Part shown: positions 1-64,000 of the stretch, piece by piece | Numbering within the stretch: position 1 is the first letter of the stretch | Layout: every line of letters starts with the position of its first letter | NCBI GenBank assembly: GCA_041675145.1 | Contig: JBAYUK010000002.1 | Coordinates: 24,530-88,529, forward strand | DNA length: 64,000 bases | DNA from: Patescibacteria group bacterium | Lineage (GTDB): Bacteria > Patescibacteriota > JACPGU01 | Direction of reading: 5' to 3' | Notes under the pieces: model-generated | Databases searched by the model: none | Seen by the model: the letters and a program-made list of their open reading frames with translations, nothing else | What the model was told of the DNA's origin: nothing | Made by a program: the position numbers and the translations under genes

Positions 1-77
1 TGCAATATTACTATGCAATACTTGCTCATTTCTTGCTATGATAATTGTAACCCTAAAAACACACATACGCAAATACT

Positions 78-1700
78 ATGGTAACATCTGCTCCTATTCT
101 CCTACTCATTCTCGACGGTTTTGGTATTTCCCGTTTTAAAGAAGGAAACGCGTTAGCACAGGCAACAACTCCAAACCTAGATTTATTCTTCTCCTACTTT
201 CCGAAAACGACTCTAGCCCACTCAGGTCTGGCGGTTGGACTTCCACCTCGGGTGGTAGGCAACTCTGAGGTTGGACACAAGAGTATTGGATCAGGACGCA
301 TTGTCCCTCAGACACTGCAAACCATTAACGATGCACTGTTCTACGATCAGTGGTACCAAAATGAAGCATTTTTAAAAGCCGCTTCTCACGCAGAAAAAAA
401 CAAAAGCTCTATCCAGATTATTGGACTCTTGTCAGACGGAGGCGGGCATTCGCATATCGACCACTGCTTGGGAATTCTTAAACTCCTGAAAAGAAAAAAC
501 TGTACCAGACCTATTATTCTGCACTTGATTCTAGATGGACGAGATATGCCACCGCAAAGCGCTGTTCCCTATATTAAGGCTGTGCGTGCTGCCATTACAA
601 ACTATGGCTTTACAGACAACCAGGTACACTTTGGATCTATTGGTGGCAGGTACTTCGGTATGGATAGAAATTCCCACTGGGAAAGAATTGAGCAACACTT
701 TATGGCATTTACTGGAACAGGTACCAGCATCCCGGAATCAGATATAGAAAAGTACATTACTGACTCATACGCAAAAAATAGTAGCGACGAATTTGTCGTG
801 CCGGTAGCCTGTACAGGAAAAACAAAGAAAGAACGGTTTGGTATTACGAAAGGTGATTCAGTAGTCTTGTTTAACTTTAGACCAGACAGAATGCGCCAAC
901 TCCTCCATACCTTCGTGGACAAAAAGTTCCCACATTTCACCCGACCAGATCTTTCTGGTATTGCCATTACTACACTCACCGACTACGAGGCAGGAGTACA
1001 CTTTCCAAATGTTACCGTTGCCTTCCCCGAACCCGTACTAGACAACACGCTTGCTCATGTCCTGTCACAAAATAACCTGACTCAGCTCCATATCGCCGAG
1101 TCAGAAAAGAAGGCACATATCACCTACTTCTTAAACGGTGGCACAAGTACACCTGAGACAGGTGAAGACACAACCATTATTCCTTCTCCTTCTGTTGTTA
1201 CCTATGACCTCTCACCTGGCATGAAAACTCCTGAGATAGTGACTGAGGTCATTACACACATCACCGCTAAAAAATATGACTTCTATGCAATAAACATCGC
1301 GGCCACTGACATGGTAGCCCACACCGGAAATCTTGCAGCTGGCGTCAAGGCAGTGGAGATAGTAGACCGGGAACTGGGTCGGCTTTGGGAAATTGTCAAA
1401 AAAGAAAAGGGCATGATCATTCTTACTTCAGATCACGGTAATATCGAGGAGATGATTAACCCCGACACCAAAAGTAAAGATACGGAGCATAACATGAACC
1501 CGGTACCGTTCGTTATGATAGCTCCACAACTGATGCGCCAAAAGCCAGGAGAGATCAGTATTGAAACAATGGCCAAGAACCCCACCGGCACCTTAGCCGA
1601 CATTATGCCTACAATTTTAGAAGTCTATGGTATTCCCATGCCGGAGATGGAGGTGTATGCTGATCAAAAAGGAATCTCCCTTATCGGTCGCCTGCAATAG
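78..1700 (+). CDS. gpmI: 2,3-bisphosphoglycerate-independent phosphoglycerate mutase
   Basis: The 540-aa protein opens with 'LLLILDGFG...EVGHKSIGSGR' and has the iPGM alkaline-phosphatase-like core, including 'DHGN' near the C-terminus. Confidence 0.9.
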   Translation: MVTSAPILLLILDGFGISRFKEGNALAQATTPNLDLFFSYFPKTTLAHSGLAVGLPPRVVGNSEVGHKSIGSGRIVPQTLQTINDALFYDQWYQNEAFLKAASHAEKNKSSIQIIGLLSDGGGHSHIDHCLGILKLLKRKNCTRPIILHLILDGRDMPPQSAVPYIKAVRAAITNYGFTDNQVHFGSIGGRYFGMDRNSHWERIEQHFMAFTGTGTSIPESDIEKYITDSYAKNSSDEFVVPVACTGKTKKERFGITKGDSVVLFNFRPDRMRQLLHTFVDKKFPHFTRPDLSGIAITTLTDYEAGVHFPNVTVAFPEPVLDNTLAHVLSQNNLTQLHIAESEKKAHITYFLNGGTSTPETGEDTTIIPSPSVVTYDLSPGMKTPEIVTEVITHITAKKYDFYAINIAATDMVAHTGNLAAGVKAVEIVDRELGRLWEIVKKEKGMIILTSDHGNIEEMINPDTKSKDTEHNMNPVPFVMIAPQLMRQKPGEISIETMAKNPTGTLADIMPTILEVYGIPMPEMEVYADQKGISLIGRLQ

Positions 1701-1718
1701 AAACTAAATACAAAAAAT

Positions 1719-2480
1719 ATGTTTGATCTTAAAGGAAAGGTTGCACTCGTGACAGGAGCTAAAAATGGCATGGGTAAAACGCACGCCCTTATGCTCGCGC
1801 AGCAAGGCGCAACGGTTATCGTAACTAACCGAAAAGATTCATGTTCGGATGTCGTTACTGAAATTAAAAAAGCTGACGGTAAGGCAGAAGGATATGCGCT
1901 GGATGTCTCAAAATCTAAAGAAGTGAGTAGGGTATTTAGTACTGTTGCAAAAAAATATGGCGGTTTAGATATCCTCGTTAATAACGCTGGCATCTTTTAC
2001 CCTAAGCCAGCTCTTGATATAACAGAAAAGGACTGGGACCAGTTAATGAATATTAATTTAAAAGGTCAGTTTCTCTGTGCGCAGGCAGCGGCTAAAATAA
2101 TGGTAAAGAAACAGTACGGTAGGATTATTAATATCTCATCCATATCTTCAGGTGGTGTTGGTATTGGTGTAGGAGGTGGGTCTCACTACACTGCTTCAAA
2201 AGGAGGTATTATCGGCATGACAGAAGCACTGGCTCTCGAATGGGCACCGTATGGCATTACGGTTAACTCAGTAGCACCGGGGATCATAGACACCAAGATG
2301 AGTCGTAAGACTCGCATGACACCAAAACAATTCAAAGACTTTTTAGCCCATTATGTACCCCTTAACCGGATCGGGCGACCGGAAGAAGTTTCTGCTATGG
2401 TAGTATTCTTAGCTTCAGACGAGTCCAGCTATACCACCGGGGCTACTTTCTATGTAGATGGTGGCTTCTTGGCCGCATAA
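1719..2480 (+). CDS. short-chain dehydrogenase/reductase (FabG-like)
   Basis: Rossmann 'VTGAKNGMG', the 'NNAGI' motif, and catalytic 'YxASK' followed by the 'PGIIDT' motif. There is a Gly-rich insertion before the catalytic Tyr. Confidence 0.8.
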   Translation: MFDLKGKVALVTGAKNGMGKTHALMLAQQGATVIVTNRKDSCSDVVTEIKKADGKAEGYALDVSKSKEVSRVFSTVAKKYGGLDILVNNAGIFYPKPALDITEKDWDQLMNINLKGQFLCAQAAAKIMVKKQYGRIINISSISSGGVGIGVGGGSHYTASKGGIIGMTEALALEWAPYGITVNSVAPGIIDTKMSRKTRMTPKQFKDFLAHYVPLNRIGRPEEVSAMVVFLASDESSYTTGATFYVDGGFLAA

Positions 2481-2515
2481 ATCAGGAAAGAAAACTCAAT
2501 TCAAGCAAGATAAAA

Positions 2516-2543
2516 GTCAACACGAAAAGTGTTGACTTTTATT
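2516..2543 (+). terminator. rho-independent terminator
   Basis: Hairpin gtcaacac-gaaaa-gtgttgac followed by ttttatt, directly after the SDR gene. Confidence 0.6.
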
Positions 2544-2617
2544 CGTTTTTATGATATATTATATATATCTTCTGGTACAGCTCTTTCCAGAAGAAAAAAC
2601 ACTCGAGGAGGTAAAAA

Positions 2618-3073
2618 ATGAGCTCGCTTCTTAACAAAATCAAGGGACGTCACTCCCTTACCAACACCATCGCCATCGCCCTGATCGTTCTGGCCTTTGC
2701 TGGAGCCTGGATAGCCATTCCAGATCAGGATCAAGACATCATCTCCGGCATTCTGGGTCTTTTTGGCCTAAGCCTGACCGGCGGAGCCATCTACATGGCA
2801 ACATCTGCTTGGCGCAAAAGAAGCGTCATAGGATTCCGGAACCGAGCAAGCCTTTGGGCATTCATGCTTGGCATGATCTCATTGGGATTTGTTCTCTGGG
2901 CCGGCTTTGGCCTGGATGCCTTTCTGCCCGCAGGGCATGAAATGGCAGAGATCCCGCTTTTCCGGGGGATCCTCGGCGTTGCGCTGGTAGGCGCGATGGG
3001 TCTTGGACTCATCAGTATCGCAGTAGAAGAAAAGAGGGACAACCCACTTTTCCGAATCGGCGATGTCGCCTGA
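2618..3073 (+). CDS. hypothetical integral membrane protein
   Basis: 151 aa with 4-5 predicted hydrophobic helices. A strong GGAGG ribosome-binding site sits 6 nt upstream of the ATG. Confidence 0.6.
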   Translation: MSSLLNKIKGRHSLTNTIAIALIVLAFAGAWIAIPDQDQDIISGILGLFGLSLTGGAIYMATSAWRKRSVIGFRNRASLWAFMLGMISLGFVLWAGFGLDAFLPAGHEMAEIPLFRGILGVALVGAMGLGLISIAVEEKRDNPLFRIGDVA

Positions 3074-3105
3074 TTCAAATTTTCTCAAAATCGACCATAT
3101 GGTCG

Positions 3106-3128
3106 TACCCGCTTCGGCGGGTTTTTTC
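3106..3128. terminator. bidirectional terminator
   Basis: Hairpin acccgc-ttcg-gcgggt followed by tttttc, between two convergent genes. Confidence 0.6.
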
Positions 3129-3138
3129 TTGTCTAAAA

Positions 3139-4182
3139 TTACTTGATGTATTTCTTGAGGAACTTTGTCGCTTCCTCAGGGGCAATGGGATTGATAATCA
3201 TATCCGTTGCGTACTCAAATCCACCGTAAGTGGTAAGGCGGGGAGAGATACTGGTATACCATAAGAAACTTTTTGTAACTTCTTCTTTCTCTTGGTTTGA
3301 GACGAAGCGTATCGGAGGAGTTCTCACATACATATTGTAGTCAGGATTAAGCAGTCCTTTAAAGTAACCTGCTAGCACTTCTTGCAGTATCTGAGCATAC
3401 GAGAAGGCTTCATCTTCACTCAAGCTTTCAAAGTGTGAGCTCGTATTCTTTGGGATAATCATCACTTCAAAAGGAAAACGAGAAGCATACGGAGAGATAA
3501 CTACAAAGTGATTGTTCTGCTTTATTATTCTCCTACCCTCTTTGACTTCTTTTCTAAGTAGATCCTCTAGTATTTTACGGCCACTCTCCTTGTGGTAGGA
3601 AATGGCTTTTTCTACTTCAAGATCAAGGGTAGTGTTTTGAAGATGTGCATGAGCAAAGATTTGACTATGTGGGTGAGAAATAGACGCACCAGCCAGCGGC
3701 CCGTGGTTTTGGATGATAACAATACTACTAATCTTCTCGTCTTGTGTTAGAGCTCTATAGCGCTCCATATATACATGCACCACTTCAGAAACTTTAGCTA
3801 AACTCATCTGACCAAAGTCTTTTTTAGGATGACTAGTTATTACAATTTCATGATACCCATAAGCCGGAAGATTAGTTGTTTTACCTTTTACATCCTTCTT
3901 ATTGGGTAGCTTGCTCTTCTCAAAGACAGGGTACTTATTTGGAATAACGCGAACACTCCAGCCAGGAGTATTGGCCTTAGTGCTTTCCTTCCTTATGGCA
4001 AGTATCTCAGGAGGAGTACGTTTCTCATTACCTTCTAAGAAGAAATCCTTGGGTTGTGTTGTGCGAGTAGGTTCTTTTTTCTTTACAAAGTCTCCGGGTC
4101 TGTTTGACCTGCCTGGAGCGATAATCACCCACTGACCTGAGAGCTGATTGTAGCGGTATTGGTTTTGCATATATAAAAACAT
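3139..4182 (-). CDS. galT: galactose-1-phosphate uridylyltransferase (HIT superfamily)
   Basis: 'QWVIIAPGRSNRP' together with 'SHPHSQIFA' (HxHxQ) is the GalT signature. The ORF track extends the start to 4248, but that start lies inside a hairpin, so I moved it to the internal Met at 4182. Met 4170 is also possible. Confidence 0.7.
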   Translation of the reverse strand: MFLYMQNQYRYNQLSGQWVIIAPGRSNRPGDFVKKKEPTRTTQPKDFFLEGNEKRTPPEILAIRKESTKANTPGWSVRVIPNKYPVFEKSKLPNKKDVKGKTTNLPAYGYHEIVITSHPKKDFGQMSLAKVSEVVHVYMERYRALTQDEKISSIVIIQNHGPLAGASISHPHSQIFAHAHLQNTTLDLEVEKAISYHKESGRKILEDLLRKEVKEGRRIIKQNNHFVVISPYASRFPFEVMIIPKNTSSHFESLSEDEAFSYAQILQEVLAGYFKGLLNPDYNMYVRTPPIRFVSNQEKEEVTKSFLWYTSISPRLTTYGGFEYATDMIINPIAPEEATKFLKKYIK

Positions 4183-4213
4183 TGATTTTTCTATTGATAC
4201 GTGTATAATACAA

Positions 4214-4648
4214 TCATAAACGGCTTCGGCCTCCGAGATCCCGCCCATGTGGCGGGATCGTCTGTTCTAAAAGACCCTTAAAGCTGTGATCTAAACTTAC
4301 ATACTCCTCTTTTGATAGGGACCTTATCTTTCTCAACAACCTTTTTGCATCGTACAATCTAATCTGCGATAGGATAACTGAGAAGTCCTTACTATCTACT
4401 GTGTAGTTAAAGTAAAATTTTCCTTCTTTCTTTATAGAGGTTATCGGAATTCCAAGAAACACTTCTTTATTAAACTTTCTAAATACTACTACCGGTCTTT
4501 CGAATAGATCATTTTTTCCATCTTCTTCTATACCTATATTGCTACCAATGGCACACCACCATATTTCTCCTTCATGGAAGAATACTCGAGACTTTTTCTG
4601 ATCTAAAACCTTTTTATGCGAATGCCATTTTTCATAGTCTCTATCCAT
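4214..4648 (-). CDS. PemK/MazF-family mRNA interferase-like toxin (orphan)
   Basis: 'GEIWWCAIGSNIGIEEDGKNDLFERPVVVF...GIPITS...SVILSQIRLYDAKRL' follows the MazF/EndoA (YdcE) fold pattern. No antitoxin ORF is adjacent. Confidence 0.55.
   Translation of the reverse strand: MDRDYEKWHSHKKVLDQKKSRVFFHEGEIWWCAIGSNIGIEEDGKNDLFERPVVVFRKFNKEVFLGIPITSIKKEGKFYFNYTVDSKDFSVILSQIRLYDAKRLLRKIRSLSKEEYVSLDHSFKGLLEQTIPPHGRDLGGRSRL
4236..4258. other. perfect hairpin gatcccgcc-catgt-ggcgggatc
   Basis: A 9-bp stem with a 5-nt loop. It overlaps the last codons of the PemK-like ORF and the annotated ATG of the galT ORF. Confidence 0.5.
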
Positions 4649-4708
4649 ATATAATGATTATAGGATATAAACTACATAACGATAAGATATATTTGCTATA
4701 ATAAAACC

Positions 4709-5440
4709 ATGCCAGAAGAACTAGTACGACTCTCAAAACTTATGACTGAGCGAGGCCTTGCCTCACGCCGTGAAGCGGATATGTATATAGCTGCGGGTTC
4801 AGTGTATGTTGACGGTATCAAAGTGGATGTACTGGGGACGAAAGTTTCACCTTCATCTATTATTACATTGGATACTGATGCGAAACAGGACCAGCAACGG
4901 CTCGTAACGATTATTTTAAATAAACCAGTAGGGTATGTTTCAACGCAGCCTGAAAAGGGATATAAAGAAGCCATACAACTGATCACACCAGAGAATCAGT
5001 GGGGAAGTTCGACCCGAAGACTCACACCTGAAAACATGCAGGGGCTGTCGGTATGCGGAAGGCTCGACATCGAATCTCAGGGTGTACTTCTCCTCACCCA
5101 AGACGGGCGGATTGCCAAACAAATCATTGGCGAGAACTCTGACCTAGAAAAAGAATATATTGTACGTGTCGAAGGAGAACTCCCTGAGAACAAGATGAAG
5201 ATGTTGCAATACGGACTTATGTTGGATGGAAAAATTTTGCGCCCAGCAGTTGTTGAGTGGATCAATGAAGATCAATTGCGTTTTATCTTAAAAGAAGGAA
5301 AAAAACGCCAAATCCGGCGCATGTGTGAAATGGTAGGACTCAAAGTCACCGGTCTTAAACGCGTGCGTATCGGCAACCTGCGTCTGGGCAACTTACCTGA
5401 AGGGAAGTGGCGCTTTATGGAAGCAACGGAAAGCTTATAA
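4709..5440 (+). CDS. rRNA pseudouridine synthase (RsuA/RluB family, S4 domain)
   Basis: N-terminal S4 region '[20 protein letters not shown]', then '[17 protein letters not shown]' with the catalytic Asp motif. Confidence 0.85.
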
Positions 5441-5455
5441 TATAATTGAAAAACT

Positions 5456-6913
5456 ATGAACGAGAGTTATAAGCCGCCGGCACAAGAAGCTATTAATACG
5501 ACAACTAAAAAAGTTGATACTATTCATCCACCAGAGAATAATGCTGCCTCTGTCTATAGTGCTAAAAAAGAACGAGCAGCACTACAAAACGAAAAAGAAA
5601 TTGCAACAACTAGAATATTGATAAAAAATGAAATGCCAAATACTGGAAATCTAGAACTCAAAGAAAGAGCACTAGATTTCTTTGAGAACGAATTAACAGG
5701 AGAAAAACTCATCCCTACCCCCCAGAAGAAAGAGTGTGAGATTGCCTGTGTCGTTCCAGTCTACAACGAAGATAAAGAAAGAGTTATCAAGCAGCTGGAA
5801 TCTTTTATTGGACAAAAAAATATCAGCAAAGACCAATTTGAAGCAATTTACATAATCAACAACGACCCTAACTCACCCGACGAAGTAAAAAGAAAGAATA
5901 AAGAGATTCTGGGTCTACCGATCTGGAGAAACCGTCAGGCCAACGAAGATGGACTGGATGAAGAAACAAAAAATAAATACGCGGATATTCGCGAACACCT
6001 CAATTTGTTTGCTATAGATAAATCGACAGAAGGCAACGCCACCCCAGATAATAATGTTGGCCGTGCCCGCAACCGAGGACTAGCTGAAGCAAGCTATCGT
6101 TTTTATAATCAGGACAAAAACGGCATTGTTTTTCAAACTGACGCCGATAGCTATCTAGAGGACCCAGAGTTTTTTAGCAATATTATAAAGGAATTCAAAA
6201 ACACACCAGATGCCATTGGTATTGTGGGTGGGCTAGAACACGCGATAGATTTTGACGAGAAAGACCCAGTAAAACTAGCAGAACTAAGAAAGAAACTAGA
6301 TATTTTTGCACTGGAAAGAAAATATACCAGTTTGCGTAAATTTAAAGACAAGCTAGACGACAATCAAGAAGAGAGATTAAAAATTCCACAAAACGAAGAA
6401 AACGAGAACGCGATGCTAATCAAAACTCCGTACAGCGGAGCAAACATGATCAGCCGTAGTCTTGAAAGCGCAGTTGTCCAAGGCTTCCCGGATATCAGCG
6501 CCGGTGAAGACCCAGCCTTTTCAGAGAGACTATACAAGCTCACTGAGTCTAGAAATAAAATAATGATAGACAGAAAAGAAGAAAAAGATAAGGAGAAGCA
6601 GTTTAATGTAACCACAGTAATGCGCGAATCAGATAGAACACCGTCTGGCTTTGGAAGAATTTTTGAGAACATCAAACTAGATGAAGCTATACCGGTAAAG
6701 GATTTTAAAGACCGCAAAGTACATAATGTCACCCTTAGTGAATATAATCAGCTATACCAAGAACTAAAAGAAGAGTTACTAGGTGGGAACAAGTATAGTA
6801 AAAACGACCAGGAACTTACTCGCGACTGGATAAAGTTCATAGAAGAAACAGCCGACAGATTAGTTCGTGATTACGACCAACGCGCACTTGATAAATCAAA
6901 GGCGACAAACTAG
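5456..6913 (+). CDS. GT-A/GT2-like glycosyltransferase with K/E-rich low-complexity extensions
   Basis: 'ACVVPVYNEDKE' resembles a GT2 N-terminus, and 'FQTDADSYLED' supplies a DxD motif. The long charged, low-complexity tails are not typical of GT2 enzymes. Confidence 0.45.
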   Translation: MNESYKPPAQEAINTTTKKVDTIHPPENNAASVYSAKKERAALQNEKEIATTRILIKNEMPNTGNLELKERALDFFENELTGEKLIPTPQKKECEIACVVPVYNEDKERVIKQLESFIGQKNISKDQFEAIYIINNDPNSPDEVKRKNKEILGLPIWRNRQANEDGLDEETKNKYADIREHLNLFAIDKSTEGNATPDNNVGRARNRGLAEASYRFYNQDKNGIVFQTDADSYLEDPEFFSNIIKEFKNTPDAIGIVGGLEHAIDFDEKDPVKLAELRKKLDIFALERKYTSLRKFKDKLDDNQEERLKIPQNEENENAMLIKTPYSGANMISRSLESAVVQGFPDISAGEDPAFSERLYKLTESRNKIMIDRKEEKDKEKQFNVTTVMRESDRTPSGFGRIFENIKLDEAIPVKDFKDRKVHNVTLSEYNQLYQELKEELLGGNKYSKNDQELTRDWIKFIEETADRLVRDYDQRALDKSKATN

Positions 6914-7401
6914 ATCTTTTTCTCGACATAGACCTTCGCACTATTGATATGCGTGATAGCCACCGCTAGTGCGTCTGCCACATCGTCAGGCTTTGGAACT
7001 TCAGTGAGCCCTAGAATCATCTTCACCATCATTTGAATCTGTGACTTCTCGGCTTTACCGTACCCGGTCAGGCCCATCTTTATTTGAAGTGGGGTGTATT
7101 CGAATATCTCGAGTCCTGCTTGCTTACAAGCAAGTATCACTACTCCTCGTGCTTCTGAAACCGTCATAGCGGTGGTTACATTTTTTATAAAAAAGAGTTT
7201 TTCAATCGCTAAGACCTGGGGCTTCTCCTGCCCTATAATTCTAGTTAATTCATCAAAAATATATACCAAGCGCTCCCCATGGTTTTGTTTTGGGACAGTT
7301 GTAATACAGCCATAACTTGAAGCCTTTACTTTGCCGGCTTGGCTTTCTATTACTCCCCATCCGAGGCGCTGCGTTCCAGGATCTATACCGAGTATTCTCA
7401 T
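6910..7401 (-). CDS. ruvC: crossover junction endodeoxyribonuclease RuvC
   Basis: 'MRILGIDPGTQRLGWGVIE' is the RuvC N-terminus. The gene lies next to yebC in the conserved order. Confidence 0.9.
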   Translation of the reverse strand: MRILGIDPGTQRLGWGVIESQAGKVKASSYGCITTVPKQNHGERLVYIFDELTRIIGQEKPQVLAIEKLFFIKNVTTAMTVSEARGVVILACKQAGLEIFEYTPLQIKMGLTGYGKAEKSQIQMMVKMILGLTEVPKPDDVADALAVAITHINSAKVYVEKKI

Positions 7402-8168
7402 AGGTAGTTTGTAAGAATCAGGAAGGCAACAATAAAGGTCAGATTAAGCGCCATAATACCTGCTTGCACGCGAGTATCTGCCACTATTTTGGTTACTTTC
7501 TCAAAGCGCTTGTTGGTAAAGTACCCAGTTACCTGTTGCTTAAACCCAATCTGGGTAATTGCTGCAAAGGTAAGTGAGTTACCGCGAGCAATCAACCACA
7601 GGGTAGGGTTGTGTACTGCAAGAATAAAAATAAGCGGAGAAGACAGTACTAAAACATGGAACAAGCTAATAGCCCGGCTAAACTGGCCGTAGACAAAGTT
7701 CCAATTCCAAATAGTGTAGGCTAAAATCCAAAAGATGACGGCTGCTGGTAAGACCGTGTAGTAGGTGCCATTCCAGCCCAGATTAATTGCCCAGGTAGAG
7801 ACAATCAAAGCAATACCGGTTACCATATTGAAGTACCGTTTGTTGATCAGGTCCTTCATAGTTGCTTCAAAGATATTAATACGAAGGAGCCAGATAATAG
7901 CTATGAAAATAAATTCTGGCGAGATAAAGTGCACACAAGCCAGCACCACCACAATCCTCCCGAGCGTTAGTGTCACCAGCTTTATCTTCTCAAAAGCATC
8001 TCCTTTAAAGAATACTAATACTACAGGAATAAGTATGAGAATAGGTAGGGCTACAAATAGAGGAAAGTAAACCGCCAGAGCTGAAACAACTGTAACGAGA
8101 ATTAGGTATAGAAAAGATCCGAGGGACTGGGGGATACTGAGTAATAAGTTGTTTTTTGTTTGTGACAT
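7398..8168 (-). CDS. hypothetical polytopic membrane protein
   Basis: Many hydrophobic helices. I trimmed the start to the Met at 8168 to avoid overlap with yebC. It overlaps ruvC by 4 nt. Confidence 0.5.
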   Translation of the reverse strand: MSQTKNNLLLSIPQSLGSFLYLILVTVVSALAVYFPLFVALPILILIPVVLVFFKGDAFEKIKLVTLTLGRIVVVLACVHFISPEFIFIAIIWLLRINIFEATMKDLINKRYFNMVTGIALIVSTWAINLGWNGTYYTVLPAAVIFWILAYTIWNWNFVYGQFSRAISLFHVLVLSSPLIFILAVHNPTLWLIARGNSLTFAAITQIGFKQQVTGYFTNKRFEKVTKIVADTRVQAGIMALNLTFIVAFLILTNYL

Positions 8169-8172
8169 ACAG

Positions 8173-8895
8173 TTATATAAGGTTGGTATAGACAGCATCC
8201 ACATCATCGTATTCGTCGAGCTCTTCAAGCATTGAAACTGCCGTATCAAGTACTTCACCCTCAAGAGTAGTGGTGCTTTTTGGTTCCTGAGTAAACCTGG
8301 CTTCGGTCACGTCATATCCCATGCCGGCAAGGTGGGACCGAACCGCCATAAGATCACTTGGTGTCGTATAAACTAGAAACTCCCCATCACTTTCTACAAT
8401 ATCCACTACACCCGATGCGTCCATAATCTTGAGGATCTGTTCGTCTGTTTTAGTACTATCCAAAACCAAACACTCTATCATCCCTCTGTGCTCAAAGTTC
8501 CAGGCACTACTGCCAGGTCCACCCATTACTCCACCATTTTTTGTGAAAATATGTTTAACATCTGAAGCGGTACGATTCTTATTATTCGTCCGTGCCTCAA
8601 CGATGACATCAATACCGCCAGGGCCTTTTCCTTCATAGGTAATAGCAGTAAGGTTCGCTGCTTCCCCAATTCCTGCTCCCCGGTTAATGGCACGAGTGAC
8701 GTTGTCTTTAGGCATACCCGCTTCACGGGCTTTTTCTAGCATGGTTTTCAAACGCGCGTTTGTGGCCGCATCTACCCCGCCCTCTTTAGCAGCGGTTGCA
8801 ATATCTCGGGACAGCTTTGTAAAGAGCGTTGCTCGACGCTTATCTTGTACTCCCTTACGAGCCTGAATGTTATGCCACTTACTATGTCCTGCCAT
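8173..8895 (-). CDS. yebC: YebC/PmpR family DNA-binding regulator
   Basis: 'MAGHSKWHNIQARKG' is the family N-terminus. Length is 240 aa. Confidence 0.9.
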   Translation of the reverse strand: MAGHSKWHNIQARKGVQDKRRATLFTKLSRDIATAAKEGGVDAATNARLKTMLEKAREAGMPKDNVTRAINRGAGIGEAANLTAITYEGKGPGGIDVIVEARTNNKNRTASDVKHIFTKNGGVMGGPGSSAWNFEHRGMIECLVLDSTKTDEQILKIMDASGVVDIVESDGEFLVYTTPSDLMAVRSHLAGMGYDVTEARFTQEPKSTTTLEGEVLDTAVSMLEELDEYDDVDAVYTNLI

Positions 8896-8900
8896 GATGT

Positions 8901-10424
8901 TTAGGTGTTAGTAACCTGTGTAAATTTTTTATTTTTTATATCCCGTGCCTTAGATACTAGTAATAGTATCATCAAGGCGTAAAGAATCCAAAAACCTATC
9001 GTCATCTCAGGAATTGTAAGCGACGCCCATGAAATCTGGGCAAGGGACTGAGACACCCATATCATACCTCGTAGAAGCCATGTTCCTGGAAAAGATAGAA
9101 AAGCAGCCAGTGCTCCACTCACAAAACCCAAACAGGCTACTGTAAAACCAATGAGCATTATGAGTGGTACGAACGGCAAGATAATAACATTCGCCACTGG
9201 AGAAATGAGCGAGATTGAGTGAAAGTACCAAATAAGCAGAGGCAAAACAAACACCTGAGCAGCAAGTGTAGTAGCTAACGGTTCACGAATGAGTTCAGGG
9301 ATACGCACAAGCCAGTGTTCCATCACTGGTGTCATATATACCAAACCCAGAGTTGCAAGAAACGATAACTGAAACCCCACATCATGGTAGAGAATCAGGG
9401 GGTTAAGTAACACCATCACAGTAGCTGCTATCCCAAGAGCAACCGAGATGTTACTCTTTCGACCAATCAGTTTGGCCAGCACAAATAAAAATCCCATGAT
9501 ACCGGCTCGCACAATAGAAGCAGCTGCCCCGGTCATCACCACAAAGGCGAGAATAAACCCGACGGTTATAATAAAGATCTTTTTGCGACCAGACCGTTTA
9601 AAGAGTCGATCAATAGTTGCGGTAATGATTGTGATATTAAACCCAGATAGTGCAATAATATGCGTTACTCCTACTGTCTTAAAGTCGTCGAGTAACTTTT
9701 GAGACAGTGAAGCTTTTGTACCCAGTAAAATACCCATCATCAATCCTGAAACATCATCAGGGAAGTGGTGTAGTACCTGAGTAGCAAAAGCTCGCTTAAT
9801 TGTATACAGAAGAGAGATAGTACTACTTCCTTGCCCGTGGCTACTCACCCTAAAGTCACTGGCTTTTTTCACTATTCCATATGCGCCATAACGCGCTAGA
9901 TATCCGCGATAATCAAAAGATCCAAAGGATGAAGGCTGGGCAAGTAAGGCCGTAAAAGAAACTTCATCTCCGTAACGGATATCGTACGAGTCTTTCGTAT
10001 CAAAAAGAATACTGCCGGTAAGGTGCTCACCTCCGTCTAGGCTGATATCTCCCAAGTAGGCTCTTGTACCTGAACTATCTGTTTCAGGATCAGAGACAAC
10101 CTGAGCGGTAATGGGTAACGGCTTCTTATCTTTCTGCATTACATAGTACCCGATATGCCCAGCGGTAAGATCTGGCCACGCGACTTGAACATAACGGGTA
10201 TACCCAGTTACAAAAAGTACGGGAAGGATAATAACCCAGAATATCTTAGTACCTCTCATCCACCAAAAGGCAGTTACAATAAGCCACAGACATATAAGAA
10301 GTATGAATGTCTCATGCCTACGCACGAGCAACCCCATATCATATTGAAACTGACAACTAGCAGCCAGCACCCCTAAGAGGAAGGTAACAAGAATGGTGAT
10401 AGTTCCGGTAGATTTCCAGTGCAT
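8901..10424 (-). CDS. comEC: ComEC/Rec2-like DNA internalisation channel (no MBL domain)
   Basis: About ten transmembrane helices and a competence-domain motif 'HIIALSGFNITII'. The protein lacks the C-terminal metallo-beta-lactamase domain. Confidence 0.75.
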   Translation of the reverse strand: MHWKSTGTITILVTFLLGVLAASCQFQYDMGLLVRRHETFILLICLWLIVTAFWWMRGTKIFWVIILPVLFVTGYTRYVQVAWPDLTAGHIGYYVMQKDKKPLPITAQVVSDPETDSSGTRAYLGDISLDGGEHLTGSILFDTKDSYDIRYGDEVSFTALLAQPSSFGSFDYRGYLARYGAYGIVKKASDFRVSSHGQGSSTISLLYTIKRAFATQVLHHFPDDVSGLMMGILLGTKASLSQKLLDDFKTVGVTHIIALSGFNITIITATIDRLFKRSGRKKIFIITVGFILAFVVMTGAAASIVRAGIMGFLFVLAKLIGRKSNISVALGIAATVMVLLNPLILYHDVGFQLSFLATLGLVYMTPVMEHWLVRIPELIREPLATTLAAQVFVLPLLIWYFHSISLISPVANVIILPFVPLIMLIGFTVACLGFVSGALAAFLSFPGTWLLRGMIWVSQSLAQISWASLTIPEMTIGFWILYALMILLLVSKARDIKNKKFTQVTNT

Positions 10425-10464
10425 TATTAAAGTATATATCCTACTTACCGTGTGTCATACCGTA

Positions 10465-10497
10465 AATAAAAAAAACAAGCCCCCGTAAAGTACGGGA
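10465..10497 (-). terminator. rho-independent terminator (minus strand)
   Basis: The reverse complement gives hairpin cccgta-ctt-tacggg followed by a T-run, downstream of ORF 10549..11280. Confidence 0.5.
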
Positions 10498-10548
10498 GCT
10501 CAAAGTCGAAGGAACTAAATATGCATGATACTCAGAGGGTTCTTGCCA

Positions 10549-11280
10549 TCATTTCTTTACGGAACTGACATGCTCGCTAAAACCAAGGAACGCATGATCC
10601 CAGTCCATAACGAGATTGAAATCGAAGAGACAGAAGTGAAAGTCTCCGTCCGAGTCAACATCGACAACACTCGTAAACACACGATTGTTTTCAATCTCTG
10701 GCAGGCGACTTAGATGGTCATACGAAGCGCAATACATGCTTTTTGGTAAAAGATCGCGTTTCTGCTCGAGAACTATGGAGGCTCCTTGAACTCCTACATA
10801 TATTGCAGCGTTCTGCTGCTCGAGGTATTCCATACGCTCCTTAGAGGTAGTTTTACCGGAATCAACCTGATGGAAGACTCTAACATGAAGCTTGTCACCG
10901 GGCTTCAATATACACGAGGGTTTCTTGAAGTTTTCATCAGTGATATTTTTATTCACCGAATAAAACTTACTTTGGTTTTTCTTCATGAAGTCTTTGATTC
11001 TTGTTGCGTGAACATAATCGTCTGGAATCGTGATGACGCCCAAGTCTTCAAGGAGTGCAAACTTCTTTCGGTTGGGGGTAGGGCTAGGCTCAGAAGGAAG
11101 AAGAGCTTCAGAAAGCGCTTTCTTCAATGCTCCTCCGTTTTTAAGCCAACCATCGGCTATGTCCTTGGTAATTTCACCCTGGCCATCTCCTGGGCGGGGG
11201 AGCTGCACAATCACTTCCGACACTAACTGCGGCCACCAACCTGGAAAAGCTGTTTCTTCTTTTGAGGGGGTTCTACTCAT
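10549..11280 (-). CDS. hypothetical protein
   Basis: 243-aa ORF with no recognisable motif. It is divergent from hrcA. Confidence 0.45.
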   Translation of the reverse strand: MSRTPSKEETAFPGWWPQLVSEVIVQLPRPGDGQGEITKDIADGWLKNGGALKKALSEALLPSEPSPTPNRKKFALLEDLGVITIPDDYVHATRIKDFMKKNQSKFYSVNKNITDENFKKPSCILKPGDKLHVRVFHQVDSGKTTSKERMEYLEQQNAAIYVGVQGASIVLEQKRDLLPKSMYCASYDHLSRLPEIENNRVFTSVVDVDSDGDFHFCLFDFNLVMDWDHAFLGFSEHVSSVKK

Positions 11281-11409
11281 GGTAGTGGTTCCTCATCTTT
11301 CTACCTTTTTTAAAGGTGCCAAATGGATACTGCCACTTCAGAGAAGGCATGAGCCTTCTAGTTAAATTGTAGCTTAATAGAGCTGTTTTGTCAATATATA
11401 GCAAATCTG

Positions 11410-11437
11410 TTGACAAGATTAAAATAGTACATATAAT
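11410..11437 (+). promoter_or_regulatory. sigma70-like promoter of the hrcA operon
   Basis: TTGACA, a 16-nt spacer, then TATAAT. The inferred transcription start is about 11444. Confidence 0.6.
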
Positions 11438-11444
11438 ATAAGTA

Positions 11445-11471
11445 TTAGCACTCACATATATCGAGTGCCAA
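11445..11471 (+). promoter_or_regulatory. CIRCE operator (HrcA binding site)
   Basis: TTAGCACTC-acatatatc-GAGTGCcAA against the consensus TTAGCACTC-N9-GAGTGCTAA. It sits immediately upstream of hrcA. Confidence 0.85.
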
Positions 11472-11481
11472 CATAACCAAG

Positions 11482-12171
11482 ATGCAACAAAGACGCCTTA
11501 CAATTCTCCAGTCCATTGTAGATGAGCACATCGCCACCGGTGAACCGGTGGGATCCAAAAACCTCTCTGACTTTCTCGGGTTCTCATCTGCTACCATCCG
11601 GTCTGAAATGGCCAAACTTGAGAGTGAAGGATACATCTTCCAGCCCCATACTTCCGCTGGTCGAGTCCCTACCCAAAAAGGGTACCGCGCCTATGTTAAC
11701 CTGGTTATTCCAAGTTCCGAGACGCTCAATACCGAGTACATCCGCCAGTTTGCCGAGAGTCGTGGTATCGAGAAAATCCTTAAAATCATATCCGTTATTT
11801 CAGGAGGCAATACGGCATTTTGCGTAACGCCTGACGCCCTGTTTACGACAGGTCTCGCAGCCACACTGAGCCAGCCAGACTTTACTGAACAAGAAAAGAC
11901 CATACGCTTCGCCCAGCTGATAGACAACTTGTCTGACTTTGTTTCATCAATCGAGTTTGACCAAGGGGCAATGCTTAAGACATACATCGGGACAGAGAAC
12001 CCATACAAGTTTGCTCAAGACTTTGCTGCCATTGTTGCTTACTTCCCGTTTTCAGCTAAACCCTGTGTTTTAGGAGTGCTGGGCCCCATGCGTATCCCGT
12101 ATAAGAAGATTATTCCATATTTAATGAGCTTAGGTGAAGCATTTAAACAACAAAGACTATTAGAACAATAG
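11482..12171 (+). CDS. hrcA: heat-inducible transcription repressor HrcA (compact, 229 aa)
   Basis: N-terminal winged helix 'LTILQSIVDEHIATGEPVGSKNL'. The C-terminal region is HrcA-like. Confidence 0.85.
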   Translation: MQQRRLTILQSIVDEHIATGEPVGSKNLSDFLGFSSATIRSEMAKLESEGYIFQPHTSAGRVPTQKGYRAYVNLVIPSSETLNTEYIRQFAESRGIEKILKIISVISGGNTAFCVTPDALFTTGLAATLSQPDFTEQEKTIRFAQLIDNLSDFVSSIEFDQGAMLKTYIGTENPYKFAQDFAAIVAYFPFSAKPCVLGVLGPMRIPYKKIIPYLMSLGEAFKQQRLLEQ

Positions 12172-12179
12172 GAGGAACT

Positions 12180-12674
12180 ATGCCAAAGAAAAAAGATAGC
12201 GAAACCCAAGAAGCAGTGAAACACGATATTGAGGCGATTTTACATGAGCGAGACGAATTTCTAGATGGATGGAAAAGAGCCTTAGCAGATATTGAGAACC
12301 TGAAAAAGCAACAGGACCGAGATAAGGAATATCTGCTTTCGATGTTAAAGGCCAAGGTAGTGTCTGAAATCCTCCCGATTGCGGACAACCTGGAGAAGGC
12401 TTTTAACCATGTCCCGGACGAACACAAGGAATCGGACTGGGTCAAAGGAGTGCACGGAATCCGTGGCCAGATCGGAAACTTTTTAACTGCTAACGGCGTA
12501 GAAAAGATTGAGACCAAAGGAAATCTTTTTGACCCCAACCTTCACGAAGCAGTGATGCAGGAGTCAGATCCCGACTACGATGAAGGAACAATTCTCGAAG
12601 AGTTTGAACCCGGATACAAGATAGGAGATAAAGTTATTAAATACCCGAAAGTAAAAGTAAGTACGAAATATTAA
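12180..12674 (+). CDS. grpE: nucleotide exchange factor GrpE
   Basis: 'ILPIADNLEKA' motif. The gene sits between hrcA and dnaK. Confidence 0.85.
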   Translation: MPKKKDSETQEAVKHDIEAILHERDEFLDGWKRALADIENLKKQQDRDKEYLLSMLKAKVVSEILPIADNLEKAFNHVPDEHKESDWVKGVHGIRGQIGNFLTANGVEKIETKGNLFDPNLHEAVMQESDPDYDEGTILEEFEPGYKIGDKVIKYPKVKVSTKY

Positions 12675-12699
12675 GTAGATATATAAGAAAGGAGCATAT

Positions 12700-14589
12700 A
12701 TGGCAAAAATAATTGGAATTGACCTAGGAACCACCAACTCAGCCGTATCGGTCATGCGTGGTGGAAAAGCAGAAATTATTACCAACGCAGAAGGTAACCG
12801 TACTACCCCGTCTATGGTAGCTTTAAATAAGGGTGGCGAACGCCTTGTTGGACAAGTAGCTAAGCGCCAGGCAGTAACTAACCCAGACAATACTATCTTT
12901 TCAGTGAAGCGCTTCATTGGTCGCAACTTTGATGATGCCGAAACTCAAAAAGACATCAAGGCCATGCCATATAAGATGGAAAAAGGAAAAGACGGTGGCG
13001 TGGTTGTTGCTATGGGAGATAAAACCTACCGCCCTGAAGAAGTCTCGGCTATGATTCTCTCAAAACTTAAGGCAGATGCAGAAACCTTTTTGGGAGAGAC
13101 GGTAACCGAAGCGGTTATTACCGTACCGGCCTACTTTAACGACGCACAGCGCCAGGCTACTAAAGATGCGGGTAAGATCGCCGGACTTGATGTAAAGCGT
13201 ATCATTAACGAGCCAACTGCAGCAGCACTTGCCTACGGACTAGACAAGAAGACGAATGAACATATTGCAGTCTACGACCTTGGTGGCGGAACATTTGATG
13301 TCTCGATTCTTGAAATCGGAGACGGCGTCTTTGAAGTAAAAGCTACCAACGGAGATACGCACCTCGGAGGAGACGACTTCGACCAGGTTATTATCGACCA
13401 TATTGTTGCTGAATTTAAAAAAGAATCTGGCGTAGATCTTGGCAAAGACCGTATTGCCTTGCAGCGCTTGAAAGAATCTGCAGAAAAAGCAAAACACGAA
13501 CTTTCATCTGCAATTGAAACGGAAATTAACTTGCCGTTTATTACAGCAGACGAATCAGGACCAAAACACATCCAGATGAAGCTTACTCGCTCACAACTTG
13601 AGCAGTTGGTTACGCCGCTAATAGAGCGCTCAATTAAGCCGTGTCAGAAAGCGCTGGATGACGCCAAGATGAAGGTAGGAGATATCGACGAGGTAGTCCT
13701 TGTCGGTGGTATGACTCGTATGCCAGCAGTAGTTGAGGCAGTAAAGAAATTCTTTGGCCGCGACCCACACCAGGGAGTAAACCCAGACGAAGTAGTAGCT
13801 ATTGGTGCTGCTATTCAAGGAGGAGTACTGGGTGGTGATGTCAAAGATGTGCTTTTGCTCGATGTGTCTCCACTCTCTCTTGGTATTGAAACCATGGGAG
13901 GAATTAACACGAAGCTCATTGAACGCAATACCACTATCCCAACCAGCAAGTCACAGATCTTCTCGACAGCATCAGACAACCAGCCGTCAGTTGAGATCAA
14001 CGTCTTGCAAGGTGAGCGAGAAATGGCAGTAGATAACAAGTCGCTCGGACGCTTCGTACTCGATGGTATCCCTAATGCTCCTCGTGGCGTACCACAAGTT
14101 GAAGTTACCTTTGATATCGACGCGAACGGAATTTTAAATGTTAAAGCGGTAGATAAAGGCACCGGTAAAGAACAGAAAATCTCAATTACCGGTTCATCAG
14201 GCCTTTCGAAAGAAGAGGTAGAACGCATGGCGCGTGAAGCGGAACTGCACGCTGATGAAGATAAGAAAAAGCGTGCTACGGTTGAGGCGCGCAACATGGC
14301 GGAAACCTTGATCTACTCAACGGAAAAAACGATTCGTGAAAACGACGGTAAGTTTGATGGTGCTCTTAAAACTGAAGCTGAAGAAAAGATTAAAGCAGTA
14401 CGTGAAGTCCTCACCTCAGAAGATGCTGAAGTAATTAACAAGAGTGCGGAAGAGCTTTCAACCATTGCACAAAAGATTGGTTCTGCTATCTACGCTGCGC
14501 AGCCAAAAGAAGAACCGAAGGCTGATGAGTCATCTGAAAAGAAGGAAGAAGGACCGACTGTTGAAGGAGATTTCACAGAACCGAAATAA
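12700..14589 (+). CDS. dnaK: molecular chaperone DnaK (Hsp70)
   Basis: '[10 protein letters not shown]', 'DLGGGTFD', '[15 protein letters not shown]' and an EEVD-like tail. Confidence 0.97.
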
Positions 14590-14597
14590 CCCAAGTA

Positions 14598-14625
14598 TTG
14601 CACCTTACAACCAGTTTGTTACAAT
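14598..14625 (+). promoter_or_regulatory. putative internal promoter
   Basis: TTGCAC, a 16-nt spacer, then TACAAT, in the dnaK to 14656 intergenic region. Confidence 0.35.
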
Positions 14626-14655
14626 GAAACCAAACTAACACAAAAGGAGGGCATT

Positions 14656-15351
14656 GTGGCACTAGATCGTCGCGTATTACTACTGGTTGGAGTTTTGATT
14701 GTTTTTGCAATCATTCTCTTTATTGCATCAAAATCTCGAACGCCGGTTACTCAAACACCAGCACCGGCACAAAGTCAGACCACCACCCAGCAGACACCGC
14801 AAGTTGCTGCCTTCCCGCTCAGTGCCACCACCATTACTGACCTTGCAACGCAAGCTAAACAAGAATATGCGTTTGCTGTAGGACAGGCTAAGAGCTGGCG
14901 TGATGATGCTACCTTTGTGGCGCAACTCACAGAATACACCGACAGTATCGATCCAGCGAACGGAAAAAATACCTATATCTTCGCTTCTCCGTCACTACCT
15001 ACCTTTTACTGGACAATTGTGATCAACCAGGCACGAGGTGCAGATGGCAAAAATACCTATGAGCGTATGATTCGCTATAAGGAAGATTACGTACTCGACA
15101 CTACCACTATTGATGCACCGCTTCAGTACTGGAAACTCACCTATCTTGATGCACTAGTTGCAGCAGAGAAACTGGGTGCACAAGACATTCGCACAAAGAA
15201 CAAGGTATATACAGTGAATATATTGCTTTCAGCACAGAAAAACCGCTATCTTGCTTGGGATGTTGAGTACAAAGTGGCAGGTAAAACCGTACTGCGCAAA
15301 ACACTTAACGCTGCAACAGGTGAGGAGGTTGCTACGCAACCTACAGAATAA
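14656..15351 (+). CDS. hypothetical membrane-anchored protein inserted in the dnaK operon (GTG start)
   Basis: An AAGGAGGG ribosome-binding site lies 4 nt upstream of GTG. One N-terminal transmembrane helix is followed by a Q/T-rich linker and a ~180-aa extracytoplasmic domain. Confidence 0.6.
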   Translation: MALDRRVLLLVGVLIVFAIILFIASKSRTPVTQTPAPAQSQTTTQQTPQVAAFPLSATTITDLATQAKQEYAFAVGQAKSWRDDATFVAQLTEYTDSIDPANGKNTYIFASPSLPTFYWTIVINQARGADGKNTYERMIRYKEDYVLDTTTIDAPLQYWKLTYLDALVAAEKLGAQDIRTKNKVYTVNILLSAQKNRYLAWDVEYKVAGKTVLRKTLNAATGEEVATQPTE

Positions 15352-15376
15352 TAGAAAATATGAGGACACACATACA

Positions 15377-15398
15377 AGAGTGGGTGACCACTCTTTTA
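15377..15398 (+). terminator. hairpin/attenuator before dnaJ
   Basis: agagtgg-gtga-ccactct followed by tttatg. Confidence 0.4.
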
Positions 15399-15408
15399 TG
15401 TAACTACT

Positions 15409-16473
15409 ATGGCAGGAAAAGACTACTACAATCTGCTCGGAATAACCAAGTCCGCTTCTGAGGATGAAATTAAGCGCGCATATAAAAAGCTCGCGGTTAA
15501 GTACCATCCTGACGTCAACAAGGACCCAGGAGCTGAAGCGAAGTTTAAAGAAATTAACGAAGCCTACCAGGTACTTTCCGACCCAAAAAAGAAAAGTACG
15601 TATGACCAGTTTGGAACCGCCGACTTTAACGGAGGTGGGGCTGGATTTGGTGGAGGTGGCTTTGACTTCTCTGGTTTTTCTGGAGGAGGCGAATCATTTG
15701 GAGGCTTTGAAGATATCTTCGACGCATTCTTTGGCGGTCAGCAAAAGAGATCGCGCGGAGAACTGGGACGAGATATTGAAATTATTGTTCCTCTTTCTTT
15801 TGAAGAGTCTGTTTTTGGTAGTGAGAAATCTCTCTCCTATTCAGTTTTAGATACCTGCCAAGTGTGTCACGGTGCAGGAGGAGAAGATCTTGTCACCTGT
15901 ACTACTTGTCGCGGTTCAGGGCAAGTAACGAAGATGGCGCGAACCATTCTAGGATCGTTCCAGCAAGCGTCGGTATGTACTACCTGTCACGGAACAGGTC
16001 ATACGCCACAAAAGATGTGTCGTACCTGTCATGGACAAGGGGCAACTCGTCAGGCTAAAGAAATTACCGTTACTATCCCGTCTGGCGTAGACGATGGAGC
16101 GGCATTGCGCGTCGCAGGTCGCGGTGAAATGGGACCTGGCGGGCACGGCGATTTATACCTGAGACTCAAAGTAGAGAAACACCGTCAGTTCCAACGAGAA
16201 GGTGACGATATTATTAGCTCACAGACTATTCCCATATCTCTAGCAGTACTGGGTGGTACCATTGGTGTAGAAACTGTACATGGTTCAGTTGAGCTGAAGA
16301 TACCTGCCGGTACGCTTTCTCATACCCGCTTTATCTTAAAAAATAAAGGTGTCCCTCGTGACAACAGGAGTCATAAAGGAGACCATATCGTAACGGTGAT
16401 TATTCAGATTCCCAAACACGTTTCAGGAGCAGATAAAGAAGCCTTTGAAGCACTGCGTAAGTCTGGCAACTAG
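15409..16473 (+). CDS. dnaJ: molecular chaperone DnaJ
   Basis: J-domain with 'HPD', a G/F-rich region, and four CxxCxGxG zinc-finger repeats. Confidence 0.95.
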   Translation: MAGKDYYNLLGITKSASEDEIKRAYKKLAVKYHPDVNKDPGAEAKFKEINEAYQVLSDPKKKSTYDQFGTADFNGGGAGFGGGGFDFSGFSGGGESFGGFEDIFDAFFGGQQKRSRGELGRDIEIIVPLSFEESVFGSEKSLSYSVLDTCQVCHGAGGEDLVTCTTCRGSGQVTKMARTILGSFQQASVCTTCHGTGHTPQKMCRTCHGQGATRQAKEITVTIPSGVDDGAALRVAGRGEMGPGGHGDLYLRLKVEKHRQFQREGDDIISSQTIPISLAVLGGTIGVETVHGSVELKIPAGTLSHTRFILKNKGVPRDNRSHKGDHIVTVIIQIPKHVSGADKEAFEALRKSGN

Positions 16474-16490
16474 TGCTGTTTGCTTGACAG

Positions 16491-17066
16491 ATGCTTGCTT
16501 TCCGCTCTATGATAGGAACATACATTATTAAACACACACCAATGCTCACTCCCTCATGGGACTTGTTTATTAGCATCTTTTTCATTGTTGCTGTTGTCTT
16601 CGGTATCGCGCTTGGTCGCGAACGAGCAGTAGCAGGAATTGTTTCGTCGTTTATCGGGCTCGTTGTAGCCAATGTCGGTGGTAATTACCTCATGAACTAT
16701 ATGAGTGGTAACCAGACCACACACATCGGCAACACACTTGAGATAGCAACTAACACCCAGCCATTTTTTGTAAAAACTGCGCTCTTTGCAGTCATCGCTC
16801 TTCTTTTAACTGTTAAAGGCGACTTCTTCAAGAACGCTTCAACCGCGCACGATGGGTTTGGATCTATTATTTTAGGAGCACTCTACAGCTTCTTAAATGC
16901 TGGTTTCATAATTAACGCGATTGTTACCTTCATGCAGGATGCAGGTCGCACTGAACTCTTAGAACAGTCACACCTGATTAGCCAGGTAATTCAGTACCAG
17001 GTCTGGTGGTTTGTTCTTCCAGCTATCCTGATGATATTCCTTGGATTCCGTAAGAAGCCAGAATAA
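16491..17066 (+). CDS. CvpA-like small membrane protein
   Basis: Four hydrophobic helices. The start is uncertain, and an internal Met at about 16542 is possible. Confidence 0.45.
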   Translation: MLAFRSMIGTYIIKHTPMLTPSWDLFISIFFIVAVVFGIALGRERAVAGIVSSFIGLVVANVGGNYLMNYMSGNQTTHIGNTLEIATNTQPFFVKTALFAVIALLLTVKGDFFKNASTAHDGFGSIILGALYSFLNAGFIINAIVTFMQDAGRTELLEQSHLISQVIQYQVWWFVLPAILMIFLGFRKKPE

Positions 17067-17108
17067 CACATACAACCTATACGAGGGGAAGTATACGAAC
17101 TTAAAAAG

Positions 17109-17130
17109 TCCAGAGTAATCTGGATTTTTT
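17109..17130. terminator. bidirectional terminator
   Basis: tccaga-gtaa-tctgga followed by tttttt, between convergent genes. Confidence 0.6.
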
Positions 17131-17167
17131 AGTGCCACAGTTCTTATTCTCTTCTTGTGCTACCCTC

Positions 17168-18457
17168 TTATAAATAGTAGGGCACCTTGTGTCCATTCGG
17201 ATGCTCAATTTCGTAGAGACGATCCTTTTTAATCCACGCAAAACGGTAGAAGAGCGTGACGCAGACTACAATGCCAGCACAAAGGGCAACAAACCAGTAG
17301 ACTGCCTGCATAGAGAAGTGGTCAGCAAGAGAGCCTAATGCAATTGGGGCAACAAAAAGACCAATACGGCGAACTAAAGTATGGAGAGCCGTTACCGTAC
17401 CAAAGTGTCCTTTGGGAGTAAGCTTGGTAATAATTCCCAAGATACTTGGAGCAGCAACTACTAGTCCTGTAATAGCAAAGAGGGCAGATAGAAATATAGC
17501 GTACTGTTGACTGGCAAAAACCAAGGTCAGACACGATATAAATGTAAGGGCAAATCCAGCCACTATCACAAGTAACCTTACTCCACGGTTAGAAAGCTCT
17601 GCAAAAATAAAGCTAAAGAGCGTTGAGACATGCATCAGCGCCATCAGCAAGCCTATTTGCAGGAGTGATGCGTTTTCCTTCAAGACTACAACAGGAATAA
17701 AGACCGTAATAGCTACCTGAATGAATTTTTCAAGAAACGCGATTCCCATCATCAGCCACATCTCACCATTAAATACTTTCAGATCAGATAAGAAACGTGA
17801 GGTAATGCGCCGTTCCCTGATCCACTGGGAAACGCCCTGGCTAAAACTTTCTGCATGTCGGTTATCAGGGAGTTTAGTATTGAAGATTAAGATCGAGAAA
17901 ATCGGGAAGAACATGAGTGGCAGGAATATAAAGTGGAGAGGATAGCGCTCAACCACAAAGAAAGCAGCAATAAGTAACCCCACCATCCAGGCAATATTGA
18001 CTAAGCTGCCATAGAATCCAAAGAGTTCAGTAGTCTTGTGTTTTTTTGAATAGGCTCCTAGTACCGTTTCTGTCCCAGTCCAGTTAAAAGGGAACGCTAT
18101 TCCATTCAAGACAAGTGCGAAGATTAATATGGGCAACAACTGATACTGCCCTGCTATAAAGTACAAAATTGCAACTATCACTGAGAGAACTTTTCCAATA
18201 GTAAGCATTGTTCGGTACTGCACGAAGTCCATCAGGTAGCCGACTGGGATGGTAAGTAAGGCACTGACAAAAGTAAAAACCGAAACAAGGAGTCCGAGCT
18301 GACTGTAGTTGGTAGTAAAGCTGTTAAGAAAAACAGAAAAGTAGGGGTCAAAGAACCCCGATCCAAATGAGTAGATTGCAATCGAGAGAATCACCCACAG
18401 AGAATGCTTATTAAAGGCTTGGTAGTCTTTTTGTATTTTAGTAAAAAACGGTAACAT
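17168..18457 (-). CDS. MFS transporter
   Basis: 429 aa with about 12 transmembrane helices and a typical MFS loop between TM2 and TM3. Confidence 0.75.
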   Translation of the reverse strand: MLPFFTKIQKDYQAFNKHSLWVILSIAIYSFGSGFFDPYFSVFLNSFTTNYSQLGLLVSVFTFVSALLTIPVGYLMDFVQYRTMLTIGKVLSVIVAILYFIAGQYQLLPILIFALVLNGIAFPFNWTGTETVLGAYSKKHKTTELFGFYGSLVNIAWMVGLLIAAFFVVERYPLHFIFLPLMFFPIFSILIFNTKLPDNRHAESFSQGVSQWIRERRITSRFLSDLKVFNGEMWLMMGIAFLEKFIQVAITVFIPVVVLKENASLLQIGLLMALMHVSTLFSFIFAELSNRGVRLLVIVAGFALTFISCLTLVFASQQYAIFLSALFAITGLVVAAPSILGIITKLTPKGHFGTVTALHTLVRRIGLFVAPIALGSLADHFSMQAVYWFVALCAGIVVCVTLFYRFAWIKKDRLYEIEHPNGHKVPYYL

Positions 18458-18521
18458 GTTTGTTTTTATTCAGATCAAGATTTAGGTATCATACCCAAAC
18501 CACAACCATAAGACAACATCA

Positions 18522-18548
18522 TAAAAGAGGCCGTAAGGCCTCTTTTAT
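18522..18548 (-). terminator. rho-independent terminator
   Basis: agaggcc-gtaa-ggcctct with flanking A and T runs, downstream of the DUF1059 gene. Confidence 0.6.
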
Positions 18549-18564
18549 GTACAGTGTCTCTAAA

Positions 18565-18834
18565 TTACTCAGCCGCTGGAGCTTCTGCTTCAGTAGCTTC
18601 TACCTCAGGAGCAACTTCTGCTTCAGAAGTAGCGTCATCAGCAGTCTCTGCCCAAACCTTTTCAAACATTGTATTCCATTCAGCCATGCTTTCGTCAGTC
18701 GATGCTGCCATCATATCTGCGTGAGCAACCTTTGCGTGCTCAGAGAACATGCTCTTCATTTCCTCAGCTGTTTCTGCTGTGAATTTTGCATCACAACCAA
18801 CTCCACCTACCAATGCACATGCGATAGTCTTCAT
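18565..18834 (-). CDS. DUF1059-like small metal-binding protein with acidic tail
   Basis: 'MKTIACALVGGVGCDAKFTAETAEEM...HAKVAH' follows the DUF1059 pattern. Confidence 0.55.
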   Translation of the reverse strand: MKTIACALVGGVGCDAKFTAETAEEMKSMFSEHAKVAHADMMAASTDESMAEWNTMFEKVWAETADDATSEAEVAPEVEATEAEAPAAE

Positions 18835-18915
18835 ATTCTTCTCTCCTGCTTAACTGTATATTACTGGTTAAGTATACACGAAAGTGAGATTATTACCTAA
18901 TCGTGCTTATTATGC

Positions 18916-19221
18916 TCACTTTATAAGCACTTCTATTGAAAGAGTAATGATATCATTCTCTGATATGTTCTCAGCTTTTCGTACCTGTGCTTTTATAGGT
19001 AACAGGTAAGACCCAGTCTTCTTATCTGGGAAGATTGAAGTGTCCCATGAAGTACTACCAACAGTCACCGTTATGGGAAGTGAGCCCCATCCTTTGGCGT
19101 GCATACCATATATGTCACGGATTTTATCTGCCTCTTTTTTAGGCAGAGTTACGAAGTACCAGGCAGCAGGACCCGGGTAGAGCCACACCTGAGCAGTTAC
19201 CATATAGTTATCTTGTTTCAT
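18916..19221 (-). CDS. DUF1905-domain protein
   Basis: The 'WYFVTLPKKEADKI' motif is typical of DUF1905. Confidence 0.5.
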   Translation of the reverse strand: MKQDNYMVTAQVWLYPGPAAWYFVTLPKKEADKIRDIYGMHAKGWGSLPITVTVGSTSWDTSIFPDKKTGSYLLPIKAQVRKAENISENDIITLSIEVLIK

Positions 19222-19290
19222 GGCATAAGAAGTAAACAGTATTATGCTATACTATACCCAATAGATCAGTATGTAAAAAAGAGGAATACT

Positions 19291-21567
19291 ATGAACAAAA
19301 AACTATCATACATTGCACTCTTTACGCTTGTATCCACCATGTTCTACCCGGGAGTAACCCAAGCAGCTGTTGTAAGAGACTACGATTACCAAATTATTGG
19401 TCAATCCTCATATCCCGCTACCCTTGCTGCTGGCCAGACTACTACCGTGTGGTTAGATATTAAGAATACCGGGAGAAAGACCTGGGACAAGCAGGTGAGA
19501 CTGGGAAGTGGTTCTGCACTTTATGGAAATAAAAACAACGACTATGCCTCAGAGTTTTCAGACAGTAGTTGGCTCTCTCCCAACCGAGCTACCGCAATAG
19601 ATAAAGATAGTGTAAAGCCAGGAGAAACAGCCCGACTGCAGTTTGTGTTGCGCACTCCTAGTTCAAGCGGAACATACAAAGCCTACTTTACTCCAGTTGT
19701 CGATGGTATCTCTTGGATGAAAGATTCAGGGATTTATTGGCAGATCAGTGTAACAGGTGGCACTACCCTTTCTGGTTTTAAAAGAGTCACCTCAGAAGCA
19801 GATTTTAAAAGCTACCTTACTGCAAGCACACAGTCACGAGGGTCGGTCATTGCCCCGACAGCAATACCAACACCATCACCTGCGCCCACTCCTACCACTG
19901 GGTCTACACCTGACAGTGTCACCAGAACTTCTGAAACGAATGTACAAGTACAAGGCATTGACGAACCAGACATGGTGAAGGTTACAGGAGAAAATATTAT
20001 ATACTCTCAAAGAGGCTTCTATTATCCGTACATAACCCGAGGCGGCTTTATACCACAACAACAGACTAGCGGCACCAAGATTATCGATGCAGTACCTGCA
20101 AAAGACATCCAGTTAAAAAACACTATTACTCGAGGTGGGGAACTCCTTCTTGATACCGAGAAGAATATTCTCATGGTATTTGACTACCCCGAGATTATTG
20201 CGTACGACATCACCGACATAAACAACCCAGTACAGAAGTGGAATATTACCCTCAAAGACTCTACCTATATCGATACTGCTCGTTTTACTAACGGTAATCT
20301 GTATGTGGTAACTAAAAGATACATAAATACCAATACCCCGTGCACAATTACACCGCTTGTAGTAAACGGCACAGCTTTCCCTATAAGCTGTACGAACTTC
20401 TACCGACCAATCGCACAAACCTCATCGGATACGGTATATACCGCAATCGTCGTCCAACCAACCACTGGCTCTATATCTAAAAGTACCAGCTTTATAGGTT
20501 CAAGCTCTGACTCACAGGTATATATGTCTGAGAACGCACTATATATCTCCTCATCGTCAGTAGCGCAATACGCAACCTTTTATACCCGTTTTATTTTGGA
20601 TAGAGCACAAGGCTTATTACCAGCAGAGGATATTGCTCACTTGCAAGCGGTACAAGGATACGCGATGAGTGATATAGCCAAGCAGACTGAGTTTGACTAC
20701 ACCATTGAACAATATACCAATAGCCTTACAGACGACGCACAAACTGCCTTTCGCACAGAACTTGCTAACCGTCAAAAAGCCTATGTAGATAGCCAAGTTC
20801 GTCAACTCGAGACAACCAGTATCGCCAAGATTAGCTTGTCAGACTTTTCACTAAGCGCTACTGGTTCAGTACCAGGGTATCTCCTTAACCAGTTCTCGCT
20901 TGATGAGTACCAGGGTAAGCTACGCGTTGCCACTACTATCGGTAATAGATTCTACTGGGGTAGTACTACTGTTAATGATGTATATGTTTTAGGTGAAGCC
21001 ATGAATGAACTGGGTTCAGTCAAAAATCTTGGCACCACTGAAAGAATCTACTCGGCTCGCTTTGTGGGAGATAAGGGGTACCTGGTTACTTTCCGCCAAA
21101 TAGATCCGTTCTATGTACTGGATCTTGCTAACCCTGCTGCACCGAAAGTGAGCGGTGAGCTTAAAATTCCTGGTTACTCGTCGTACCTACATCCTGTAAA
21201 CAACAGCCTAGTGATTGGAGTCGGAAAAGAAAATAACCAAGTAAAAGTATCTCTCTTTGATGTTACTAACCCAGCCACTCCTACTGAAGTAGACAAGTAC
21301 TATCTAAACGAGTACTGGACTGATGTGCAAAACAACCATCATGCATTCTTACTCGATAGCAAACACTCGGTCTTCTTTATCCCAGGCGGTACCGGTGGGT
21401 ATGTAATATCTTATGAAGGAAACAAACTAACACTCAAAAAAGCAGTAAGTGGAACTGGCATTAAGCGAGCAGTATATATCAACGATACCATGTACATCCT
21501 CTCAGATACCAAAGTCACTGCAATCAATGAAACAACATGGGAAAATGAAGGGGAGCTCGGACTGTAA
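19291..21567 (+). CDS. secreted beta-propeller-domain protein (PF09826/COG4880 type) with N-terminal ~110-aa repeat module
   Basis: A GAGGAA ribosome-binding site, then a signal peptide. The 'SETNVQVQGIDEPDMVKVTGENIIYS' and 'FVGDKGYLVTFRQIDPFYVLDLANPAAPKVSGELKIPGYSSYLHP' motifs mark the family. I moved the start from the ORF-track 19099 to Met 19291. Confidence 0.7.
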   Translation: MNKKLSYIALFTLVSTMFYPGVTQAAVVRDYDYQIIGQSSYPATLAAGQTTTVWLDIKNTGRKTWDKQVRLGSGSALYGNKNNDYASEFSDSSWLSPNRATAIDKDSVKPGETARLQFVLRTPSSSGTYKAYFTPVVDGISWMKDSGIYWQISVTGGTTLSGFKRVTSEADFKSYLTASTQSRGSVIAPTAIPTPSPAPTPTTGSTPDSVTRTSETNVQVQGIDEPDMVKVTGENIIYSQRGFYYPYITRGGFIPQQQTSGTKIIDAVPAKDIQLKNTITRGGELLLDTEKNILMVFDYPEIIAYDITDINNPVQKWNITLKDSTYIDTARFTNGNLYVVTKRYINTNTPCTITPLVVNGTAFPISCTNFYRPIAQTSSDTVYTAIVVQPTTGSISKSTSFIGSSSDSQVYMSENALYISSSSVAQYATFYTRFILDRAQGLLPAEDIAHLQAVQGYAMSDIAKQTEFDYTIEQYTNSLTDDAQTAFRTELANRQKAYVDSQVRQLETTSIAKISLSDFSLSATGSVPGYLLNQFSLDEYQGKLRVATTIGNRFYWGSTTVNDVYVLGEAMNELGSVKNLGTTERIYSARFVGDKGYLVTFRQIDPFYVLDLANPAAPKVSGELKIPGYSSYLHPVNNSLVIGVGKENNQVKVSLFDVTNPATPTEVDKYYLNEYWTDVQNNHHAFLLDSKHSVFFIPGGTGGYVISYEGNKLTLKKAVSGTGIKRAVYINDTMYILSDTKVTAINETTWENEGELGL

Positions 21568-21584
21568 AGTTACAAGTTACGGTA

Positions 21585-21625
21585 AAAAAAGACCGCCACT
21601 CCCGTATGGGGTGGCGGTTTACGTT
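21585..21625. terminator. bidirectional terminator
   Basis: accgccac-tcccgtatgggg-gtggcggt followed by a T-rich tail. Confidence 0.6.
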
Positions 21626-21638
21626 TCATATCAAAAGC

Positions 21639-22406
21639 CTAGGAGGGATACGGATTGTTTCTCAAGATCTCAAGAGTCTCTTCATGCACGACTCCATTGG
21701 TGACCAAAATGGTCTCTGACTTAAGACCCCACTCCTGCCCGGAAGCTGTGGTGACTTTCCCGCCTGCTTCAGCAACAATGCAGGCTCCGGCCACCACATC
21801 AATTGGGTTGCTTACCAGCAAGTAGATTTCCGCACTACCCATTGCGATCTGCGCTAACTCATACGCACTAGCGGACAGGATCTGCACTTGGCCGGTTGCG
21901 CTCACCAGCGGAAGACTGGTGTGAAACTCTCCCTTCCAAGAGCCACCTCCGTAGTAGAGGGCCTTGTTTAAAGGAAGGTTGGAGACGCGGATCGGGCGAC
22001 CGTTTGCATATGCGCCTTCTCCTTCCTCAGCCCAGACTGTTAGGTCAAGCTCGGGGAAGTGGAGGACACCTGCTACCGCCTTGTTGTTACGCATCAGGCC
22101 GATGGAGACACCGTAGAACGGAAAGCCTCGAATAAAGCTAGCCGTTCCATCCAGCGGATCCACATACCACACTTCTTCGCTATCGAGGCGAAAGCTGGTT
22201 CCTTCCTCGCTAAAGATTCCATGATAAGGGATGCTCTTATTTATCCCGTTAACAATGAACGCTTCTGAAGCAAAGTCCGCACTGGTGACAACACTGCCAA
22301 CATCATACAGAGTTGCTTTGGAACTCTCCTTAAAGCTCCCGCGATAGGAGAGTAGGATTTCCCCTGCCCCTTTGGCAACGGGAATGATCTTTTCAATGTA
22401 CTTCAT
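21639..22406 (-). CDS. suhB: inositol monophosphatase family protein (SuhB-like)
   Basis: 'WYVDPLDGTASF' and the 'EE...DP...DGT' metal-binding motifs. Confidence 0.8.
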   Translation of the reverse strand: MKYIEKIIPVAKGAGEILLSYRGSFKESSKATLYDVGSVVTSADFASEAFIVNGINKSIPYHGIFSEEGTSFRLDSEEVWYVDPLDGTASFIRGFPFYGVSIGLMRNNKAVAGVLHFPELDLTVWAEEGEGAYANGRPIRVSNLPLNKALYYGGGSWKGEFHTSLPLVSATGQVQILSASAYELAQIAMGSAEIYLLVSNPIDVVAGACIVAEAGGKVTTASGQEWGLKSETILVTNGVVHEETLEILRNNPYPS

Positions 22407-22589
22407 GGCATTTACCTATTACTGCAACCTGCTCGCCTCTATATGCAGTAACCTTTCTTTCTATATTTTAATGAGCGTTTGTATATCATATCACCTTTAA
22501 GCCTAAAAGTACAATAAAAGAGCTACAGTAAGCTCTTTTATTGCATAACGACTGTCTTAAGAAAAGTTTCAAATGACGAATAACACATA

Positions 22590-22632
22590 AAAGAAAGCCC
22601 CTTTCGGGGCCTGCCTCCTCAGGAGGACTTGA
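22590..22632 (-). terminator. tandem-hairpin terminator
   Basis: gcccctttcggggc and cctcctcaggagg hairpins. The reverse complement is followed by a T-rich tail. Confidence 0.5.
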
Positions 22633-22636
22633 AAAG

Positions 22637-22963
22637 TTATTTACCAGCTGATCCAGACGATGCAGCGTTGAAGTGGTAGATAGCAGCTTTGCTTCCAAGT
22701 TGTTTTTTTTGCACATTAGGGTTTGCGCAAATAGCAAGTGCTGTTTTCTTCTCAGGGAACTGTGCAATTCTGTATGATTCGGCAGGGGTTATCTGGTTTT
22801 GATGCCAAACCAGCATCACCATATCAGCGCTACCGTCGTAGGTGTCATCTGGCCCAAGGCTTAAAACCTCTTCAAAACCATGTGTTTTGGTGTCTTTTTT
22901 TGAACTTTTTAACGCTGTTTTTGCTGCGTTAGCCAGCACTGTCCTTTTTCTCCGACCAGCCAT
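22637..22963 (-). CDS. hypothetical small basic protein
   Basis: 108 aa starting at the Met preceded by a GAGAGGAGAGG ribosome-binding site. The ORF track extends it to 23179, which I rejected because that would overlap dinD. Confidence 0.45.
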   Translation of the reverse strand: MAGRRKRTVLANAAKTALKSSKKDTKTHGFEEVLSLGPDDTYDGSADMVMLVWHQNQITPAESYRIAQFPEKKTALAICANPNVQKKQLGSKAAIYHFNAASSGSAGK

Positions 22964-23070
22964 AAGCCTCTCCTCTCTGTAATGTTTTCTTAGGGTCGAT
23001 GTAAAAAGTGTATAATACTTTTGTACATTAGTCAATAGAAAAGACTTAAATAAGCCTTTTCTTATCATGC

Positions 23071-23097
23071 AATGGCCTTCATGAGAGGAGTTTCGAA
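23071..23097 (+). repeat. direct repeat copy A (aatggccttcatgagaggagtttcgaa)
   Basis: 25 of 27 nt are identical to copy B at 24041-24070, with a 3-nt indel. The two copies bracket dinD. Confidence 0.7.
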
Positions 23098-23162
23098 TGG
23101 CAGTCGAGACGTCGTCGTTGGGGTGACAGCCCATCCAGCCAGATGCTATAATAAGCTCAACT

Positions 23163-24005
23163 ATGGACAAAGCCCTCACACAAATACAACAAAATCTTGA
23201 ATCTATTAAGAAAACGTCAAATGACGCCGAGCGGATGGAATTTTGGTCTGCTCGAGACCTGATGCCTATACTAGGATATTCAACATGGCGTCAGTTTTCT
23301 GAAGCTATTGATCGTGCTAAGGAGTCTTGTAAAACAAGTGGTCAACCTGTGGAGGGGCACTTTTTGCCGGCGCCGGCAAAAAGATCCGGTGGTCGTCCAG
23401 GAGAGGACTTCTTATTAACGCGCTATGCATGTTACCTCATCGCTCAAAATGGCGACCCGCGTAAACCCCAAATAGCCCTGGCTCAAACCTATTTTGCTAC
23501 CCAGACCCGTAAACAAGAATTACTTGAGCAACGCGAGGAAGAAAACAATCGGCTCGAAGCCCGGGCAAAGCTCAAGGAAACCGAGAAGAATATCGCCTCC
23601 ACCGTCTACCAGCGAGGCATCAAGCTCCAGGTTGAGTTTGCCACATTCAAAAATAAACACATCGAAGCACTCTACGGTGGCATTCCTGCAAATCAGCTCA
23701 AAAAAATGCGCGATATCCCAGCCAAGCGATCACTGGCCGACTTTGACTCGCAAGTAGAGTTGAAAGCCAAAGACTTCGCACTCGCTATGACGGATCACAA
23801 TATTAAGCAGAAGAATATTAAAGGCAAAGATGCCATGAACGCCGAAGTGGTGAAAAACAGCAAAGAGACCCGCCAAGCACTCCTTAATCGTGGCATTAGA
23901 CCCGAGCTCATCAAGCCAGAAGAAGATCTAAAGCGAGTTGAGGCACGCCGCAAGAGCGAAGAAAGAAAGCTCAGCAATCAAAACAAAAAGTTACTAGAAG
24001 GCTAA
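23163..24005 (+). CDS. dinD: DNA damage-inducible protein D
   Basis: 'EFWSARDLMPILGYSTWRQF', 'LTRYACYLIAQNGDPRKP' and 'AQTYFATQTRKQEL' match E. coli DinD block by block. Confidence 0.85.
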   Translation: MDKALTQIQQNLESIKKTSNDAERMEFWSARDLMPILGYSTWRQFSEAIDRAKESCKTSGQPVEGHFLPAPAKRSGGRPGEDFLLTRYACYLIAQNGDPRKPQIALAQTYFATQTRKQELLEQREEENNRLEARAKLKETEKNIASTVYQRGIKLQVEFATFKNKHIEALYGGIPANQLKKMRDIPAKRSLADFDSQVELKAKDFALAMTDHNIKQKNIKGKDAMNAEVVKNSKETRQALLNRGIRPELIKPEEDLKRVEARRKSEERKLSNQNKKLLEG

Positions 24006-24006
24006 A

Positions 24007-24034
24007 AGAGACGGACCGTGGTTCCGTCTTTTTT
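24007..24034 (+). terminator. rho-independent terminator of dinD
   Basis: agacgga-ccgtggt-tccgtct followed by tttttt. Confidence 0.65.
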
Positions 24035-24040
24035 ATCTGT

Positions 24041-24070
24041 AATGGTGGCCTTCGTGGGAGGAGTTTCGAA
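24041..24070 (+). repeat. direct repeat copy B
   Basis: aatggtggccttcgtgggaggagtttcgaa. See copy A. Confidence 0.7.
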
Positions 24071-24097
24071 AGATAACGGTTCGCCCAGACGAGCCCT

Positions 24098-24499
24098 TTA
24101 CTCAAACTGAATACTGAAATTATACATCCCCATAGCACAAAGGCCTCGTATCGTTGTCCCGGCTGGTTGGGCCGGCACTGCTACCGACGTTTCTCCTGAT
24201 GCAGGCAGATTCTTGGTGTAACCCAGACTAGGGATAGTGAGGGCAGACGAACAGTCAAAGGTACCTTGGGTGGCCACCCTGATCGTTGTGGGCATGCCTG
24301 CCTTTGCCCTGGTCACCTGCGGCCAGTAGCCACCCTTGGCGTTGATAGTAATGATCTGCTCGCCATTAACTACGCTCGTATTACTGATGGCAGGCGATAT
24401 ACTGGTATGATCCCGGCGACCAGCCGACCATAGCACTACCCCACCAACCAAAACGAGGGCGATTACTATTGAAACAGTAGTCAAATATATTGGTTTCAT
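24098..24499 (-). CDS. cupredoxin-like domain protein (membrane-anchored)
   Basis: An N-terminal transmembrane helix, then a beta-rich domain with 'C...C..GMY'. This architecture is typical next to copA. Confidence 0.5.
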   Translation of the reverse strand: MKPIYLTTVSIVIALVLVGGVVLWSAGRRDHTSISPAISNTSVVNGEQIITINAKGGYWPQVTRAKAGMPTTIRVATQGTFDCSSALTIPSLGYTKNLPASGETSVAVPAQPAGTTIRGLCAMGMYNFSIQFE

Positions 24500-24515
24500 C
24501 AGATGGTCGTTACTG

Positions 24516-25535
24516 CTAAAAGCTAAAGAAAGGTGGGATAGTCCCTGCAGCCACTAAAACATTTATTACATTAAAGATTCCAAAGAAGATCACGACCAGC
24601 CCCGCTGTCTTGAAAAACACGCCTGACTGCGCCTTGGTGTGGACGCTAAGTGAACTGAAAGAAAGGAGAGCGAGGACCGGCAGAGTACCGAGCGCAAACG
24701 CCCCCATGATTATTGCTCCAGTCGCGAAACTACCCGTTGTTAGCACGTAGATCTGCATGGACTGCGTAAAGCCACAGGGTAAGAAAAAGGTTGCAATACC
24801 AACGAGGGTGGGAGTTAGGGTGTGGTTTAGATTTTTGAGTCCGTGCACATGCTTCCCAACAAAAGCTGGTAGTGTTGGCTGGAATCTCTTGGCCCACGGG
24901 AATATACCTAGAAGGTTTACACCGAGAACAAGAAGCACAAGTGCAACGAAAATACCCAAGGAGGCTACGATAGTCGGCCCAAGCTGGAATGCTGAACCCA
25001 GCGCGCCAATCGCACCCCCGAGGATAAGAAACGATGCAAGCCGGCCGATATGAAATAATACCTGCGGTCGTATCTTGTCGCCCTCTTTGGCAAAGTTAGC
25101 CGAGAGCGAGAGCACGAGGCCACCGACCACGGCCATACAGGTCGAAACTGAGGCGATCAGGCCAATCACAAAAGCCGTACCGGGCCCGACCTGCGCGGTG
25201 GTGACCAAATTCACTAGGCCCAGCTTTTGCAGAAGAATAAAAACGCCGATAAAACCAATTGCGAGCGGAACAGCCAGCCGAAAGTCCGACCAACGCACCG
25301 CATTCTTCTGCGACTTAAGAGAGAGCGTATAGCCATGCGGTCGCAAGACTTCGCTCAGGTCACGCGCAATCTGCTCAGGAGCTTGGTCGCCAAAATCACC
25401 ACGGACCACAACACGGTGATTCGCGAGCGATGCCTTCGCCGTTGTTATTGCCGGCACACCCATAAGCCCACTCTCGATGAGCGCCACGCAGGAGCGACAA
25501 TGCATACCATGGATGTGAAATGTATACGTCTTCAT
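24516..25535 (-). CDS. HMA-domain fused to DsbD/CcdA- or TauE-like permease
   Basis: N-terminal 'HIHGMHCRSCV' is an HMA metal-binding domain. It is followed by 6-8 transmembrane helices with 'STCMAV' and 'LPCGF' motifs. Confidence 0.6.
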   Translation of the reverse strand: MKTYTFHIHGMHCRSCVALIESGLMGVPAITTAKASLANHRVVVRGDFGDQAPEQIARDLSEVLRPHGYTLSLKSQKNAVRWSDFRLAVPLAIGFIGVFILLQKLGLVNLVTTAQVGPGTAFVIGLIASVSTCMAVVGGLVLSLSANFAKEGDKIRPQVLFHIGRLASFLILGGAIGALGSAFQLGPTIVASLGIFVALVLLVLGVNLLGIFPWAKRFQPTLPAFVGKHVHGLKNLNHTLTPTLVGIATFFLPCGFTQSMQIYVLTTGSFATGAIIMGAFALGTLPVLALLSFSSLSVHTKAQSGVFFKTAGLVVIFFGIFNVINVLVAAGTIPPFFSF

Positions 25536-25539
25536 ATAA

Positions 25540-27855
25540 TTAAAGCTCTTTTACTTTTAGTCGCAGCGAGTTGCCCACGACCGAAACACTGGATAAGGCC
25601 ATCGCTAACCCGGCAAAAACCGGATTGAGCAGCCAGCCGAAGATAGGGTAGAACAAGCCAGCCGCGAGCGGGATTCCCACAATATTATAGAAAAATGCCC
25701 AAAATAAATTTTGCTTAATCCCGCGCATCGTCATTTTCGAAAGTCGAATAGCCTTCACAAGCTTCGTGATGTCCCCGTGAAGCAGAGTAATGCCAGCGGT
25801 TTCGATAGCTACGTCCGTGCCAGTCGCCATTGCGATCCCAACGTCCGCCTGCGCCAGAGCCGGTGCGTCATTGACCCCATCACCAGCCATCACCACGCGC
25901 GTGCCTTTGGCCTGCAACTCTTTAATTAACTTCAATTTATCCTCCGGCAAAACTTGGGCAAACACTTTTGTTATCCCTGCCTGATCCGCAATAAAACGAG
26001 CGGTGTTTTGATCGTCTCCGGTCATCATAATGACGGTCAGTCCCATTTGCTTTAGCCTTTCAACTGACTCCTTTGCTTCCGGCTTGATTTTATCGGCCAC
26101 CATTGCGACCCCCAAAACTTCTTTTTTAGTGGCAAGAATCACTGGAGTTTTACCCTGTTTGGTTTCTAGCTCGATCATTTTCTCGTCGATTTTTAACCCC
26201 AATTCTTTGATCAACCGGACATTGCCCACCCAATATTGAGTTTTCTCGATCACGCCTGTTGCCCCTCGGCCTTTGAGCATCTCATATTTAGCAACCGGCA
26301 GCGGATTAATCTTTTTTTCTTTCGCGTACCGCATCGTTGCCTGAGCCACCGGATGATCAGAATGACTGTCCAGCGATGCGATGAGAGCAATCAAAGCTTT
26401 TTCAGATAATTCAGATAATGAACTAATCGAAACCAATTCCGGTTTTCCTTGAGTAATAGTGCCGGTTTTATCCACCACCACAGCATTCACCCGATAGAGC
26501 TTTTCCAGTGTCGCCGCGTCTTTGATCAAAATCCCTTCCTGGGCTCCGCGTCCCACTCCAACAATAATCGCAGTCGGCGTGGCCAGCCCCAGAGCACACG
26601 GACAAGCGATAATAAGAATACCAACAAAAGAAGTCAGACCATATGAAAATGCCTGGGCAAGCCCGAGAGACCCGGTGCCGACAACCAGCCATAGTAAAAG
26701 AGTGCCCAAAGACAAAACGATCACGATCGGCACAAAAACCGCCGATATTGTATCTGCCAAGGCCTGAATCGGCGCTCGGCTGCCCTGAGCCTCCTCAACC
26801 ATTTTGATAATCTGTGCCAAAAAAGTGTCGGACCCAACCTTTGTCGCAGTAAAAGTAAAGCTCCCCGTCGTATTGATTGTACCCGCTACAACACTATCCC
26901 CAACATTTTTTTCAACTGGCATTGGCTCACCACTCACCATCGCTTCGTCCACAAAAGAGTTGCCTTTACTTACTACTCCGTCCACTGGAATACGAGACCC
27001 TGGTTTAACCACAATAATATCGCCTTTTACTACCTGCTGAATTGGTATTTCAATCTCTTTGTTGCCGCGAAACACTAAAGCTGTTTTTGCCTGTAAGTTG
27101 AGAAGTCTTTCAATAGCGTCACCAGTTTTTAGTTTTGAACTCGCTTCTAGATATTTTCCGAGAGTAATAAAAGCTACCACCACGATCGTAATATCATAAT
27201 AAGTACTATCAACATCCAAATAAGGACGTAGGGTATCCTCAAAAGCTGAGACAGCAAAACTATACAAATAGGCCGCCAGCGTTCCCATACCAATCAAGGT
27301 ATCCATATTAGCTTTGCCGTATCTTAAAAATCTATAGAAGCCAAGCAGGTACGGCTTACCAACTACAAACAGAGTATAGGTGGCAAATATCGGCAATAGA
27401 TGATGAAAAAAATCTTTTATAAAAATACTCATCCCAGCGACCAGCTGTAATTGAGCAAGAATATCCCAACCCATAACAAAAATACTAAAAACCGCCAGTG
27501 GCATTACTGAGATGACTTTAAGCTTCATTTCATTTAGCTCAATTGTTTTTTCCTGTTTAGTTTGGTTTAGACCCAAATGGGCAGCGTGTTCACTAGCTGT
27601 CATGCCCATTGCGCTAGCACTAGACCCAGCCAAGTTTTTCTCTACTGGAAGCTGAAAGGTATAACCCAAAGGCTCAATTGACTTTGAGAGTTGGTGTGGG
27701 CTGTTCTTATTTTCATCAAACACAACCTTTGCTTTTTCGGTACCATAGTTCACCTCTGCCGCGGTTACACCAGCTTGTTTTTTTAGAACACTCTCAATGG
27801 TCCGAGCACATGATGCACAGTGCATACCACGGATTGGATAAGTGTGTTTAGTCAT
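25540..27855 (-). CDS. copA: copper-translocating P1B-type ATPase
   Basis: HMA domain '[12 protein letters not shown]', CPC motif '[11 protein letters not shown]', 'DKTGTIT', 'MTGDDQNTA' and '[10 protein letters not shown]'. The start is set at MTKHT and overlaps the csoR stop by TAAcATG. Confidence 0.9.
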
Positions 27856-27856
27856 G

Positions 27857-28132
27857 TTATTTTCTTTTGAGCTTATAAACTTTAAGGATTTCTGTTTTGG
27901 CCTTTTCGATTCTACCTGCCTTGAGCTGATCAACGATACAACCACTGAGGTGATTTTCCAGCAACAAATCCTCAACATTGGAAAGTCCCTGCTTCACAGC
28001 CGAGGTCTGTGTAATGACATCGATACAGTATGCATCTTGTACTATCATATCTTGTAGCCCTCGCACCTGCCCCTCAATGATCTTGAGGCGCCGCACTAAT
28101 TTTTTCTTATTTTCCGATTTGATATATTTCAT
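27857..28132 (-). CDS. csoR: CsoR/RcnR-family metal-sensing repressor
   Basis: '[36 protein letters not shown]' is the CsoR signature with Cys/His ligands. Confidence 0.85.
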
Positions 28133-28143
28133 ACATCTAAAAT

Positions 28144-28161
28144 ATACCCCCTAGGGGGTAT
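28144..28161. promoter_or_regulatory. CsoR operator (18-bp perfect palindrome ATACCCCCTAGGGGGTAT)
   Basis: A perfect GC-rich palindrome of the CsoR operator type (TACCC...GGGTA), 12 bp upstream of the csoR start. Confidence 0.7.
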
Positions 28162-28199
28162 GTGTCAATCCAGATCTATGCTTTCAAGTAATAAAAAAT

Positions 28200-28450
28200 T
28201 GGTACCTACTTCCCGGTGGGGATCCTCCTCGCTCCGACTCGGAGCCGGGGCACTCCACACAACTGACGCTGCGCCAGCTCGCGTCAACTCCGTGCCCTTC
28301 GATCCCCACGAAAAAGCCCTTCTTCGCACAAGGCTCCGAAGGGCATTCTTCGCTTTTATATAGAAATGGCTACGCCATTCGTAGCTCCGTAAGGAGCGAA
28401 GAATGGAGCTTGTGGGGATCGAACTTTTGGTCTGCGTGGATGCTGTTTTT
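28200..28450 (+). ncRNA. GC-rich structured element of unknown class (candidate ncRNA / tRNA-att scar)
   Basis: About 60% GC in an AT-rich genome. Contains nested helices, including 9-bp gtggggatc/gatccccac, a GNRA hairpin ctccGTAAggag, and gcccttc/gaagggc. No credible ORF. Two 13-nt matches to the tRNA-Lys 3' end. Ends at a terminator. Confidence 0.35.
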
Positions 28451-28462
28451 AGAGATAACAAA

Positions 28463-28490
28463 AATAGTGGCTAATTAAAGCCACTATTTT
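28463..28490. terminator. bidirectional terminator
   Basis: aatagtggc-taattaaa-gccactatt, flanked by A and T runs on both strands. Confidence 0.65.
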
Positions 28491-28495
28491 CAACA

Positions 28496-28568
28496 TGGAC
28501 CCGGTGGGGATCGAACCCACGACCCACGGCTTAAAAGGCCGCTGCTCTACCAACTGAGCTACAGGTCC
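28496..28568 (-). tRNA. tRNA-Lys (anticodon UUU)
   Basis: Manual cloverleaf: 7-bp acceptor stem, D-arm GCTC/GAGC, anticodon stem GCGGC/GCCGT with loop CTTTTAA, and T-arm GTGGG-TTCGATC-CCCAC. CCA is not encoded. Length is 73 nt. Confidence 0.85.
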
Positions 28569-28662
28569 ACACATGTTCCGCTATCTTACCATAAATAGAT
28601 CTTTTTTTCAAGCGCTGATGTGTGTATTATACAAGCAAAGAGCAAACAACAACACACAATAT

Positions 28663-30030
28663 ATGAAATTAACCTTTCTCGGTGCCTCACATCGCGTAAC
28701 TGGATCCAACTACCTCCTTGAAGCAGGTGGAAAAAAACTCCTGATCGACTGCGGGCTATTTCAGGGTGACTGGGATGCACATAAGAAAAACTATAACGAA
28801 TTCACCTTCGATCCTAAAAGTATCGATGCGGTACTGGTTACTCACTCACATATCGACCATATCGGACGCATTCCGAAACTGTTTCGTGATGGGTTTGAGG
28901 GGAAAGTCTACTCCACTCATCCAGTTCAGGACTTTGCGGCGCTCTTCTTAGGAGACCAGCTCAAATTCATTAACCCCGAGGAAGATCCAGACCAGTTTCA
29001 TCCGGAACCACTCTGGGAGGAAACGGATCTCAACAAAGCGATCCAAGGCTGGGAAGGAAAAAACTACCACGAGCCGATGAAGATCGGCGATGTCACTATT
29101 GTCTTCTTAGATGCCGGACATATCTTAGGCTCCTCTATTATTATGGTAGAGGCAGAAGGGAAAGTAATCTCATTCTCAGGAGACTTAGGGAACGACCCAG
29201 TGCCGATCGTGCCACCAATTGAAAAGGGTTTTAAGACCGACTATGTCGTGATGGAATCTACCTACGGGGATCGGAATCACGAAAACATTGCCCAGCGCGC
29301 CTTGATGCTTGAAAAAGCTATCAAGGATGTACAGAAAAGTAACGGGGTACTCTTGGTGCCAGCTTTTGCCATGGAGAGAACCCAGGAGTTACTCTACGAA
29401 ATTAACCACATGGTAGAAACCAAACAAATTGAACCTATCCAGGTATTTGTCGACAGTCCGCTCGCTATTAAAGCCACTGCGATATACAAAAAGTACGAGA
29501 GCTACTTTGATGTAGAGGCGCGTGACATGATCAAAGCCGGAGATGATATCTTTAACTTTCCGGGACTTGTTATTACCCGTACCCCAGAAGAGTCACGCCA
29601 GATCGCCAAGGCTCCTGGACCCAAGGTTATTATTGCAGGGTCTGGCATGAGCAATGGGGGGCGCATCCTGTTTCATGAACGAAACTATTTAGGGGATCCT
29701 ACCACTATCATGCTCTTTGTTGGGTTCCAGGTAAAAGGGACGCTCGGGCGCAAAATTAAAGACGGGCAGAAGAATTTGAGGATCTTAGGACAACCCGTGC
29801 AGATTAGGGCAGAAATTCGCGAAATTGCCGGGTACAGCGCCCATGCCGACCAATCGGCCCTGATTCGTTGGTTGTCTTCTCTACACCAGTGCGAAGGAGA
29901 GTGTCAGGTAAAGAAAGTATTTTTAACACACGGTGAACTCACTGCATCTCAAGCACTCTCCACTAAAATAAAAGATACGCTCGATATTACCAGTATTATT
30001 CCTATTGAAGGTGAAACATTTGAGTTATAA
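28663..30030 (+). CDS. beta-CASP/MBL-fold ribonuclease (RNase J-like)
   Basis: 'THSHIDHIG' (HxHxDH), 'DAGHILGSS' and C-terminal 'GYSAHAD' beta-CASP motifs. I set the start at MKLTFLGA rather than the ORF-track 28573. Confidence 0.75.
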   Translation: MKLTFLGASHRVTGSNYLLEAGGKKLLIDCGLFQGDWDAHKKNYNEFTFDPKSIDAVLVTHSHIDHIGRIPKLFRDGFEGKVYSTHPVQDFAALFLGDQLKFINPEEDPDQFHPEPLWEETDLNKAIQGWEGKNYHEPMKIGDVTIVFLDAGHILGSSIIMVEAEGKVISFSGDLGNDPVPIVPPIEKGFKTDYVVMESTYGDRNHENIAQRALMLEKAIKDVQKSNGVLLVPAFAMERTQELLYEINHMVETKQIEPIQVFVDSPLAIKATAIYKKYESYFDVEARDMIKAGDDIFNFPGLVITRTPEESRQIAKAPGPKVIIAGSGMSNGGRILFHERNYLGDPTTIMLFVGFQVKGTLGRKIKDGQKNLRILGQPVQIRAEIREIAGYSAHADQSALIRWLSSLHQCEGECQVKKVFLTHGELTASQALSTKIKDTLDITSIIPIEGETFEL

Positions 30031-30037
30031 TCTCCAT

Positions 30038-32347
30038 ATGAAACACACACATCTTTTTTTATCTATTTTGTTTGTAGGGAGTCTTGTTGCAACCGCACTA
30101 CCTACTCCTACCTACGCCGCAGCAGGGGACGCACGCGCTATGATTTCTAGTGTTCGTTTAGCAGACACCCAAAACACCTACTTCCTCGTAACGAGTAGTC
30201 ATGACACTACTACTATCCAGGCTTTTGCCCGTCTGGGCCTCACTAAGTACGAAAAAAATAACCGCCTGGGCGTCTTTCGTCTTGGTATACCGAAAGAAAA
30301 CCAAGAATCAGTTCTTATAGAACTGAAAAAAGACTCCTCTATTGTCGCTATTGAAGCAGACCAAAAAGTCTCACTCTCATTTACTCCGAATGACCCGTTT
30401 CTTTCTAAGCAAACCTATCTTGCGAGTAGTAATATTATCAACGCATGGGATACCAGTCTTGGCTCTCCTACTGTGGTGGTAGCAGTGATCGACACCGGAG
30501 TAGATTACTTTCACGAAGACTTACAAGGACGATTATGGAGTAACGCGAGTGGTCAGTTCGGGTATGACTTTGTCAACAAAGACACTGACCCGATGGATGA
30601 CCACGGACACGGTACTAACATCGCCGGTATTATTGGCGCCAACATTAGTAACGGGATTGGTATTGCCGGGATCGGTAATGTTAAGATCATGGCACTTAAG
30701 TCTATGAACACGAATGGTGACGGCTTTGCTTCAGACATTGCTGAGGCTGTTTACTTTGCCGCCGACAATGGAGCACGTATTGTAAACCTGAGCTTAGGGC
30801 TCCCCGAATCAACTACGGTTTTAGATAAAGCCGTGCAGTATGCGTATACCAAGGGTACGATCGTCATAGCTGCAACAGGAAATAAAGGAGTAAAAAAAAT
30901 AGATAGTCCCGCTAACCATCCTCTCGCTGTAGGTGTTGGGGCCTTAAATAGCGCCGAGAGTGTTGCTGAGTTTACCAACTACGGTCCAGAACTCGACCTG
31001 ATGGCGATGGGAGAAAATGTGTTTGCTCCTACGTGGTCTCCGACTAACCTTATGACCCTCTACCAACAAAATAACCGGGGAACCTCATTTGCTGCTCCGC
31101 AGGTATCGGGTACTGCCGCACTTATTCTTTCTCGTGACCCATCGTTATCTGCTGACCAGCTAAGAAAGCGTTTAATTATTTCTGCGAAGAAGATTCCTGG
31201 TATGCAAGCCAATGAGTTCTCTGAGCGTTACGGATACGGGAAGATTGACGCTGGTAAAGCCGTAACCTTTGATACGGTAGCCCCAACTGTAACTGCTTCG
31301 GCTTTTACGTTGGGTAACGGGGTATTCCAAATTACCGGAAATGCAAAAGACGATAGCACCACTTCAAGTTTCTTGCCTGATGTAACCACGAGTAATATAA
31401 ACCAGATTCGCTACCAGGTAGACGGTGGGGAATGGCAGATTGTAAAAAATACTGCTATTGCTAGCTCAATTCCAGTAAATATATTAACCGCCAACTTGTC
31501 TACTGCGAACCATGTCATCAACATTGAAGCGACAGATACCAGTGGTAATACTGGTCGCAAAACACTTGAGACGAAAGATGCAACCGTTGGCGCAATTTCT
31601 AATGTAGCCAACGACTACAAAGCAACGCTGGTATCCCAAAGCCCGTACCCTTCTATTTCACCAGCACAAAAAGTGAATATGGTAATTACCTACAAGAATA
31701 CGGGGGCATCTCTGTGGACCCGAGATAAAGTCCATCTTGGGACAAGTAAAGCGTATGACAGGAATAGTCAATTTGCGGACTCGTCATGGCTTTCTGGCAA
31801 CCGCATCGCCATGAAAGAGGCCGTAGTAGCTCCAGGAGACCTGGCTCACTTTGAATTTACCATGACAGGACCTACTGCCTTTGGCCAGTTTAAAGAATAC
31901 TTTGCCCTCGTATCTGAAGGTGTAGCCTGGTTCTCAGACATTGGTCTTTACTGGGTGGTAAACAGCGAAAAGCCGTCATACCACGCACAGTTCGTAACGC
32001 AAAGTCCGTTTACAATCGTGAACCGTGGAGATACCAGAACCATGTGGGTAGAATACAAGAACACTGGCTCTCAAGCGTGGAATGACAGTAATGTTGCACT
32101 TGGTACTGCCAACCCACTCGACCGTACTAGTCCGTTTTATACCAACGCGAATGGTTCAGGCTGGAAAAGTGCAAACCGTATCAAGATGGAAAAAAATAGT
32201 GTCCAGCCAGGGGAAAGTTCTAAGTTCAGCTTTACTATCAAAGCTCCTGAAACACCAGGAGTATACACCGAGTACTTTAGACCAGTCGTGGACGGAGTAG
32301 GCTGGATGGAGGACTATGGTCTTTACTGGTCTATTGCCGTGCAATAG
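30038..32347 (+). CDS. secreted subtilisin-like S8 serine protease with I9 propeptide and two C-terminal ~110-aa repeat modules
   Basis: Signal peptide. Catalytic triad 'VAVIDTGVD', 'HGHGTNIAG' and 'GTSFAAPQVSG'. The C-terminus carries two copies of the W/N-rich module shared with the other two large secreted proteins. Confidence 0.85.
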   Translation: MKHTHLFLSILFVGSLVATALPTPTYAAAGDARAMISSVRLADTQNTYFLVTSSHDTTTIQAFARLGLTKYEKNNRLGVFRLGIPKENQESVLIELKKDSSIVAIEADQKVSLSFTPNDPFLSKQTYLASSNIINAWDTSLGSPTVVVAVIDTGVDYFHEDLQGRLWSNASGQFGYDFVNKDTDPMDDHGHGTNIAGIIGANISNGIGIAGIGNVKIMALKSMNTNGDGFASDIAEAVYFAADNGARIVNLSLGLPESTTVLDKAVQYAYTKGTIVIAATGNKGVKKIDSPANHPLAVGVGALNSAESVAEFTNYGPELDLMAMGENVFAPTWSPTNLMTLYQQNNRGTSFAAPQVSGTAALILSRDPSLSADQLRKRLIISAKKIPGMQANEFSERYGYGKIDAGKAVTFDTVAPTVTASAFTLGNGVFQITGNAKDDSTTSSFLPDVTTSNINQIRYQVDGGEWQIVKNTAIASSIPVNILTANLSTANHVINIEATDTSGNTGRKTLETKDATVGAISNVANDYKATLVSQSPYPSISPAQKVNMVITYKNTGASLWTRDKVHLGTSKAYDRNSQFADSSWLSGNRIAMKEAVVAPGDLAHFEFTMTGPTAFGQFKEYFALVSEGVAWFSDIGLYWVVNSEKPSYHAQFVTQSPFTIVNRGDTRTMWVEYKNTGSQAWNDSNVALGTANPLDRTSPFYTNANGSGWKSANRIKMEKNSVQPGESSKFSFTIKAPETPGVYTEYFRPVVDGVGWMEDYGLYWSIAVQ

Positions 32348-32402
32348 TCTTGTATAAAAAACAAAAAACTCATAGACTACAATAAATACCGTCAATATAC
32401 AT

Positions 32403-33671
32403 ATGAACATAAATCCATTCCACAGAAATAATGTTGATACAATAAACCGTCGCGTTGATCAGCTTACAGAAGACAATAATCGCGAAAATGTCCGAGAGAG
32501 TTTTGGAGACAAAATTTCTGGATACTTTAACGACAAGATAACAAAGGTAGTGGTGAGCACCTACGACTCTCTAGAGTTTAAATTCAAGACATATCAGCAC
32601 GACAAAGTAGATACGAAACAAGCACGAATGACTGCTGATCGTGATCGTGACCAGAGCCAACTTAATAAAATAAACGAAAGAATCGCCTCTTTTGAGGCAA
32701 AGATTGCTACTGATTCACAAGGAAAAAGATGGTCTGGAGAACTTGCGGGAGCAAGAACCAGCGCACTTCGTGAACTTAACGACCTACGAAGACAGCTCGA
32801 AACTAGAGTTAGCTCTACCAGTTCTGAGATTAGCAATACTAGTGAAGTTAGAGCAAAAAAGAAAGAGGAACTACAAACAGTTGCTAACCGAATTGATAGT
32901 CGTGCAACAAAAAGACTTGAGCCTCTTGAAAGACAAAAAACAAGACTTGAAGAAGCCAATAAAGAGATTAACACTGAAATTGAAAACTATATAGAACAAA
33001 AGGCTGGATTTCAAACAGAGAGAGATGGTCTTAAATCTGAGCTAGACCAAGCAGTTACCCAAGGAGAACGTGTGGCATTACGCAGATTGCTCGGTCAAAT
33101 TGATCGAGAAATCGCTGGCGTTGATCGCGATATCCGGGGCTTAAAAAAAGAGTTACAACCAATAACGACAGATATGGTTTCTGTTCAGAGAAATATAGAT
33201 AACTGGAAAGTAACCAGTAATCATTTCGTTGAAATGGCAAAGCGCGGTTCAAGTCCAGATGTACACTACAATGTTCCAAATACTGAACGAGTAGAAAACA
33301 CTCCAAGAACTGTTATGGAAAACGACCGTAGAACCTTCGGGGGAGAAGAACCAGAAGAAGATATTAGCGATTCAAACCCTCCTGAACACAACATCAATAT
33401 GGGTCCACAAATGCCCACTATGATTTCATCAGCATTTGTATCAGAATTTATTCACGAGTTTAATGACTTACCTGAAGGAATGTCTAACACCCTCTCTCCT
33501 GCTCTTCTAGATATGCAGAGAGAGTTAAATAACCCTATTAATACAGGTCATCTTACTGCTGATGAATATAAAGCTCTACTCCACCCAATACTACAGAATT
33601 ACAGCATAAGAAATATTGGGGCAATACATGCTTTAGATACATTAGTAGACAGAATATTTTCTAGAATCTAA
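32403..33671 (+). CDS. hypothetical cytoplasmic coiled-coil protein
   Basis: 422 aa, R/E/Q-rich, heptad-like repeats, no signal peptide. Confidence 0.5.
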   Translation: MNINPFHRNNVDTINRRVDQLTEDNNRENVRESFGDKISGYFNDKITKVVVSTYDSLEFKFKTYQHDKVDTKQARMTADRDRDQSQLNKINERIASFEAKIATDSQGKRWSGELAGARTSALRELNDLRRQLETRVSSTSSEISNTSEVRAKKKEELQTVANRIDSRATKRLEPLERQKTRLEEANKEINTEIENYIEQKAGFQTERDGLKSELDQAVTQGERVALRRLLGQIDREIAGVDRDIRGLKKELQPITTDMVSVQRNIDNWKVTSNHFVEMAKRGSSPDVHYNVPNTERVENTPRTVMENDRRTFGGEEPEEDISDSNPPEHNINMGPQMPTMISSAFVSEFIHEFNDLPEGMSNTLSPALLDMQRELNNPINTGHLTADEYKALLHPILQNYSIRNIGAIHALDTLVDRIFSRI

Positions 33672-33685
33672 ACTAACAAAAAAAC

Positions 33686-33916
33686 ATGCAAGTACCTATC
33701 CAAGCACATGACGAACAACAAGATGAGCTAGAGATAAAAGCCCAGGATCTATTGGCTCGTATTCAAGCTGCTCGAGATACCTTTGAACAGACTACTCTTA
33801 ATAAGGTAGAGAGTCTAACAAAAAATGTTGAAATACTAAAAGAAGATATGGAAAAGACTAGTGACGATATAGTAAACATTCTAGAAGAAGAAAAGAAAAA
33901 TATTGAGGCTATCTAA
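33686..33916 (+). CDS. hypothetical small coiled-coil protein
   Basis: 76 aa, highly charged and helical. Its start lies 14 nt after the upstream gene. Confidence 0.4.
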   Translation: MQVPIQAHDEQQDELEIKAQDLLARIQAARDTFEQTTLNKVESLTKNVEILKEDMEKTSDDIVNILEEEKKNIEAI

Positions 33917-33923
33917 ATTAAAG

Positions 33924-33947
33924 AACTCACCCTCGGTGAGTTTTTTA
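33924..33947. terminator. bidirectional terminator
   Basis: actcacc-ctc-ggtgagt followed by tttttt. Confidence 0.6.
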
Positions 33948-34637
33948 ATGTCCTTTAGCGAGTACTACTCCCCAAACCCTACCAGCGCCTGCTTTCTTGA
34001 GTGTCTTTGCGCACTCAGAAAGCGTTGCTCCTGTTGTAGTGATATCATCTACGAGTAGTATAGAGAGGCCACTAAGAGGGGCTGCTACCCATCCGTAGCT
34101 ATCTTTGACATTGTTAAGGCGTTCTCGTCTTGTAAGCTCAATTTGAGACCGTGTAGAACGCGTCTTTATAAGACTCTTCTCGTTCACTATAAGCTGTAGT
34201 TCTGTGGCTAATAGGCATGCAAGTAGTGAGGCTTGATTATATCCGCGTTCAAGCTCTTTCTCGTACGTCATAGGAACTGGGATTACTATCCAGTCTCCCT
34301 GAACCCCTATTTGACTTTTCGTTCTACTGATTCCTGCTACTAAAAAAGCCGCGATAAGATCAGCGGCAGAGGAACACCCTTCATACTTAAAGGTATGTAC
34401 GAGATCTTTTACTGCTCCGTTGTACTCGGTACAGATAGTAACACCGTCAAAGTCCCATAACGGTGAGCAACTTGCACACAGTTCACCGTAACGTGTTGGT
34501 CTGCGACACTCAGGACAATAGGGGGTAGTCACCACATCAACATAGGTAAGACATACGGAACACAAGTAGTCTCCCTCTTGATTACACCTCACACAGTGCT
34601 TGGGGAATACTATATCCCATACGGCATCAAGTAGCAT
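33945..34637 (-). CDS. comF: ComF family protein (phosphoribosyltransferase-like, zinc finger)
   Basis: N-terminal 'CxxC...CxxC' and C-terminal PRTase motif 'LLVDDITTTGATL'. Confidence 0.8.
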   Translation of the reverse strand: MLLDAVWDIVFPKHCVRCNQEGDYLCSVCLTYVDVVTTPYCPECRRPTRYGELCASCSPLWDFDGVTICTEYNGAVKDLVHTFKYEGCSSAADLIAAFLVAGISRTKSQIGVQGDWIVIPVPMTYEKELERGYNQASLLACLLATELQLIVNEKSLIKTRSTRSQIELTRRERLNNVKDSYGWVAAPLSGLSILLVDDITTTGATLSECAKTLKKAGAGRVWGVVLAKGH

Positions 34638-34644
34638 AGCAAGC

Positions 34645-35181
34645 CTAGGGGAGCTTTACTGTTTCTATGAGACTGTAAAGAACATCAACCATCGCTTTTC
34701 TGCCTACTTCTTCCTGTGAGAGATCTACTATGAACTGGTACACGACGCGGTTCTTTTCTACCGCAAATATCTCATTTGCTGGCTTAGTTGGCACATCGTA
34801 GTATACATACCAGTTATTCCCCTTGATGTTGTTAAATGGTCTTGCATCAGGCGGGATGTTGTTGGCGTCAAAGTATGCTTCTAGATCCTTGTACTGCGCA
34901 TCGAGCGTGGAAGCTTTTACTACTGCTTTAATCTTTTTATCTCCATCGAGAATCTCGATGTGGTTACCGTTGTCACTACTTTCATGTACACTAAATGCTT
35001 TTGGATACGTAAACGATATGGGGATTTGTTTTCCGGTAAAGGTTTTAAGGTCACTAAAGCGATCTAAAATTCCTCCACCGTGGTTGCCCACTGAATACCA
35101 AACACCAAACACGAGCGCAATCACAATTGCGGTCATCGCTACCAGAATTTCGTAAAACTTTTTGTTGCGTTTCTTAAGCAT
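34645..35181 (-). CDS. hypothetical membrane-anchored protein
   Basis: N-terminal transmembrane helix followed by a ~140-aa periplasmic or extracellular domain. Confidence 0.45.
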   Translation of the reverse strand: MLKKRNKKFYEILVAMTAIVIALVFGVWYSVGNHGGGILDRFSDLKTFTGKQIPISFTYPKAFSVHESSDNGNHIEILDGDKKIKAVVKASTLDAQYKDLEAYFDANNIPPDARPFNNIKGNNWYVYYDVPTKPANEIFAVEKNRVVYQFIVDLSQEEVGRKAMVDVLYSLIETVKLP

Positions 35182-35191
35182 AGTACTTGTA

Positions 35192-38100
35192 TTAACTGTC
35201 TATTGAGTAAATACCAACACGAATATTAATACCTGATTCATCTACTTTTGTGGTATCTGTTCCTTGGTAGAAGTATTGTAACACTTCTTTGTATGTTTTG
35301 CCTTGGTTAATGAGGTCTCGCGCCCCTCGACCCGGCAAGCCCACTCCATGCCCTAAGAGAGGAAGTCCAGCTGATCCAGGGTCAGATACCGACGTGAGCC
35401 ACGGGTAGTCTGACTGTTTAAAGTTCCATACTTCAGAGGCTGCACGAGTACGACCATCCGACTGTGTGTAGTACGGGGTGATTACAGGCTTACCGTTATA
35501 TGTAACAATCTCGCCGGCCGTAGCGTCATCTCCTCGACCAATATTTACTGCTCGTTTAGTAAAATTGTACCCCTGGAAGATCTGGTCATCTCCATTACCA
35601 TTGCGACTGTTTTTAAGAGTTAGGAAATCGTCTTTATGGCGGCCACCTAACCGGTAGTGATACAGTGCGTAACTGCGTTGGATAATACTCGAGACTTTAA
35701 GATACTCAGCAGGAAACGTGTCGATAGACTCGGATACTCCTTTTAAGTAGTCTTCAATAAAGAGCTCATCGATTGCCCAGAGTTTCTTATGTACGGTAGA
35801 GTAGCGAATCTCCATCACTCCCTTGAATGCATTGTCGTTAAGATTTGGGTTCCAGGTTGGACGATCACTGTAGAGTGGAAGCGTAAAAATGGTGGCATCG
35901 TGAGTTGGAACAAAACGTACATAGTTTGCGCTCGTATATGTTTTACCTTGAAGAACTGTTGTGTATGTACCAGCAGAGTAGGAGACGGCTGCGGTGTCAT
36001 CTGCTACGCCAGTAGCAATAGTAGCAAGCGTTAGTCCGTCTACTATTTTAAAGTCTCCCGATCCAGTAACCTGGATACTCTTCCCGTCACTTGGAATGGG
36101 AGCAGGTGACACTACCTGAGGAACAGTAGGAGTAATTGGCGTCTGGGCAACGCTCGTGCCAGTAGTGTTTTGTGCTCCAGGCTGAGCAGCTCCTGACGTG
36201 ACGATAAACTGCCAATAGATACCAATATCTTTAAACCATGCCACACCATCACGAACTAACGTAAAGTACTCTTTATATGTGCTTTGGGAATTTGGTGCGG
36301 TAACGGTAAATGTAAATCGGCCATTTTGTCCTGGCGCAACACTGTCCTGATCTAGTTGAACACGGTTGCTGTTAGTAAACTGCGAGATTCTGTCGCGTGG
36401 ATTAGCCGTTGCAAGTCTCACCGGAGTTGCTCCGCCTTTCTGCCATGTAGTTGAACCAGTGTTTTTTACTTCAATCCAAACTTGTGTGGTGCTGCCTGGT
36501 GTCATAGTCGGGAAGGCACTTTGCGCAACAAATGCAAAGTCGTCAAAGGATGGCTTGATAGTAATATCCCAGTACATACCATTTACTCCGAAACGATCAA
36601 TACCCTCAGCTACTAGTCTAAAGTACTCACGATACACGCCATCTTTCTGGTCTGTGTTGAGTGGGATAATGAAAGTTGCTATTTCACCGGGAGCAACCGA
36701 GTTTTCTAAAAATCCAAGACGGTTTGGTGAAAGCCAGGCGGAAGTGGCAAAGATACTACTACGATCATTTGCATTGGTAGTTGAAAGATGCACTTTGCTC
36801 TTGTCCCAGGTAGCAGTACCAGTGTTTTTAAACTTTACCGACATGTTGTATGCGAGTCCCTTTGAGGTAGTTGGGTAGGGACTCTGCTCAGTTAGCTGTG
36901 CGTCATACGAGACAGTACTGGGAGTTGGAGCACGGGGCGGTGTCGGCATTGGAGTAAGAGACTGACCAGATCCTGGTGTAGGGCTTGGTACTGGTGTGAG
37001 TGGAGCAGGAGTTGGGGTAGGAGTCGGCACAACTACAGGAGTTGGAGTCACCGGGGAAGGGGTAGTATCGGCAGTAACCGTAATACTAACAGTCACCTCG
37101 AGTGGGTTGCTCGATACCAGGTTTTGATCTGATTTTATAGAAAATTTCTCTTGGTATTTACCAGGGTTTGTCGGTGGTGTAAATAAAAAGGCAATGCGTC
37201 CATTTGAGCCAGTTGGTACAGTACTACCATCTAAGGTTCCTGCGTTGCTTTTTGTAACCCAGTCACCTGCCGTAAAGTAGGCGCTATCTGCCTGGTTAGT
37301 AGTCACTAGTCGAATGTTTTCTGATCCATTCCAACTCGTTGACCCTATGTTTTTTACATCTACCCAGTACGATACGGGTGCTGATCCAGCCTTGACTGTC
37401 TGCTCAGGACTCTGTCCTACAATCTTAGCGCCATAAGCAGGCGTGGTAACTGTGACCCCGAACTGTACATGAGTTCCAGAAAGTATGGTGCCGTCCACAT
37501 AGAAATCTCCCTGGACTTGTTGCGACATATTACCCAGCGGCGCGGTCACTGCGAGGTTAAGTGTCCGTATTTCTCCTGCCTCAACGCTAGCGCCAAAGTC
37601 CTCTAACCCTACCGAAAGTCCTGCAGTATCTGAAGATCTAAACTCTAGCTTATGAGCACCAGCAGATAACAACGCTATGTTTCCACTATTTTTTAAGCTG
37701 ACGCGAAGATTCTTAGTCTCTCCGCCATTCATTTGTAAACTACCCTCAGATGATAACACCTGCATAGCATACTGACGCGCAGGGTAGGCAGCCAGCTTCT
37801 CGGCAACCTTAATTCTCACCATCTCCATTCTGCTGTAGAGGGTATTACCCGGACAGCTAGTTGGATTTAAGTCTTGGTGACCAACAATAGTTGGGATTAT
37901 CTTGTTAATAAGCTTGACGGTACCGGCAGGATCAATACGGTTTTTATATGCCAAATAGGCAACGAGGTCAGTGATTGCCTCGAACTGAGACTGTTCAACA
38001 TTTCTTACATTATAGTCTCCAATAACTGAGATCCCGATCGTACCAGGATTATACCCTGAAGCGTGTCCTGCTATTACACTGTTACCTCCAGAGCGACCTT

Positions 38101-38896
38101 CATAAATACCACCATTAAGGTCGACGACATAGTTATACCCAATGTCTCCCCAACCGTAAGTGACTGCATGACCATAATAAATATTGCGTACCATATCCTT
38201 TGGATCCACTCCGGTGATACGACTATCATCCGCTGCGGTATGGTGAATCACTATGGCTTTTACTTCACTGTACTCTGGTTTCCAGGTCATGTAGCTTGAG
38301 TTTGCTCCCCAGGAAGATCTGGAAGTTATCTGCGGTCCAAGACCGGCAGTATCTGCAGAAATGCGCGCTGGCATATCTGACTTCGGGGGAGTAAAGAGAA
38401 CGAAGTGAATTGCAAATTCTTTTCCTATTTCAGAGGCATCAAAAACTACTTTATATTGGAACTCGTTACTAGAGACAGCGCTTACAGTCTCTCCGATAGC
38501 ACGACTATCTTGAATACCGCGGCCATCTGGTGTATCTGAGTCAATTCTCTCCATCTCACGCCATACAAGGCTGTTGCCTGACCTTACAAATACATGGGCA
38601 CCACTTTCACGCGTCCATGAACCAACCATTCCCGTAAAACTGTGGTGGGTAGTTACTTTATTTGAAGTATAGCGTGCTGCACTCACTACAAAGCTATTAT
38701 CCACACCACTACTATGTTCATCTATTGTTATTGCTTGAGATACGATGTTAGCACTGTCCTCTAGGACTATATGTTTACTGATTTCTGCATCACTTGATGC
38801 ATGCACGGGAAACACGAAAATCTGAGCGCTTATAAAAAGCGCTAAGGCAAGGTATGAAATGGTTTTTTGTGTAATATACATGTATCTATTATACAT
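35192..38896 (-). CDS. 1234-aa secreted cell-wall hydrolase: Amidase_2 (PGRP) + 4× ~110-aa repeat modules + P/T linker + SpoIID/LytB domain
   Basis: Amidase_2 region 'VIHHTAADD...GDIGYNYVVD...HQDLNPTSCPG'. Four repeats of the W-rich module. SpoIID-like C-terminus 'YLKGVSE...VITPYYTQSDGRTRAASEVW...YPWLTSVSDP'. Confidence 0.8.
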   Translation of the reverse strand: MYNRYMYITQKTISYLALALFISAQIFVFPVHASSDAEISKHIVLEDSANIVSQAITIDEHSSGVDNSFVVSAARYTSNKVTTHHSFTGMVGSWTRESGAHVFVRSGNSLVWREMERIDSDTPDGRGIQDSRAIGETVSAVSSNEFQYKVVFDASEIGKEFAIHFVLFTPPKSDMPARISADTAGLGPQITSRSSWGANSSYMTWKPEYSEVKAIVIHHTAADDSRITGVDPKDMVRNIYYGHAVTYGWGDIGYNYVVDLNGGIYEGRSGGNSVIAGHASGYNPGTIGISVIGDYNVRNVEQSQFEAITDLVAYLAYKNRIDPAGTVKLINKIIPTIVGHQDLNPTSCPGNTLYSRMEMVRIKVAEKLAAYPARQYAMQVLSSEGSLQMNGGETKNLRVSLKNSGNIALLSAGAHKLEFRSSDTAGLSVGLEDFGASVEAGEIRTLNLAVTAPLGNMSQQVQGDFYVDGTILSGTHVQFGVTVTTPAYGAKIVGQSPEQTVKAGSAPVSYWVDVKNIGSTSWNGSENIRLVTTNQADSAYFTAGDWVTKSNAGTLDGSTVPTGSNGRIAFLFTPPTNPGKYQEKFSIKSDQNLVSSNPLEVTVSITVTADTTPSPVTPTPVVVPTPTPTPAPLTPVPSPTPGSGQSLTPMPTPPRAPTPSTVSYDAQLTEQSPYPTTSKGLAYNMSVKFKNTGTATWDKSKVHLSTTNANDRSSIFATSAWLSPNRLGFLENSVAPGEIATFIIPLNTDQKDGVYREYFRLVAEGIDRFGVNGMYWDITIKPSFDDFAFVAQSAFPTMTPGSTTQVWIEVKNTGSTTWQKGGATPVRLATANPRDRISQFTNSNRVQLDQDSVAPGQNGRFTFTVTAPNSQSTYKEYFTLVRDGVAWFKDIGIYWQFIVTSGAAQPGAQNTTGTSVAQTPITPTVPQVVSPAPIPSDGKSIQVTGSGDFKIVDGLTLATIATGVADDTAAVSYSAGTYTTVLQGKTYTSANYVRFVPTHDATIFTLPLYSDRPTWNPNLNDNAFKGVMEIRYSTVHKKLWAIDELFIEDYLKGVSESIDTFPAEYLKVSSIIQRSYALYHYRLGGRHKDDFLTLKNSRNGNGDDQIFQGYNFTKRAVNIGRGDDATAGEIVTYNGKPVITPYYTQSDGRTRAASEVWNFKQSDYPWLTSVSDPGSAGLPLLGHGVGLPGRGARDLINQGKTYKEVLQYFYQGTDTTKVDESGINIRVGIYSIDS

Positions 38897-39061
38897 AGAT
38901 CAAGGGTGGTTGTTAATTGTTAATTGCCTATAAAAATATGTAGTACTTTTTATTAAAATATCCCTTTACTATATACACAACACCATACTATAATAACGAG
39001 TAATAGACACTATACCAATAAACACACAAACAGCCAGATTTCTGGCACAAAGGAGGGTACA

Positions 39062-39508
39062 ATGGCTCGCAGTGAAATTGAAAAATTCTTCTCAGACGAC
39101 GACAACTTCTTTTCTCGTCGCAATACCCAACTTCTTACTGGTGATGAGTGGGATACTGACACTACTGAACTCGAAGAAGGACAGCTCTCTATTGATATGA
39201 TCGAAACCAATAGCGACATCATCGTCAAAGCACCGATTGCTGGTGTAAAAAAAGACGATGTTGAAGTGGCAGTTACTGAAGATATGATTACTATCCGCGG
39301 TAAGCGTGAACATGAGTTTGAAAAGAATAACGATGACTTCCATATCCAGGAGTGTTACTGGGGTGCATTTTCTCGTTCTCAGTCTTTCCCTACTTCAGTT
39401 CTTGCAGATAAGGCAGAAGCGGTTCTCAAAGACGGTGTGTTAACTGTTCGTGTTCCAAAATCAAGCAAGGCACCAAAAGGAAAGTTGCTCAAAATAAAAA
39501 CAGACTAG
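39062..39508 (+). CDS. Hsp20/alpha-crystallin small heat-shock protein
   Basis: An AAGGAGGG ribosome-binding site. The alpha-crystallin domain includes 'DMIETNSDIIVKAPIAGVKKDDVEVAV...ITIRGKRE'. Confidence 0.85.
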   Translation: MARSEIEKFFSDDDNFFSRRNTQLLTGDEWDTDTTELEEGQLSIDMIETNSDIIVKAPIAGVKKDDVEVAVTEDMITIRGKREHEFEKNNDDFHIQECYWGAFSRSQSFPTSVLADKAEAVLKDGVLTVRVPKSSKAPKGKLLKIKTD

Positions 39509-39514
39509 TTTTTC

Positions 39515-40855
39515 ATGGTAGATAAAAAAGTCATTATTGGTGCTATTGGATTCCTCGTGATCATATTGATCGCGGGGTTTTTTGTGTTTCGTGGTAGCAA
39601 CACTCCTTCTCCAACACCAAACCCTACCGACAACACCAAGCCTACTCCAAAACCAAGTGACACCGACGAAGTTAACCTCACTATGTGGGGAGTATTTGAT
39701 GAGAACGCAGTTATGCAACCGTTAATAGATAAGTACCGAGAGAAACATTCGAATGTGAAGATTACTTATGTAAAAAAACAATACAGCGACTACGAGTCAC
39801 TCCTGGTTGATGCTATTGCGTCCGAGAAAGGACCAGACTTACTTGCAATCCATAATGACTGGTTACCAAAGCATGAAGCCAAACTTGCTCCTGCTCCAGA
39901 TACTATTATAAGTCTCGATCAGTTTAATAGTGAGTTTGTACCATCTGCCTACCAAGACTTTACTGACAACAACAAAATTTTTGCTCTTCCGTTATACACC
40001 GACAATCTCGCACTGTTTTATAACAAGCAACTACTTAACAAAGCAGAGATATATAACGCACCTACTACCTGGGATGAAGTAATTTCATACGCAAAGCTTA
40101 TGACTAAAACTGTTCCTGGAGATCCAACCAAGATAGCTCAAGCAGGTATTGCTATGGGAACTGCTAGTAACATTAACCGTCCAAGTGATATCTTGCTTGC
40201 TTTAATGTATCAGACCCAAACTCCCCTTATATCTGACGACAAGAGAACCTATAACTTCAACCAGTTCAGAAAAGGACCAGACGGTAATCCTGAATACCCA
40301 GGAACAGAGTCACTCTCTTTTTATACTGCCTTTGCTACCGCAGGCAAGCAGTCATATACTTGGGGCAAAGACCTCGACAACTCACTCACTGCCTTTGCAA
40401 ACGGCAAGGTTGGTATGATGATTGGCTACAACTATATGATCCCGCAACTCGAGAGACTCAATCCGAATATGTCTTATGGAATAGTGAAATTCCCACAGAT
40501 TAAACTCGCTCCTGAGCCTATTACTATCAGCAACTACTGGGGATGGGGAGTATCTCGTACTTCAGCAAACAAGGATGCTGCTTGGGAGTTTCTGCGCTAC
40601 CTATCAAATGACCAGGCACTTTCTAGCTACCTCTCTGCTACAGGTAGAATTAGCCCTAAGAAGATCCGTTCTGGAGGCTCTGTTTTTGAACAACAAGCTC
40701 AGTATGCGAAAACCATCTATAAAGGAAACGCTGAGCAATTTGATACCATATTCTCAGATATGATTAACGATGTCATTCAGTACAACCAGCCTCCTCAAAT
40801 CGCAATCGATACCGCGGCTCGCAAGGCTAATGAGATGATCAAAAAGTTCTACTAA
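39515..40855 (+). CDS. extracellular solute-binding protein (ABC family 1), orphan
   Basis: Transmembrane anchor and a P/T-rich linker, then the SBP_bac_1 fold with 'KGPDLLAIHNDWL' and 'LPLYTDNLALFYNK'. No permease or ATPase is adjacent. Confidence 0.75.
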   Translation: MVDKKVIIGAIGFLVIILIAGFFVFRGSNTPSPTPNPTDNTKPTPKPSDTDEVNLTMWGVFDENAVMQPLIDKYREKHSNVKITYVKKQYSDYESLLVDAIASEKGPDLLAIHNDWLPKHEAKLAPAPDTIISLDQFNSEFVPSAYQDFTDNNKIFALPLYTDNLALFYNKQLLNKAEIYNAPTTWDEVISYAKLMTKTVPGDPTKIAQAGIAMGTASNINRPSDILLALMYQTQTPLISDDKRTYNFNQFRKGPDGNPEYPGTESLSFYTAFATAGKQSYTWGKDLDNSLTAFANGKVGMMIGYNYMIPQLERLNPNMSYGIVKFPQIKLAPEPITISNYWGWGVSRTSANKDAAWEFLRYLSNDQALSSYLSATGRISPKKIRSGGSVFEQQAQYAKTIYKGNAEQFDTIFSDMINDVIQYNQPPQIAIDTAARKANEMIKKFY

Positions 40856-40879
40856 AAAAAGACCTCGTAACCAGTTGTT

Positions 40880-41302
40880 ATGAAAAAACTTCTTATATCC
40901 TTCCTACTTACCTCAACCCTCTTTGTGGGTAATTTTGCGTATGTCTCCCCGGTATTCGCAGTAGACCCAGCACCTACTGCACCAGCTCCGATACCAGCTC
41001 CTACCGACGGTTCGAAGCCAGAGAACTTGCAAGCAACCTCTTTTGCCCAAACAAGTGATCCTCAGGCACCAAAATTTGGAGAATTTATTCAGGTCTTTTA
41101 CAGATACCTTTCAATAATTACGCTCATAGCAGCCCTTCTCTCAGGCATCATTGGCTCATATATGTATATGACTAGCTCAGGCAACCCCGAAAAGATTGGA
41201 AAGGCACGGGAAATAATAGTGAATTCAATTATTGCTATAATCGTAGTAGCCTTTGCGTATGCATTTTTCAATATTCTTTCTCCTAATATAATAGGAAAAT
41301 GA
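40880..41302 (+). CDS. TrbC/VirB2-like pilin paralog 1
   Basis: Signal peptide followed by two transmembrane helices around 'MTSSGNPEKIGKAREIIVNSIIAIIVV'. Confidence 0.6.
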   Translation: MKKLLISFLLTSTLFVGNFAYVSPVFAVDPAPTAPAPIPAPTDGSKPENLQATSFAQTSDPQAPKFGEFIQVFYRYLSIITLIAALLSGIIGSYMYMTSSGNPEKIGKAREIIVNSIIAIIVVAFAYAFFNILSPNIIGK

Positions 41303-41862
41303 AAAAGAATTTTCTAAAAGTTTTTTTTATTTCTGCACTCTTCGCTATTTCCACAGTTACTGTGTTCTCTCTTCCTATGCATGTATATGCGGCTAATGAT
41401 GTGTATGAATACGTGGGACCTACTAAAATCTCTTGTAGTAGTACAGATCCATTTAGTGTTTTTAAGGAGCTTACTGGTGGAGCCACTCCTATTACCGAAG
41501 TGGATAAAGCCCTTAACGGCATTGCCTGTCTTGGGCTTAGTTTGGTTAACTTCTTGTCCGAAATGGCAGTACTGGTCGCTGCGATATATATCACGATATC
41601 TGGGATTAAGTACCAGACATCATCTGGAGACCCAAAGAAACAGCAGGCAGCAATTTCTGCCTTACAAGCAGCCCTTATAGGGTTTGCTCTCTCGTTGTCT
41701 TTTGTTGCTATCATCAACTACGCCCTAAACTTTATTGAGTTCGATACCTTAACAGGACAGTTTAAGAGTGTGAATGTGGAAGCCACAAAACCTGCCGATA
41801 CGCCTGCGCCAGCAGCACCGGGTACGCCTGATACACCAGCACCGCAACCAACCAGAAGCTAG
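41299..41862 (+). CDS. TrbC/VirB2-like pilin paralog 2 (P/A-rich tail)
   Basis: Same architecture as paralog 1, with 'KYQTSSGDPKKQQAAISALQAALIGFAL'. It overlaps paralog 1 by ATGA. Confidence 0.6.
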   Translation: MKKNFLKVFFISALFAISTVTVFSLPMHVYAANDVYEYVGPTKISCSSTDPFSVFKELTGGATPITEVDKALNGIACLGLSLVNFLSEMAVLVAAIYITISGIKYQTSSGDPKKQQAAISALQAALIGFALSLSFVAIINYALNFIEFDTLTGQFKSVNVEATKPADTPAPAAPGTPDTPAPQPTRS

Positions 41863-42060
41863 CTAGTATGTGTACGGTTCAGGTTTATTGCATTTATCCC
41901 CAGGTTTTGCCTTGCTATCCACAGAAATTTGGCTATAATGCACATAAGTGTGGATTTTGTCACCTTAATAAATTCGTTCATTCGTTTGTGTATCGCAATT
42001 TTTTTGAAAAATATAAATAATACAAAGAGGCTCACGTCTCGTAAATCCTCAGGAGGAATC

Positions 42061-42426
42061 ATGCTTAAAAATATAAAAAATCATTTAGCTGTTGTTGGTT
42101 CACTAGCAACTTTGACTGTTGGTAATGTGGCAGCAGCCGCAACAACAGAGATCGAGACTGGCCTTACTAAGACCGGAAACCTCGAGACTATTATTCAAAG
42201 TGTTATGAATACATTTATGGCTATAGTAGGCTTAGCTACAATTGTATACCTTATATACGGCGGATTTATGTACCTAACTTCAGGTGGAAACGCAGAGAAA
42301 GTCACTACAGCCAAGAACACCATTATTTATGCTATTGTTGGTATCATCATTATTGGTGCCGCATACGCAATTCGCGGATTTGTACTTGACCGCCTAAGTA
42401 TCACTATACCTACAGGGGGAATCTAA
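42061..42426 (+). CDS. TrbC/VirB2-like pilin paralog 3
   Basis: An AGGAGG ribosome-binding site. Contains 'MYLTSGGNAEKVTTAKNTIIYAIVGIIIIGAAYA'. I set the start at Met 42061 rather than the ORF-track 41929. Confidence 0.6.
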   Translation: MLKNIKNHLAVVGSLATLTVGNVAAAATTEIETGLTKTGNLETIIQSVMNTFMAIVGLATIVYLIYGGFMYLTSGGNAEKVTTAKNTIIYAIVGIIIIGAAYAIRGFVLDRLSITIPTGGI

Positions 42427-42449
42427 TTAATCCCTGTCGCTCTCATCAT

Positions 42450-42476
42450 AAAACCCCGCATGTGCGGGGTTTTATG
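42450..42476. terminator. bidirectional terminator
   Basis: aaaaccccgc-atgt-gcggggtttt. Confidence 0.7.
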
Positions 42477-42495
42477 ATACTTGTCGTTCTTTAGA

Positions 42496-42753
42496 TTACT
42501 TAGCAGAAACCATCTTTGCGAGTGCAGACTTTTTACGAGCTGCTGTATTTGGATGAATCACATGATTCTTTGCGTTCTTGTCGAGTACCTTAAAAGCACC
42601 AGGAAGAAGTGCTGCAGCTGCAGTCTTGTCTGTTTTAACGGCAAGAAGGAAGGCCTTAATGGTCTTTTTCATGGTGTCTTTGCGAAGATTGTTTGCTGCT
42701 TTGCGTCGTTTTGTGCGACGAACATCTTTAATCGAGGCTTTGAGATTTGGCAT
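42496..42753 (-). CDS. rpsT: 30S ribosomal protein S20
   Basis: 'MPNLKASIKDVRRTKRRKAAN...' is the bS20 N-terminus. Confidence 0.9.
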   Translation of the reverse strand: MPNLKASIKDVRRTKRRKAANNLRKDTMKKTIKAFLLAVKTDKTAAAALLPGAFKVLDKNAKNHVIHPNTAARKKSALAKMVSAK

Positions 42754-42810
42754 AGGATTTCTAGAAATTATTGCTTATGTATCTGATTTTACCACTAAAA
42801 TCAGGTTTTA

Positions 42811-44007
42811 TCAAGTATAGTACTTGGCAACCATCTTTGCGACCTGGGCGCCGATGTTTACCGGCTCTCCTATAGAAGGGTAATGGTGCATATCTATATA
42901 TGGCAGGGAGTTGAGCTCCAGTATGGCACACTCCTGCTCTTTCCAGGAAATCGCGATATCTTTAGCGAGCAGGTCGATACCTACCAGGTAGATCCCAAAG
43001 ATTGTTGCTACTCTTCTAAAAAGTTCAATGTTATCTGGGTGAACCTGGGGTGTGACCTCCTCTAGGTCTGCTCCGATATCTAAAATTACCTTTTCCTGAA
43101 GATATACCGGTTCTCCTTCTTGTGGTACTGTTTCTACTGTGTATCCCTTTTGCTGAAGGAGCTTTTCACTTACGTCGTCAAATGTGAGGTGATAGAGCAC
43201 AAAACTCTGGTCTCCGGCTGGCCCTCGCCTTGGGTCAGCGTTTTTGTGATCTATGAGCTCTTGAATGGTATGTACCCCATCTCCCACCACATGAGCGGGT
43301 ATCCGACGCACGACAGCTACGAAGTCCTGGTCTATAACATTAGCCCTATATACATACGGGCTATTGATGTACCGCTCCACCATAAAGTACGGGGTATACT
43401 GCGCTACTTTCAAAATCGCCTCTTGTAGCTGGGTTCTGTTTTGAATATTGGTTGTAATGTGCTGACTCATAGAGCCGGTAACCGGCTTCACAATTACCGG
43501 GTATCCAAGGTCTTGCTCTACATATGTTTCAACCCGCTTTTTTTGTAAAACACTAAACGCCCTGCCACGAGCTACCGGTAGCCCATTTTTTTCTAGTATT
43601 CTTTTAACAAAAAGTTTGTCGTCTATCCTCTCGGCTCGCGTGCTTTGCATAAACTCAGCGCGGGGGAGCCCTTCAAAAGCATATGACCTACCACCATTAT
43701 CTAGTATGAACTGGTTATTAAGCCCGTATGGGGTCGTTATGGCGCGAAAGGTCATGCCGAGTGGCAATGCCTCACGCAAGAACACTTTCGTGCGTAGCGG
43801 GAATCCTGGGTGGTTTAAATCCTTAGTTGTTTTTACTGCACCAACTCTTAGAAAGAACCGGTCAATGGAACTTGCGAGTGCGTACCTAACCTTTGAGGGT
43901 ATAGATATATAGCGAAAGGGGGTTAATACATAAAAAAGATCAGCAATCCATTGCTGATAGTGGTTCGTTTGAATCGGGCCGCAGTGAGGGCAAGGCTCTT
44001 GTGCCAT
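42811..44007 (-). CDS. standalone cyanophycin-synthetase-like ATP-grasp (G-domain) protein
   Basis: 'GYPVIVKPVTGSMSQH', 'MVERYINSPYVYRANVIDQDFVAVVRRIPAHVVGDGVHTIQELIDHKNADPRRG' and 'ELNSLPYIDMHHYPSIGEPVNIG' align with the CphA N-terminal half. No Mur-ligase-like M-domain is present. Confidence 0.65.
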   Translation of the reverse strand: MAQEPCPHCGPIQTNHYQQWIADLFYVLTPFRYISIPSKVRYALASSIDRFFLRVGAVKTTKDLNHPGFPLRTKVFLREALPLGMTFRAITTPYGLNNQFILDNGGRSYAFEGLPRAEFMQSTRAERIDDKLFVKRILEKNGLPVARGRAFSVLQKKRVETYVEQDLGYPVIVKPVTGSMSQHITTNIQNRTQLQEAILKVAQYTPYFMVERYINSPYVYRANVIDQDFVAVVRRIPAHVVGDGVHTIQELIDHKNADPRRGPAGDQSFVLYHLTFDDVSEKLLQQKGYTVETVPQEGEPVYLQEKVILDIGADLEEVTPQVHPDNIELFRRVATIFGIYLVGIDLLAKDIAISWKEQECAILELNSLPYIDMHHYPSIGEPVNIGAQVAKMVAKYYT

Positions 44008-44011
44008 ACTC

Positions 44012-44818
44012 TTACTCTCCTTCTTTTGTATCTTTTGCAGGCGGAAGCTCTTCTACCACAATCTCTTCTTGATGCTCACCTTTATGTTTAATACGAACCG
44101 TAACTTCGCGTGCTTTTTCGTGGTTTACGTAGAACTGCTGAGCAATACTAAAGAGCGTTGTGGTAACGAGGTAGAAACCAAGACCAGCTGGGAATGAGCG
44201 TGCAATGAAGTACGTCATTACGGGAACAATTAAGCTCATTTGCTTGTTCATCATCTGTTCCATAGTAGGTTTACTACCCGCTACTTGTGGTTGCGCCTGT
44301 GCATTTACTGTCATAATAGTTAGGCCATACTGGGTAAGGCCTGCCAGTACTGGGATAACGATAAGCTCTGGCTTTGCCAAGTCAAGCAACCCAAAGAACT
44401 GGGTATTAAGCTGGGCTGGCGCATGAATAAAAGAGTACACATGCGCTGGGTTAATAGCCTTAAGTCCTTCTCCGAGTGTACGATAAAGAGCGATAAAAAC
44501 TGGGAGCTGGATGAGTATCGGTAAGCAGCTCGACCATGGGTTTACCTGGTACTGTTTGTAAAAGGCGACTTGTGCTTTGGCAAGCTCTTGAGGGTCTCCT
44601 TTGTATTGGTCCTTGAGCTTATTAAGCTCCGGCATGATCTTTTTCATCTTGCGCTGTGAACGAGCAGCTTTGAGCCCTAATGGCAAAATGAGTAACCGGA
44701 TAATAACCGTCATAATCACAATAGCTATTCCAAGGTCATGACCTGGAATAGTGTTATACAGAAACAAAAGAAAGTTGAGCAACGGGTTGTAGAGCAAATC
44801 TTGCCAAATGGAAAACAT
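44012..44818 (-). CDS. yidC: membrane protein insertase YidC (short form)
   Basis: 'YKQYQVNPWSSCLPILIQLPVFIALY' is the YidC/Oxa1 core. Confidence 0.9.
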   Translation of the reverse strand: MFSIWQDLLYNPLLNFLLFLYNTIPGHDLGIAIVIMTVIIRLLILPLGLKAARSQRKMKKIMPELNKLKDQYKGDPQELAKAQVAFYKQYQVNPWSSCLPILIQLPVFIALYRTLGEGLKAINPAHVYSFIHAPAQLNTQFFGLLDLAKPELIVIPVLAGLTQYGLTIMTVNAQAQPQVAGSKPTMEQMMNKQMSLIVPVMTYFIARSFPAGLGFYLVTTTLFSIAQQFYVNHEKAREVTVRIKHKGEHQEEIVVEELPPAKDTKEGE

Positions 44819-44827
44819 AGGATTGTA

Positions 44828-45112
44828 TTATATATGTTTGTGAGGCACCTCGTCTATGCCACCTTTTGTCCATGGGTTACAACGCAGTATACGCCATAGG
44901 GTGAGTAGCGACCCGTACAGTACCCCGTGTTTGTGTATGGCCTGTTTTCCATATTCAGAACAGGTTGGAACGTAGGGACAGTACCCATGAGGGAACAGGA
45001 ACTTGAGCGGTCCGTGGTCTGGAGAAAGCGTCTTCTGGTACAACGATATAACTCCCGTAAGTACTATTCGAGGGATCCTACTTATACCCAACAGAGCTTG
45101 TTTTGGTGTCAT
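44828..45112 (-). CDS. yidD: membrane protein insertion efficiency factor YidD
   Basis: 'ISLYQKTLSPDHG...CPYVPTCSEYGKQAI' is the YidD motif. Confidence 0.85.
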   Translation of the reverse strand: MTPKQALLGISRIPRIVLTGVISLYQKTLSPDHGPLKFLFPHGYCPYVPTCSEYGKQAIHKHGVLYGSLLTLWRILRCNPWTKGGIDEVPHKHI

Positions 45113-45122
45113 AGAGAGTACC

Positions 45123-45521
45123 TTACTGCAATATCCCAGCTTTTGTAGCTAGGTACATGAATTCCTTCTCGAGTGCCTGGTAGTCAGCAACAATTGCTTC
45201 AGGTTTTACTATAAGCACCGACCATAACCCTATTTTACACTGTGGCCTGGCAAGACGAATAATCTCATTTAGCTGTCTTTTTGTCTTACTACGGTCCACC
45301 GACCTTTTGGCGGTCTTCACACTAATAACGATCCCAAAACGAGCAGGGGTGCCTGGGATCTTGCCAGTAGTAGTTTTCAGGGTAAAGTACGGGCCAAAAA
45401 CTGCCTTTCCTCCCTTCATAACCCGGTCAAATTCGCTGTCTTTAGTGAGACTCAAAGAAAAATGCCGAGTTACTGGCATTTTTTTCGGGTTCTTGGTTGT
45501 ACCTTGAAGCGGTTGCTCCAT
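45123..45521 (-). CDS. rnpA: ribonuclease P protein component
   Basis: Basic protein with 'FGIVISVKTAKRSVDRSKTKRQLNE'. It follows rpmH after a 2-nt gap. Confidence 0.85.
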   Translation of the reverse strand: MEQPLQGTTKNPKKMPVTRHFSLSLTKDSEFDRVMKGGKAVFGPYFTLKTTTGKIPGTPARFGIVISVKTAKRSVDRSKTKRQLNEIIRLARPQCKIGLWSVLIVKPEAIVADYQALEKEFMYLATKAGILQ

Positions 45522-45523
45522 GC

Positions 45524-45673
45524 TTATTTCTCGTCACTCACGGTTAATTTCTTGCGTCCCTTGCGACGACGCGCTGCAAGGATATTGCGTCCTGCCTTCG
45601 TCTTCATACGCTCACGGAATCCGTGAACCTTTGGCTTATGCGCTTTCTTCGGTGCTTTTGTTCCCTTTTTCAT
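45524..45673 (-). CDS. rpmH: 50S ribosomal protein L34
   Basis: I translated it manually: [49 protein letters not shown]. It is absent from the ORF track because it is under 60 aa. Confidence 0.85.
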
Positions 45674-45878
45674 TGCAAAATATATTAACTGAATTGATGA
45701 TATGACTAGTATACCAAATTTTACATTTTCTTACAAACATGCTTTTCGTTTTTTGGTTTAACATCGCACCTACAAGGAGTAAAAACAGTTGACCCGAGGC
45801 TTATCAACAGGGTGTGCATACTGTCTTGCACGCTGTGTACAACTTTGTTAGGATGGGGAAAAGACACCTTCTAAACCC

Positions 45879-47246
45879 TTGTATATGAATAGCGATCAAC
45901 TCTGGCAAACCTGTCTTGGTGAACTCCAAGTCCTTTTAAGTAAAGGGAACTTTGACACCTGGTTTAAAGACACCATGATTGTTCGTATTGAAGACGATAT
46001 TGTTACTATTGGCACCCCGAATAGCCTCACTCTCTCATGGCTTGAGAAGAAGTTTCATCCACAAATAACTGATGTGGTTTCAAAGCACACCGGGTCTACC
46101 AAGAAAATTACCTATACTGCTACTGGTAACCTTGAAAACAGGAAGGACCGGGTTTTCTCTGTTACTCCTGAAATAAGGGTTCAAACACCTGGGTCTGAAG
46201 CGTCAGAGACCTCTTTTGATAGTGAGTCTATTAACCCCCGCTACACTTTTGAAACCTTTGTCATTGGTGAATCTAACCGTCTTGCCCATGCAGCAGCCCA
46301 AGCTATATCCAAGAACCCTGGGATGACATATAACCCGCTTTTCCTTTATGGGGGAGTAGGTCTGGGTAAAACCCACTTGATGCATGCCATTGGAAATGAG
46401 ATATCTAAAAAAGACCGCAAAAAGAACATCCTCTATACTACCTGTGAGAAATTTACCAACGACTTTATACACCTGGTGCGTAAAGGGAAGGCAGATAAAT
46501 TCAAACATGCCTATCGGTCCGTTGATCTCTTAATGGTAGATGATATCCAGTTCTTATCTGGAAAGGAATCTACTCAAGAAGAATTTTTCCATACCTTTAA
46601 TGAGCTCCACGGGAAGAATAAACAAATTGTACTCTCCGCTGACCGTCCCCCGAAAGCCATCTCAGGAATTGAGGATCGCCTCGTTTCTCGTTTTGAATGG
46701 GGGATGATAGCAGATATCAACCCACCAGACTTTGAAACAAGGATCGCTATCTTGCAAAACAAGGTAGTGGAAAGAAAATACGATGTAAGCCAAGATATTA
46801 TTCACCATATCGCAAAACACATCCACAGTAACATCCGAGAACTAGAGGGGGCCTTAAACCGTATCATGGCCCATACCGAACTAAAGAACACGAAGCTTAG
46901 TTTAGCTGATGTAAAGAACTTGCTTGGGGAGTCTATGATGACCGGGAGACAAAAAATCGCCTCTCCGGCGGATGTATTAAAAAAGGTAGCTGCTTTTTAC
47001 GAGATTACCTTAGAGCAATTAACCGGTCCAAAGAGAACCAAAGAGTTAGTCACGCCCCGTCAAATAGCTGCCTACATTATGCGAGAGGAGTTAAATCTAT
47101 CGTTTCCTAAGATTGGAAAAGAGTTAGGAGGCAAGGATCACACAACCATTATGCACGCTTGTGATAAAATGGCACACCTAAGCCAAAAAGATTCAATTAT
47201 TAAGCACGACATCCAGTTAATAAAAGATAAGTTATACCAGGCGTAG
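45879..47246 (+). CDS. dnaA: chromosomal replication initiator DnaA
   Basis: AAA+ Walker A 'GGVGLGKTHL', plus domains I and IV. Confidence 0.97.
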   Translation: MYMNSDQLWQTCLGELQVLLSKGNFDTWFKDTMIVRIEDDIVTIGTPNSLTLSWLEKKFHPQITDVVSKHTGSTKKITYTATGNLENRKDRVFSVTPEIRVQTPGSEASETSFDSESINPRYTFETFVIGESNRLAHAAAQAISKNPGMTYNPLFLYGGVGLGKTHLMHAIGNEISKKDRKKNILYTTCEKFTNDFIHLVRKGKADKFKHAYRSVDLLMVDDIQFLSGKESTQEEFFHTFNELHGKNKQIVLSADRPPKAISGIEDRLVSRFEWGMIADINPPDFETRIAILQNKVVERKYDVSQDIIHHIAKHIHSNIRELEGALNRIMAHTELKNTKLSLADVKNLLGESMMTGRQKIASPADVLKKVAAFYEITLEQLTGPKRTKELVTPRQIAAYIMREELNLSFPKIGKELGGKDHTTIMHACDKMAHLSQKDSIIKHDIQLIKDKLYQA

Positions 47247-47540
47247 TTTCCACAAGTCTGGGGATAAGAACGGGTATAGTTGTGGATTGCTTGTTTAAAA
47301 GTTTTACACTTTAGTGGATAAAAAAATCATTGTTTTGTTTTTAGAGGGTGTTTGGAAAAAGGTGTTGAAATTATCCCCGTCTTTTCCACCTAAAAAACAA
47401 CTACTTATCCCACTATAAAGAAATAGTTTCCCGCTAGTTTATAGCTACTTTTTTCACTTATCCTCAGAATCCACAGTACTTATTACTACTACTATTTATA
47501 AATTTATTATCTATAATTCATAATCATAATAAGAACCGAT
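47247..47540. promoter_or_regulatory. candidate oriC (DnaA-box cluster + AT-rich unwinding element)
   Basis: At least six TTATCCACA-like boxes: ggggataag, tgtggattg, agtggataa, ttatccccg, ttatcccac, ttatcctca and aatccacag. A ~55-bp AT-rich tract lies directly before dnaN. Confidence 0.6.
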
Positions 47541-48662
47541 ATGAAAATAACATGTGTACAAGAAAATCTAGCGAAGGCACTCATTCATAGCTCAAGACTT
47601 ATTTCTTTGCGAAGTACTCTTCCTATACTTGAAAATGTACTCTTAACTACAGATCAAGGAAGATTAAAGATTTCAGCTACAGATTTAGAATTAGGTATTA
47701 ATTATTGGATAGGAGTAAAGATTGAGGAAGATGGAGGAGTAGCAGTACCTTCTCGTCTTATTACTGAATTCGTATCCAATATTCGTGAAGAGAAAATAAA
47801 TCTTATAACCTCTACCTTTGATGTGAAAATTGAAGGAGAAAAATATAATGCAACTATTAAAGGAATGAATCCTGAGGATTTCCCAACAATCCCTGATATC
47901 TCAAACCACCACCTCTTTTCTATCCCTGTAAAACAACTCCAAAGCGCTATTTCACAGGTAATTTTCTCAGCAGCAGGAGACAATACCAGACCAACACTAG
48001 CAGGAGTTCTTATAAAATATGAGAAAGAAACTCTTAAAATGGTAGCAACAGATAGTTACCGTCTCGCTGAGAAGACAATTAAAGTGTCTGCGACAGACAA
48101 GAAAGCGTTTCAGTGTATTGTGCCATCACGAACAATAAACGAGGTAGGAAAGCTCTTGAAAGACGCAGGAGAGAAGATAGATATTTGTTATGATGGAAAC
48201 CAAATCTTGTTTGATTTTGGGTCAATCCACCTTATTTCTCGCTTAATAGATGGTCAGTATCCAAATTACGAACAGATTATTCCTGTAAGCTTTGAGACTT
48301 TTATTACTGTAGAAAAAGACGAACTGATGAATGTGTGTAAGGTAGCTAGCCTCTTTGCAAGAGAATCAGCAAATAGTATTAAGCTACGGATAATGCCCGG
48401 AGATGAAGATGGAAAAGGAAGTCTTATGATTTCAGGACAAGGGGTGCAGATTGGAGAAAGTACTAATAGTATTCCCGTTACATTCCAAGGTAAAGAGATT
48501 GAAATTTCTTTCAATGCAAAATACTTACTCGACGTACTTCCGACTATTACCGAGAAAACAATCGAAATGAAGTTCTCAGGACCAGCGAGCCCAGGAGTAA
48601 TGTACGGAGCAGGAAAAGACGACTATGTATACCTTATCATGCCCCTTAAAGCAACCAACTAG
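47541..48662 (+). CDS. dnaN: DNA polymerase III beta sliding clamp
   Basis: 373 aa with three-domain clamp architecture, directly after dnaA/oriC. Confidence 0.9.
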   Translation: MKITCVQENLAKALIHSSRLISLRSTLPILENVLLTTDQGRLKISATDLELGINYWIGVKIEEDGGVAVPSRLITEFVSNIREEKINLITSTFDVKIEGEKYNATIKGMNPEDFPTIPDISNHHLFSIPVKQLQSAISQVIFSAAGDNTRPTLAGVLIKYEKETLKMVATDSYRLAEKTIKVSATDKKAFQCIVPSRTINEVGKLLKDAGEKIDICYDGNQILFDFGSIHLISRLIDGQYPNYEQIIPVSFETFITVEKDELMNVCKVASLFARESANSIKLRIMPGDEDGKGSLMISGQGVQIGESTNSIPVTFQGKEIEISFNAKYLLDVLPTITEKTIEMKFSGPASPGVMYGAGKDDYVYLIMPLKATN

Positions 48663-48968
48663 ATGGAAAGAATACAAAAACTAAAAGCAAAAGACATACG
48701 TCTCAAAAACATACCAAAGGCCGCCACAGAAGCGGCCTTTGTGTGTGCTGAAGCAAAAAAGATTTTAAAAAGATTATTCTCCCCTGAAATGGTAAAAGGC
48801 ATCACGGTAGTTTCGTACCAAAGTGGGGTATTAAAAATAAGCGTAAAAGGGAACGCGTATGCCCAAGAGTTAAAAATGAACCAGGAGAGCTTCTTACAAC
48901 ACATAAAAGAAGTAGCTCATATTACCCAACCTCTAGTACTACGGTTTACTCACACCAAAGAGGATTAG
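48663..48968 (+). CDS. DUF721/DciA-like protein
   Basis: 101 aa with 'ITVVSYQSGVLKISVKGNAYAQELKMNQESFLQHI'. It has the position and size of DciA, downstream of dnaN. Confidence 0.5.
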   Translation: MERIQKLKAKDIRLKNIPKAATEAAFVCAEAKKILKRLFSPEMVKGITVVSYQSGVLKISVKGNAYAQELKMNQESFLQHIKEVAHITQPLVLRFTHTKED

Positions 48969-49061
48969 GGTCATTTATTGACCCAAACAAGCCAATATTG
49001 TATAATAAACACTGGACAGAGATTGTTCTTTAAAAAATACGAGAGAAGGTAGGAAAAAACC

Positions 49062-50141
49062 GTGCAGAAAAAACACTGGATTATCGGACTCACCCTCAGT
49101 TTCATGCTGAGTTTCTTGTTGGGAGGAGTATCTCAGGCTAAAATCAACTACACCCCCATCGTTAACCCCAAAAACCCAGCCATGTTCGCCAAGATTTTAA
49201 ATAGGTTGGAGTACCCTCGCTCCGGCGAGAGTATTGGCCACCAGGCTGTGGTTTCGACAGACGGAGGAAGGACGTACTTCCAAGTAAGTTGGAAACCAGT
49301 TTATCCATTTAGGCCAAGAGAGGGAGTTAGGCTGTTAGTTAAGGAGGTCATCTATGTGTCTTGGTCTCCTAGCGGCAGATACTTGATGGTGGTTACACAA
49401 AGCCATATAGATGGAGAGCCGTTGCAAGTTGACACAACAGACATCAACTCAGACAAAGAGGGATGCGAAGCACGTTCACTCGGAGTTTATGACTCAACCA
49501 CTAAGCTTATCTATTGGTTTGAAAGAGACTACATAAACGTCGCGAAGAGCAAGATGTATCCAGAGAATTGTGAAGATGTGATTAGTCCTAAATGGGTGGG
49601 GCCAAACAAGCTCCAATACATTCAGGATAAGTCATGGGGCCAAATGTCACCTCTTGGGTATGGTGGTCCTTCTAAAGGGTTGGTTAAGATAGAGATGCCA
49701 AAAGAGCTTCCTTACGATGCAGTGGAAAGTGCTGGACCAATGGCGGCATTTCTATCTCTTCGGTTAACGAAGATTTTGGAGTCGAAAGATAAAAAAGCCT
49801 TAGAGGAGTTTATTTACCTCCTTGATACAGGTCCAGAAGAGTTTAACTACGACGAGCCTCTTGATGTGATTATGAAATACTCAGATCAGTGGGGGAAAGA
49901 AGTAAAAGTAAGAACGATTGAGGTTGGAAGGGATGACGGCGAAGACCCAAAAACACATCATACCTCAACATATTCCACTGCGAGGTTTAACCTGGCTTTT
50001 AGTAAGCCAGTGGAGGGGGATGAATACCCGCAGTTGGAGATAGTTGGGTTTTCCTGGTCTAGCCAATATAGGTGGTGGATTCCTGAAGTCAGTTATGAGG
50101 ATGATTCCTCGATTGAGTTTGAGGAAGAGAGTCCTGAGTAG
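49062..50141 (+). CDS. hypothetical secreted protein
   Basis: Signal peptide, then a 330-aa domain with no recognisable motif. Confidence 0.5.
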   Translation: MQKKHWIIGLTLSFMLSFLLGGVSQAKINYTPIVNPKNPAMFAKILNRLEYPRSGESIGHQAVVSTDGGRTYFQVSWKPVYPFRPREGVRLLVKEVIYVSWSPSGRYLMVVTQSHIDGEPLQVDTTDINSDKEGCEARSLGVYDSTTKLIYWFERDYINVAKSKMYPENCEDVISPKWVGPNKLQYIQDKSWGQMSPLGYGGPSKGLVKIEMPKELPYDAVESAGPMAAFLSLRLTKILESKDKKALEEFIYLLDTGPEEFNYDEPLDVIMKYSDQWGKEVKVRTIEVGRDDGEDPKTHHTSTYSTARFNLAFSKPVEGDEYPQLEIVGFSWSSQYRWWIPEVSYEDDSSIEFEEESPE

Positions 50142-50173
50142 ACAATCTTGAGGTAAAACGAATACCTGTTTAT

Positions 50174-50200
50174 GGGGCCGAAAGGCCCCTTTATTTTTTT
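50174..50200. terminator. bidirectional terminator
   Basis: ggggcc-gaaa-ggcccc followed by tttatttttttatt. Confidence 0.7.
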
Positions 50201-50201
50201 A

Positions 50202-52073
50202 TTAAAACCCGTTAGTTGAAAAGTGCCAGCAATCTGAACCTGAATCATCATTTACATACAGACCGTTTTGTTTGGATTGTAGTACGGGGTCGCAAGCCTT
50301 AAAGATATATACTCCATGTTTTTTTAATGTCTCTGCGACAACTTTATCACAGTTGTGGGAGTCGCAGCGTTTTCCTTTAGCTCCGTCTATATCTACTGCT
50401 TCACCTAGTTCATGTATTGAATATCCTGGTACCGCCGTTCTTCCTAAGTCACAAGTCATGGTTCTTTTTGAATAATCATCCTCCTCTTCTTTAGATAATT
50501 TAGGTATGGCCGGGCATCCACTCAAATTCCAGGCATCTCCCTGATCATTTTTAGTCCTAAAAGCAGCACGAATAACAAAACATCCCTTACACTCAGGGTC
50601 ATCCCAAGCTGATTTTAATTTAGCTAGAAAGTTGCTGTTGATGTATAGTTTATCTACTTCCTTTTTTGAACTCACCATGTTTGAGGGTACCGCGACTATG
50701 TTGTACTTTTTGCTGTCTAGGGAAGAGATAGTATATGTGAATTTTTTTGACTTACCATCTACTGTTCTAGTCTTAATATATATCTTCTGAGAACTATTGG
50801 GTGTAAAGTTTGCCCACACCCCGTTTGGGTTATACTTTACCCAGGTTTTGACGCTTGTTGGGTCCGCTAATTGAAAGTGATTACAATCCCCGTTGGGATA
50901 CCTAGCAAAAGCTGCGTGACATAAGTTAATTAGTCCATGTTTGGCCATAATCTCCTCTATCCTATCATTACACCCTCCGCTATAGTAGATTCTTGGGCTA
51001 CTACATCCTGGGAATCCGGCTATGTCTGCTGCGAGACCAGAATAGTGGCGGCTACCTTCGGTGTGACCACCGAGATCAGTTCCAGAAAAAACAGTTATAC
51101 TTAGGCCATCGGTAGCGTTAATTTCAGCAAAGGCTGCAGTTAGTGCGTCACCAAAAGTGGTATCAAAATATAACTCCAACTTTTTATTATTGTAAGTAGG
51201 TAGTTGACTGGTGGTGTAATGGATTCTTTGGCCCGAAGGTTTTAAGTAGGACCCACTAAATGGTTCAGTATTAGCTACGCGCTCACAACTACCTTCACCA
51301 GACATAAGGGCATCATATTTTGCTTTAATCCTGGCCCACCCCTCTTGTGCTTCTTTGAGTTGTTTTTGCTCATTTTTTCCTCCGTGACCATGATACCCGT
51401 CTATGTATGCTTTTTTAAAACTACCATCAAATCCATCTCTGCCTAGTTGGTAGTTAAGATAGGCAGCAGCAGCTAAAATGGATTTCTTAGCATCAAATCT
51501 TCCGTCGGGTTCGCTACTACTAGGCCCGTGTTTTACTCTAAACGCTTCTTTTTCTACTTCCGTTATATTGAGATTATCTACTGCCTCTACTTTGTATACC
51601 TTACCGAAGATGTCTTTAACGTTGTTGTCTGCGTTAGCTGTCTTAAATACAAATTGTCCCAGGCCTATTGCTCCACTAGAGGAGATAGCATCTTCCTTCC
51701 AGTTAGCAGACTCGTGTTCTATAAGCGCTATTAGTTGGGCTTCGTTAACACTAGGGAACTCTTCTACCGCTGCCTTAATGTCTGGCATGTACTTTGCGTA
51801 CACCTCTCCTGTTCCAGTACAACTCACTTGGCCTTCGCCTTCGCTGAGTGTCCCGAGTCTATCACATAAAGTTGAAAACTCACTCACTGTTCCGACAGTT
51901 CCCAGTGTTACGACATTGATGAGTTTTACAATTCCGCACGATTTTTGCGCAAGATTAGCGGCAGCACCAAGAAACACGATAGCCATTGTAAATAAAATAA
52001 GAGCTACCGCGATCGGTATGAGAATTACAATAAATCCTTTTTGGTTGTTTTTTCTAGTATTGAATATGGACAT
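50202..52073 (-). CDS. membrane-anchored multi-domain peptidoglycan hydrolase (SLT lytic transglycosylase + two LAS/M15-like peptidase motifs)
   Basis: N-terminal transmembrane helix. SLT motif 'LIEHES...AIGLGQF'. Two SxHxxGxAxD motifs: 'SRHYSGLAADIAG' and 'SIHELGEAVDIDG'. Its start overlaps the stop of the giant ORF by 20 nt. Confidence 0.7.
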   Translation of the reverse strand: MSIFNTRKNNQKGFIVILIPIAVALILFTMAIVFLGAAANLAQKSCGIVKLINVVTLGTVGTVSEFSTLCDRLGTLSEGEGQVSCTGTGEVYAKYMPDIKAAVEEFPSVNEAQLIALIEHESANWKEDAISSSGAIGLGQFVFKTANADNNVKDIFGKVYKVEAVDNLNITEVEKEAFRVKHGPSSSEPDGRFDAKKSILAAAAYLNYQLGRDGFDGSFKKAYIDGYHGHGGKNEQKQLKEAQEGWARIKAKYDALMSGEGSCERVANTEPFSGSYLKPSGQRIHYTTSQLPTYNNKKLELYFDTTFGDALTAAFAEINATDGLSITVFSGTDLGGHTEGSRHYSGLAADIAGFPGCSSPRIYYSGGCNDRIEEIMAKHGLINLCHAAFARYPNGDCNHFQLADPTSVKTWVKYNPNGVWANFTPNSSQKIYIKTRTVDGKSKKFTYTISSLDSKKYNIVAVPSNMVSSKKEVDKLYINSNFLAKLKSAWDDPECKGCFVIRAAFRTKNDQGDAWNLSGCPAIPKLSKEEEDDYSKRTMTCDLGRTAVPGYSIHELGEAVDIDGAKGKRCDSHNCDKVVAETLKKHGVYIFKACDPVLQSKQNGLYVNDDSGSDCWHFSTNGF

Positions 52074-55000
52074 AGTCTTTCATATAGTCACTTTGATGTA
52101 CTCCTTTTACGCCACGAGAAAACGGTAGGAATCCATGTACGAGAGTAGCTAAGTCTGCTTGTGGATCTTTACTCCCGTTATCTTGAACCCCGTTAAAGAA
52201 GTCCACATCCTCTTGTCTAAAGGTTCCTATCACAGGAGGTATAAGGGATGTATTTCTTGTTCTTTCTCCAACTCGTAACATATCGTTTATGAGTAGTCTC
52301 GTATTGGCTTTTGCCCACTGCTCATACATGGCGTCATTTTCCTTACAGAACATCTTCCAGTTGATTGCATCGATATTAGACATGAGCGGGTTTTCTTCAT
52401 TGATGAGTGGAACATCCTGGAAGCAGGTCATTTGGTTCTCGATCTTAGAATAGCCAAAGACGATGGTATATACCGCAAATGCAATACTGATAGGGTTTGG
52501 CGCTATAACGGCTGAGATGACCGCTGAAAGAGACCCAGGGGGTAGTCCTAGTTGCGCATCAGCCTTAGCAAGTTGCTTAGAAAAGACCAGTAAAGCAACT
52601 GAGGCTATATCTACCTTGGTTACTTGCTTTCCTTGAGCAATCTTTTGCCCTAGATCGTAGACGGTTTGCGTAGAACCTTGTGGGAGTCCGAGCTGTTTAT
52701 CTACTACCGCACCGATTTGAGCACGAGCAAAGTCACCAGCAAAGTTAGTAAACTCCTTGCTCTTAAGCTTACTTGTGTTTCCTGTGGCAGCGTAGTATAT
52801 ATACTGTGCAGTTCCCGAAGGCAGGGTGATGTTTGTGTTTTTACTTAAGTTTTTTTGCAGGATGCCATTAAGCTTGGTATCAAAGTAGCCAAACATTGCA
52901 TCGCGTCCTGCGTTATCAAGCTTATTATTTTGGAACCTGTCTGGATCAGAACTAGTAGCAAGTTTTTCTATTACACCTACAGCGACTGAGCCTAGAACGC
53001 TCTTTTCTTTTACTTCTTGGATGAACGCTATATCTTGTACTGCGTAGGTTAATGCATACGACAATAACATGTTATTGCGTTCTCGATCAGTACCGCTAAA
53101 CATAATCTTACTGAAGTTTGGTGGCGGAGGAGGGAGGTTGTTTTTGATGGCTGCGGTAGCAAGCTGTGCATCCAGATATTTAAACTGTAAGTTGCGACGA
53201 GAGTTTGGAATGAGTTTATTTTCGTTTTCTTGAATAGATGAATCTAGACTATCTAACAAGTCTTTGTTATCTACATTATCTTTTTCGTTAAGGCGACTGC
53301 GAACCCCTTTCTCAAGACACTGATCTTGAGTTGCTTCATCTAAACATGTTGCCGTACCACCAAAGAGCTTTGCGGCTTGTGCTTGCTCGCGAACAAATTG
53401 GTCGGTAGTTTCTTGACGTATTTTAAGGCGAGAGGTAGTGCTTCCATAGGTGGCATCCATAATCTCTTGGTAGCCAATTTGGAAACCTGGAGGAAGAATT
53501 TGGTACTCTACTTTTTGTTGCCCGTTTTCTTGTTTTTTAATTTGCGTTGCGTTGACTTGGTTTACGCCAAAAGCAATACCAATAATAGAGAGGATACGAG
53601 TATCTCCTTTAAGTAACGCTCCTAGGTCTGCTTCTGGAACACTTACTCCTTGAAGTCTAGTGATTGTTTTTCCATTTTCTTCTACCTTTATTTCTGTAGC
53701 ATTACGAATTGTATCTCCAAGTATTTTCTTTGTTACAAAATCAAAACAACTCGATCTTTTTTGAACACGACCAGTCTCACCAAAAGTAAGATCATACTCT
53801 TTGTATTTCCTTAGATCTTCATTGTATTGTTCAATTCTCTTTTGGTGCTCAGAAACAGCCACGGTACTTAATAGCTGTTCTGAAGTAAGCTCTGGAACCG
53901 GTGCTGGTTTTTTAGCAACTGGAATTGCAGCAACAGTACCTGCACTACATGAGCTAGATGCTTGGAGTGCATTTGCGTGTATGGGGTAGTCGTACCCTTC
54001 GTCGGTTGCATCGCTCTTATTTAAGCCCTGTGCAAACGGTGCAGAAAAGCCTGGAATCGAGTACTGCATAAGAAGGGCAAGATCATTATAGAGACTTGCT
54101 TGTGGGTTGTTGGCGCTTAACTTTGGCCCCAGGATTGCCTCAGATGCTTCACGAATTCCCTGACCCATAAGGATAGATTTTGCAAGGTCTCGGTTCATAA
54201 GGATGTTTTTCATCGTACCTGGATTCCAGCCTATTTGGTCGTCGATATCGTAGTGGCCGATATTTTTAATTGCGTTAAGTAATCCTACCTGAGTGCTTGG
54301 ATCATTTAATCTGTTCTTGTCTTGGAGAAGAGAAGTAAAGTTCACATAGCCGTTGATGATTTTTCCGATCTTACCCTGGCCTTCTTCATCCGAAACAAAG
54401 TACGCGGCCATCTGTTCAGGAGTTAGTTCGTCAAACTGATGCGTACGCACAAGTTCTATGTACTGGGCTATGGTTATTTGGCCTGTTAAAAGTTTTTTAG
54501 TTGGATGTGATTGATCAGCGATACTACCTATCTTAAGCCTTGCGTCTATAGTATCTGCTCGAGCGTTATTTGAAGATCCAAAGATTGGTTCGTTCCAGTA
54601 GCTCTGATCGTTAAATGTTCCGCTCTCGACAAAGACAGCCTGAGAAATAAACGAGCGAATATCGTTGTCGTTCATGCTAGCGTCGGGAGTGTTTATTTTA
54701 AAAGATTTTGTAAACTGACGAACACCGTTACTTTGCATAACACTACTGATGCTTTGGTTAGGGTTAAATGATCCAGGCTTAAGACCAAGTACTTCCTCTA
54801 TTTGTTTTTGAGCAAAGTTTTTTGTGAATTCTCCTTTAATTGGGATTTTAATACCAAGCTGAGATTGGAAGCCGAGTAGTATTCCAAGTTCTGCAGGAGG
54901 TATCAGAGCAATGAGTGCTTTTTGTTGGAGAGTATCGCTATCTCGTAGGCCGTCAACGACGTCATTACAATCAAGGTTATGTTTAGCGAGAATGTTTTGT

Positions 55001-58000
55001 ATTGTTTTAACTTCTGTTTTGTTGTTAACACGAATAGTGTCTTCACTTAGTTTAATGCCTGAAATTTGTTTACAAACATTATTCTCTAGGTGATTCTTTA
55101 GGTTGCTAGCCGATGCAAGTTTCTTGTAGTCGTCGATGGTAATACTATTCTTCAATAATTTTTCAGTGGTGTGAGTAGGTAAATGTAGTATTGTATCTAC
55201 TCCATTCTCTCCAGACATAGCAGTAGTGAGTTCGGTAAACTCTGAAAAATTAGCATTAGATAAGCCGTACAGACTGAGTGGATCTGAGTAGTTGTTGGCC
55301 GCTGTTCTGTTTGGCTGCATATGGAATAGCGCAATAACTATTTGTTCTGCAACGCGCATATCTGCCCTAGCAAACTTTGTGCCATAGTCGTAGCTTGCAC
55401 TAAATCCAAAGAGTGGCAAGAAACGATCCTCAGCATCAAGTCTTGTTTGAATTCCAGCATATGGGTTTTCGCTATTACTTTGCGGAAGTCCAAGGTTTCT
55501 TCCGAGGGTATTTGCAAGCTCATCAAGTGAGTTACCGCTAAACCAAAAGGCAGGAAGAGTACTAGATGGGTCTAAAATCCTTTCCGCTAGCTGTCTTCCA
55601 TTATCTTGTACTTGGTCTGGGGTATCAGAAGGTTTTCCAGGCATAAGGAGCCCGACTGTTGCGTTGTATTCATTTGGAGTTATTGTTTGCGCAAAGAGTT
55701 TTGCAGTAAGTCCTGTTAAGCCAGATCTAACTTTCGGCGATTCACCAATGGCTCTAATTAACTTCTCATCAACCGCGTTAGTTATGGCACTATCTTTTAC
55801 AGGACCAGTAATAGTGAAACGACTTCTTAAGATATCTGTTTTGGTGGTTTGGATAGCAGTAGGAGTTGTCTGACCTAGGAGACGCAAAATGTTTTTAGCA
55901 ACACCGGTAAGATTTTCTCCATCAAACCAGCCAGCAGGAAGTGAGTCTTGTCCTGATAGATCACGCACCATAGTGTCTATTTGTGCTTTATAGGGGTTTG
56001 TGGGGCTGTAGAGGGCTTGTTCTATGCTTATCTGCCCCATATGTGAGCGAGCATTGTCTGAGACGGCTATACTGCCTGCTATACCTACGATATGTGCAAG
56101 CGTATCCTTGCCATTTGCTGCTAGTATATTTTCTAGACAACTTTCGTTTACCCCAGCTTCGTTGGTTATCTGACACTCTAAACTTGGGTTGTCTACCATT
56201 GCCTTGATGGTTCCTAGTGGCATTACTAGACCCTTATCTAGTTTTTCAGCACCAATCTTTATTGCAATAGGGAGTAGGTTTCCATTTAAGGTATCGATGA
56301 TATCTATTCCAGATAATTTGTAGCCTGAAACAGTCACGCCTAAGCTACCGGATATTTCGTTAGCAGATTTATGCTTTACTACTAGCGACCCTATCCGCTT
56401 TGAAAATTCTTGCGGTGAAATATCTTGCGAGAAAAGTTGCGCAGATAGTCCGTTGATGTCGTTTAGTTGTTCTACTGATATACCAAAACTTTTTATTATT
56501 TTATTATCCATTGCAGCGGCAGGTGCATAATCTCGAGGGGAGAGTGGGAGTGTACTATACCGTTCATCTAGAAGGTCTAGCTTTGTGGTGTATTCTGTGC
56601 CAAAGGCGTAGTTCTTTTCGTCGTACCCGAATGCATTTAACATTCTGTTTTCCGATTCTATACCAGCCGCAAACGCAGCAGAAAAATCTCCGTTCGGTAA
56701 ATTAAAACGCGTGATATTCTTACTACGAATATCATCTAGTGTATTTCCGTCAAACCAGTTTTTACCAAGTTTACCGTTTGGATCAAAAACTTTTTCTATA
56801 TACTTTTGTCCTATACTAATTAACTGCTTTTCAGTCGCTGTTCCTTTGATACTTGTTTTGTTTGGATCGTTATTGTTTGAGTTATTTGGACCAAGATTCA
56901 GCGCTTCCATAGTGAGCTCTAAGACGCCTGCAGGAATATCAAATTTTTCTTCAAGTTTCTTCATTCCCATAGCGAGTGCAACTTTCTCGATGGTCTCTTC
57001 ATTAGACTCATTGTTTGAAAGAAGTAAGCTTTGTATGAGGGGATCAGTACATATCTTTTTATCTTTTATGAGTTTATTTTTTTGCGCAATAAGTCCTGCG
57101 TTTGCAATGTCATTAACTTTAAGTTTTAGATTGTCCTCGCGTTTACTAATTGCTTTCATTTGTTCAGCTATCTTTTTCTTGTCTACAGCAACTGGGTTTC
57201 CGTTGCTGTCGTAACTAGCCGATTCATAAGCAACTTCTTTTTCAGCTTCAATATTTGCAAGTTGGTCTTGCAGTCTGTTTAGTTCTTGTGCGCGACGGTC
57301 ATCTGAGAGTTTTGCTATTTGTCCGGTGTCTGCTTTGATCTGTCCTATGTTAGTAAATACGTTAGTGCCATTATTGTTTATAAAAATGTCCGAGAAAGAG
57401 TCCTCGGGTACGAGGAATAAATCGGTCATACTTTTTTCAGTAATAAAAGTCCACTGGTCGATGGTGGCGATTTCAATAGTGAGCTGTTGCTTACTCACTC
57501 GGATAGATTCTTCTACTCTTTTTATATTTTGGTTAAGTAATTGTACTTGTCCGCTGTTTCCGCTTTTAGCACTCATGGTTAATTCATCAAGACTCTTCTT
57601 GTATAGTTCTAGTTCGGCTTCAAGTGCTTTAATCGTGTCTTTCAGTCTGGTAATTTCATTTTCATCTTTATTTAGGATGCGTTCACGAGTACGAATCTTG
57701 AATGTATCTAGTGCTTGGTAGTTTCCGTCGACATCAACCAAGCTAAATGCAAAACCGAGGTCATCAATTGGTGCTTCGTGAAACTCTAACCATGAACGCA
57801 CTACAAGACGGTCTTCGTCGTTGCTTGCCATTTTTTTAGTGAGTTCATCAAGGCCGATATTCTTCCAGGCACCTGTATAGTCTTGAATAATAAAAAGTTG
57901 ATCAACACTACCGTCTGGAATATCTAATATTTCATCTTGCTGGTTTGCATCATCGTTAGTGTTGGTGTAGGTACCGTTAGCGTTTAAAACAGCGCTCTTA

Positions 58001-60003
58001 TATGTCGTGAAGTTTCCGACTTTTGCTTTTAAGAATTGTTTTCCAATTGTTTGCTTGTAGCTAAACGGACTCATACGCCCGATCTTGAAAAGGTAGGTAT
58101 AGCGACTTGACCCAAAGTCTTTTGAGTCAAATGAAGTACCCAGCAATCCATCTACTTTATCTGCCTGGGTGCCACTTGCTAGAGCTCCTTCTCCTCCTTC
58201 TTCGTCACCAAATATTTTTACAAACTTTTCTGTTCCTATTTTTTCTTTAATTACTGAGAGGTTATCTGTACTCATACTTCCTGCAGGAAGGTTTAAGGTT
58301 TGTTCAATAACAATTCCTCCGATATATGCAGAAAGGTCATACCGTTCTGGTAGATAATCAAAGGCCATCGTTCTAATACCAAGAGAGTCTTCAAGTTTTC
58401 TTTTTCCAACACTTTTTATTATCTCTTCGGAGTTGATGGTGTCCTTAAAGTTTCCGGTGGCAGTGTTGCCTGAAAGAGAACGCGGAACAAGACCGAGTCG
58501 TTCCTCGATAATTGCTCGTCCTATGTTGGCTCTCATCTCTTCAGGGGTTGCCCCACGCATACCATCTACTGGCAAACCGAGACACTGTGCAACCAGACCC
58601 TTACCAAGGTTGGTAGCTATTTTCTCTAAGCTCGAGTTGTCTGCTGCTGGGTCGATATCTACCCCTATCTCTTGAGAGAGGACAGCAAGTCCCACGTTTT
58701 TTGAAATATCTCCAATGGTTCCGGTGCCTGTTTTTACTTTTGAAAGGTCGTAGCCTGTGTTTTGTCCAACCAAGGCAAGCAGTCCAGATATTCCGGCCTT
58801 ATCGAAGATTTCAGCAAACGTTTTACCATCTAGGTTAGTTCCATTGCCAGTAGATAAGCCCTTGCCTTTTTCTTTGGACTGGTTCGTAACTAGGATGTCT
58901 TTTGGAGAGAGTGGCTTCTTCTTTTTCTTGGCGATACTCTTTTTGAATAACTGGCGATCCACATATCCAATTACGGATATATCCATGGCCTGTCCGGTGC
59001 TATGTGGGCTGATGAGTTCTTTTGTAGCAGGATCACTACTTTCTTGTTCTCCCCATTCACGAGAGTTTGCAGTTTGCTCGCTATCATATCCATCCATGAT
59101 GCGATCTACCTTTATTTTGCGATGTCCTGCTCCACCGTACTTAGTAGGAGTTACGAGGTAGTTAAGAGCTTTTAATATTCTAATATCTACTTCACCGTCA
59201 CGAATATGTTGCTTGTCTCGTTCTGAGATAACAAGTCTTGGCTGATTAATAGTGTCGAGAAGTTGTTGGAGTAGGAGAAGTTGGTCTCGTAGTTCAACTA
59301 AGAGTTGTTTTTGACGATTAGTACCATCGGTAACAGCAACTGCAAGTGGTCCTGCATCTTGCGCAGGGGAGGTAATGGCGCCGGTATCGTCGGTTTCTAC
59401 TGGTATAGCGTCTTGAACAAGCGAAACAGACTGGTCGACCGCTTTTTTATCTGCTTCAAAGTTTCCATTACCGACAGTGTTTAGGTTATCTATGATGGTT
59501 GTGGTATGTTCACGAATTTTGGAGTTAGTTTCATTTGGGTCAACGGCTGCGATCCGAGCCAAAAAGCTGTTAGTTTGCTTAGGGGTAGTAGGTGCTGGAG
59601 TAGGGGTGGTATCTGCCCCTGTTGTAGCCTTTAGTTCAGATGCTTTTGTAATACCGAGCTCTCTCTCGTCAGAGAGGACTACCCGACCAGCCTGCTTGTC
59701 TCCAGTCATAGCAAGATCAGCGTTCTGGTAGCGAGGACCCTCAATCGGTACATTTTTACTCGGTTGTTCTTGTGTGGTACCACCTGCTCCACCGTTAATT
59801 GCATTGAAAATGGCAAGAAAGATTACTGCAACTACTATTCCACCTATAACAAAAGGACCCCATTCAGGAAAGGTCTGGATAAGGAACTTAATTGCCTGTT
59901 TCTTTAACTTGTCCTTCAGCTGGTTCTTTGCCTGTTCTCTAGCGGCACTCATTGCCTGAGAAGCAGCAGAAGGCTGGGCTTGTTCTTCTTCAAACTCTGC
60001 CAT
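52054..60003 (-). CDS. giant (2649 aa) membrane-anchored surface protein with N-proximal LAS/M15-like motif
   Basis: A single uninterrupted ORF of 7.95 kb. N-terminal transmembrane anchor. 'ISPHSTGQAMDISVIG' motif near residue 330. Long coiled-coil and repeat-poor remainder. Confidence 0.75.
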   Translation of the reverse strand: MAEFEEEQAQPSAASQAMSAAREQAKNQLKDKLKKQAIKFLIQTFPEWGPFVIGGIVVAVIFLAIFNAINGGAGGTTQEQPSKNVPIEGPRYQNADLAMTGDKQAGRVVLSDERELGITKASELKATTGADTTPTPAPTTPKQTNSFLARIAAVDPNETNSKIREHTTTIIDNLNTVGNGNFEADKKAVDQSVSLVQDAIPVETDDTGAITSPAQDAGPLAVAVTDGTNRQKQLLVELRDQLLLLQQLLDTINQPRLVISERDKQHIRDGEVDIRILKALNYLVTPTKYGGAGHRKIKVDRIMDGYDSEQTANSREWGEQESSDPATKELISPHSTGQAMDISVIGYVDRQLFKKSIAKKKKKPLSPKDILVTNQSKEKGKGLSTGNGTNLDGKTFAEIFDKAGISGLLALVGQNTGYDLSKVKTGTGTIGDISKNVGLAVLSQEIGVDIDPAADNSSLEKIATNLGKGLVAQCLGLPVDGMRGATPEEMRANIGRAIIEERLGLVPRSLSGNTATGNFKDTINSEEIIKSVGKRKLEDSLGIRTMAFDYLPERYDLSAYIGGIVIEQTLNLPAGSMSTDNLSVIKEKIGTEKFVKIFGDEEGGEGALASGTQADKVDGLLGTSFDSKDFGSSRYTYLFKIGRMSPFSYKQTIGKQFLKAKVGNFTTYKSAVLNANGTYTNTNDDANQQDEILDIPDGSVDQLFIIQDYTGAWKNIGLDELTKKMASNDEDRLVVRSWLEFHEAPIDDLGFAFSLVDVDGNYQALDTFKIRTRERILNKDENEITRLKDTIKALEAELELYKKSLDELTMSAKSGNSGQVQLLNQNIKRVEESIRVSKQQLTIEIATIDQWTFITEKSMTDLFLVPEDSFSDIFINNNGTNVFTNIGQIKADTGQIAKLSDDRRAQELNRLQDQLANIEAEKEVAYESASYDSNGNPVAVDKKKIAEQMKAISKREDNLKLKVNDIANAGLIAQKNKLIKDKKICTDPLIQSLLLSNNESNEETIEKVALAMGMKKLEEKFDIPAGVLELTMEALNLGPNNSNNNDPNKTSIKGTATEKQLISIGQKYIEKVFDPNGKLGKNWFDGNTLDDIRSKNITRFNLPNGDFSAAFAAGIESENRMLNAFGYDEKNYAFGTEYTTKLDLLDERYSTLPLSPRDYAPAAAMDNKIIKSFGISVEQLNDINGLSAQLFSQDISPQEFSKRIGSLVVKHKSANEISGSLGVTVSGYKLSGIDIIDTLNGNLLPIAIKIGAEKLDKGLVMPLGTIKAMVDNPSLECQITNEAGVNESCLENILAANGKDTLAHIVGIAGSIAVSDNARSHMGQISIEQALYSPTNPYKAQIDTMVRDLSGQDSLPAGWFDGENLTGVAKNILRLLGQTTPTAIQTTKTDILRSRFTITGPVKDSAITNAVDEKLIRAIGESPKVRSGLTGLTAKLFAQTITPNEYNATVGLLMPGKPSDTPDQVQDNGRQLAERILDPSSTLPAFWFSGNSLDELANTLGRNLGLPQSNSENPYAGIQTRLDAEDRFLPLFGFSASYDYGTKFARADMRVAEQIVIALFHMQPNRTAANNYSDPLSLYGLSNANFSEFTELTTAMSGENGVDTILHLPTHTTEKLLKNSITIDDYKKLASASNLKNHLENNVCKQISGIKLSEDTIRVNNKTEVKTIQNILAKHNLDCNDVVDGLRDSDTLQQKALIALIPPAELGILLGFQSQLGIKIPIKGEFTKNFAQKQIEEVLGLKPGSFNPNQSISSVMQSNGVRQFTKSFKINTPDASMNDNDIRSFISQAVFVESGTFNDQSYWNEPIFGSSNNARADTIDARLKIGSIADQSHPTKKLLTGQITIAQYIELVRTHQFDELTPEQMAAYFVSDEEGQGKIGKIINGYVNFTSLLQDKNRLNDPSTQVGLLNAIKNIGHYDIDDQIGWNPGTMKNILMNRDLAKSILMGQGIREASEAILGPKLSANNPQASLYNDLALLMQYSIPGFSAPFAQGLNKSDATDEGYDYPIHANALQASSSCSAGTVAAIPVAKKPAPVPELTSEQLLSTVAVSEHQKRIEQYNEDLRKYKEYDLTFGETGRVQKRSSCFDFVTKKILGDTIRNATEIKVEENGKTITRLQGVSVPEADLGALLKGDTRILSIIGIAFGVNQVNATQIKKQENGQQKVEYQILPPGFQIGYQEIMDATYGSTTSRLKIRQETTDQFVREQAQAAKLFGGTATCLDEATQDQCLEKGVRSRLNEKDNVDNKDLLDSLDSSIQENENKLIPNSRRNLQFKYLDAQLATAAIKNNLPPPPPNFSKIMFSGTDRERNNMLLSYALTYAVQDIAFIQEVKEKSVLGSVAVGVIEKLATSSDPDRFQNNKLDNAGRDAMFGYFDTKLNGILQKNLSKNTNITLPSGTAQYIYYAATGNTSKLKSKEFTNFAGDFARAQIGAVVDKQLGLPQGSTQTVYDLGQKIAQGKQVTKVDIASVALLVFSKQLAKADAQLGLPPGSLSAVISAVIAPNPISIAFAVYTIVFGYSKIENQMTCFQDVPLINEENPLMSNIDAINWKMFCKENDAMYEQWAKANTRLLINDMLRVGERTRNTSLIPPVIGTFRQEDVDFFNGVQDNGSKDPQADLATLVHGFLPFSRGVKGVHQSDYMKDYVHIQY

Positions 60004-60171
60004 GTATGTTTGTGTGTGGAGTATTAAATACTATAGTAGAGGACATTTACAGGAATGAGAAGTACTTTTTTGTTATTTATTTTGCTAATCCAACACAAGA
60101 GTTTCGTTAAATAGATTGACAGTGATATCTAATAGTTATAATGAGGTTATAATAGAAAGATGGAAGCACGG

Positions 60172-60205
60172 CATAATAATATCCCGCACTGGCGGGATAT
60201 TATTA
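60172..60205. terminator. 15-bp-stem hairpin ataataatatcccgc-actg-gcgggatattattat
   Basis: Perfect inverted repeat downstream of the TolB-like gene. The ATCCCGC...GCGGGAT core also occurs at 4236. Confidence 0.6.
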
Positions 60206-60229
60206 TAATTTGATTATAACCTTTATAGG

Positions 60230-61768
60230 TTATTTGAGTAAGTTACTCAAGTCTACCTTAGAGATATCACTAGCTCCCACGAGGTAAGCGCTATTACTTC
60301 CAGAAAGAAGCGTTTGTACTTGGCTCGTTGTGTTAGTTTCTTTTAGTTCGATTGGTTGTTTTTGAGCAACGCCGTCTGAACTAATCTTGATCATTACTAG
60401 GCTATTGTTATCAAGTGTGATTACTGTAGTGTTATTTATCCATGCTGTGGTGAAGGTTTTACCAGAGACCTTTAGATCTTGGTTGCGCATTTCGTTGCTT
60501 ACCCCACTAGCAACACTCGCTAGCCATAGGTTACTATCACTTTCGTAAATAAGGTGATTGCCATCACTTGCCCATTTTATATCTGATACATCACCAGTAG
60601 CGCTGATCTTAGATAAGCTTCGAGTTTCAAAGCTGTAAATATACAAGTCATTTTTCTCACTAGATAGGTTCAGGTTCTTGTCTGTATTCTTCTTAGGGTA
60701 GATTGCAATCTTGCTGCCATCTGGTGACCAGTTAGTAGCAGGGTTCTTCATGCTCTCAAGCTTTAAGATACGCTCGTAGTTTGAGCCGTCATTGTTTGAG
60801 GTAGCGATAACTTTTTCACCTGCTCCGTCAAAGAAGTAAGAAATCTTGTCCCCTTCAGGAGAGAATGAAACATTCCTGATGCTTGGGTGAAGGTTCTTCA
60901 GGCTAATGTTTACGAGGTCACGGCGATCTAAAGTAATTACCCAGGTAAGAGAAGTGTCATCTCCAGCGTCTTTTATATATGACAAAAGACCATCTGGAGT
61001 TTTACTGCTGTTAGTTGTAGTAACTGCTAGCTGTGAGTAGGTTCCAGACCAGGTAACATTACTAATAGAAGCTATGGGCTTATTAGTCACAGCAGTTTCA
61101 GTCTGAGTATCTATGCGGTATTCCATGAGGTTGTAGCCTGCATCACTCTTTGTGAAGTACAGTAACGCATTCGTTTCAGGGTTAAACACTGGGAAAAGTA
61201 CTGCTTTTGCCAGTACTGGAGTTACTCCTGGCTTCTCCTGGAGTGAGAAAGAAACTGCAGCTCCTTTCGTTTGCTTAGTAACTGTAAACTGTCTTGAATT
61301 TGCTATATACCCATCCTTGGTTGCTGTTAGGGTGTATGTTCCTTCTTTAAGAGCGATAGTAGTAGGGCTTGTTATGTCCTTAAAGTCTTGTCCGTTAGCA
61401 GAGAGGCTAAACGGCGTCTGGTTGGCAGATACGCTAAACTGTACTGGTTGCCCACCCATATACCAGAGAGAGCCACCGATAAGAAGAGCAGCGAGGACTA
61501 TTCCTCCTCCGGCTATACCAACGATCTTTTTGTTGCCCATGAGCCAGTCACGGATATTCATCTTATTTACTGGCATATCAAAGGTAGGTTCAGGAGTGGT
61601 AGTGTATGGCTCTACTACAGGAGTACTGACTGGGGTAGGTGGAGTATATGAACTGTTCAGTCCCGCATCCTGCATTTGACTTACAGGGGACTGGTATGTA
61701 GGTGTCTGGTTTACTTGGGGCGGGTTTTGCTCTTCTGGTACTTGCAAACCCTCGAGATTGTTTTCCAT
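60230..61768 (-). CDS. TolB-like beta-propeller (PD40 repeats) membrane-anchored protein
   Basis: A proline-rich N-terminus, then a transmembrane helix. PD40-like repeats 'FSPEGDKISYF', 'WSPDGSKIAIY' and 'WASDGNHLIYE'. The start may be Met 61768 or Met 61810. Confidence 0.6.
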   Translation of the reverse strand: MENNLEGLQVPEEQNPPQVNQTPTYQSPVSQMQDAGLNSSYTPPTPVSTPVVEPYTTTPEPTFDMPVNKMNIRDWLMGNKKIVGIAGGGIVLAALLIGGSLWYMGGQPVQFSVSANQTPFSLSANGQDFKDITSPTTIALKEGTYTLTATKDGYIANSRQFTVTKQTKGAAVSFSLQEKPGVTPVLAKAVLFPVFNPETNALLYFTKSDAGYNLMEYRIDTQTETAVTNKPIASISNVTWSGTYSQLAVTTTNSSKTPDGLLSYIKDAGDDTSLTWVITLDRRDLVNISLKNLHPSIRNVSFSPEGDKISYFFDGAGEKVIATSNNDGSNYERILKLESMKNPATNWSPDGSKIAIYPKKNTDKNLNLSSEKNDLYIYSFETRSLSKISATGDVSDIKWASDGNHLIYESDSNLWLASVASGVSNEMRNQDLKVSGKTFTTAWINNTTVITLDNNSLVMIKISSDGVAQKQPIELKETNTTSQVQTLLSGSNSAYLVGASDISKVDLSNLLK

Positions 61769-61961
61769 GTGATTCCTCCTTGGTATTTGTGTGATTAAAA
61801 TTACCCACACTATATCAGTAAAAAAATATTATGACAAATTAGTGCTACTTTATGTCTTTTAGCGCTTGCAGGCCTTTTTCTGTATATATTCGTATTTTGG
61901 CTTAAATAACCTGTTATTCATATATTCCACCACGTATTTTATGGTATAATATAGAAATATT

Positions 61962-61990
61962 CTTGACGAGATGAGTTTTCTGTGGTACAA
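61962..61990 (+). promoter_or_regulatory. sigma70-like promoter upstream of the GGDEF gene
   Basis: TTGACG, a 17-nt spacer, then TACAAT. The long 5' UTR of ~125 nt contains a hairpin followed by a T-run. Confidence 0.45.
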
Positions 61991-62117
61991 TGATGGCATA
62001 GAAAGGTCAAAGAAACACAAACAATATAGAAAGGTTTTTTCCAAGGAGGGCTCTGGCGCTCCTTTTATTATCTAAAATAAAAGACAACGGAGCAAAGGAG
62101 AGAAATCACAAACACAT

Positions 62118-62948
62118 ATGAACAAAAAAGCCACACTACAACCTCTACAGATGACAACCCGATTTGAGGATTTGGCTGCCAAAATTGGTTCACCTACGAT
62201 CAAGCGAAACCTCAAAACAGGTCGTTTGCAGGACTTAACTGACCTAAAACCTGAAGATATCCTCTCGTTTCTACACCAGGGTAAGCTAAAGCAGGAAGAC
62301 GCTATGTTCTGGCTTGGAGTACTCGCAGTCTCTGCTGAAGAAAAGGCTAAGAAACATGAGGAGCTTGCTACTACCGATGAACTAACACAGGTATATAACC
62401 GCCGTGCTTTTATAGATACACTGTCTAAAGAACTCTCTCGTCTTCGTTCAAAGCATATACAGATGCAGAAAATGCTCTCTGAACCAATGTCGCTTAACCT
62501 TATGCTACTCGATATCGACTTCTTTAAGAAAGTAAACGATACCTATGGTCACTTATCTGGAGATCGTGTGCTTAAGGGTCTTGCTGATGTACTAAAGAAA
62601 CAAGTTCGTGCTACAGATACGGTTTTCCGTTACGGTGGTGAGGAATTTGCTATCCTACTTCCCGACACCGATGAGAAACTTGCTCTTGAAGCAGCGCATC
62701 GTATTAACAAGGCAGTAGAAAAAGCATCATTCGTCATTAATCATTCGAAGAAGAAACGCCTAAACATTACCGTATCTGTTGGTCTAGCCACACTTCATGG
62801 TCACCAGCTTGCCAACACTCAGGTAACAGATATGATGATCCCTCGCCTTATTGCTCGTTCCGATGCTGCTCTCTACCATTCAAAGGAGCACGGTCGTAAC
62901 AAAGTAACGGTTTGGACAACAAAAATGAAGGATACAAAAAAGAAATAA
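62118..62948 (+). CDS. GGDEF-domain diguanylate cyclase
   Basis: 'RYGGEEFAILLPD' (GGEEF), 'LLDIDFFKKVNDTYGH' and an N-terminal ~90-aa unknown region. Confidence 0.85.
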   Translation: MNKKATLQPLQMTTRFEDLAAKIGSPTIKRNLKTGRLQDLTDLKPEDILSFLHQGKLKQEDAMFWLGVLAVSAEEKAKKHEELATTDELTQVYNRRAFIDTLSKELSRLRSKHIQMQKMLSEPMSLNLMLLDIDFFKKVNDTYGHLSGDRVLKGLADVLKKQVRATDTVFRYGGEEFAILLPDTDEKLALEAAHRINKAVEKASFVINHSKKKRLNITVSVGLATLHGHQLANTQVTDMMIPRLIARSDAALYHSKEHGRNKVTVWTTKMKDTKKK

Positions 62949-62973
62949 TAGTAATACTTATCTATGAAAAACA

Positions 62974-62999
62974 AGAGCTCACTTCGGTGAGCTCTTTTC
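62974..62999 (+). terminator. rho-independent terminator
   Basis: agagctcac-ttcg-gtgagctct followed by tttt. Confidence 0.7.
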
Positions 63000-63072
63000 T
63001 TAATGAAATCTCTTGTTATATATAGAGGGAATAGGATACTATAGAGGAAACGAAATATACACACATCAAACC

Positions 63073-64000
63073 GTGAGATTTAATTTCAAAAGATTTGTTT
63101 TTTCTATCTTGTCTGTCGCCGTTGTGCTCCAGGCTTTTTCTGGTGTGTTGCTAGCAAGACCACAAAGAGTGGAGGCGGCAACCCCAACTAAGCCAGCGGT
63201 TGAGTTGACAGCAACTGAGAATAGTAGGTTTTTTATTTACGACAACGCTAAGTCTGGCCTTAAGTGTGAAGGAAAAGAAGACCCAAACAATAAGGGGGTC
63301 TACACAAATACCTGTACATGGAAGCCGTATCAGACTGATGCAAGTAATATTGTTTTGTATACGCTTGTTCCTCCTGAGTTCAAAACTGATGCCTGGGAAG
63401 GGCCTGACGATCTCAACGACAATGATGATCGAAAAACTTTCTTAGATCTCTGTAATACTATAGACGAAGGACACAAACTTTCAGCTGAGTGTTATCAAGG
63501 AACGGCCACAAAGGCTACATGGCCATACGATAGACCATCACTTAATACTTTCTTCGGAGCTGACGACACAGATAACGTTCCTCTTTCAGAACTTAAGCTT
63601 ACTGTTAGTATTAATCCACCAAAAGTTGACCCGTTTTATATATATGCAGCAACTGATGTTGCTGCAACCGGAAGGGCATATAAGACTAATGATTGGCAGG
63701 TATTTAGAGATATTCAGACGCTTTATAGATCAGGTAAAGACAAATTAACAGACAAAGAAAAAGAAACAGCAGCAAGTTACGAGACTATTGATTGTGATGC
63801 AGAATCTGGCGGTGTTCATAGTGGAAAAGTAGCAAAAGACACCTGTATCCAAGTAAAGAAAGAGGCTGAGACTATGGGCAAAGTAGTACTAGCCCGTTAT
63901 CAAGTATACAAAGATTGTGTGGAGGTTCATGATACTGCAGGATGTCAGGCAGCACAAAGAGGTCTTTCTGAGGCAGAGGCTACCTATGGTGCTTCAGTAA
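63073..64000 (+). CDS. secreted Cys-rich hypothetical protein (5' partial in window; runs off the 3' end)
   Basis: GTG start, signal peptide 'FSILSVAVVLQAFSGVLLA', then an open frame of more than 309 codons to the window end with scattered Cys pairs. Confidence 0.45.
   Translation, partial: MRFNFKRFVFSILSVAVVLQAFSGVLLARPQRVEAATPTKPAVELTATENSRFFIYDNAKSGLKCEGKEDPNNKGVYTNTCTWKPYQTDASNIVLYTLVPPEFKTDAWEGPDDLNDNDDRKTFLDLCNTIDEGHKLSAECYQGTATKATWPYDRPSLNTFFGADDTDNVPLSELKLTVSINPPKVDPFYIYAATDVAATGRAYKTNDWQVFRDIQTLYRSGKDKLTDKEKETAASYETIDCDAESGGVHSGKVAKDTCIQVKKEAETMGKVVLARYQVYKDCVEVHDTAGCQAAQRGLSEAEATYGASV

Follow-up and report, generated by a model that had tools for sequence, protein, structure and literature searches.

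FW domains, the NBR1-Ig-like domains of Pfam family PF16158 (N_BRCA1_IG; CDD cd14947), are found in the eukaryotic proteins NBR1 and ILRUN as a single cytosolic copy associated with autophagy-receptor function. They are named and structurally solved, and their function has been characterised partly and in eukaryotes only. The biochemically defined ligands are all proteins or peptides, namely the N-terminal tail of Ams1, MAP1B-LC1 and TAX1BP1, with no glycan among them (PMC9233695, PMC9582228). Bacterial FW domains have also been documented (PMC3357945, PMC9233695), and their diverse architectures and C-terminal tendency were already noted by Marchbank et al. (2012, PMC3357945), in whose list of clades Patescibacteria are not included. 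Among these bacterial proteins, XRE-FW members are cytoplasmic DNA-binding regulators with one copy. A second relevant system is the SpoIIP-SpoIID (DMP) machine, in which an amidase is paired with SpoIID; homologues of the latter, which bind peptidoglycan and digest denuded glycan strands, also occur widely among bacteria that do not sporulate (PMC6635528).

The window, a stretch of 64,000 nucleotides (64 kb) from a Patescibacteria group bacterium, contains, at the places given by the initial annotation, three ORFs (19291-21567, +; 30005/30038-32347, +; 35192-38896, -) that share a repeated module of ~120 aa. The module is almost certainly the FW domain of PF16158, which is already catalogued. 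In all-against-all BLASTP comparisons of six clear copies, which have pairwise identities of 24-49%, the cross-protein E-values range from 1e-14 to 1e-57, confirming that the repeats align significantly with one another. The copy of the beta-propeller protein matches those of the S8 protease at E 2e-25 and 4e-21 and those of the amidase fusion at E 5e-30, 7e-20 and 3e-14, and the tandem pairs of the S8 and amidase proteins are 43% identical over 246 aa (E 1e-57). When the six-frame translation of the whole window was searched with an HMM made from the copies, only those copies were recovered.

The first gene (19291..21567, + strand) encodes a putatively secreted protein of 758 aa with a signal-type N-terminus (MNKKLSYIALFTLVSTMFYPGVTQA). 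It is identical to the public protein P0157, 'beta-propeller domain-containing protein [Patescibacteria group bacterium]', whose precomputed Pfam domains are PF16158 and PF09826; our own Pfam search of the protein gave Beta_propel at E 3.9e-108 and N_BRCA1_IG at 28.4 bits. Its single FW copy (aa 29-155, 19375..19755, +), which follows the signal peptide and whose coordinates were confirmed by translation, is recognised by our HMM (i-E 1.8e-51) and, on its own, by PF16158 (32.2 bits), and carries a small additional insertion, ALYGNKNNDY. The PF09826 domain follows at aa 214-749 (19930..21537, +; 362.9 bits). The majority of PF09826 homologues are without an FW copy, indicating that it was gained in this lineage. 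The description of the three proteins as enzymes is correct only in part: PF09826 is a beta-propeller for which a catalytic assignment is absent from the tool outputs.

The second gene (30038..32347, +) encodes a putatively secreted subtilase. The mechanical ORF starts at a TTG at 30005, and the public call of 769 aa corresponds to the ATG at 30038 (MKHTHLFLSILFVGSLVATALPTPTYAAA). The Peptidase_S8 catalytic domain (30470..31240, +) matches PF00082 at E 3e-53 with 181.4 bits (threshold 21.8), and the translation contains VIDTGVD, HGHGT and GTSFAAP, corresponding to the DTG, HGT and GTSxAxP motifs that we take to be the Asp/His/Ser catalytic triad. Two FW copies are located at the C-terminus. 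Copy 1 (aa 536-655, 31610..31969, +) gives an i-E of 7.9e-55 with our HMM and 23.9 bits alone with PF16158, slightly below the curated gathering threshold of 28 bits, and copy 2, at the extreme C-terminus (aa 657-780, 31973..32344, +), scores 33.5 bits and was chosen for AlphaFold2 and Foldseek analysis.

The third gene (35192..38881, -) encodes a putatively secreted bifunctional peptidoglycan hydrolase, an Amidase_2 - FW repeats - SpoIID fusion of 1229 aa. The ORF reaches 38896, and the public call (gene table L081) starts at the ATG at 38881; the protein is 100% identical to P0011, which is NCBI MFA7308965.1. The Amidase_2 (N-acetylmuramoyl-L-alanine amidase) domain (37844..38269, -; PF01510, 69.3 bits, threshold 26) contains the motifs IHHTA and GHQDLNPTSCPG in its translation. 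Three clear FW copies lie downstream: aa 486-608 (37073..37441, -; 28.3 bits with PF16158, HMM i-E 2.6e-26), the most divergent of the six; aa 662-781 (36554..36913, -; 32.0 bits, i-E 4.8e-40); and aa 783-900 (36197..36550, -; 36.6 bits, i-E 1.1e-43). The first and second of these are separated by a Pro/Thr-rich low-complexity linker apparent in the translation (aa ~610-660, 36917..37069, -). The C-terminal SpoIID/LytB domain, predicted to cleave glycan strands (35195..35788, -), scores 33.5 bits with PF08486 (threshold 23) and 88.5 with TIGR02669 (cut-off 83.3). The sporulation protein itself was considered and rejected, as the equivalog TIGR02870 (spore_II_D) reaches only 77.4 bits against 234.75.

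Seven copies had been claimed, of which six are clear (one in the beta-propeller protein, two in the S8 protease and three in the amidase fusion); the seventh, claimed as the first amidase copy, is only a degenerate relative. This FW-like Ig domain (aa ~374-484, 37445..37777, -) has neither the conserved tryptophans nor the DR..S.F..W.S.NR loop, gives an i-E of 3.4 with the window-only HMM and 0.0035 with a 55-sequence HMM, and has no match to PF16158; its top match is CARDB at E 0.016 and 15.9 bits, under the cut-off of 22.7. However, hhalign aligns it with the module at 92.8% and E 4e-7 over 78 columns, and an FW-type domain begins 5-27 aa past Amidase_2 in 69/69 related-genome ORFs in which an FW copy is detectable alongside an Amidase_2 match. 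The hhalign match and the equivalent position in relatives together indicate that it is a degenerate FW copy.

The assignment to PF16158 is based on both sequence and fold. The three whole-protein scores are 28.4, 46.9 and 75.0 bits, and five of the six clear copies pass the gathering threshold alone. Among the closest homologous proteins, 117/122 match PF16158 at E <= 1e-5 (best 7.6e-76). A 55-sequence profile of the module searched against the PDB ranks human NBR1 (4OLE) first at E 5.3e-6, Chaetomium Nbr1 FW (7VQO) second at E 0.0074 and ILRUN (6VHI) fourth at E 0.017. The AlphaFold2 model of S8 copy 2 (pLDDT 97.6, pTM 0.88) has the three 4OLE chains (A/B/C; TM 0.71-0.75), 6VHI (TM 0.68/0.77) and 7VQO as Foldseek ranks 1-5, with E 3e-6 to 1.3e-4 and TM 0.64-0.77 overall; generic Ig-like domains of glycosidases (linker Ig domains) and CARDB, including the CARDB structure 2KL6, are ranked below these. 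In addition, GenBank names MFA7308965.1 'NBR1-Ig-like domain-containing protein'. Thus, the module is an Ig-like beta-sandwich of ~120 residues belonging to the same family as the eukaryotic and the previously described bacterial FW domains, and is a bacterial, extracellular representative of that family. The initial annotation had regarded it as novel and unplaceable in any named family, a view that it would have given up for an HMM match to an existing well-characterised domain; PF16158 is such a domain in spirit.

Two other families were tested and rejected for the module. CARDB (PF07705) reaches 13.1-15.9 bits in the best single-copy scores, under its gathering threshold of 22.7, and NEW3/NPCBM_assoc (PF10633) detects two copies at 16.6 and 17.4 bits (threshold 24.4) and nothing in the others. 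Their similarity is weak and limited to a central strand-loop-strand, with E 0.004-0.1 for single copies and 1e-10 to 1e-28 for multi-copy homologues; the stronger NEW3 matches in the latter fall within PF16158 matches (P0013), and the clear window copies score better against PF16158 than against CARDB or NEW3.

Since the FW identity is already known, the remaining interest is in the extracellular bacterial subfamily. An alignment of 277 homologous domains shows conserved columns at Q9, G18, N29 (100%), G31, W35 (100%), L42, W63, R68, V76, P78, G79, F84, F86, P91, G95, Y97, W110 and V122, and the consensus string originally proposed is essentially right. The KNTGxxxW motif, whose Trp is the one conserved at 100%, and the strand pair PGE..F.F...AP..G.Y are common to the module and to NBR1/ILRUN FW. 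In the HMM alignment to 4OLE, where the strand register is uncertain, only one of the four name-giving tryptophans of NBR1 is strictly kept; the Trp of 'SHWRL' corresponds to Phe (68%) or Trp (19%), and the remaining two correspond to V/L/I and Thr. Three further tryptophans are conserved in the module itself, W63 (93%), W110 (85%) and W118 (38%). The window copies exceed human NBR1 by ~10-15 residues, a difference due to a conserved loop of ~20 residues, P-x-D-R-x-S-x-F ... W-x-S-x-N-R, that human NBR1 has in shortened form or not at all. Eight positions of this segment (P47-R68) are conserved at 57-96%, and the segment is mostly non-regular in the AlphaFold2 model. Sequence conservation and the model suggest that its Asp/Arg/Ser/Phe/Trp/Asn/Arg residues are a candidate ligand site, although the loop may instead play a structural role.

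The subfamily comprises 7,538 cluster representatives, usually with 3-5 tandem copies. Copy number per protein ranges from 1 to 14 with a mode of 3, and a copy ends at the C-terminus in 112/155 proteins. A signal-type N-terminal hydrophobic segment is present in all three window proteins and in 122/150 homologues, compared with 4/150 for an internal control segment in the same test. The sample of homologues is skewed to relatives of the window proteins, and in 122 of them the fusion partners include Amidase_2 (11), SpoIID (11), S8 (10), M23 (3), CHAP (2) and Peptidase_C1 (2), in agreement with the earlier claim of fusion to differing secreted catalytic domains. LysM is a partner in P0136, and GSDH, cohesin, A2M, LRR and cupredoxin domains also occur. 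Many homologues are without a recognisable hydrolase domain, which together with the heterogeneity of the partners indicates that the module is not specific to wall hydrolases. These data support its being a mobile non-catalytic unit on varied secreted catalytic domains. Compared with eukaryotic FW, the window copies are predicted to be extracellular and are tandem and hydrolase-fused; compared with XRE-FW, the window proteins appear from their sequences to be secreted, multi-copy and wall-active.

A targeting or substrate-binding role, as suggested initially, is plausible. The explanation that we favour overall, with slightly more confidence than doubt, combines the FW identity with a wall-directed binding module on three secreted proteins; binding of the FW copies to a cell wall or surface, taken by itself, we put at slightly less than an even chance. 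The copies would have no catalytic role and would serve as a multivalent module that retains the enzymes on a polymeric cell-envelope ligand, most likely peptidoglycan or an associated wall glycopolymer of either the producer or a host cell. The traits observed, non-catalytic repeats on secreted proteins with peptidoglycan-hydrolase domains, resemble those of the LysM, SH3b and CW_binding repeats of Gram-positive autolysins and lysins, which likewise lack catalytic activity, occur in tandem, frequently at the C-terminus, and are joined to amidases, M23/CHAP peptidases and glycan-cleaving domains. The resemblance is a functional analogy only, since fold and family are unrelated and wall binding by FW is what we infer. 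Wall-binding modules are common in phage lysins; a tblastn search for FW copies in phage genomes, including lysins, found none, and another search returned only generic Ig folds. This result counts against wall binding, as do the exclusively protein or peptide nature of the defined FW ligands and the varied, often hydrolase-free architectures of the homologues.

It is also possible, if rather unlikely, that the copies mediate protein-protein docking to a common proteinaceous scaffold such as an S-layer, pilus, cohesin-type or host surface protein. All characterised FW ligands are proteins (PMC9233695, PMC9582228), with peptide tails or coiled coils bound in eukaryotes, cohesin domains accompany the module in 3/59 homologues, and the passenger domains are very different. 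However, the pocket residues W672, R743 and H760 of Chaetomium Nbr1 align in our register to V/L/I, T/S and D, so that this peptide pocket is not conserved in the module, and tandem arrays fused to Amidase_2, SpoIID, M23, CHAP and LysM are commoner among modules that bind a polymer such as the wall.

It is quite improbable that the copies have no specific ligand and act as passive Ig-like spacers or stalks that keep catalytic domains at a distance from the membrane or from each other, or as aids to folding or protease resistance. The variation from 2 to 5 copies among Amidase_2-FWn-SpoIID proteins, the degeneration of one window copy in a gene that is still kept, and the glycosidase linker Ig domains that follow FW among the fold neighbours could be explained in this way. 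Spacer domains usually conserve core residues only, whereas the loop here retains polar and aromatic D, R, S, F, W, N and R at the frequencies given above, and for the lone N-terminal copy of the beta-propeller protein there is no obvious need for spacing. A new domain family without relation to any named one, suggested by few matches in a word-indexed homology search and by a seven-copy profile that convincingly matched no PDB sequence but was too shallow, is virtually inconceivable and is refuted by the PF16158 matches above the cut-off, the deeper profile led by NBR1, the fold search and the GenBank name.

Returning to wall-directed binding, a more far-reaching version, on which we are doubtful, is that the tandem extracellular FW repeats in Patescibacteria and other bacteria constitute an unrecognised class of peptidoglycan- or host-envelope-binding domains with the D-R-S-F / W-S-N-R loop as the ligand site. 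If true, the NBR1 autophagy receptor of eukaryotes would owe its signature domain to a bacterial module for cell-surface binding, and CPR episymbionts would use it to direct a protease and a conserved amidase/SpoIID 'wall cutter' against either their own septum or the wall of the host. The explanation favoured above also includes a mechanism for the fusion protein, in which stem peptides would first be removed by the amidase and the denuded glycan strand would then be cleaved by the tethered SpoIID, thereby combining the two-step SpoIIP/SpoIID reaction in a single polypeptide. The pairing of an amidase with a denuded-glycan SpoIID is the same as in the SpoIIP-SpoIID machine and septal SpoIID homologues (PMC6635528), whereas in the window protein both activities would lie on a single secreted chain with FW repeats between them; its amidase belongs to the Amidase_2 and not the SpoIIP type, and no SpoIIM-like partner was identified. 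The Amidase_2-FWn-SpoIID architecture recurs in one ORF at each of 57 fetched loci, and these loci are almost all from Patescibacteria, in line with the link to this group drawn in the initial annotation.

The interval 19291-38896 comprises three separate genes with a common module and unrelated genes in between, rather than a single feature. The first gene (19291-21567, + strand) encodes a beta-propeller protein of 758 aa that matches PF09826 with an E-value of 3.9e-108, the second (30005-32347, + strand) a subtilase with a Peptidase_S8 domain (E 3e-53), and the third (35192-38896, − strand) a bifunctional wall hydrolase of 1229 aa, the amidase protein, which combines Amidase_2 (69.3 bits) with SpoIID/LytB (TIGR02669, 88.5 bits against a cut-off of 83.3). 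The true start of the subtilase is probably the ATG at 30038, yielding a protein as long as the one called publicly (769 aa), because the gene of a beta-CASP/metallo-beta-lactamase RNase-type protein (28573-30030, + strand) ends inside the mechanical S8 ORF; the public call of the amidase protein begins at Met6 of the maximal ORF. All three carriers have a signal-type hydrophobic segment at the N-terminus. The initial annotation described all three as enzymes, which holds for two of them, the beta-propeller protein not being a demonstrable enzyme.

The module had also been described as a novel domain that could not be placed in a named family, and this view is contradicted by the profile scores, the closest solved sequences and the predicted fold. 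The best family of each clear copy is PF16158 (N_BRCA1_IG, "Ig-like domain from next to BRCA1 gene"), known as the FW or NBR1 domain. Single copies score 23.9-36.6 bits against a cut-off of 28, five of the six passing alone, and the whole proteins score 28.4, 46.9 and 75.0 bits. Assignments to CARDB and NEW3, the families named beforehand as possible identities, were rejected, since their cross-matches are below threshold and weaker than those to PF16158. Word-indexed homologue searches were too poor to be useful, returning one short protein with one copy as query and five with the six-copy alignment, and the homologue set was therefore drawn from an exhaustive HMMER search in which the six copies were run against 1.84 billion cluster representatives; 7,538 proteins reached E <= 1e-3, and 932 reached E <= 1e-30. 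PF16158 is matched by 117 of the 122 best homologues scanned against Pfam (best E 7.6e-76). When a module profile of 55 sequences was compared with PDB sequences, the best match was human NBR1 (4OLE, E 5.3e-6), followed by the Chaetomium Nbr1 FW domain (7VQO) and ILRUN (6VHI). This depth is required for the PDB matches, as a profile from the seven window copies alone found only antibody light chains at E > 0.01. The AlphaFold2 model of the C-terminal copy of the subtilase has a pLDDT of 97.6 and a pTM of 0.88, and the three solved FW domains take the first five places when it is compared with the PDB by Foldseek, with TM scores of 0.64-0.77.

Pfam, homologues, solved structures by sequence, and fold thus agree that the module is of the FW family; it qualifies as a member operationally by HMM threshold, homology to the founders and fold. 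The family is already known, being named, structurally solved and annotated on the window amidase protein itself, which is 100% identical to NCBI MFA7308965.1, a GenBank record already bearing the NBR1-Ig-like (PF16158) label. All three window proteins carry PF16158 in public precomputed Pfam tables. A 2012 paper (PMC3357945) described FW domains in bacteria, in diverse architectures and frequently at the C-terminus, and they are mentioned in later reviews and structural papers (PMC9582228, PMC9233695).

The sharing of the module by the three proteins is real. BLASTP aligns it across them with E-values of 1e-14 to 1e-57, and an HMM built from the copies retrieves exactly these copies in a six-frame translation of the 64 kb window, with no other significant matches. 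The count of seven copies proposed initially is better given as six clear copies and one degenerate relative. The clear copies lie at 19375-19755 (+) in the beta-propeller protein, at 31610-31969 (+) and 31973-32344 (+) in the subtilase, and at 37073-37441 (−), 36554-36913 (−) and 36197-36550 (−) in the amidase protein. The degenerate one, at 37445-37777 directly after Amidase_2, does not match PF16158 and is not significant with the window-only HMM (i-E 3.4) and marginal with a deeper HMM (0.0035); hhalign relates it to the module with a probability of 92.8% (E 4e-7). An FW-type domain begins 5-27 residues past the amidase domain in all 69 related-genome ORFs in which Amidase_2 is matched and an FW copy is detectable. 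An origin of the similarity in recent DNA duplication was rejected, because the clear copies are only 24-49% identical to each other at the protein level and because the genes surrounding the two main ones keep their order in distant relatives.

The source organism is named in public records as a Patescibacteria (CPR) bacterium, and the closest relatives of its amidase protein among GTDB species representatives occur in a Saccharibacteria MAG (locus L002, 44% identity) and a "Patescibacteria group" MAG (locus L001, 40%). Further relatives, at 26-34%, come from many Peregrinibacteria, Peribacteria and Gracilibacteria and a few Chloroflexota. The Amidase_2-FWn-SpoIID architecture was found in 57 ORFs over 80 fetched loci, with two to five FW copies (mode 3). 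Both L001 and L002 have the gene order of the window, namely solute-binding protein, HSP20, amidase/FW/SpoIID, ComF-like, S8/FW/FW and beta-CASP, and the genes are therefore stable chromosomal genes rather than a mobile island. The FW-PF09826 fusion is rare; among ~45 PF09826 homologues, the N-terminal FW is covered only by the window protein and one relative (63% identity), which shows the addition of the module to a new passenger.

Ahead of Amidase_2, the amidase protein has an N-terminal region of ~160 aa (aa 36-194; 38314-38791, −) that has no match in a Pfam scan and is conserved only in L001 and L002. In the subtilase, ~105 aa (aa ~431-535; 31295-31609, +) separate the catalytic domain from the FW copies; this region has only weak Ig-like or OmpL47-type matches and is kept in the S8-FW-FW genes of the same two loci.

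Among the 155 best homologues, the number of FW copies per protein ranges from 1 to 14 (mode 3), and a copy lies at the extreme C-terminus in 112. A signal-type N-terminus is present in 122 of 150 homologues, compared to 4 of 150 internal control segments. Among the partner domains of the 122 proteins scanned are Amidase_2 (11), SpoIID (11), Peptidase_S8 (10), M23 (3), CHAP (2) and Peptidase_C1 (2), as well as CARDB, fn3-like, cohesin, GSDH, A2M and more; LysM is present in one public homologue (P0136). The module is a non-catalytic, Ig-like FW domain, modular and in tandem, on secreted proteins of which many cut peptidoglycan or protein.

Compared to eukaryotic FW domains, the module has in common the KNTGxxxW motif, whose Asn and Trp are invariant (100%) in 277 domains, and the strand pair PGE..F.F...AP..G.Y. 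It differs from human NBR1 in an extra segment of ~20 mostly non-regular residues, ~10 of which have no counterpart in NBR1 (a gap in the profile alignment to 4OLE). Loop residues P47, D49, R50, S52, F54, W63, N67 and R68 (numbering of the second subtilase copy minus 1) are conserved at 57-96%. Only one of the four name-giving tryptophans is strictly kept; the second is Phe, or Trp in 19% of relatives, and the remaining two positions hold aliphatic residues or Thr. The residues forming the Ams1-tail pocket of Chaetomium Nbr1 (PMC9233695) are not conserved in the module, on a register derived here from the 7VQO alignment, with W672 as the Trp ahead of RNTG, R743 within 'RACRV', and H760, L762 and W763 within 'GHxLW'. 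As judged from these sequences, the ligand of the module probably differs from that of eukaryotic FW.

A role in targeting or binding would be a reasonable assignment for the module on these secreted hydrolases of Patescibacteria. The FW copies could bind a polymeric ligand of the envelope multivalently and so hold the enzymes there or direct them to it, with the conserved polar/aromatic loop as the candidate binding site. This reading, which we favour tentatively and at slightly less than an even chance, is proposed because the module, like the wall-binding repeats of Gram-positive autolysins, is tandem, C-terminally placed and fused to Amidase_2, SpoIID, M23 and CHAP, with a conserved loop. 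The phage data give no support for wall binding as in lysins; with tblastn, one copy had no match in 50,697 phage records, and Foldseek against BFVD gave just generic Ig-like matches (TM <= 0.62). It is rather unlikely that the copies are instead protein docking modules, an idea suggested by the known ligands of eukaryotic FW domains and the co-occurrence of cohesin. A passive spacer, which would fit the varying number of copies and the fact that a degenerate one is tolerated, is less likely still, as loop conservation speaks against it.

In the fusion protein, the amidase would take off stem peptides and SpoIID would then cut the bare strand, two steps on one tether, with either the cell's own septum or a host wall as the possible target. 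This is suggested by the SpoIIP/SpoIID system and by SpoIID homologues acting in non-sporulating bacteria. Such homologues bind peptidoglycan and digest denuded glycans (PMC6635528).

The claim of a "novel domain" does not hold, as any InterPro or Pfam run gives PF16158. Its residual value is modest but real: a very large extracellular FW subfamily exists, which in Patescibacteria forms part of a conserved peptidoglycan hydrolase of Amidase_2-FWn-SpoIID architecture and of the subtilase encoded nearby, and what remains of interest is the ligand of this subfamily and the conserved CPR enzyme. Ultrasmall CPR episymbionts divide with a minimal wall-remodelling toolkit and must contact host envelopes, and a defined ligand would therefore inform CPR cell biology, as well as the evolutionary origin of the NBR1 cargo-recognition domain. 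In the literature library searched, no paper treats NBR1 together with Patescibacteria, or SpoIID and amidase together with Patescibacteria, and these domains do not figure in a paper on the genetics of Saccharibacteria (PMC10633639).

Several neighbouring genes were also observed. Between the subtilase and amidase genes lies a 422-aa coiled-coil-rich protein (32403-33671, +) with only sub-threshold FliJ and HMMR_N matches, of which no homologue was found in L001 or L002. Ten bases downstream of the amidase/FW/SpoIID gene, and on its strand, begins a gene (34645-35181, −) for a protein of 178 aa that has a hydrophobic segment at the N-terminus and matches no Pfam family; this gene is missing in L001 and L002, where the ComF-like gene is directly adjacent. 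Just downstream of the solute-binding protein, a 140-aa protein (40880-41302, +) carries PF18895 (T4SS_pilin) in the public gene table, and the beta-CASP protein also matches PF23023 (Anti-Pycsar_Apyc1) in a public precomputed table. A 2649-aa ORF (52054-60003, −) matches no Pfam family at E <= 1e-3 and encodes one of the giant uncharacterised proteins that are common in CPR genomes. Local GC is 0.516 over 24001-28000, compared to ~0.44 elsewhere, covering a metal-resistance cluster of an HMA+DsbD_2 membrane protein (24516-25535, −), a copper-type P-type ATPase (25540-27978, −) and a small Trns_repr_metal repressor, which may have been acquired horizontally. A Bro-N domain protein (23163-24005, +; E 4.4e-11), the domain being typical of phage and mobile-element regulators, adjoins an overlapping 180-aa ORF on the opposite strand. 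Rfam has just one match in the window, a tRNA gene (28496-28568, −; 74.3 bits).

What the first reader, a model, noticed from the sequence alone, without database searches (positions are those of the whole stretch)
28200..28568. GC-rich ~250-nt structured element next to tRNA-Lys containing two 13-nt copies of the tRNA 3' end
The segment is about 60% GC against a background near 40%. It has no plausible ORF but multiple nested helices: a 9-bp gtggggatc...gatccccac pair, a GUAA GNRA hairpin, and gcccttc/gaagggc. It is bracketed by a promoter-like region and a bidirectional terminator. On the tRNA strand it contains 'gttcgatccccac' at 28408-28421 and 'gatccccaccggg' at 28211-28225. These exactly match the T-loop and 3' acceptor region of the adjacent tRNA-Lys(UUU). 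This is the signature of att-site duplications left by integration or excision at a tRNA gene, or of an unknown structured RNA. I could not fit it to tmRNA, RNase P RNA, SRP RNA or a group I/II intron.
Basis: seen in the sequence. Interest (0 to 1): 0.6.

Follow-up and report, generated by a model that had tools for sequence, protein, structure and literature searches.

The report
Integration-site scars beside tRNA-Lys gene
The GC-rich "structured" stretch next to the tRNA-Lys gene is most likely leftover attachment-site DNA (tRNA-end fragments plus the repeat-rich flanking arm) of integrase-type mobile elements that inserted at this tRNA, not a new RNA gene, so it is a fairly ordinary feature of a genomic-island hot spot.

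Summary
A 57-66% GC, ORF-less, palindrome-rich segment (about 28200-28440) lies downstream of tRNA-Lys(UUU) in a 43% GC Patescibacteria (CPR) genome and carries short copies of the tRNA T-loop/T-stem region. Three details change the picture. There are three copies, not two, and one is inverted (28298-28309, + strand). The copy at 28424->28403 continues as an alanine-type acceptor strand (AAGCUCCA), so it is not a tRNA-Lys duplicate. The helices are Watson-Crick on both strands. Rfam finds only the tRNA, and no promoter-like site faces the segment. In syntenic relatives the tRNA-Lys sits about 200 nt from a conserved membrane-protein gene. Here about 11.4 kb of accessory DNA (copper-resistance cluster, phage Bro-N gene) is inserted at the tRNA 3' end. 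Two relatives lack the element. One has a 140-nt mini-insert bounded by a perfect 20-nt repeat of its own tRNA end. The hairpin module 28314-28406 has one clear homolog: the end of a viral contig, where it abuts a partial tRNA-Ser 3' end next to a tyrosine integrase gene, a classic attP layout. Best reading (about 0.62): att-core scars plus att-arm DNA of decayed integrative elements. An RNA gene is not excluded but is unsupported. Interest is low to moderate.

The parts
28496..28568 (-). tRNA-Lys(UUU) gene; CCA is not encoded
   Evidence: ARAGORN; Rfam tRNA at 74.3 bits
28459..28492 (-). tRNA-Lys intrinsic terminator hairpin (14-bp stem plus T run), readable in both directions
   Evidence: Terminator scan; inverted repeat I5
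28425..28458 (-). 34-nt spacer between the terminator and copy A. It is possibly the remnant of an earlier element's arm. It shows a weak 12-nt similarity (GATGCTGTTTTT) to the int-side flank of the L036 core.
   Evidence: 32 of 3000 shuffles reach the score; marginal
28403..28424 (-). Copy A: GTTCGATCCCCAC (T-loop plus 3' T-stem, shared with tRNA-Lys), then AAGCTCC+A+T. This is an alanine-type acceptor 3' strand and is read as the att core of an Ala/ssrA-type element.
   Evidence: Repeat D2; 20-nt exact match to tRNA-Ala(GGC) 3' ends in L031 and L032
28314..28406 (.). Hairpin/repeat module homologous to the att-flanking arm of an integrase-bearing viral contig (L036 1-100). It contains the 11-bp inverted repeat CATTCTTCGCT/AGCGAAGAATG (28344-28354 / 28395-28405), the 7-bp inverted repeat 28316-28322 / 28338-28344, and palindromes at 28369-28385 and 28384-28397. 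The 8-mer TTCTTCGC occurs at 28320 and 28346 (+) and at 28396-28403 (-).
28298..28309 (+). Inverted copy of the tRNA T region (TTCGATCCCCAC). It forms the 12-14-bp 'helix' with copy A and the 9-bp 'helix' with copy B.
28225..28297 (.). The GC-richest spacer (about 66% GC), with palindromes GCTCCG-ACT-CGGAGC (28231-28245) and TGACGC...GCGTCA (28264-28286). No homolog was found.
28212..28224 (-). Copy B: GATCCCCACCGGG. It is a Lys-type core, an exact 13-nt copy of the tRNA-Lys T-loop/T-stem plus the first 4 acceptor nucleotides, after which it diverges.
   Evidence: Repeat D1
28141..28168 (-). CsoR/copper-operon promoter (TTGACA-16-TATATT) with the operator palindrome ATACCCCCTAGGGGGTAT (28144-28161). 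It marks the boundary of the element and is not part of it.
   Evidence: (I8)
17067..28211 (.). Accessory block absent from syntenic relatives: MFS transporter, beta-propeller protein, IMPase, a hypothetical protein, phage-type Bro-N protein, cupredoxin, DsbD/HMA, CopA and CsoR. It lies between the conserved 191-aa membrane-protein gene and the tRNA-Lys 3' flank.
   Evidence: and synteny

Best explanation
The segment is non-coding junction DNA at an integration hot spot at the 3' end of tRNA-Lys(UUU). It is a mosaic of attachment-site cores and the DNA that flanks such cores in integrase-type mobile elements.

The cores are short tRNA 3'-end fragments that begin in the T-loop. One is Lys-type (copy B), one is Ala-type (copy A) and one is inverted.

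Proposed mechanism:
1. Tyrosine integrases of tRNA-targeting phages and islands recombine an element-borne copy of a tRNA 3' end (the attP core) with the tRNA gene.
2. This rebuilds the tRNA and leaves a displaced partial copy on the far side of the insert.
3. Repeated integration at the same or a displaced core, followed by internal deletion, leaves stacked cores separated by arm DNA.

On this reading the apparent RNA helices are inverted repeats and palindromes of that arm DNA. They include a TTCTTCGC 8-mer present twice direct and once inverted, which is a candidate protein-binding site. They also include pairing between the inverted and direct core copies.

Shown:
- The cores and their types.
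- The insertion of about 11.4 kb of accessory DNA at this tRNA relative to relatives.
- Homology of the 28314-28406 module to a sequence that abuts a partial tRNA-Ser end and a tyrosine integrase gene in a viral contig.

Inferred:
- The order of integration events. A Lys-type element would have come first, then an Ala-type element entered the displaced core through the shared 13-nt T region, and deletions followed.
- That the 8-mers are integrase arm-type sites.
- That the module is element DNA rather than host flank.
For: 1. Synteny. Relatives have DnaK-DnaJ-[~173-aa membrane protein]-tRNA-Lys-MBL/beta-CASP-peptidase S8. The window has the same flanks: a 191-aa protein 53% identical to the L012 173-aa protein, and DnaK/DnaJ. 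In the window, however, 11.4 kb lies between the membrane-protein gene and the tRNA 3' end.
2. The element is not conserved. In L014 and L016 the tRNA-Lys is followed only by a terminator.
3. In L012 a 140-nt insert is bounded by an exact 20-nt direct repeat of that genome's own tRNA-Lys 3' end. It has the same inverted-T-region / spacer / direct-core layout.
4. Window 28314-28406 is homologous to L036 1-100. BLAST gave E = 8e-8. The positions not imposed by the search pattern are also significant: 0 of 2000 shuffles for the interior and 8 of 2000 for the upstream part.
5. In both sequences the module is followed at the same point by the complement of a tRNA 3' end.
6. In L036 the next ORF is a tyrosine integrase: PF00589 at 2e-10 plus a SAM-like domain. 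ARAGORN finds no full tRNA there. The L036 fragment matches tRNA-Ser ends that also sit in temperate Salmonella phages.
7. Copy A equals tRNA-Ala 3' ends, as expected for a foreign att core rather than a local duplication.
8. The cargo looks mobile. The Bro-N protein hits phrog_8036 at 4e-76. In a relative, the copper cluster lies beside Prim-Pol and HTH_17 genes.
9. There is no Rfam hit and no promoter-like site facing the segment. The main helices are perfect on both strands.
Against: - No integrase ORF or remnant is present in the 64-kb window.
- No tRNA-end repeat marks the far end of the 11.4-kb block near 17.1 kb, and the block lies outside the repeat-bounded segment.
- Only one homolog of the module was found, and it sits at the very end of a contig. 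Whether the module is element arm or host flank cannot be settled.
- The int-side flank of the L036 core has no inverted core copy.
- The GC-richest part (28225-28297) has no homolog.
- Very negative fold z-scores are also what a structured RNA or a single-stranded-DNA site would show. So is a paired insertion that preserves one palindrome: GCTCC-GTAA-GGAGC in the window against GCTTCC-GATAC-GGAAGC in L036.
- The proposed order of events is a reconstruction, not an observation.
Confidence: 0.62

Rival explanations
1. It is a still-functional, non-autonomous mini-element (CIME- or MITE-like cassette). It would be bounded by tRNA-end cores and excised or integrated in trans by a tRNA-specific recombinase encoded elsewhere. 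The inverted core and palindromes would be its recombination sites.
For: L012 carries a 140-nt insert with a perfect 20-nt direct repeat, which implies a recent event, and it has the same inverted-core / spacer / direct-core layout as window 28309->28212. The element is present in some close relatives and absent in others.
Against: There are no further copies in the 64-kb window. A metagenome-wide scan for the layout found only the L012 contig plus unrelated hits. The interior sequences of the window and L012 are barely similar. In the window the two bounding cores are of different tRNA types, and one is truncated.
Confidence: 0.13
2. It is an independent structured non-coding RNA gene on either strand. 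Its basal helices use a T-arm-like sequence, and it might pair with or mimic tRNA-Lys.
For: Fold z-scores are -4.6 and -5.3. There is a GNRA loop on the plus strand. A paired insertion preserves one hairpin between the window and L036. In L012 the 9-bp basal helix keeps pairing with one G-U on the tRNA-sense strand.
Against: There is no Rfam match even at E<10. No sigma-70-like promoter is present on either strand, although the neighbouring tRNA and CsoR promoters match the consensus well. A strong terminator sits upstream on the minus strand. The helices are strand-symmetric. The element is absent from syntenic relatives. The tRNA-like parts track each genome's own tRNA, as att repeats do.
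Confidence: 0.1
3. The 28314-28406 module is host DNA: a conserved structured trailer that follows tRNA genes. Copy A plus the module would then be the remnant of a tRNA-Ala gene once clustered with tRNA-Lys and later destroyed by integration and deletion.
For: In both the window and L036 the module starts immediately after the tRNA 3' end. L036 could be the attR end of a provirus with 100 nt of host flank.
Against: It would require the same trailer behind two different tRNAs (Ser-type and Ala-type) in two different hosts. None of the tRNA-Lys genes in relatives has such a trailer. The module has no T-run terminator.
Confidence: 0.08
4. It is a permuted (two-piece) tmRNA or permuted tRNA-like gene. 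This is prompted by the alanine-type T-loop/acceptor end followed 15 nt later by GGAGCUA.
For: Copy A has the AAGCUCC+A end typical of tRNA-Ala and tmRNA. The order of 3' strand, short loop and possible 5' strand resembles permuted tmRNA genes.
Against: ARAGORN finds no tmRNA. Rfam tmRNA_permuted scores 10.2 bits against a gathering score of 47, and that alignment uses the tRNA-Lys itself. The 5' T-stem strand is missing next to the loop. The only candidate partner gives A3-U70 rather than G3-U70 plus an A-A mismatch. No tag reading frame was seen on reading the minus strand (inspection, not a tool result).
Confidence: 0.02

Closest known systems
attL/attR scars and attP arms of tRNA-targeting tyrosine-integrase elements (P4-like islands; temperate phages such as ST64B or mycobacteriophage L5)
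   Same: The direct repeats of a tRNA 3' end begin in the T-loop. Accessory DNA is inserted exactly at the tRNA 3' end. The homologous module lies next to a partial tRNA end and an integrase gene in a viral contig. Short motifs are repeated in both orientations in the flanking arm.
   Different: No integrase is left in the window. The far boundary repeat is missing. Cores of two different tRNA types are stacked. There is an extra inverted core copy 56-102 nt from a direct core. The arm DNA is unusually GC-rich and palindromic.
CIMEs (cis-mobilizable elements: att-bounded remnants of integrative elements that lack recombination genes)
   Same: Short DNA bounded by att-type repeats, with no integrase and a location at a tRNA gene. 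The L012 140-nt insert with its perfect 20-nt repeat fits best.
   Different: Known CIMEs are kilobases long. Mobility here is untested. The bounding cores in the window are not identical.
Two-piece (permuted) tmRNA genes
   Same: An alanine-type T-loop/acceptor 3' end is followed by a short loop and a partly complementary strand, in GC-rich structured DNA beside a tRNA.
   Different: There is no intact T-arm, no G3:U70, no tag ORF, and no ARAGORN or Rfam support.
REP/BIME-type or MITE-type clusters of GC-rich intergenic palindromes
   Same: Several perfect GC-rich palindromes sit in an intergenic region just after a terminator in an AT-richer genome.
   Different: There is a single cluster in 64 kb with no repeated family, and the palindromes are interleaved with tRNA-end fragments.

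Membership tests
att site / junction of a tRNA-targeting tyrosine-integrase element | Partial direct repeat(s) of the tRNA 3' end, starting in or near the T-loop, downstream of the intact tRNA gene | tested here: met
   Copy B is 13 of 13 identical. Copy A shares the 13-nt T region. 3 matches against 0.22 expected. L012 has a 20-nt exact repeat.
att site / junction of a tRNA-targeting tyrosine-integrase element | Lineage-specific accessory DNA at the tRNA 3' end that is absent from syntenic relatives | tested here: met
   An 11.4-kb block lies between the conserved membrane-protein gene and the tRNA, against about 200 nt in L012, L014 and L016.
att site / junction of a tRNA-targeting tyrosine-integrase element | Integrase gene adjacent to the att site | tested here: not met
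   No PF00589 or other recombinase was found among window ORFs of 120 aa or more. tblastn with the L036 integrase gave nothing. The feature is met only in the homolog L036.
att site / junction of a tRNA-targeting tyrosine-integrase element | Matching repeat at the distal boundary of the inserted block | tested here: not met
   GATCCCCACCGGGTCCA with up to 3 mismatches occurs only at the tRNA and at copy A. Nothing was found near 17.1 kb.
att site / junction of a tRNA-targeting tyrosine-integrase element | Arm-type repeated binding motifs flanking the core | tested here: inconclusive
   TTCTTCGC occurs 3 times within 85 nt, out of 6 in the whole window, and similar 8-mers recur in L036. Protein binding was not tested.
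Any Rfam RNA family (tmRNA, RNase P, SRP, 6S, riboswitches, introns) | Covariance-model score at or above the gathering threshold | tested here: not met
   Only the tRNA reaches threshold. Nothing in the element reaches E<10 apart from a 10-bit tmRNA_permuted artefact.
Two-piece/permuted tmRNA | Intact T-arm, acceptor stem with G3:U70, and a tag reading frame | tested here: not met
   The 5' T-stem strand is absent beside the loop. The only partner strand, GGAGCUA, gives A3-U70 (sequence). ARAGORN is negative.
Stand-alone structured ncRNA gene | Own promoter and terminator, conservation in relatives, and strand-specific covariation | tested here: not met
   No promoter-like site is present. 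The element is absent in L014 and L016. The helices are strand-symmetric. Only one homolog exists, so covariation cannot be tested beyond one paired insertion.
Stand-alone structured ncRNA gene | Detectable transcript | not testable with these tools
   No RNA-seq data are available.
Dispersed palindromic repeat family (REP/MITE) | Multiple copies in the genome | tested here: not met
   Short-word BLAST of the element against the window finds only the tRNA-derived matches. Only 64 kb of the genome could be searched.

The most novel reading that the evidence does not exclude
The hairpin module and the inverted-core/direct-core unit could be a functional structured nucleic acid that travels with tRNA-end att cores in phages and islands of CPR-type bacteria. 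It could be a folded single-stranded-DNA recombination site, or a small RNA made from the att arm that pairs with the tRNA T-arm. Either would define a new class of very small (140-300 nt), integrase-less cassettes that insert at tRNA T-loops.
Probability: 0.12. Interest if true: 0.55.

Novelty: new member of a known kind. Interest (0 to 1): 0.25.

Why it matters
The finding mainly matters as a caution. A strongly folding, GC-rich, ORF-less island beside a tRNA can be recombination-site debris rather than an RNA gene. It also marks tRNA-Lys(UUU) as an integration hot spot in this Patescibacteria clade, with a copper-resistance island here, a 140-nt att-bounded mini-insert in one relative, and a GIY-YIG insertion in another. 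It gives a first glimpse of an att arm shared between a CPR genome and an uncultured virus. If the mini-cassettes proved mobile or transcribed, they would be an unusually small kind of tRNA-targeting element.

Tried and rejected
- **Rfam.** Searches at the gathering score and at E<10 on the window, L012 and L036 found nothing but tRNA.
- **tmRNA or permuted tRNA.** Rejected: ARAGORN is negative, there is no intact T-arm, no G3:U70 and no tag.
- **Protein-coding remnant.** The three ORFs over the element have no Pfam hit.
- **Repeat family.** No other copy exists in the window.
- **Synteny through genome contigs.** This returned only distant relatives (45-47% identity) with no tRNA nearby.
- **Metagenome scan for the inverted-core/spacer/direct-core layout.** It found only the L012 contig plus five unrelated sequences.
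- **Viral scans with the Lys-type tRNA end.** These found only phage tRNA arrays or nothing.
- **Viral scan with the looser layout pattern.** It returned four contigs. Two hold ordinary tRNA genes at the match. The match sequences themselves were not read, and BLAST of the element against them gave only weak short hits.
- **Bro-N protein in viral contigs.** No relatives were found.
- **GenBank phages and PLSDB plasmids with the element.** No meaningful hit.
- **16-mer GAAGGGCATTCTTCGC in viral contigs.** 12 of the 13 hits are coincidences in coding sequence.
- **CAST, IS110-bridge-RNA, TnpB/IscB omega-RNA and retron ideas.** Dropped because no matching protein gene was found among the window ORFs of 120 aa or more.
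- **Inverton idea** (12-bp inverted repeats flanking 102 nt). Dropped because there is no promoter inside and no recombinase nearby.
- **Similarity of the interiors of the L012 and window elements.** Marginal, and mixed in orientation.
- **Last contig look-ups.** P0012 returned no DNA, and P0244 led to a differently arranged locus with tRNA-His.

Full report
**What is there.** The window comes from a Patescibacteria (CPR) genome. Its MBL/beta-CASP protein is named 'Patescibacteria group bacterium' by NCBI and is 45-47% identical to those of Giovannonibacteria and Tagabacteria MAGs. The only tRNA is tRNA-Lys(UUU) at 28568->28496 on the minus strand. It has a good promoter match at 28611->28583 and a 14-bp terminator hairpin at 28492->28459. 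Its GC content is 0.57 over 28200-28440, peaking at 0.66, against 0.434 for the window. On its far side are the csoR promoter and its operator palindrome (28168->28141; 28144-28161), followed by csoR, copA, a DsbD/HMA gene and a cupredoxin gene, all on the minus strand. Two independent assemblies from other samples carry the identical sequence, so it is not an assembly artefact.

**Check of the observation.**
- The helices and repeats exist. The tRNA-derived 12-mer TTCGATCCCCAC occurs three times against 0.22 expected.
- There is a third, inverted copy on the plus strand at 28298-28309. It is the partner of both long 'helices': 12-14 bp with the copy at 28412-28423 and 9 bp with the copy at 28216-28224.
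- The upstream copy extends to 22 nt (28424->28403), but its acceptor part is AAGCTCC+A. The 20-mer TTCGATCCCCACAAGCTCCA is an exact match to the 3' end of tRNA-Ala(GGC) genes (5' end GGGGCUU, G3:U70) in two phage tRNA arrays. This copy is therefore an alanine-type tRNA or tmRNA end that shares only the 13-nt T region with tRNA-Lys.
- The downstream copy (28224->28212) is Lys-type but diverges after four acceptor nucleotides.
- All the main helices are perfect Watson-Crick on both strands, and G-U pairs occur only in marginal helices. The two strands fold about equally well, at -103 and -105 kcal/mol with z-scores of -4.6 and -5.3.

**Is it a known RNA or a gene?** Rfam finds only the tRNA at gathering scores and nothing credible at E<10. 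ARAGORN finds no tmRNA. The ORFs across the region have no Pfam match. No sigma-70-like promoter faces the segment on either strand, although the neighbouring tRNA and csoR promoters match the consensus well. The element has no other copy in the 64 kb and no meaningful hit in GenBank phages or PLSDB plasmids.

**Comparative context.** Relatives at about 57-61% MBL identity share the order DnaK-DnaJ-[~173-aa membrane protein]-tRNA-Lys(UUU)-MBL-peptidase S8. The window has the same flanks:
- HrcA, GrpE, DnaK and DnaJ.
- A 191-aa membrane protein 53% identical to the L012 173-aa protein.
- A peptidase S8 48% identical to the L012 one.

In the window, however, 11.4 kb separates the membrane-protein gene (ending at 17066) from the tRNA 3' end. 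This block holds an MFS transporter, a beta-propeller protein, IMPase, a hypothetical protein, a phage-type Bro-N protein (phrog_8036, 4e-76), and the copper cluster. In other CPR genomes the same copper cluster, with CopA about 70% identical, sits beside Prim-Pol/PriCT/AAA_25 and HTH_17 genes or beside a tRNA-Arg. The tRNA-Lys 3' end is therefore an insertion point, and the flagged segment is the tRNA-proximal edge of the inserted DNA.

The element itself is not conserved. In L014 and L016 the tRNA-Lys is followed only by a terminator. In L012 there is a 140-nt insert bounded by an exact 20-nt direct repeat of that genome's own tRNA 3' end. That insert has the same layout as window 28309->28212: an inverted T-region copy, a 56-nt (73-nt in the window) spacer, then a direct core. 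The tRNA-like parts follow each genome's own tRNA (T-loop UUCGAUC here, UUCGAAU in L012), as att repeats do. The interiors are barely similar. A metagenome-wide scan for this layout returned only the L012 contig and unrelated sequences.

**The key homolog.** A viral-contig scan for the 11-bp inverted repeat of the module found IMGVR_UViG_3300042391_002233.
- Its first 100 nt align with window 28314-28406 at about 78% identity. Conserved blocks include GAAGGGCATTCTTCGCTT and GCCATTCGTAGCT...GCGAAGAATGG.
- The similarity is significant at positions the search pattern did not impose: 0 of 2000 shuffles for the interior and 8 of 2000 for the upstream part.
- In both sequences the module is followed, at the same point, by the complement of a tRNA 3' end. 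In the window this is the Ala-type copy A. In the viral contig it is a Ser-type end with a full T-arm and CCA but no complete tRNA.
- About 90 nt further on, the viral contig encodes a tyrosine integrase (Phage_integrase at 2e-10 plus a SAM-like domain).
- An integrase gene next to a partial tRNA 3' end is the standard attP layout of tRNA-integrating temperate phages (established knowledge). The same Ser-type fragment matches temperate Salmonella phages such as ST64B.
- TTCTTCGC-type 8-mers occur twice direct and once inverted in both sequences. This would suit arm-type protein-binding sites and would generate the 11-bp 'helix'.
- One palindrome differs by a paired insertion: GCTCC-GTAA-GGAGC in the window against GCTTCC-GATAC-GGAAGC in the viral contig. 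The dyad symmetry is therefore under some constraint, either as a dimeric protein site or as a hairpin.

**Most likely explanation (about 0.62).** The segment is att-site debris. It consists of stacked cores (tRNA-end fragments) plus arm DNA of tyrosine-integrase elements that used the tRNA-Lys T region. One reconstruction fits the order of the parts:
1. A Lys-type element integrated and supplied the present tRNA 3' end and terminator.
2. An Ala-type element related to the viral contig then integrated into the displaced Lys core through the shared 13-nt T region. This gave copy A (Ala-type acceptor) followed by its arm module on one side, and copy B (Lys-type acceptor) on the other.
3. Internal deletions removed the integrases and most of the cargo.

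This sequence of events is inferred. What is shown is the core types, the insertion relative to relatives, and the homology to an integrase-linked att region.

Evidence against this reading:
- No integrase ORF or remnant is present in the window.
- No distal repeat marks the far end of the block near 17.1 kb.
- There is only a single homolog, and it sits at a contig end, so the module could be host flank rather than element arm.
- The GC-richest 73 nt has no homolog.

**Rivals.**
- A still-mobile, integrase-less mini-cassette (0.13). This is favoured by the perfect repeat in L012.
- A stand-alone structured RNA (0.10). It is favoured only by fold statistics and the one paired insertion.
- A conserved tRNA trailer belonging to a destroyed tRNA-Ala gene (0.08).
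- A permuted tmRNA or tRNA (0.02). It fails the T-arm, G3:U70, tag and model tests.

**Novelty and verdict.** tRNA-end att repeats beside genomic islands are textbook, so this is a new member of a known kind, found in an under-studied phylum. The unusual features are the mixed Lys/Ala cores, the inverted core copy, and the very small att-bounded insert in a relative. Interest is low to moderate at 0.25. The residual novel reading is a functional folded DNA or RNA cassette that travels with tRNA-end cores; it has a probability of about 0.12.

Noticed in passing
L030:1-400: In another relative (MBL 57% identical), the stretch between the tRNA-Lys promoter region and the tRNA-Lys 5' half holds a 62-aa ORF (216->28) with a faint GIY-YIG match whose stop codon lies inside the tRNA 5' end. 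It also holds a second copy of the tRNA 5' part (385->301), interrupted by a 16-nt GC-rich inverted repeat (CCGACACTTCGGTCGG / CCGACCGGAGTGTCGG). The same tRNA is therefore hit from its 5' side in that lineage. The contig ends inside the tRNA.
   Followed up: partly
window 17067-28211: This ~11.4-kb accessory block is absent from syntenic relatives. It holds an MFS transporter, a beta-propeller protein, IMPase, a phage-type Bro-N protein (phrog_8036) and a csoR-copA-DsbD/HMA-cupredoxin copper cluster. CopA is about 70% identical across many CPR lineages, whereas the neighbouring housekeeping MBL protein is at most 71% identical in one relative and about 60% or less in all others. This suggests the cluster moves horizontally within CPR.
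   Followed up: partly
window 28144-28161: A perfect 18-bp palindrome, ATACCCCCTAGGGGGTAT, overlaps the csoR promoter (TTGACA-16-TATATT). It is a textbook-looking CsoR operator.
   Followed up: no
L025:1-5700: In a relative's contig the same copper cluster lies directly beside Prim-Pol/PriCT_1/AAA_25, DUF5659, HTH_17 (excisionase-like) and a 1012-aa SMC_N-like gene. This looks like an integrative or mobilisable element carrying copper resistance in CPR.
   Followed up: no
window 44012-48662: The window contains the yidC, rnpA, dnaA and dnaN genes, so it probably spans the replication origin region, about 17 kb from the tRNA-Lys hot spot. The presence of RnpA implies an RNase P RNA elsewhere in the genome.
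   Followed up: no
window 40880-42426: Three consecutive small paralogous ORFs (140, 187 and 165 aa) each match the T4SS_pilin/TrbC family.
   Followed up: no
window 52054-60003: A giant 2649-aa ORF on the minus strand has no Pfam match at E<=0.001. It is followed by a 623-aa SLT-domain protein.
   Followed up: no
L028, L029, L031, L032 (IMG/VR contigs): These phage contigs carry dense tRNA arrays of 8-14 tRNAs, including suppressor-type (tRNA-Stop UUA; 'Pyl' CUA) and duplicated Lys, Ala, Asn and Met genes. Their Lys and Ala T-arm/acceptor ends are identical to those in the window.
   Followed up: no
window 4214-4648: A PemK/MazF-type toxin gene overlaps the end of the galactose-1-phosphate uridylyltransferase-like gene.
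   Followed up: no

Follow-up and report, generated by a model that had tools for sequence, protein, structure and literature searches.

Tandem arrays of VirB2-like pilin genes close to dnaA have been described throughout the phylum Patescibacteria (PMC12102498; Wang et al. 2023, PMC10633639). Quinonero-Coronel et al. 2025 (PMC12102498) reported 441 such arrays of 2–11 genes, along with T4SS genes near dnaA and without a relaxase, where an array is defined as at least two PF18895 or PF04956 genes lying in tandem or one non-pilin gene apart. In S. epibionticum, both the pilin array and the T4SS are essential (PMC10633639; PMC12857230), and in Patescibacteria metatranscriptomes the genes for T4SS pilins rank with the most strongly expressed of those whose function is unknown (PMC10936435). 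The role of the T4SS in this phylum is called "completely unknown" in reviews, in which effector export and the uptake of DNA or nutrients have been floated (PMC11665869). Arrays of VirB2 paralogs are also present in Bartonella and Anaplasma, where a role in antigenic or host-range variation is ascribed to them (cited in PMC12102498).

The locus described here is another example of the published Patescibacteria feature. It occupies positions 39515–42426 of the window (the whole stretch of 64,000 nucleotides that was analysed) beside oriC and comprises a gene for a solute-binding protein (SBP) and three co-directional pilin genes, pilA, pilB and pilC (Table 1), which form a VirB2 array in the published sense, as three consecutive pilin genes span 40880–42426. 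The stop codon of pilA and the start codon of pilB overlap in the sequence ATGA, and pilC starts with an ATG preceded at 6 nt by the ribosome-binding site AGGAGG. An alternative pilC start, TTG at 41929, was rejected, since the ATG has this ribosome-binding site and fits the lengths of the orthologues. An Hsp20 gene ends 6 bp before the SBP gene, and the promoter-like site 5' of it is, by pattern match only, a candidate promoter of an Hsp20-SBP-pilA-pilB transcript; in the consensus scan, promoter-like sites are no more numerous in this region than in shuffled sequence.

Table 1. Features of the T4SS pilin locus and related genes (window coordinates).
Feature	Position	Strand	Details
Promoter-like site TTTACT-18-TATAAT, 5' of Hsp20	38965..38994	+	consensus scan, 10/12 matches
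Hsp20 small heat-shock protein gene	39062..39508	+	PF00011, E 6e-18
SBP gene	39515..40855	+	446 aa; SBP_bac_1, E 3e-32
pilA	40880..41302	+	140 aa; VirB2-like pilin (predicted), PF18895
pilB	41299..41862	+	187 aa; VirB2-like pilin (predicted), PF18895
Promoter-like site TTGCTA-16-TATAAT, in the 198-bp gap 5' of pilC	41912..41939	+	pattern match only
pilC	42061..42426	+	121 aa; VirB2-like pilin (predicted), PF18895
GC-rich hairpin terminator between convergent pilC and rpsT	42445..42478	.	15-pair stem, 7 GC pairs
TM-anchored cell-wall hydrolase gene (SLT and two LAS/M15-like motifs)	50202..52073	-	PF01464 (SLT), E 1.5e-8
VirB6/TrbL-like gene, 5' end of the T4SS core operon	63073..64000	+	continues past the window end

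All three pilin-like products score above the gathering threshold of PF18895 (T4SS_pilin; 26.6 bits) in the Pfam scan, with 32.4 bits for pilA, 27.9 bits for pilB and 48.6 bits for pilC, which is both the shortest and the highest-scoring of the three. They are thus identified by sequence as VirB2/TrbC-like T4SS pilin paralogs, in agreement with the initial annotation, which had also correctly recognised three co-directional genes, the first two overlapping, and in each a signal peptide with a two-helix hairpin. The signal peptides are of the AxA type (VFA↓V, VYA↓A and AAA↓T in pilA, pilB and pilC, respectively; ↓ represents the cleavage site), and hydropathy places two hydrophobic helices after each of them, while the AF2 model of pilC contains helices at residues 40–72 and 78–112, with a pLDDT of 83–97 over residues 41–110. 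The inter-helix loop, initially described as a conserved TSSG(D/N)PEK, is similar in all three proteins, but this motif is only approximate (TSSGNPEK in pilA, TSSGDPKK in pilB and TSGGNAEK in pilC). Mature pilA carries a Pro/Ala-rich N-terminal extension and pilB a C-terminal tail rich in Pro and Thr, while pilC is a candidate major subunit solely on account of its size, its own ribosome-binding site and the promoter-like site in front of it.

The three proteins share with the TrbC/VirB2 pilins of diderms (Agrobacterium VirB2 and RP4 TrbC; PF04956) a small size, a signal peptide, two hydrophobic helices, a short polar loop and the association with VirB4. However, the TrbC/VirB2 profile, suggested earlier as a check, is approached by pilC alone (26.5 bits, E 8e-6, slightly under the threshold of 27.9 bits), with no PF04956 match to pilA or pilB in the Pfam scan. 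Furthermore, the present host is a monoderm, plasmid-borne pilins show no similarity (pilC had no tblastn match in 72,556 plasmids), and cyclisation, VirB5 and an outer-membrane core were not recognised here. pilC also exceeds the curated cutoff (41.0 versus 40 bits) of NCBIfam NF045849, the Mycoplasma ICE pilin-like conjugal transfer protein (Mbov_0395 / MMCAP2_0565), whose hosts likewise have a single membrane; in contrast, pilA and pilB remain under this cutoff, an ICE context is lacking, and an array takes the place of a single copy. A word-based search with pilC alone gave 6 homologues, and a profile of 20 pilins gave a wider set, in which 84 of 84 matches carry PF18895 and about 20 of the 84 also PF04956 (precomputed annotation). 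Some of these matches are named 'VirB2 component (pilin)' in the source annotation, and proteins in which the pilin is fused to TrbL_3 occur among them (e.g. P0192).

The helical hairpin is a fold of low information, and Foldseek returned no significant match of the pilC model in the PDB (best E 2; an archaeal conjugation pilus ranked 10th, E 3.5), nor did the pilin profiles match any solved pilin among the PDB sequences. The hairpin is in addition the N- or C-terminal module of some proteins of 500–600 aa, SLT fusions included, where it could simply be a membrane anchor. That the three proteins are holins, similar small membrane proteins or generic hairpin anchors instead of pilins is nevertheless very unlikely, as all of them pass the PF18895 threshold with pilC near that of TrbC, the PHROGs scan of the three, which covered the holin alternative raised initially, gave no phage or holin family match at E 0.1, the family is genomically tied to VirB4 clusters, and the S. 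epibionticum array is essential together with the T4SS (PMC10633639). The formation of pili by PF18895 proteins is a prediction based on this genomic association with VirB4 and on the published essentiality.

A T4SS core operon is located on the opposite side of dnaA/oriC, 21–25 kb from the pilins. It runs off the window end into contig L052, which is identical to window positions 52118–64000 (0 mismatches in 11,883 bp), and contains in order a VirB6/TrbL-like gene (1141 aa, of which the first 928 bp of coding sequence fall inside the window), PrgI/VirB3, a TrsD-like gene, VirB4 and a gene for a 278-aa polytopic protein. The TM region of the 1141-aa protein matches a TrbL_3 protein (E 9e-8), PrgI is recognised at E 7e-11, and VirB4 matches both P-loop_TraG (E 1e-27) and the VirB4 CD1110 family NF045971 (383.6 bits versus a cutoff of 325; E 2e-114). 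The TrsD/VirB4-N-like protein matches NF045975 at E 8e-8; this Mycoplasma ICE VirB4 model is matched by VirB4 as well, in both cases far under its cutoff of 590. The genome therefore holds a monoderm-type VirB4 with TrsD and PrgI/VirB3 neighbours, the gene set of a Patescibacteria-type T4SS. The Pfam search of every window ORF of at least 110 aa detected no VirB4, VirD4, relaxase, ABC permease or ABC ATPase, so the earlier statement that VirB4, VirB6 and VirD4 are missing from the window stands for VirB4 and VirD4 but not for VirB6, whose 5' end is present. The earlier suggestion to look for VirB4 and VirB6 elsewhere in the genome was fruitful, as both are found in the core operon on L052, with no relaxase or coupling protein beside them.

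The genes had been interpreted as a lineage-specific surface-filament or adhesion module, which would work without any T4SS. The absence of VirB4, VirD4 and relaxase from the window would suit such a module, as would the Pro-rich tails of pilA and pilB, which are typical of surface proteins, and the lack of VirB4 within 10 kb in nine Pfam-annotated SBP-pilin contexts or among the nine largest uncharacterised Walker-A ORFs of the other SBP loci. However, a stand-alone function is now unlikely. The same genome encodes the complete core described above, around which no pilin-domain genes besides pilA, pilB and pilC were found (pilin model; ~72 kb, i.e. the 64-kb window and ~8.3 kb of L052 extension), and PF18895 pilins of other lineages are fused to TrbL_3 or stand beside VirB4, PrgI and TrbL_3, as in L055 and L056, where a TraC-like gene is also present and the contact is direct. 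The claim of lineage specificity fails too, given the phylum-wide arrays near dnaA (PMC12102498; PMC10633639).

The other part of that interpretation, namely that this is something other than a canonical conjugation system, is upheld by the gene content, because Pfam detected neither a relaxase nor a VirD4 or TcpA coupling protein in ~84 kb (window ORFs of at least 110 aa and a 10-kb extension) and because the genes lie among housekeeping genes at oriC (rpsT, yidC, rnpA, dnaA and dnaN). Membership of VirB4 in the CD1110 family, typical of Gram-positive ICEs, and the match of pilC to the Mycoplasma ICE pilin-like family could indicate that an integrated mobile element encodes these proteins as its normal conjugative pilins. 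This origin is highly improbable and was rejected, since the ~84 kb around the locus also lack an integrase, the synteny is kept in genomes with SBPs only about 50% identical, the GC content of the locus is the same as that of its surroundings, and pilC has no counterpart in the plasmids searched.

As compared with the published Patescibacteria VirB2 arrays, the array belongs to the same family (PF18895, with PF04956 in some members), consists of divergent tandem paralogs (mutual identity of 20–28% here, published within-array mean of 25%), lies near dnaA without a relaxase and has the same VirB4/TrsD/PrgI/VirB6-like partner set. It differs in being placed outside the virB4 cluster and in being led by an SBP gene, with Hsp20 before it. 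The identity of the three pilins to positional orthologues in relatives (35–54%) is higher than that among themselves: pilA is 54%, 42% and 35% identical to its counterparts in L003, L012 and L004, respectively, pilB 41% and 36% to those in L003 and L012, and pilC 39–44% to its orthologues. The A-B-C gene order is kept in these relatives, which indicates fixed subunit roles, and the pilins are therefore regarded, from sequence comparison, as old, differentiated paralogs that have been kept apart as three types, A, B and C. Although Bartonella and Anaplasma likewise have several divergent VirB2 genes in tandem, each paralog here has a same-position orthologue in related species. A fixed order of this kind is also unlike the adaptation to various host strains that was proposed for Patescibacteria arrays by analogy with antigenic variation in pathogens (PMC12102498).

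The SBP, a family-1 protein, matches SBP_bac_1 with 113 bits (threshold 26) and is predicted to be tethered to the membrane, with an N-terminal TM helix (residues 6–24, hydropathy), a Pro/Thr linker extending to about residue 50 and a bilobed type-II, MalE-like fold (AF2 model with pLDDT 88 and pTM 0.82). Its best Foldseek match is 5ci5 (E 2e-27), followed by maltodextrin-, sophoro-, manno- and cello-oligosaccharide SBPs, all in the range of E 1e-24 to 1e-27, and, as is typical of sugar pockets, many of its Trp and Tyr residues are invariant. It thus models as an ordinary, intact MalE-like protein and is a predicted oligosaccharide binder. The permease pair and ATPase that accompany the SBP in a CUT1-type ABC importer are lacking in the 64-kb window.

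Homologues of this SBP subfamily were collected from 46 non-redundant loci, 5 of which end right after the SBP gene. In each of the 41 informative loci, all from different species of several candidate phyla, a pilin array adjoins the SBP, directly 3' and on the same strand in 39, adjacent but divergent in one and separated by one gene in one. The order SBP then pilins recurs in 9/9 annotated contexts (8 reached via SBP homologues, 1 via a pilin), which represent at least 5 different flanking contexts. The genomes in which the subfamily is linked to pilin arrays are labelled Microgenomates, Doudnabacteria, Yanofskybacteria, Portnoybacteria, Liptonbacteria, Torokbacteria and Moranbacteria. From this synteny, the SBP is the conserved first gene of such pilin operons. 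Initially described as an orphan, it indeed has no transporter partner nearby, but it is not an accidental orphan: gene order identifies it as a partner that pilin-array operons have retained in many lineages of the Patescibacteria. Not all arrays depend on it, since the T4SS-embedded ones of L055 and L056 do without it; the share of pilin arrays with an SBP can be read from three loci only, one SBP-linked and two T4SS-embedded. No mention of the SBP-pilin array link was found in the accessible literature on Patescibacteria pilin arrays, and neither the SBP nor its Pfam ids occur in the accessible parts of the supplements of PMC12102498 and PMC10936435.

The intact fold and sugar-pocket residues, together with the arrays that lack the SBP, would also fit a normal receptor protein for a sugar ABC importer whose other genes lie elsewhere, the place of the SBP in the operon reflecting the co-regulation of envelope proteins with no mechanistic link. 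SBPs encoded away from their own permeases are known, and the cognate permease and ATPase could sit elsewhere in the genome. This explanation is possible but somewhat unlikely. The linkage to pilin arrays has no exception among the informative loci although the other surroundings are reshuffled, and its persistence at 31–55% protein identity would normally be read as functional coupling. Moreover, no ABC importer genes occur within 10 kb in the 9 Pfam-annotated contexts, and no ORF with Walker-A and LSGGQ, the ABC ATPase signature, in any of about 40 SBP loci. ChvE, a sugar SBP signalling to VirA in Agrobacterium, and PrgZ, the pheromone-binding SBP of pCF10 (SBP family 5), are SBPs without a permease of their own that act as ligand sensors for T4SS-related processes, in regulation and outside pilin operons. 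The present SBP differs from both in its position inside the pilin operon, with no adjacent sensor kinase or regulator.

Taken together, pilA, pilB and pilC are probably three old, differentiated VirB2-like subunits of a relaxase-less, Gram-positive-type (MPF-FATA-derived) Patescibacteria T4SS, and the SBP, as its gene neighbourhood suggests, most likely works in the same process. Export of the prepilins would be by Sec, with cleavage behind AxA by signal peptidase I, and the mature pilins would reside in the membrane as hairpins with the short net-basic loop Y-x-T-S-S/G-G-N/D-x-E/K-K (x represents any amino acid) toward the cytoplasm. The VirB4 and VirB6-like machine may then extract and polymerise them into a pilus or conduit touching the host cell, with pilC as the putative main subunit and pilA and pilB, with their Pro-rich N- or C-terminal tails, as accessory subunits, while neighbouring wall hydrolases would open the peptidoglycan. 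Tentatively, the SBP may bind or sense glycans where the cell contacts its host, or catch sugars or wall fragments freed there, and not act as the receptor of an adjacent ABC importer. A more far-reaching and rather doubtful proposal is that it is a dedicated, previously unrecognised T4SS/pilus component, an oligosaccharide receptor that docks to the pilus or the VirB6-like channel and either reads a host glycan or passes host sugars or wall fragments to the machine, with Hsp20 as the third conserved accessory (acting on the pool of hydrophobic pilins as a holdase, or stabilising the membrane). If so, the T4SS would be at least partly a nutrient-acquisition device and not an exporter. If the SBP is merely co-regulated, the finding shrinks to an annotation rule, the SBP being a marker of pilin operons. 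The MalE-like SBP subfamily, tied to arrays and never near transporter genes, and the distinct A, B and C pilins offer concrete handles on the T4SS role, as the SBP is a soluble protein whose ligand could be screened and the pilins are a defined subunit set that could be modelled and localised.

The hydrolase encoded between the pilins and the core operon contains the motifs SRHYSGLAADI and YSIHELGEAVDID and a TM helix at residues 15–33, as read from its sequence, and is by position only a candidate VirB1-like partner. An SLT protein stands between the SBP and the pilins in other lineages (L005 and L007); the window hydrolase had no phmmer match to these proteins at 1e-5, and orthology was thus undetected. 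The Hsp20 gene is, from gene order, a recurrent neighbour of pilin arrays, as a homologue is present within 10 kb in 21/46 SBP loci and, in the T4SS-embedded loci L055 and L056, immediately follows the array. In L002–L004, the Hsp20 gene holds the same position as in the window.

The region 39515–42426 contains four genes in one direction, as identified by ORF calling: a family-1 solute-binding protein (SBP) gene and three pilin genes, designated pilA, pilB and pilC, an arrangement which is real and far exceeds chance. As described in the initial annotation, the pilin genes follow the SBP gene and the first two overlap at ATGA. All three products exceed the gathering threshold (26.6 bits) of PF18895 (T4SS_pilin), while the family threshold for the TrbC/VirB2 likeness proposed earlier (27.9 bits) is narrowly missed by pilC (26.5 bits). 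pilC also matches NCBIfam NF045849, the pilin-like protein of Mycoplasma ICEs, at the cutoff (41.0 bits; curated cutoff 40). The pilC gene is taken to start at ATG 42061, since this codon has AGGAGG 6 nt upstream and yields a product of orthologue length; the longest ORF, starting at TTG 41929, was dropped.

In each pilin an AxA-type signal peptide precedes two hydrophobic helices that a short loop connects (TSSGNPEK in pilA, TSSGDPKK in pilB and TSGGNAEK in pilC), which bears out the predicted hairpin topology, while the proposed loop consensus TSSG(D/N)PEK...A holds only approximately, as pilB and pilC deviate. The AF2 model of pilC, based on an alignment of 61 sequences, forms a hairpin of helices 40–72 and 78–112 (pLDDT 83–97 over residues 41–110), a type of fold which Foldseek is unable to discriminate. 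The N-terminal Pro/Ala-rich extension of pilA and the C-terminal Pro/Thr-rich tail of pilB would be extracellular if the topology is VirB2-like, and pilC is minimal with its own ribosome-binding site. A reading as holin-like or generic two-TM proteins is disfavoured by the Pfam scores above threshold, the absence of PHROG matches for the pilins and the genomic association of this family with T4SS. However, SLT enzymes and other proteins of 500–600 aa likewise contain the hairpin as a terminal module, so an anchor role is plausible for some family members. The module precedes SLT lytic-transglycosylase domains, lies at the C-terminus of ~590-aa proteins and is fused to TrbL_3 (homologue P0192), and in Paceibacteria-type loci a pilin-SLT fusion is the first gene 3' of the SBP.

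Coordinates of features in the window and in comparison loci from other genomes (L numbers; L052, contig identical to the window end)
Feature	Location	Coordinates	Strand	Details
MazF/PemK-type toxin	window	4214–4648	−	overlaps galT-like gene
ComEC	window	8901–10424
Bro-N domain protein	window	23163–24005	+
Copper-handling cluster	window	24098–27978	−	cupredoxin-like protein, DsbD_2 plus HMA protein, CopA-type P-type ATPase
ComF-like protein	window	33945–34637	−	double zinc ribbon and phosphoribosyltransferase
Wall hydrolase	window	35192–38896	−	1234 aa; Amidase_2/SpoIID; divergent from Hsp20-SBP-pilin operon
Hsp20	window	39062–39508		6 bp 5' of SBP
SBP	window	39515–40855	+	446 aa; SBP_bac_1 E 3e-32 (Pfam)
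pilA	window	40880–41302	+	140 aa; PF18895 32.4 bits
pilB	window	41299–41862	+	187 aa; PF18895 27.9 bits; ATG overlaps pilA stop (ATGA)
pilC	window	42061–42426	+	121 aa; PF18895 48.6 bits
SLT hydrolase	window	50202–52073	−	TM-anchored; two LAS/M15-like motifs; 20-bp overlap with next gene
Membrane protein	window	52054–60003	−	2649 aa; TM helices at 51–69 and about 2493–2516
GGDEF protein	window	62118–62948
VirB6/TrbL-like protein	window/L052	63073–66498 (window-equivalent)		1141 aa
PrgI/VirB3	L052 core operon			PF12666 E 7e-11
TrsD/VirB4-N-like protein	L052 core operon			241 aa; NF045975 E 8e-8
VirB4	L052 core operon			690 aa; P-loop_TraG E 1e-27
Polytopic membrane protein	L052 core operon			278 aa
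A-B double-hairpin gene	L002	11349–12227
A-B double-hairpin gene	L004	11371–12006
RVT_1 and bAvd-like genes	L002	16145–17563		between rpmH and dnaA
Hairpin-module protein	L005	11481–13193
Hairpin-module proteins	L007	11367–12974, 13666–15441
PilB-type ATPase	L012	19399–21054
PilB-type ATPase	L034	19366–21066
Hsp20	L034	14980–15480		convergent, right after array
Hsp20	L055	10478–10966		convergent, right after array
Hsp20	L056	11409–11894		convergent, right after array
ComF-like protein	L056	12076–12789

On the opposite strand 3' of pilC lie rpsT, an ATP-grasp protein gene, yidC, yidD and rnpA, which are adjoined by dnaA and dnaN on the forward strand, thus placing the pilin locus at the replication origin. 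Pattern matching alone gives candidate promoter-like sites before Hsp20 and in the 198-bp gap 5' of pilC, and a predicted strong hairpin terminator 3' of pilC. When all ORFs ≥110 aa of the 64-kb window were searched with Pfam, none matched VirB4, VirD4, a relaxase or an ABC permease or ATPase, as had been stated for VirB4, VirD4 and the transporter partners of the SBP; the accompanying statement on VirB6 fails, as a VirB6-like gene starts inside the window.

The same genome encodes a T4SS core operon. A homologue look-up of the GGDEF protein led to the 300-kb contig L052, which equals window positions 52118–64000 with 0 mismatches over 11,883 bp; the operon starts 20.6 kb from the pilins and virB4 lies at 25.5 kb, with dnaA in between. 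The VirB6/TrbL-like protein contains a signal peptide, a ~390-aa ectodomain, at least five TM segments and a long tail that is hydrophilic, and its TM region matches TrbL_3 (VirB6-like) of another Patescibacteria T4SS cluster (E 9e-8), while L056 encodes a TrbL_3 protein (1134 aa) nearly equal in size and in the same position. VirB4 matches NF045971, "VirB4-like, CD1110 family", with 383.6 bits (cutoff 325, E 2e-114). In L055 and L056, two loci reached via pilin homologues, arrays without an SBP are embedded in T4SS clusters with the order VirB4, TraC-like gene, PrgI, one further gene and TrbL_3, and six pilins are divergent. A filament module independent of T4SS, as first envisaged, conflicts with the core operon close by and with the occurrence of the same pilin family in these embedded arrays. 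The earlier observation is confirmed, and its interpretation is partly supported. No further pilin-domain ORF was detected in the window or the covered part of L052 by the pilin-core HMM, relaxed thresholds included. The view that this is no canonical conjugation system stands: an ordinary conjugative element is disfavoured, as housekeeping synteny is kept at about 50% protein identity, GC content is unremarkable, no relaxase, T4CP or integrase occurs in about 84 kb of the genome, and tblastn of pilC gave no plasmid match.

Nor is the array specific to one lineage. A survey of PF18895 and PF04956 across 3,035 Patescibacteria genomes reported 441 "VirB2 arrays" of 2–11 pilin genes each in 383 assemblies, notably of Microgenomatia and Saccharimonadia, with a mean within-array identity of 25% (PMC12102498). 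Patescibacteria T4SS genes are often close to dnaA and dnaN, relaxases are mostly absent, and the VirB4 clade is a relative of the Gram-positive MPF-FATA class (PMC12102498). A pilin series and T4SS are needed for epibiotic growth of S. epibionticum (Wang et al. 2023, PMC10633639; reviewed in PMC12857230), and T4SS pilins are among the top-expressed genes of unknown function in methanogen-parasitising Patescibacteria (PMC10936435). Since such arrays have been published (PMC12102498; Wang et al. 2023), the window array is a further instance of a known Patescibacteria feature.

The AF2 model of the SBP (pLDDT 88, pTM 0.82) is confident except for an N-terminal TM helix (residues 6–24) and the following Pro/Thr linker; the N-terminus contains no lipobox. 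The best Foldseek matches of this model are family-1 SBPs which bind oligosaccharides (E 1e-24 to 1e-27), among them 5ci5, GacH, MalE and binders of cyclo/maltodextrin and of sophoro-, manno- and cello-oligosaccharides, in agreement with the sequence search. Homologues of 34–54% identity share numerous invariant Trp, Tyr, Asp and Asn residues, consistent with a conserved sugar-type ligand. The homologue search retrieved 243 proteins at E ≤1e-10, and all organism labels among the top matches listed are Patescibacteria, including CPR3, Microgenomates, Doudnabacteria, Liptonbacteria, Yanofskybacteria, Torokbacteria and Paceibacterota.

The SBP gene is followed by T4SS_pilin genes in all eight annotated contexts examined, at identities from 100% down to 34%, and the pair occurs with various flanks (amidase, Hsp20 ... 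rpsT; ComM, NTP-transferase; gyrA immediately 5'; gyrA, methyltransferase ... Sua5; gyrA ... methyltransferase ... VanW). GTDB species representatives scanned with the SBP alignment gave 43 loci, and the pilin-hairpin HMM was run on all reading frames, the tally comprising 46 non-redundant SBP loci. In 39 of them a pilin-domain ORF lies immediately 3' on the same strand, its frame opening between −75 and +246 bp relative to the SBP stop codon. Loci of related species are partly dependent samples, but they come from several named candidate phyla and show at least five flanking contexts. The array is adjacent and divergent in one (L044), one GTPase gene intervenes in another (L054, reached via a pilin homologue), and five are uninformative, with the contig end right 3' of the SBP. 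SBP-led arrays contain 1–8 hairpin domains.

A serious rival, which we regard as rather unlikely, is that the SBP is an ordinary ABC-importer receptor merely co-regulated with the pilins. No ORF with Walker A and the ABC signature LSGGQ is present in any SBP locus. Nine large Walker-A ORFs scanned at these loci include no VirB4 and represent FtsH, FtsK, SMC and PilB-type ATPases, and the remaining ones resemble FtsH, ComM and DnaA in size and motif position. The only secretion ATPase observed near SBP-led arrays is a PilB-type (T2SSE) type IV pilus assembly ATPase ~8 kb 3' of the array in L012 and L034, probably a coincidence. Two architectures appear to exist, T4SS-embedded and SBP-led away from virB4, as L055 and L056 lack the SBP while SBP loci sit away from virB4, a comparison of arrays with and without SBP based on three look-ups; the window array belongs to the SBP-led type. 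An SBP in pilin-array context is unmentioned in the covered portions of PMC12102498, Wang et al. (2023) and the literature searched, and such an array member seems to be undescribed so far.

The window paralogs are old and ordered. Their hairpin cores share 20–28% mutual identity, whereas A, B and C share 54, 41 and 43% with the first, second and third pilins of L003 and 42, 36 and 44% with those of L012. The first hairpin of L004 shares 35% identity with pilA, and for pilC the identity is 41% to the third pilin of L004 and 39% to that of L002. Both the SBP-pilin pairing and the A-B-C order are kept in related genomes. L002 and L004 encode the A and B types in one fused double-hairpin gene; they are separate genes with the ATGA overlap in the window and L003. 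Positional orthology, the Pro-rich tails of pilA and pilB and the minimal pilC with its own ribosome-binding site point to fixed, distinct subunit roles, and the conserved A-B-C set does not fit the idea, by analogy with antigenic variation, that arrays adapt to different host strains (PMC12102498). This set and the SBP-led operon are modestly novel and provide testable handles on T4SS function in Patescibacteria.

By analogy with established VirB2/VirB4 systems, prepilins would be exported via Sec and cleaved, mature pilins would form a membrane hairpin pool, and VirB4/VirB6-dependent extraction would precede polymerisation. pilC may be the major subunit with pilA and pilB as accessory ones, wall hydrolases may assist, and the SBP may contribute to this process as receptor for glycans, as sensor or as capture protein. 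We consider this overall picture, T4SS pilins with an SBP in the same process, likely, while the chances of a mechanistic tie between the SBP and the pilus system are about evenly balanced.

In the window and in L002–L004, Hsp20 immediately precedes the SBP; it occurs near arrays of both architectures and is found within 10 kb in 21 of the 46 SBP loci, a recurrence which looks non-random, as the gene has one or two copies per genome and the genome is below 1 Mb. The 1234-aa surface protein, with an equivalent in the same position in L002–L004, comprises Amidase_2 (MurNAc-L-Ala amidase), three Ig-like N_BRCA1_IG stretches, Pro/Thr linkers and SpoIID. The 2649-aa protein, without matches in Pfam or NCBIfam, has homologues 3' of dnaN-DciA in L003 and L004; its gene is probably co-transcribed with the SLT hydrolase gene, and this pair, with the pilin operon on one side and the T4SS core on the other, may be part of the T4SS apparatus.

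A ComF-like gene is near the Hsp20/pilin array in both the window lineage and the unrelated T4SS-embedded L056, and the window also encodes ComEC. L002, the closest sequenced relative, contains a reverse transcriptase and a bAvd-like gene, which may be a diversity-generating retroelement and have no counterpart at the equivalent place in the window. The window is GC-rich only at the copper-handling cluster (0.516 vs about 0.43), which may have been horizontally acquired, and a similar CopA/DsbD_2 pair is near the pilin array of L006. The MazF/PemK-type toxin and Bro-N genes may be left over from mobile or defence elements.
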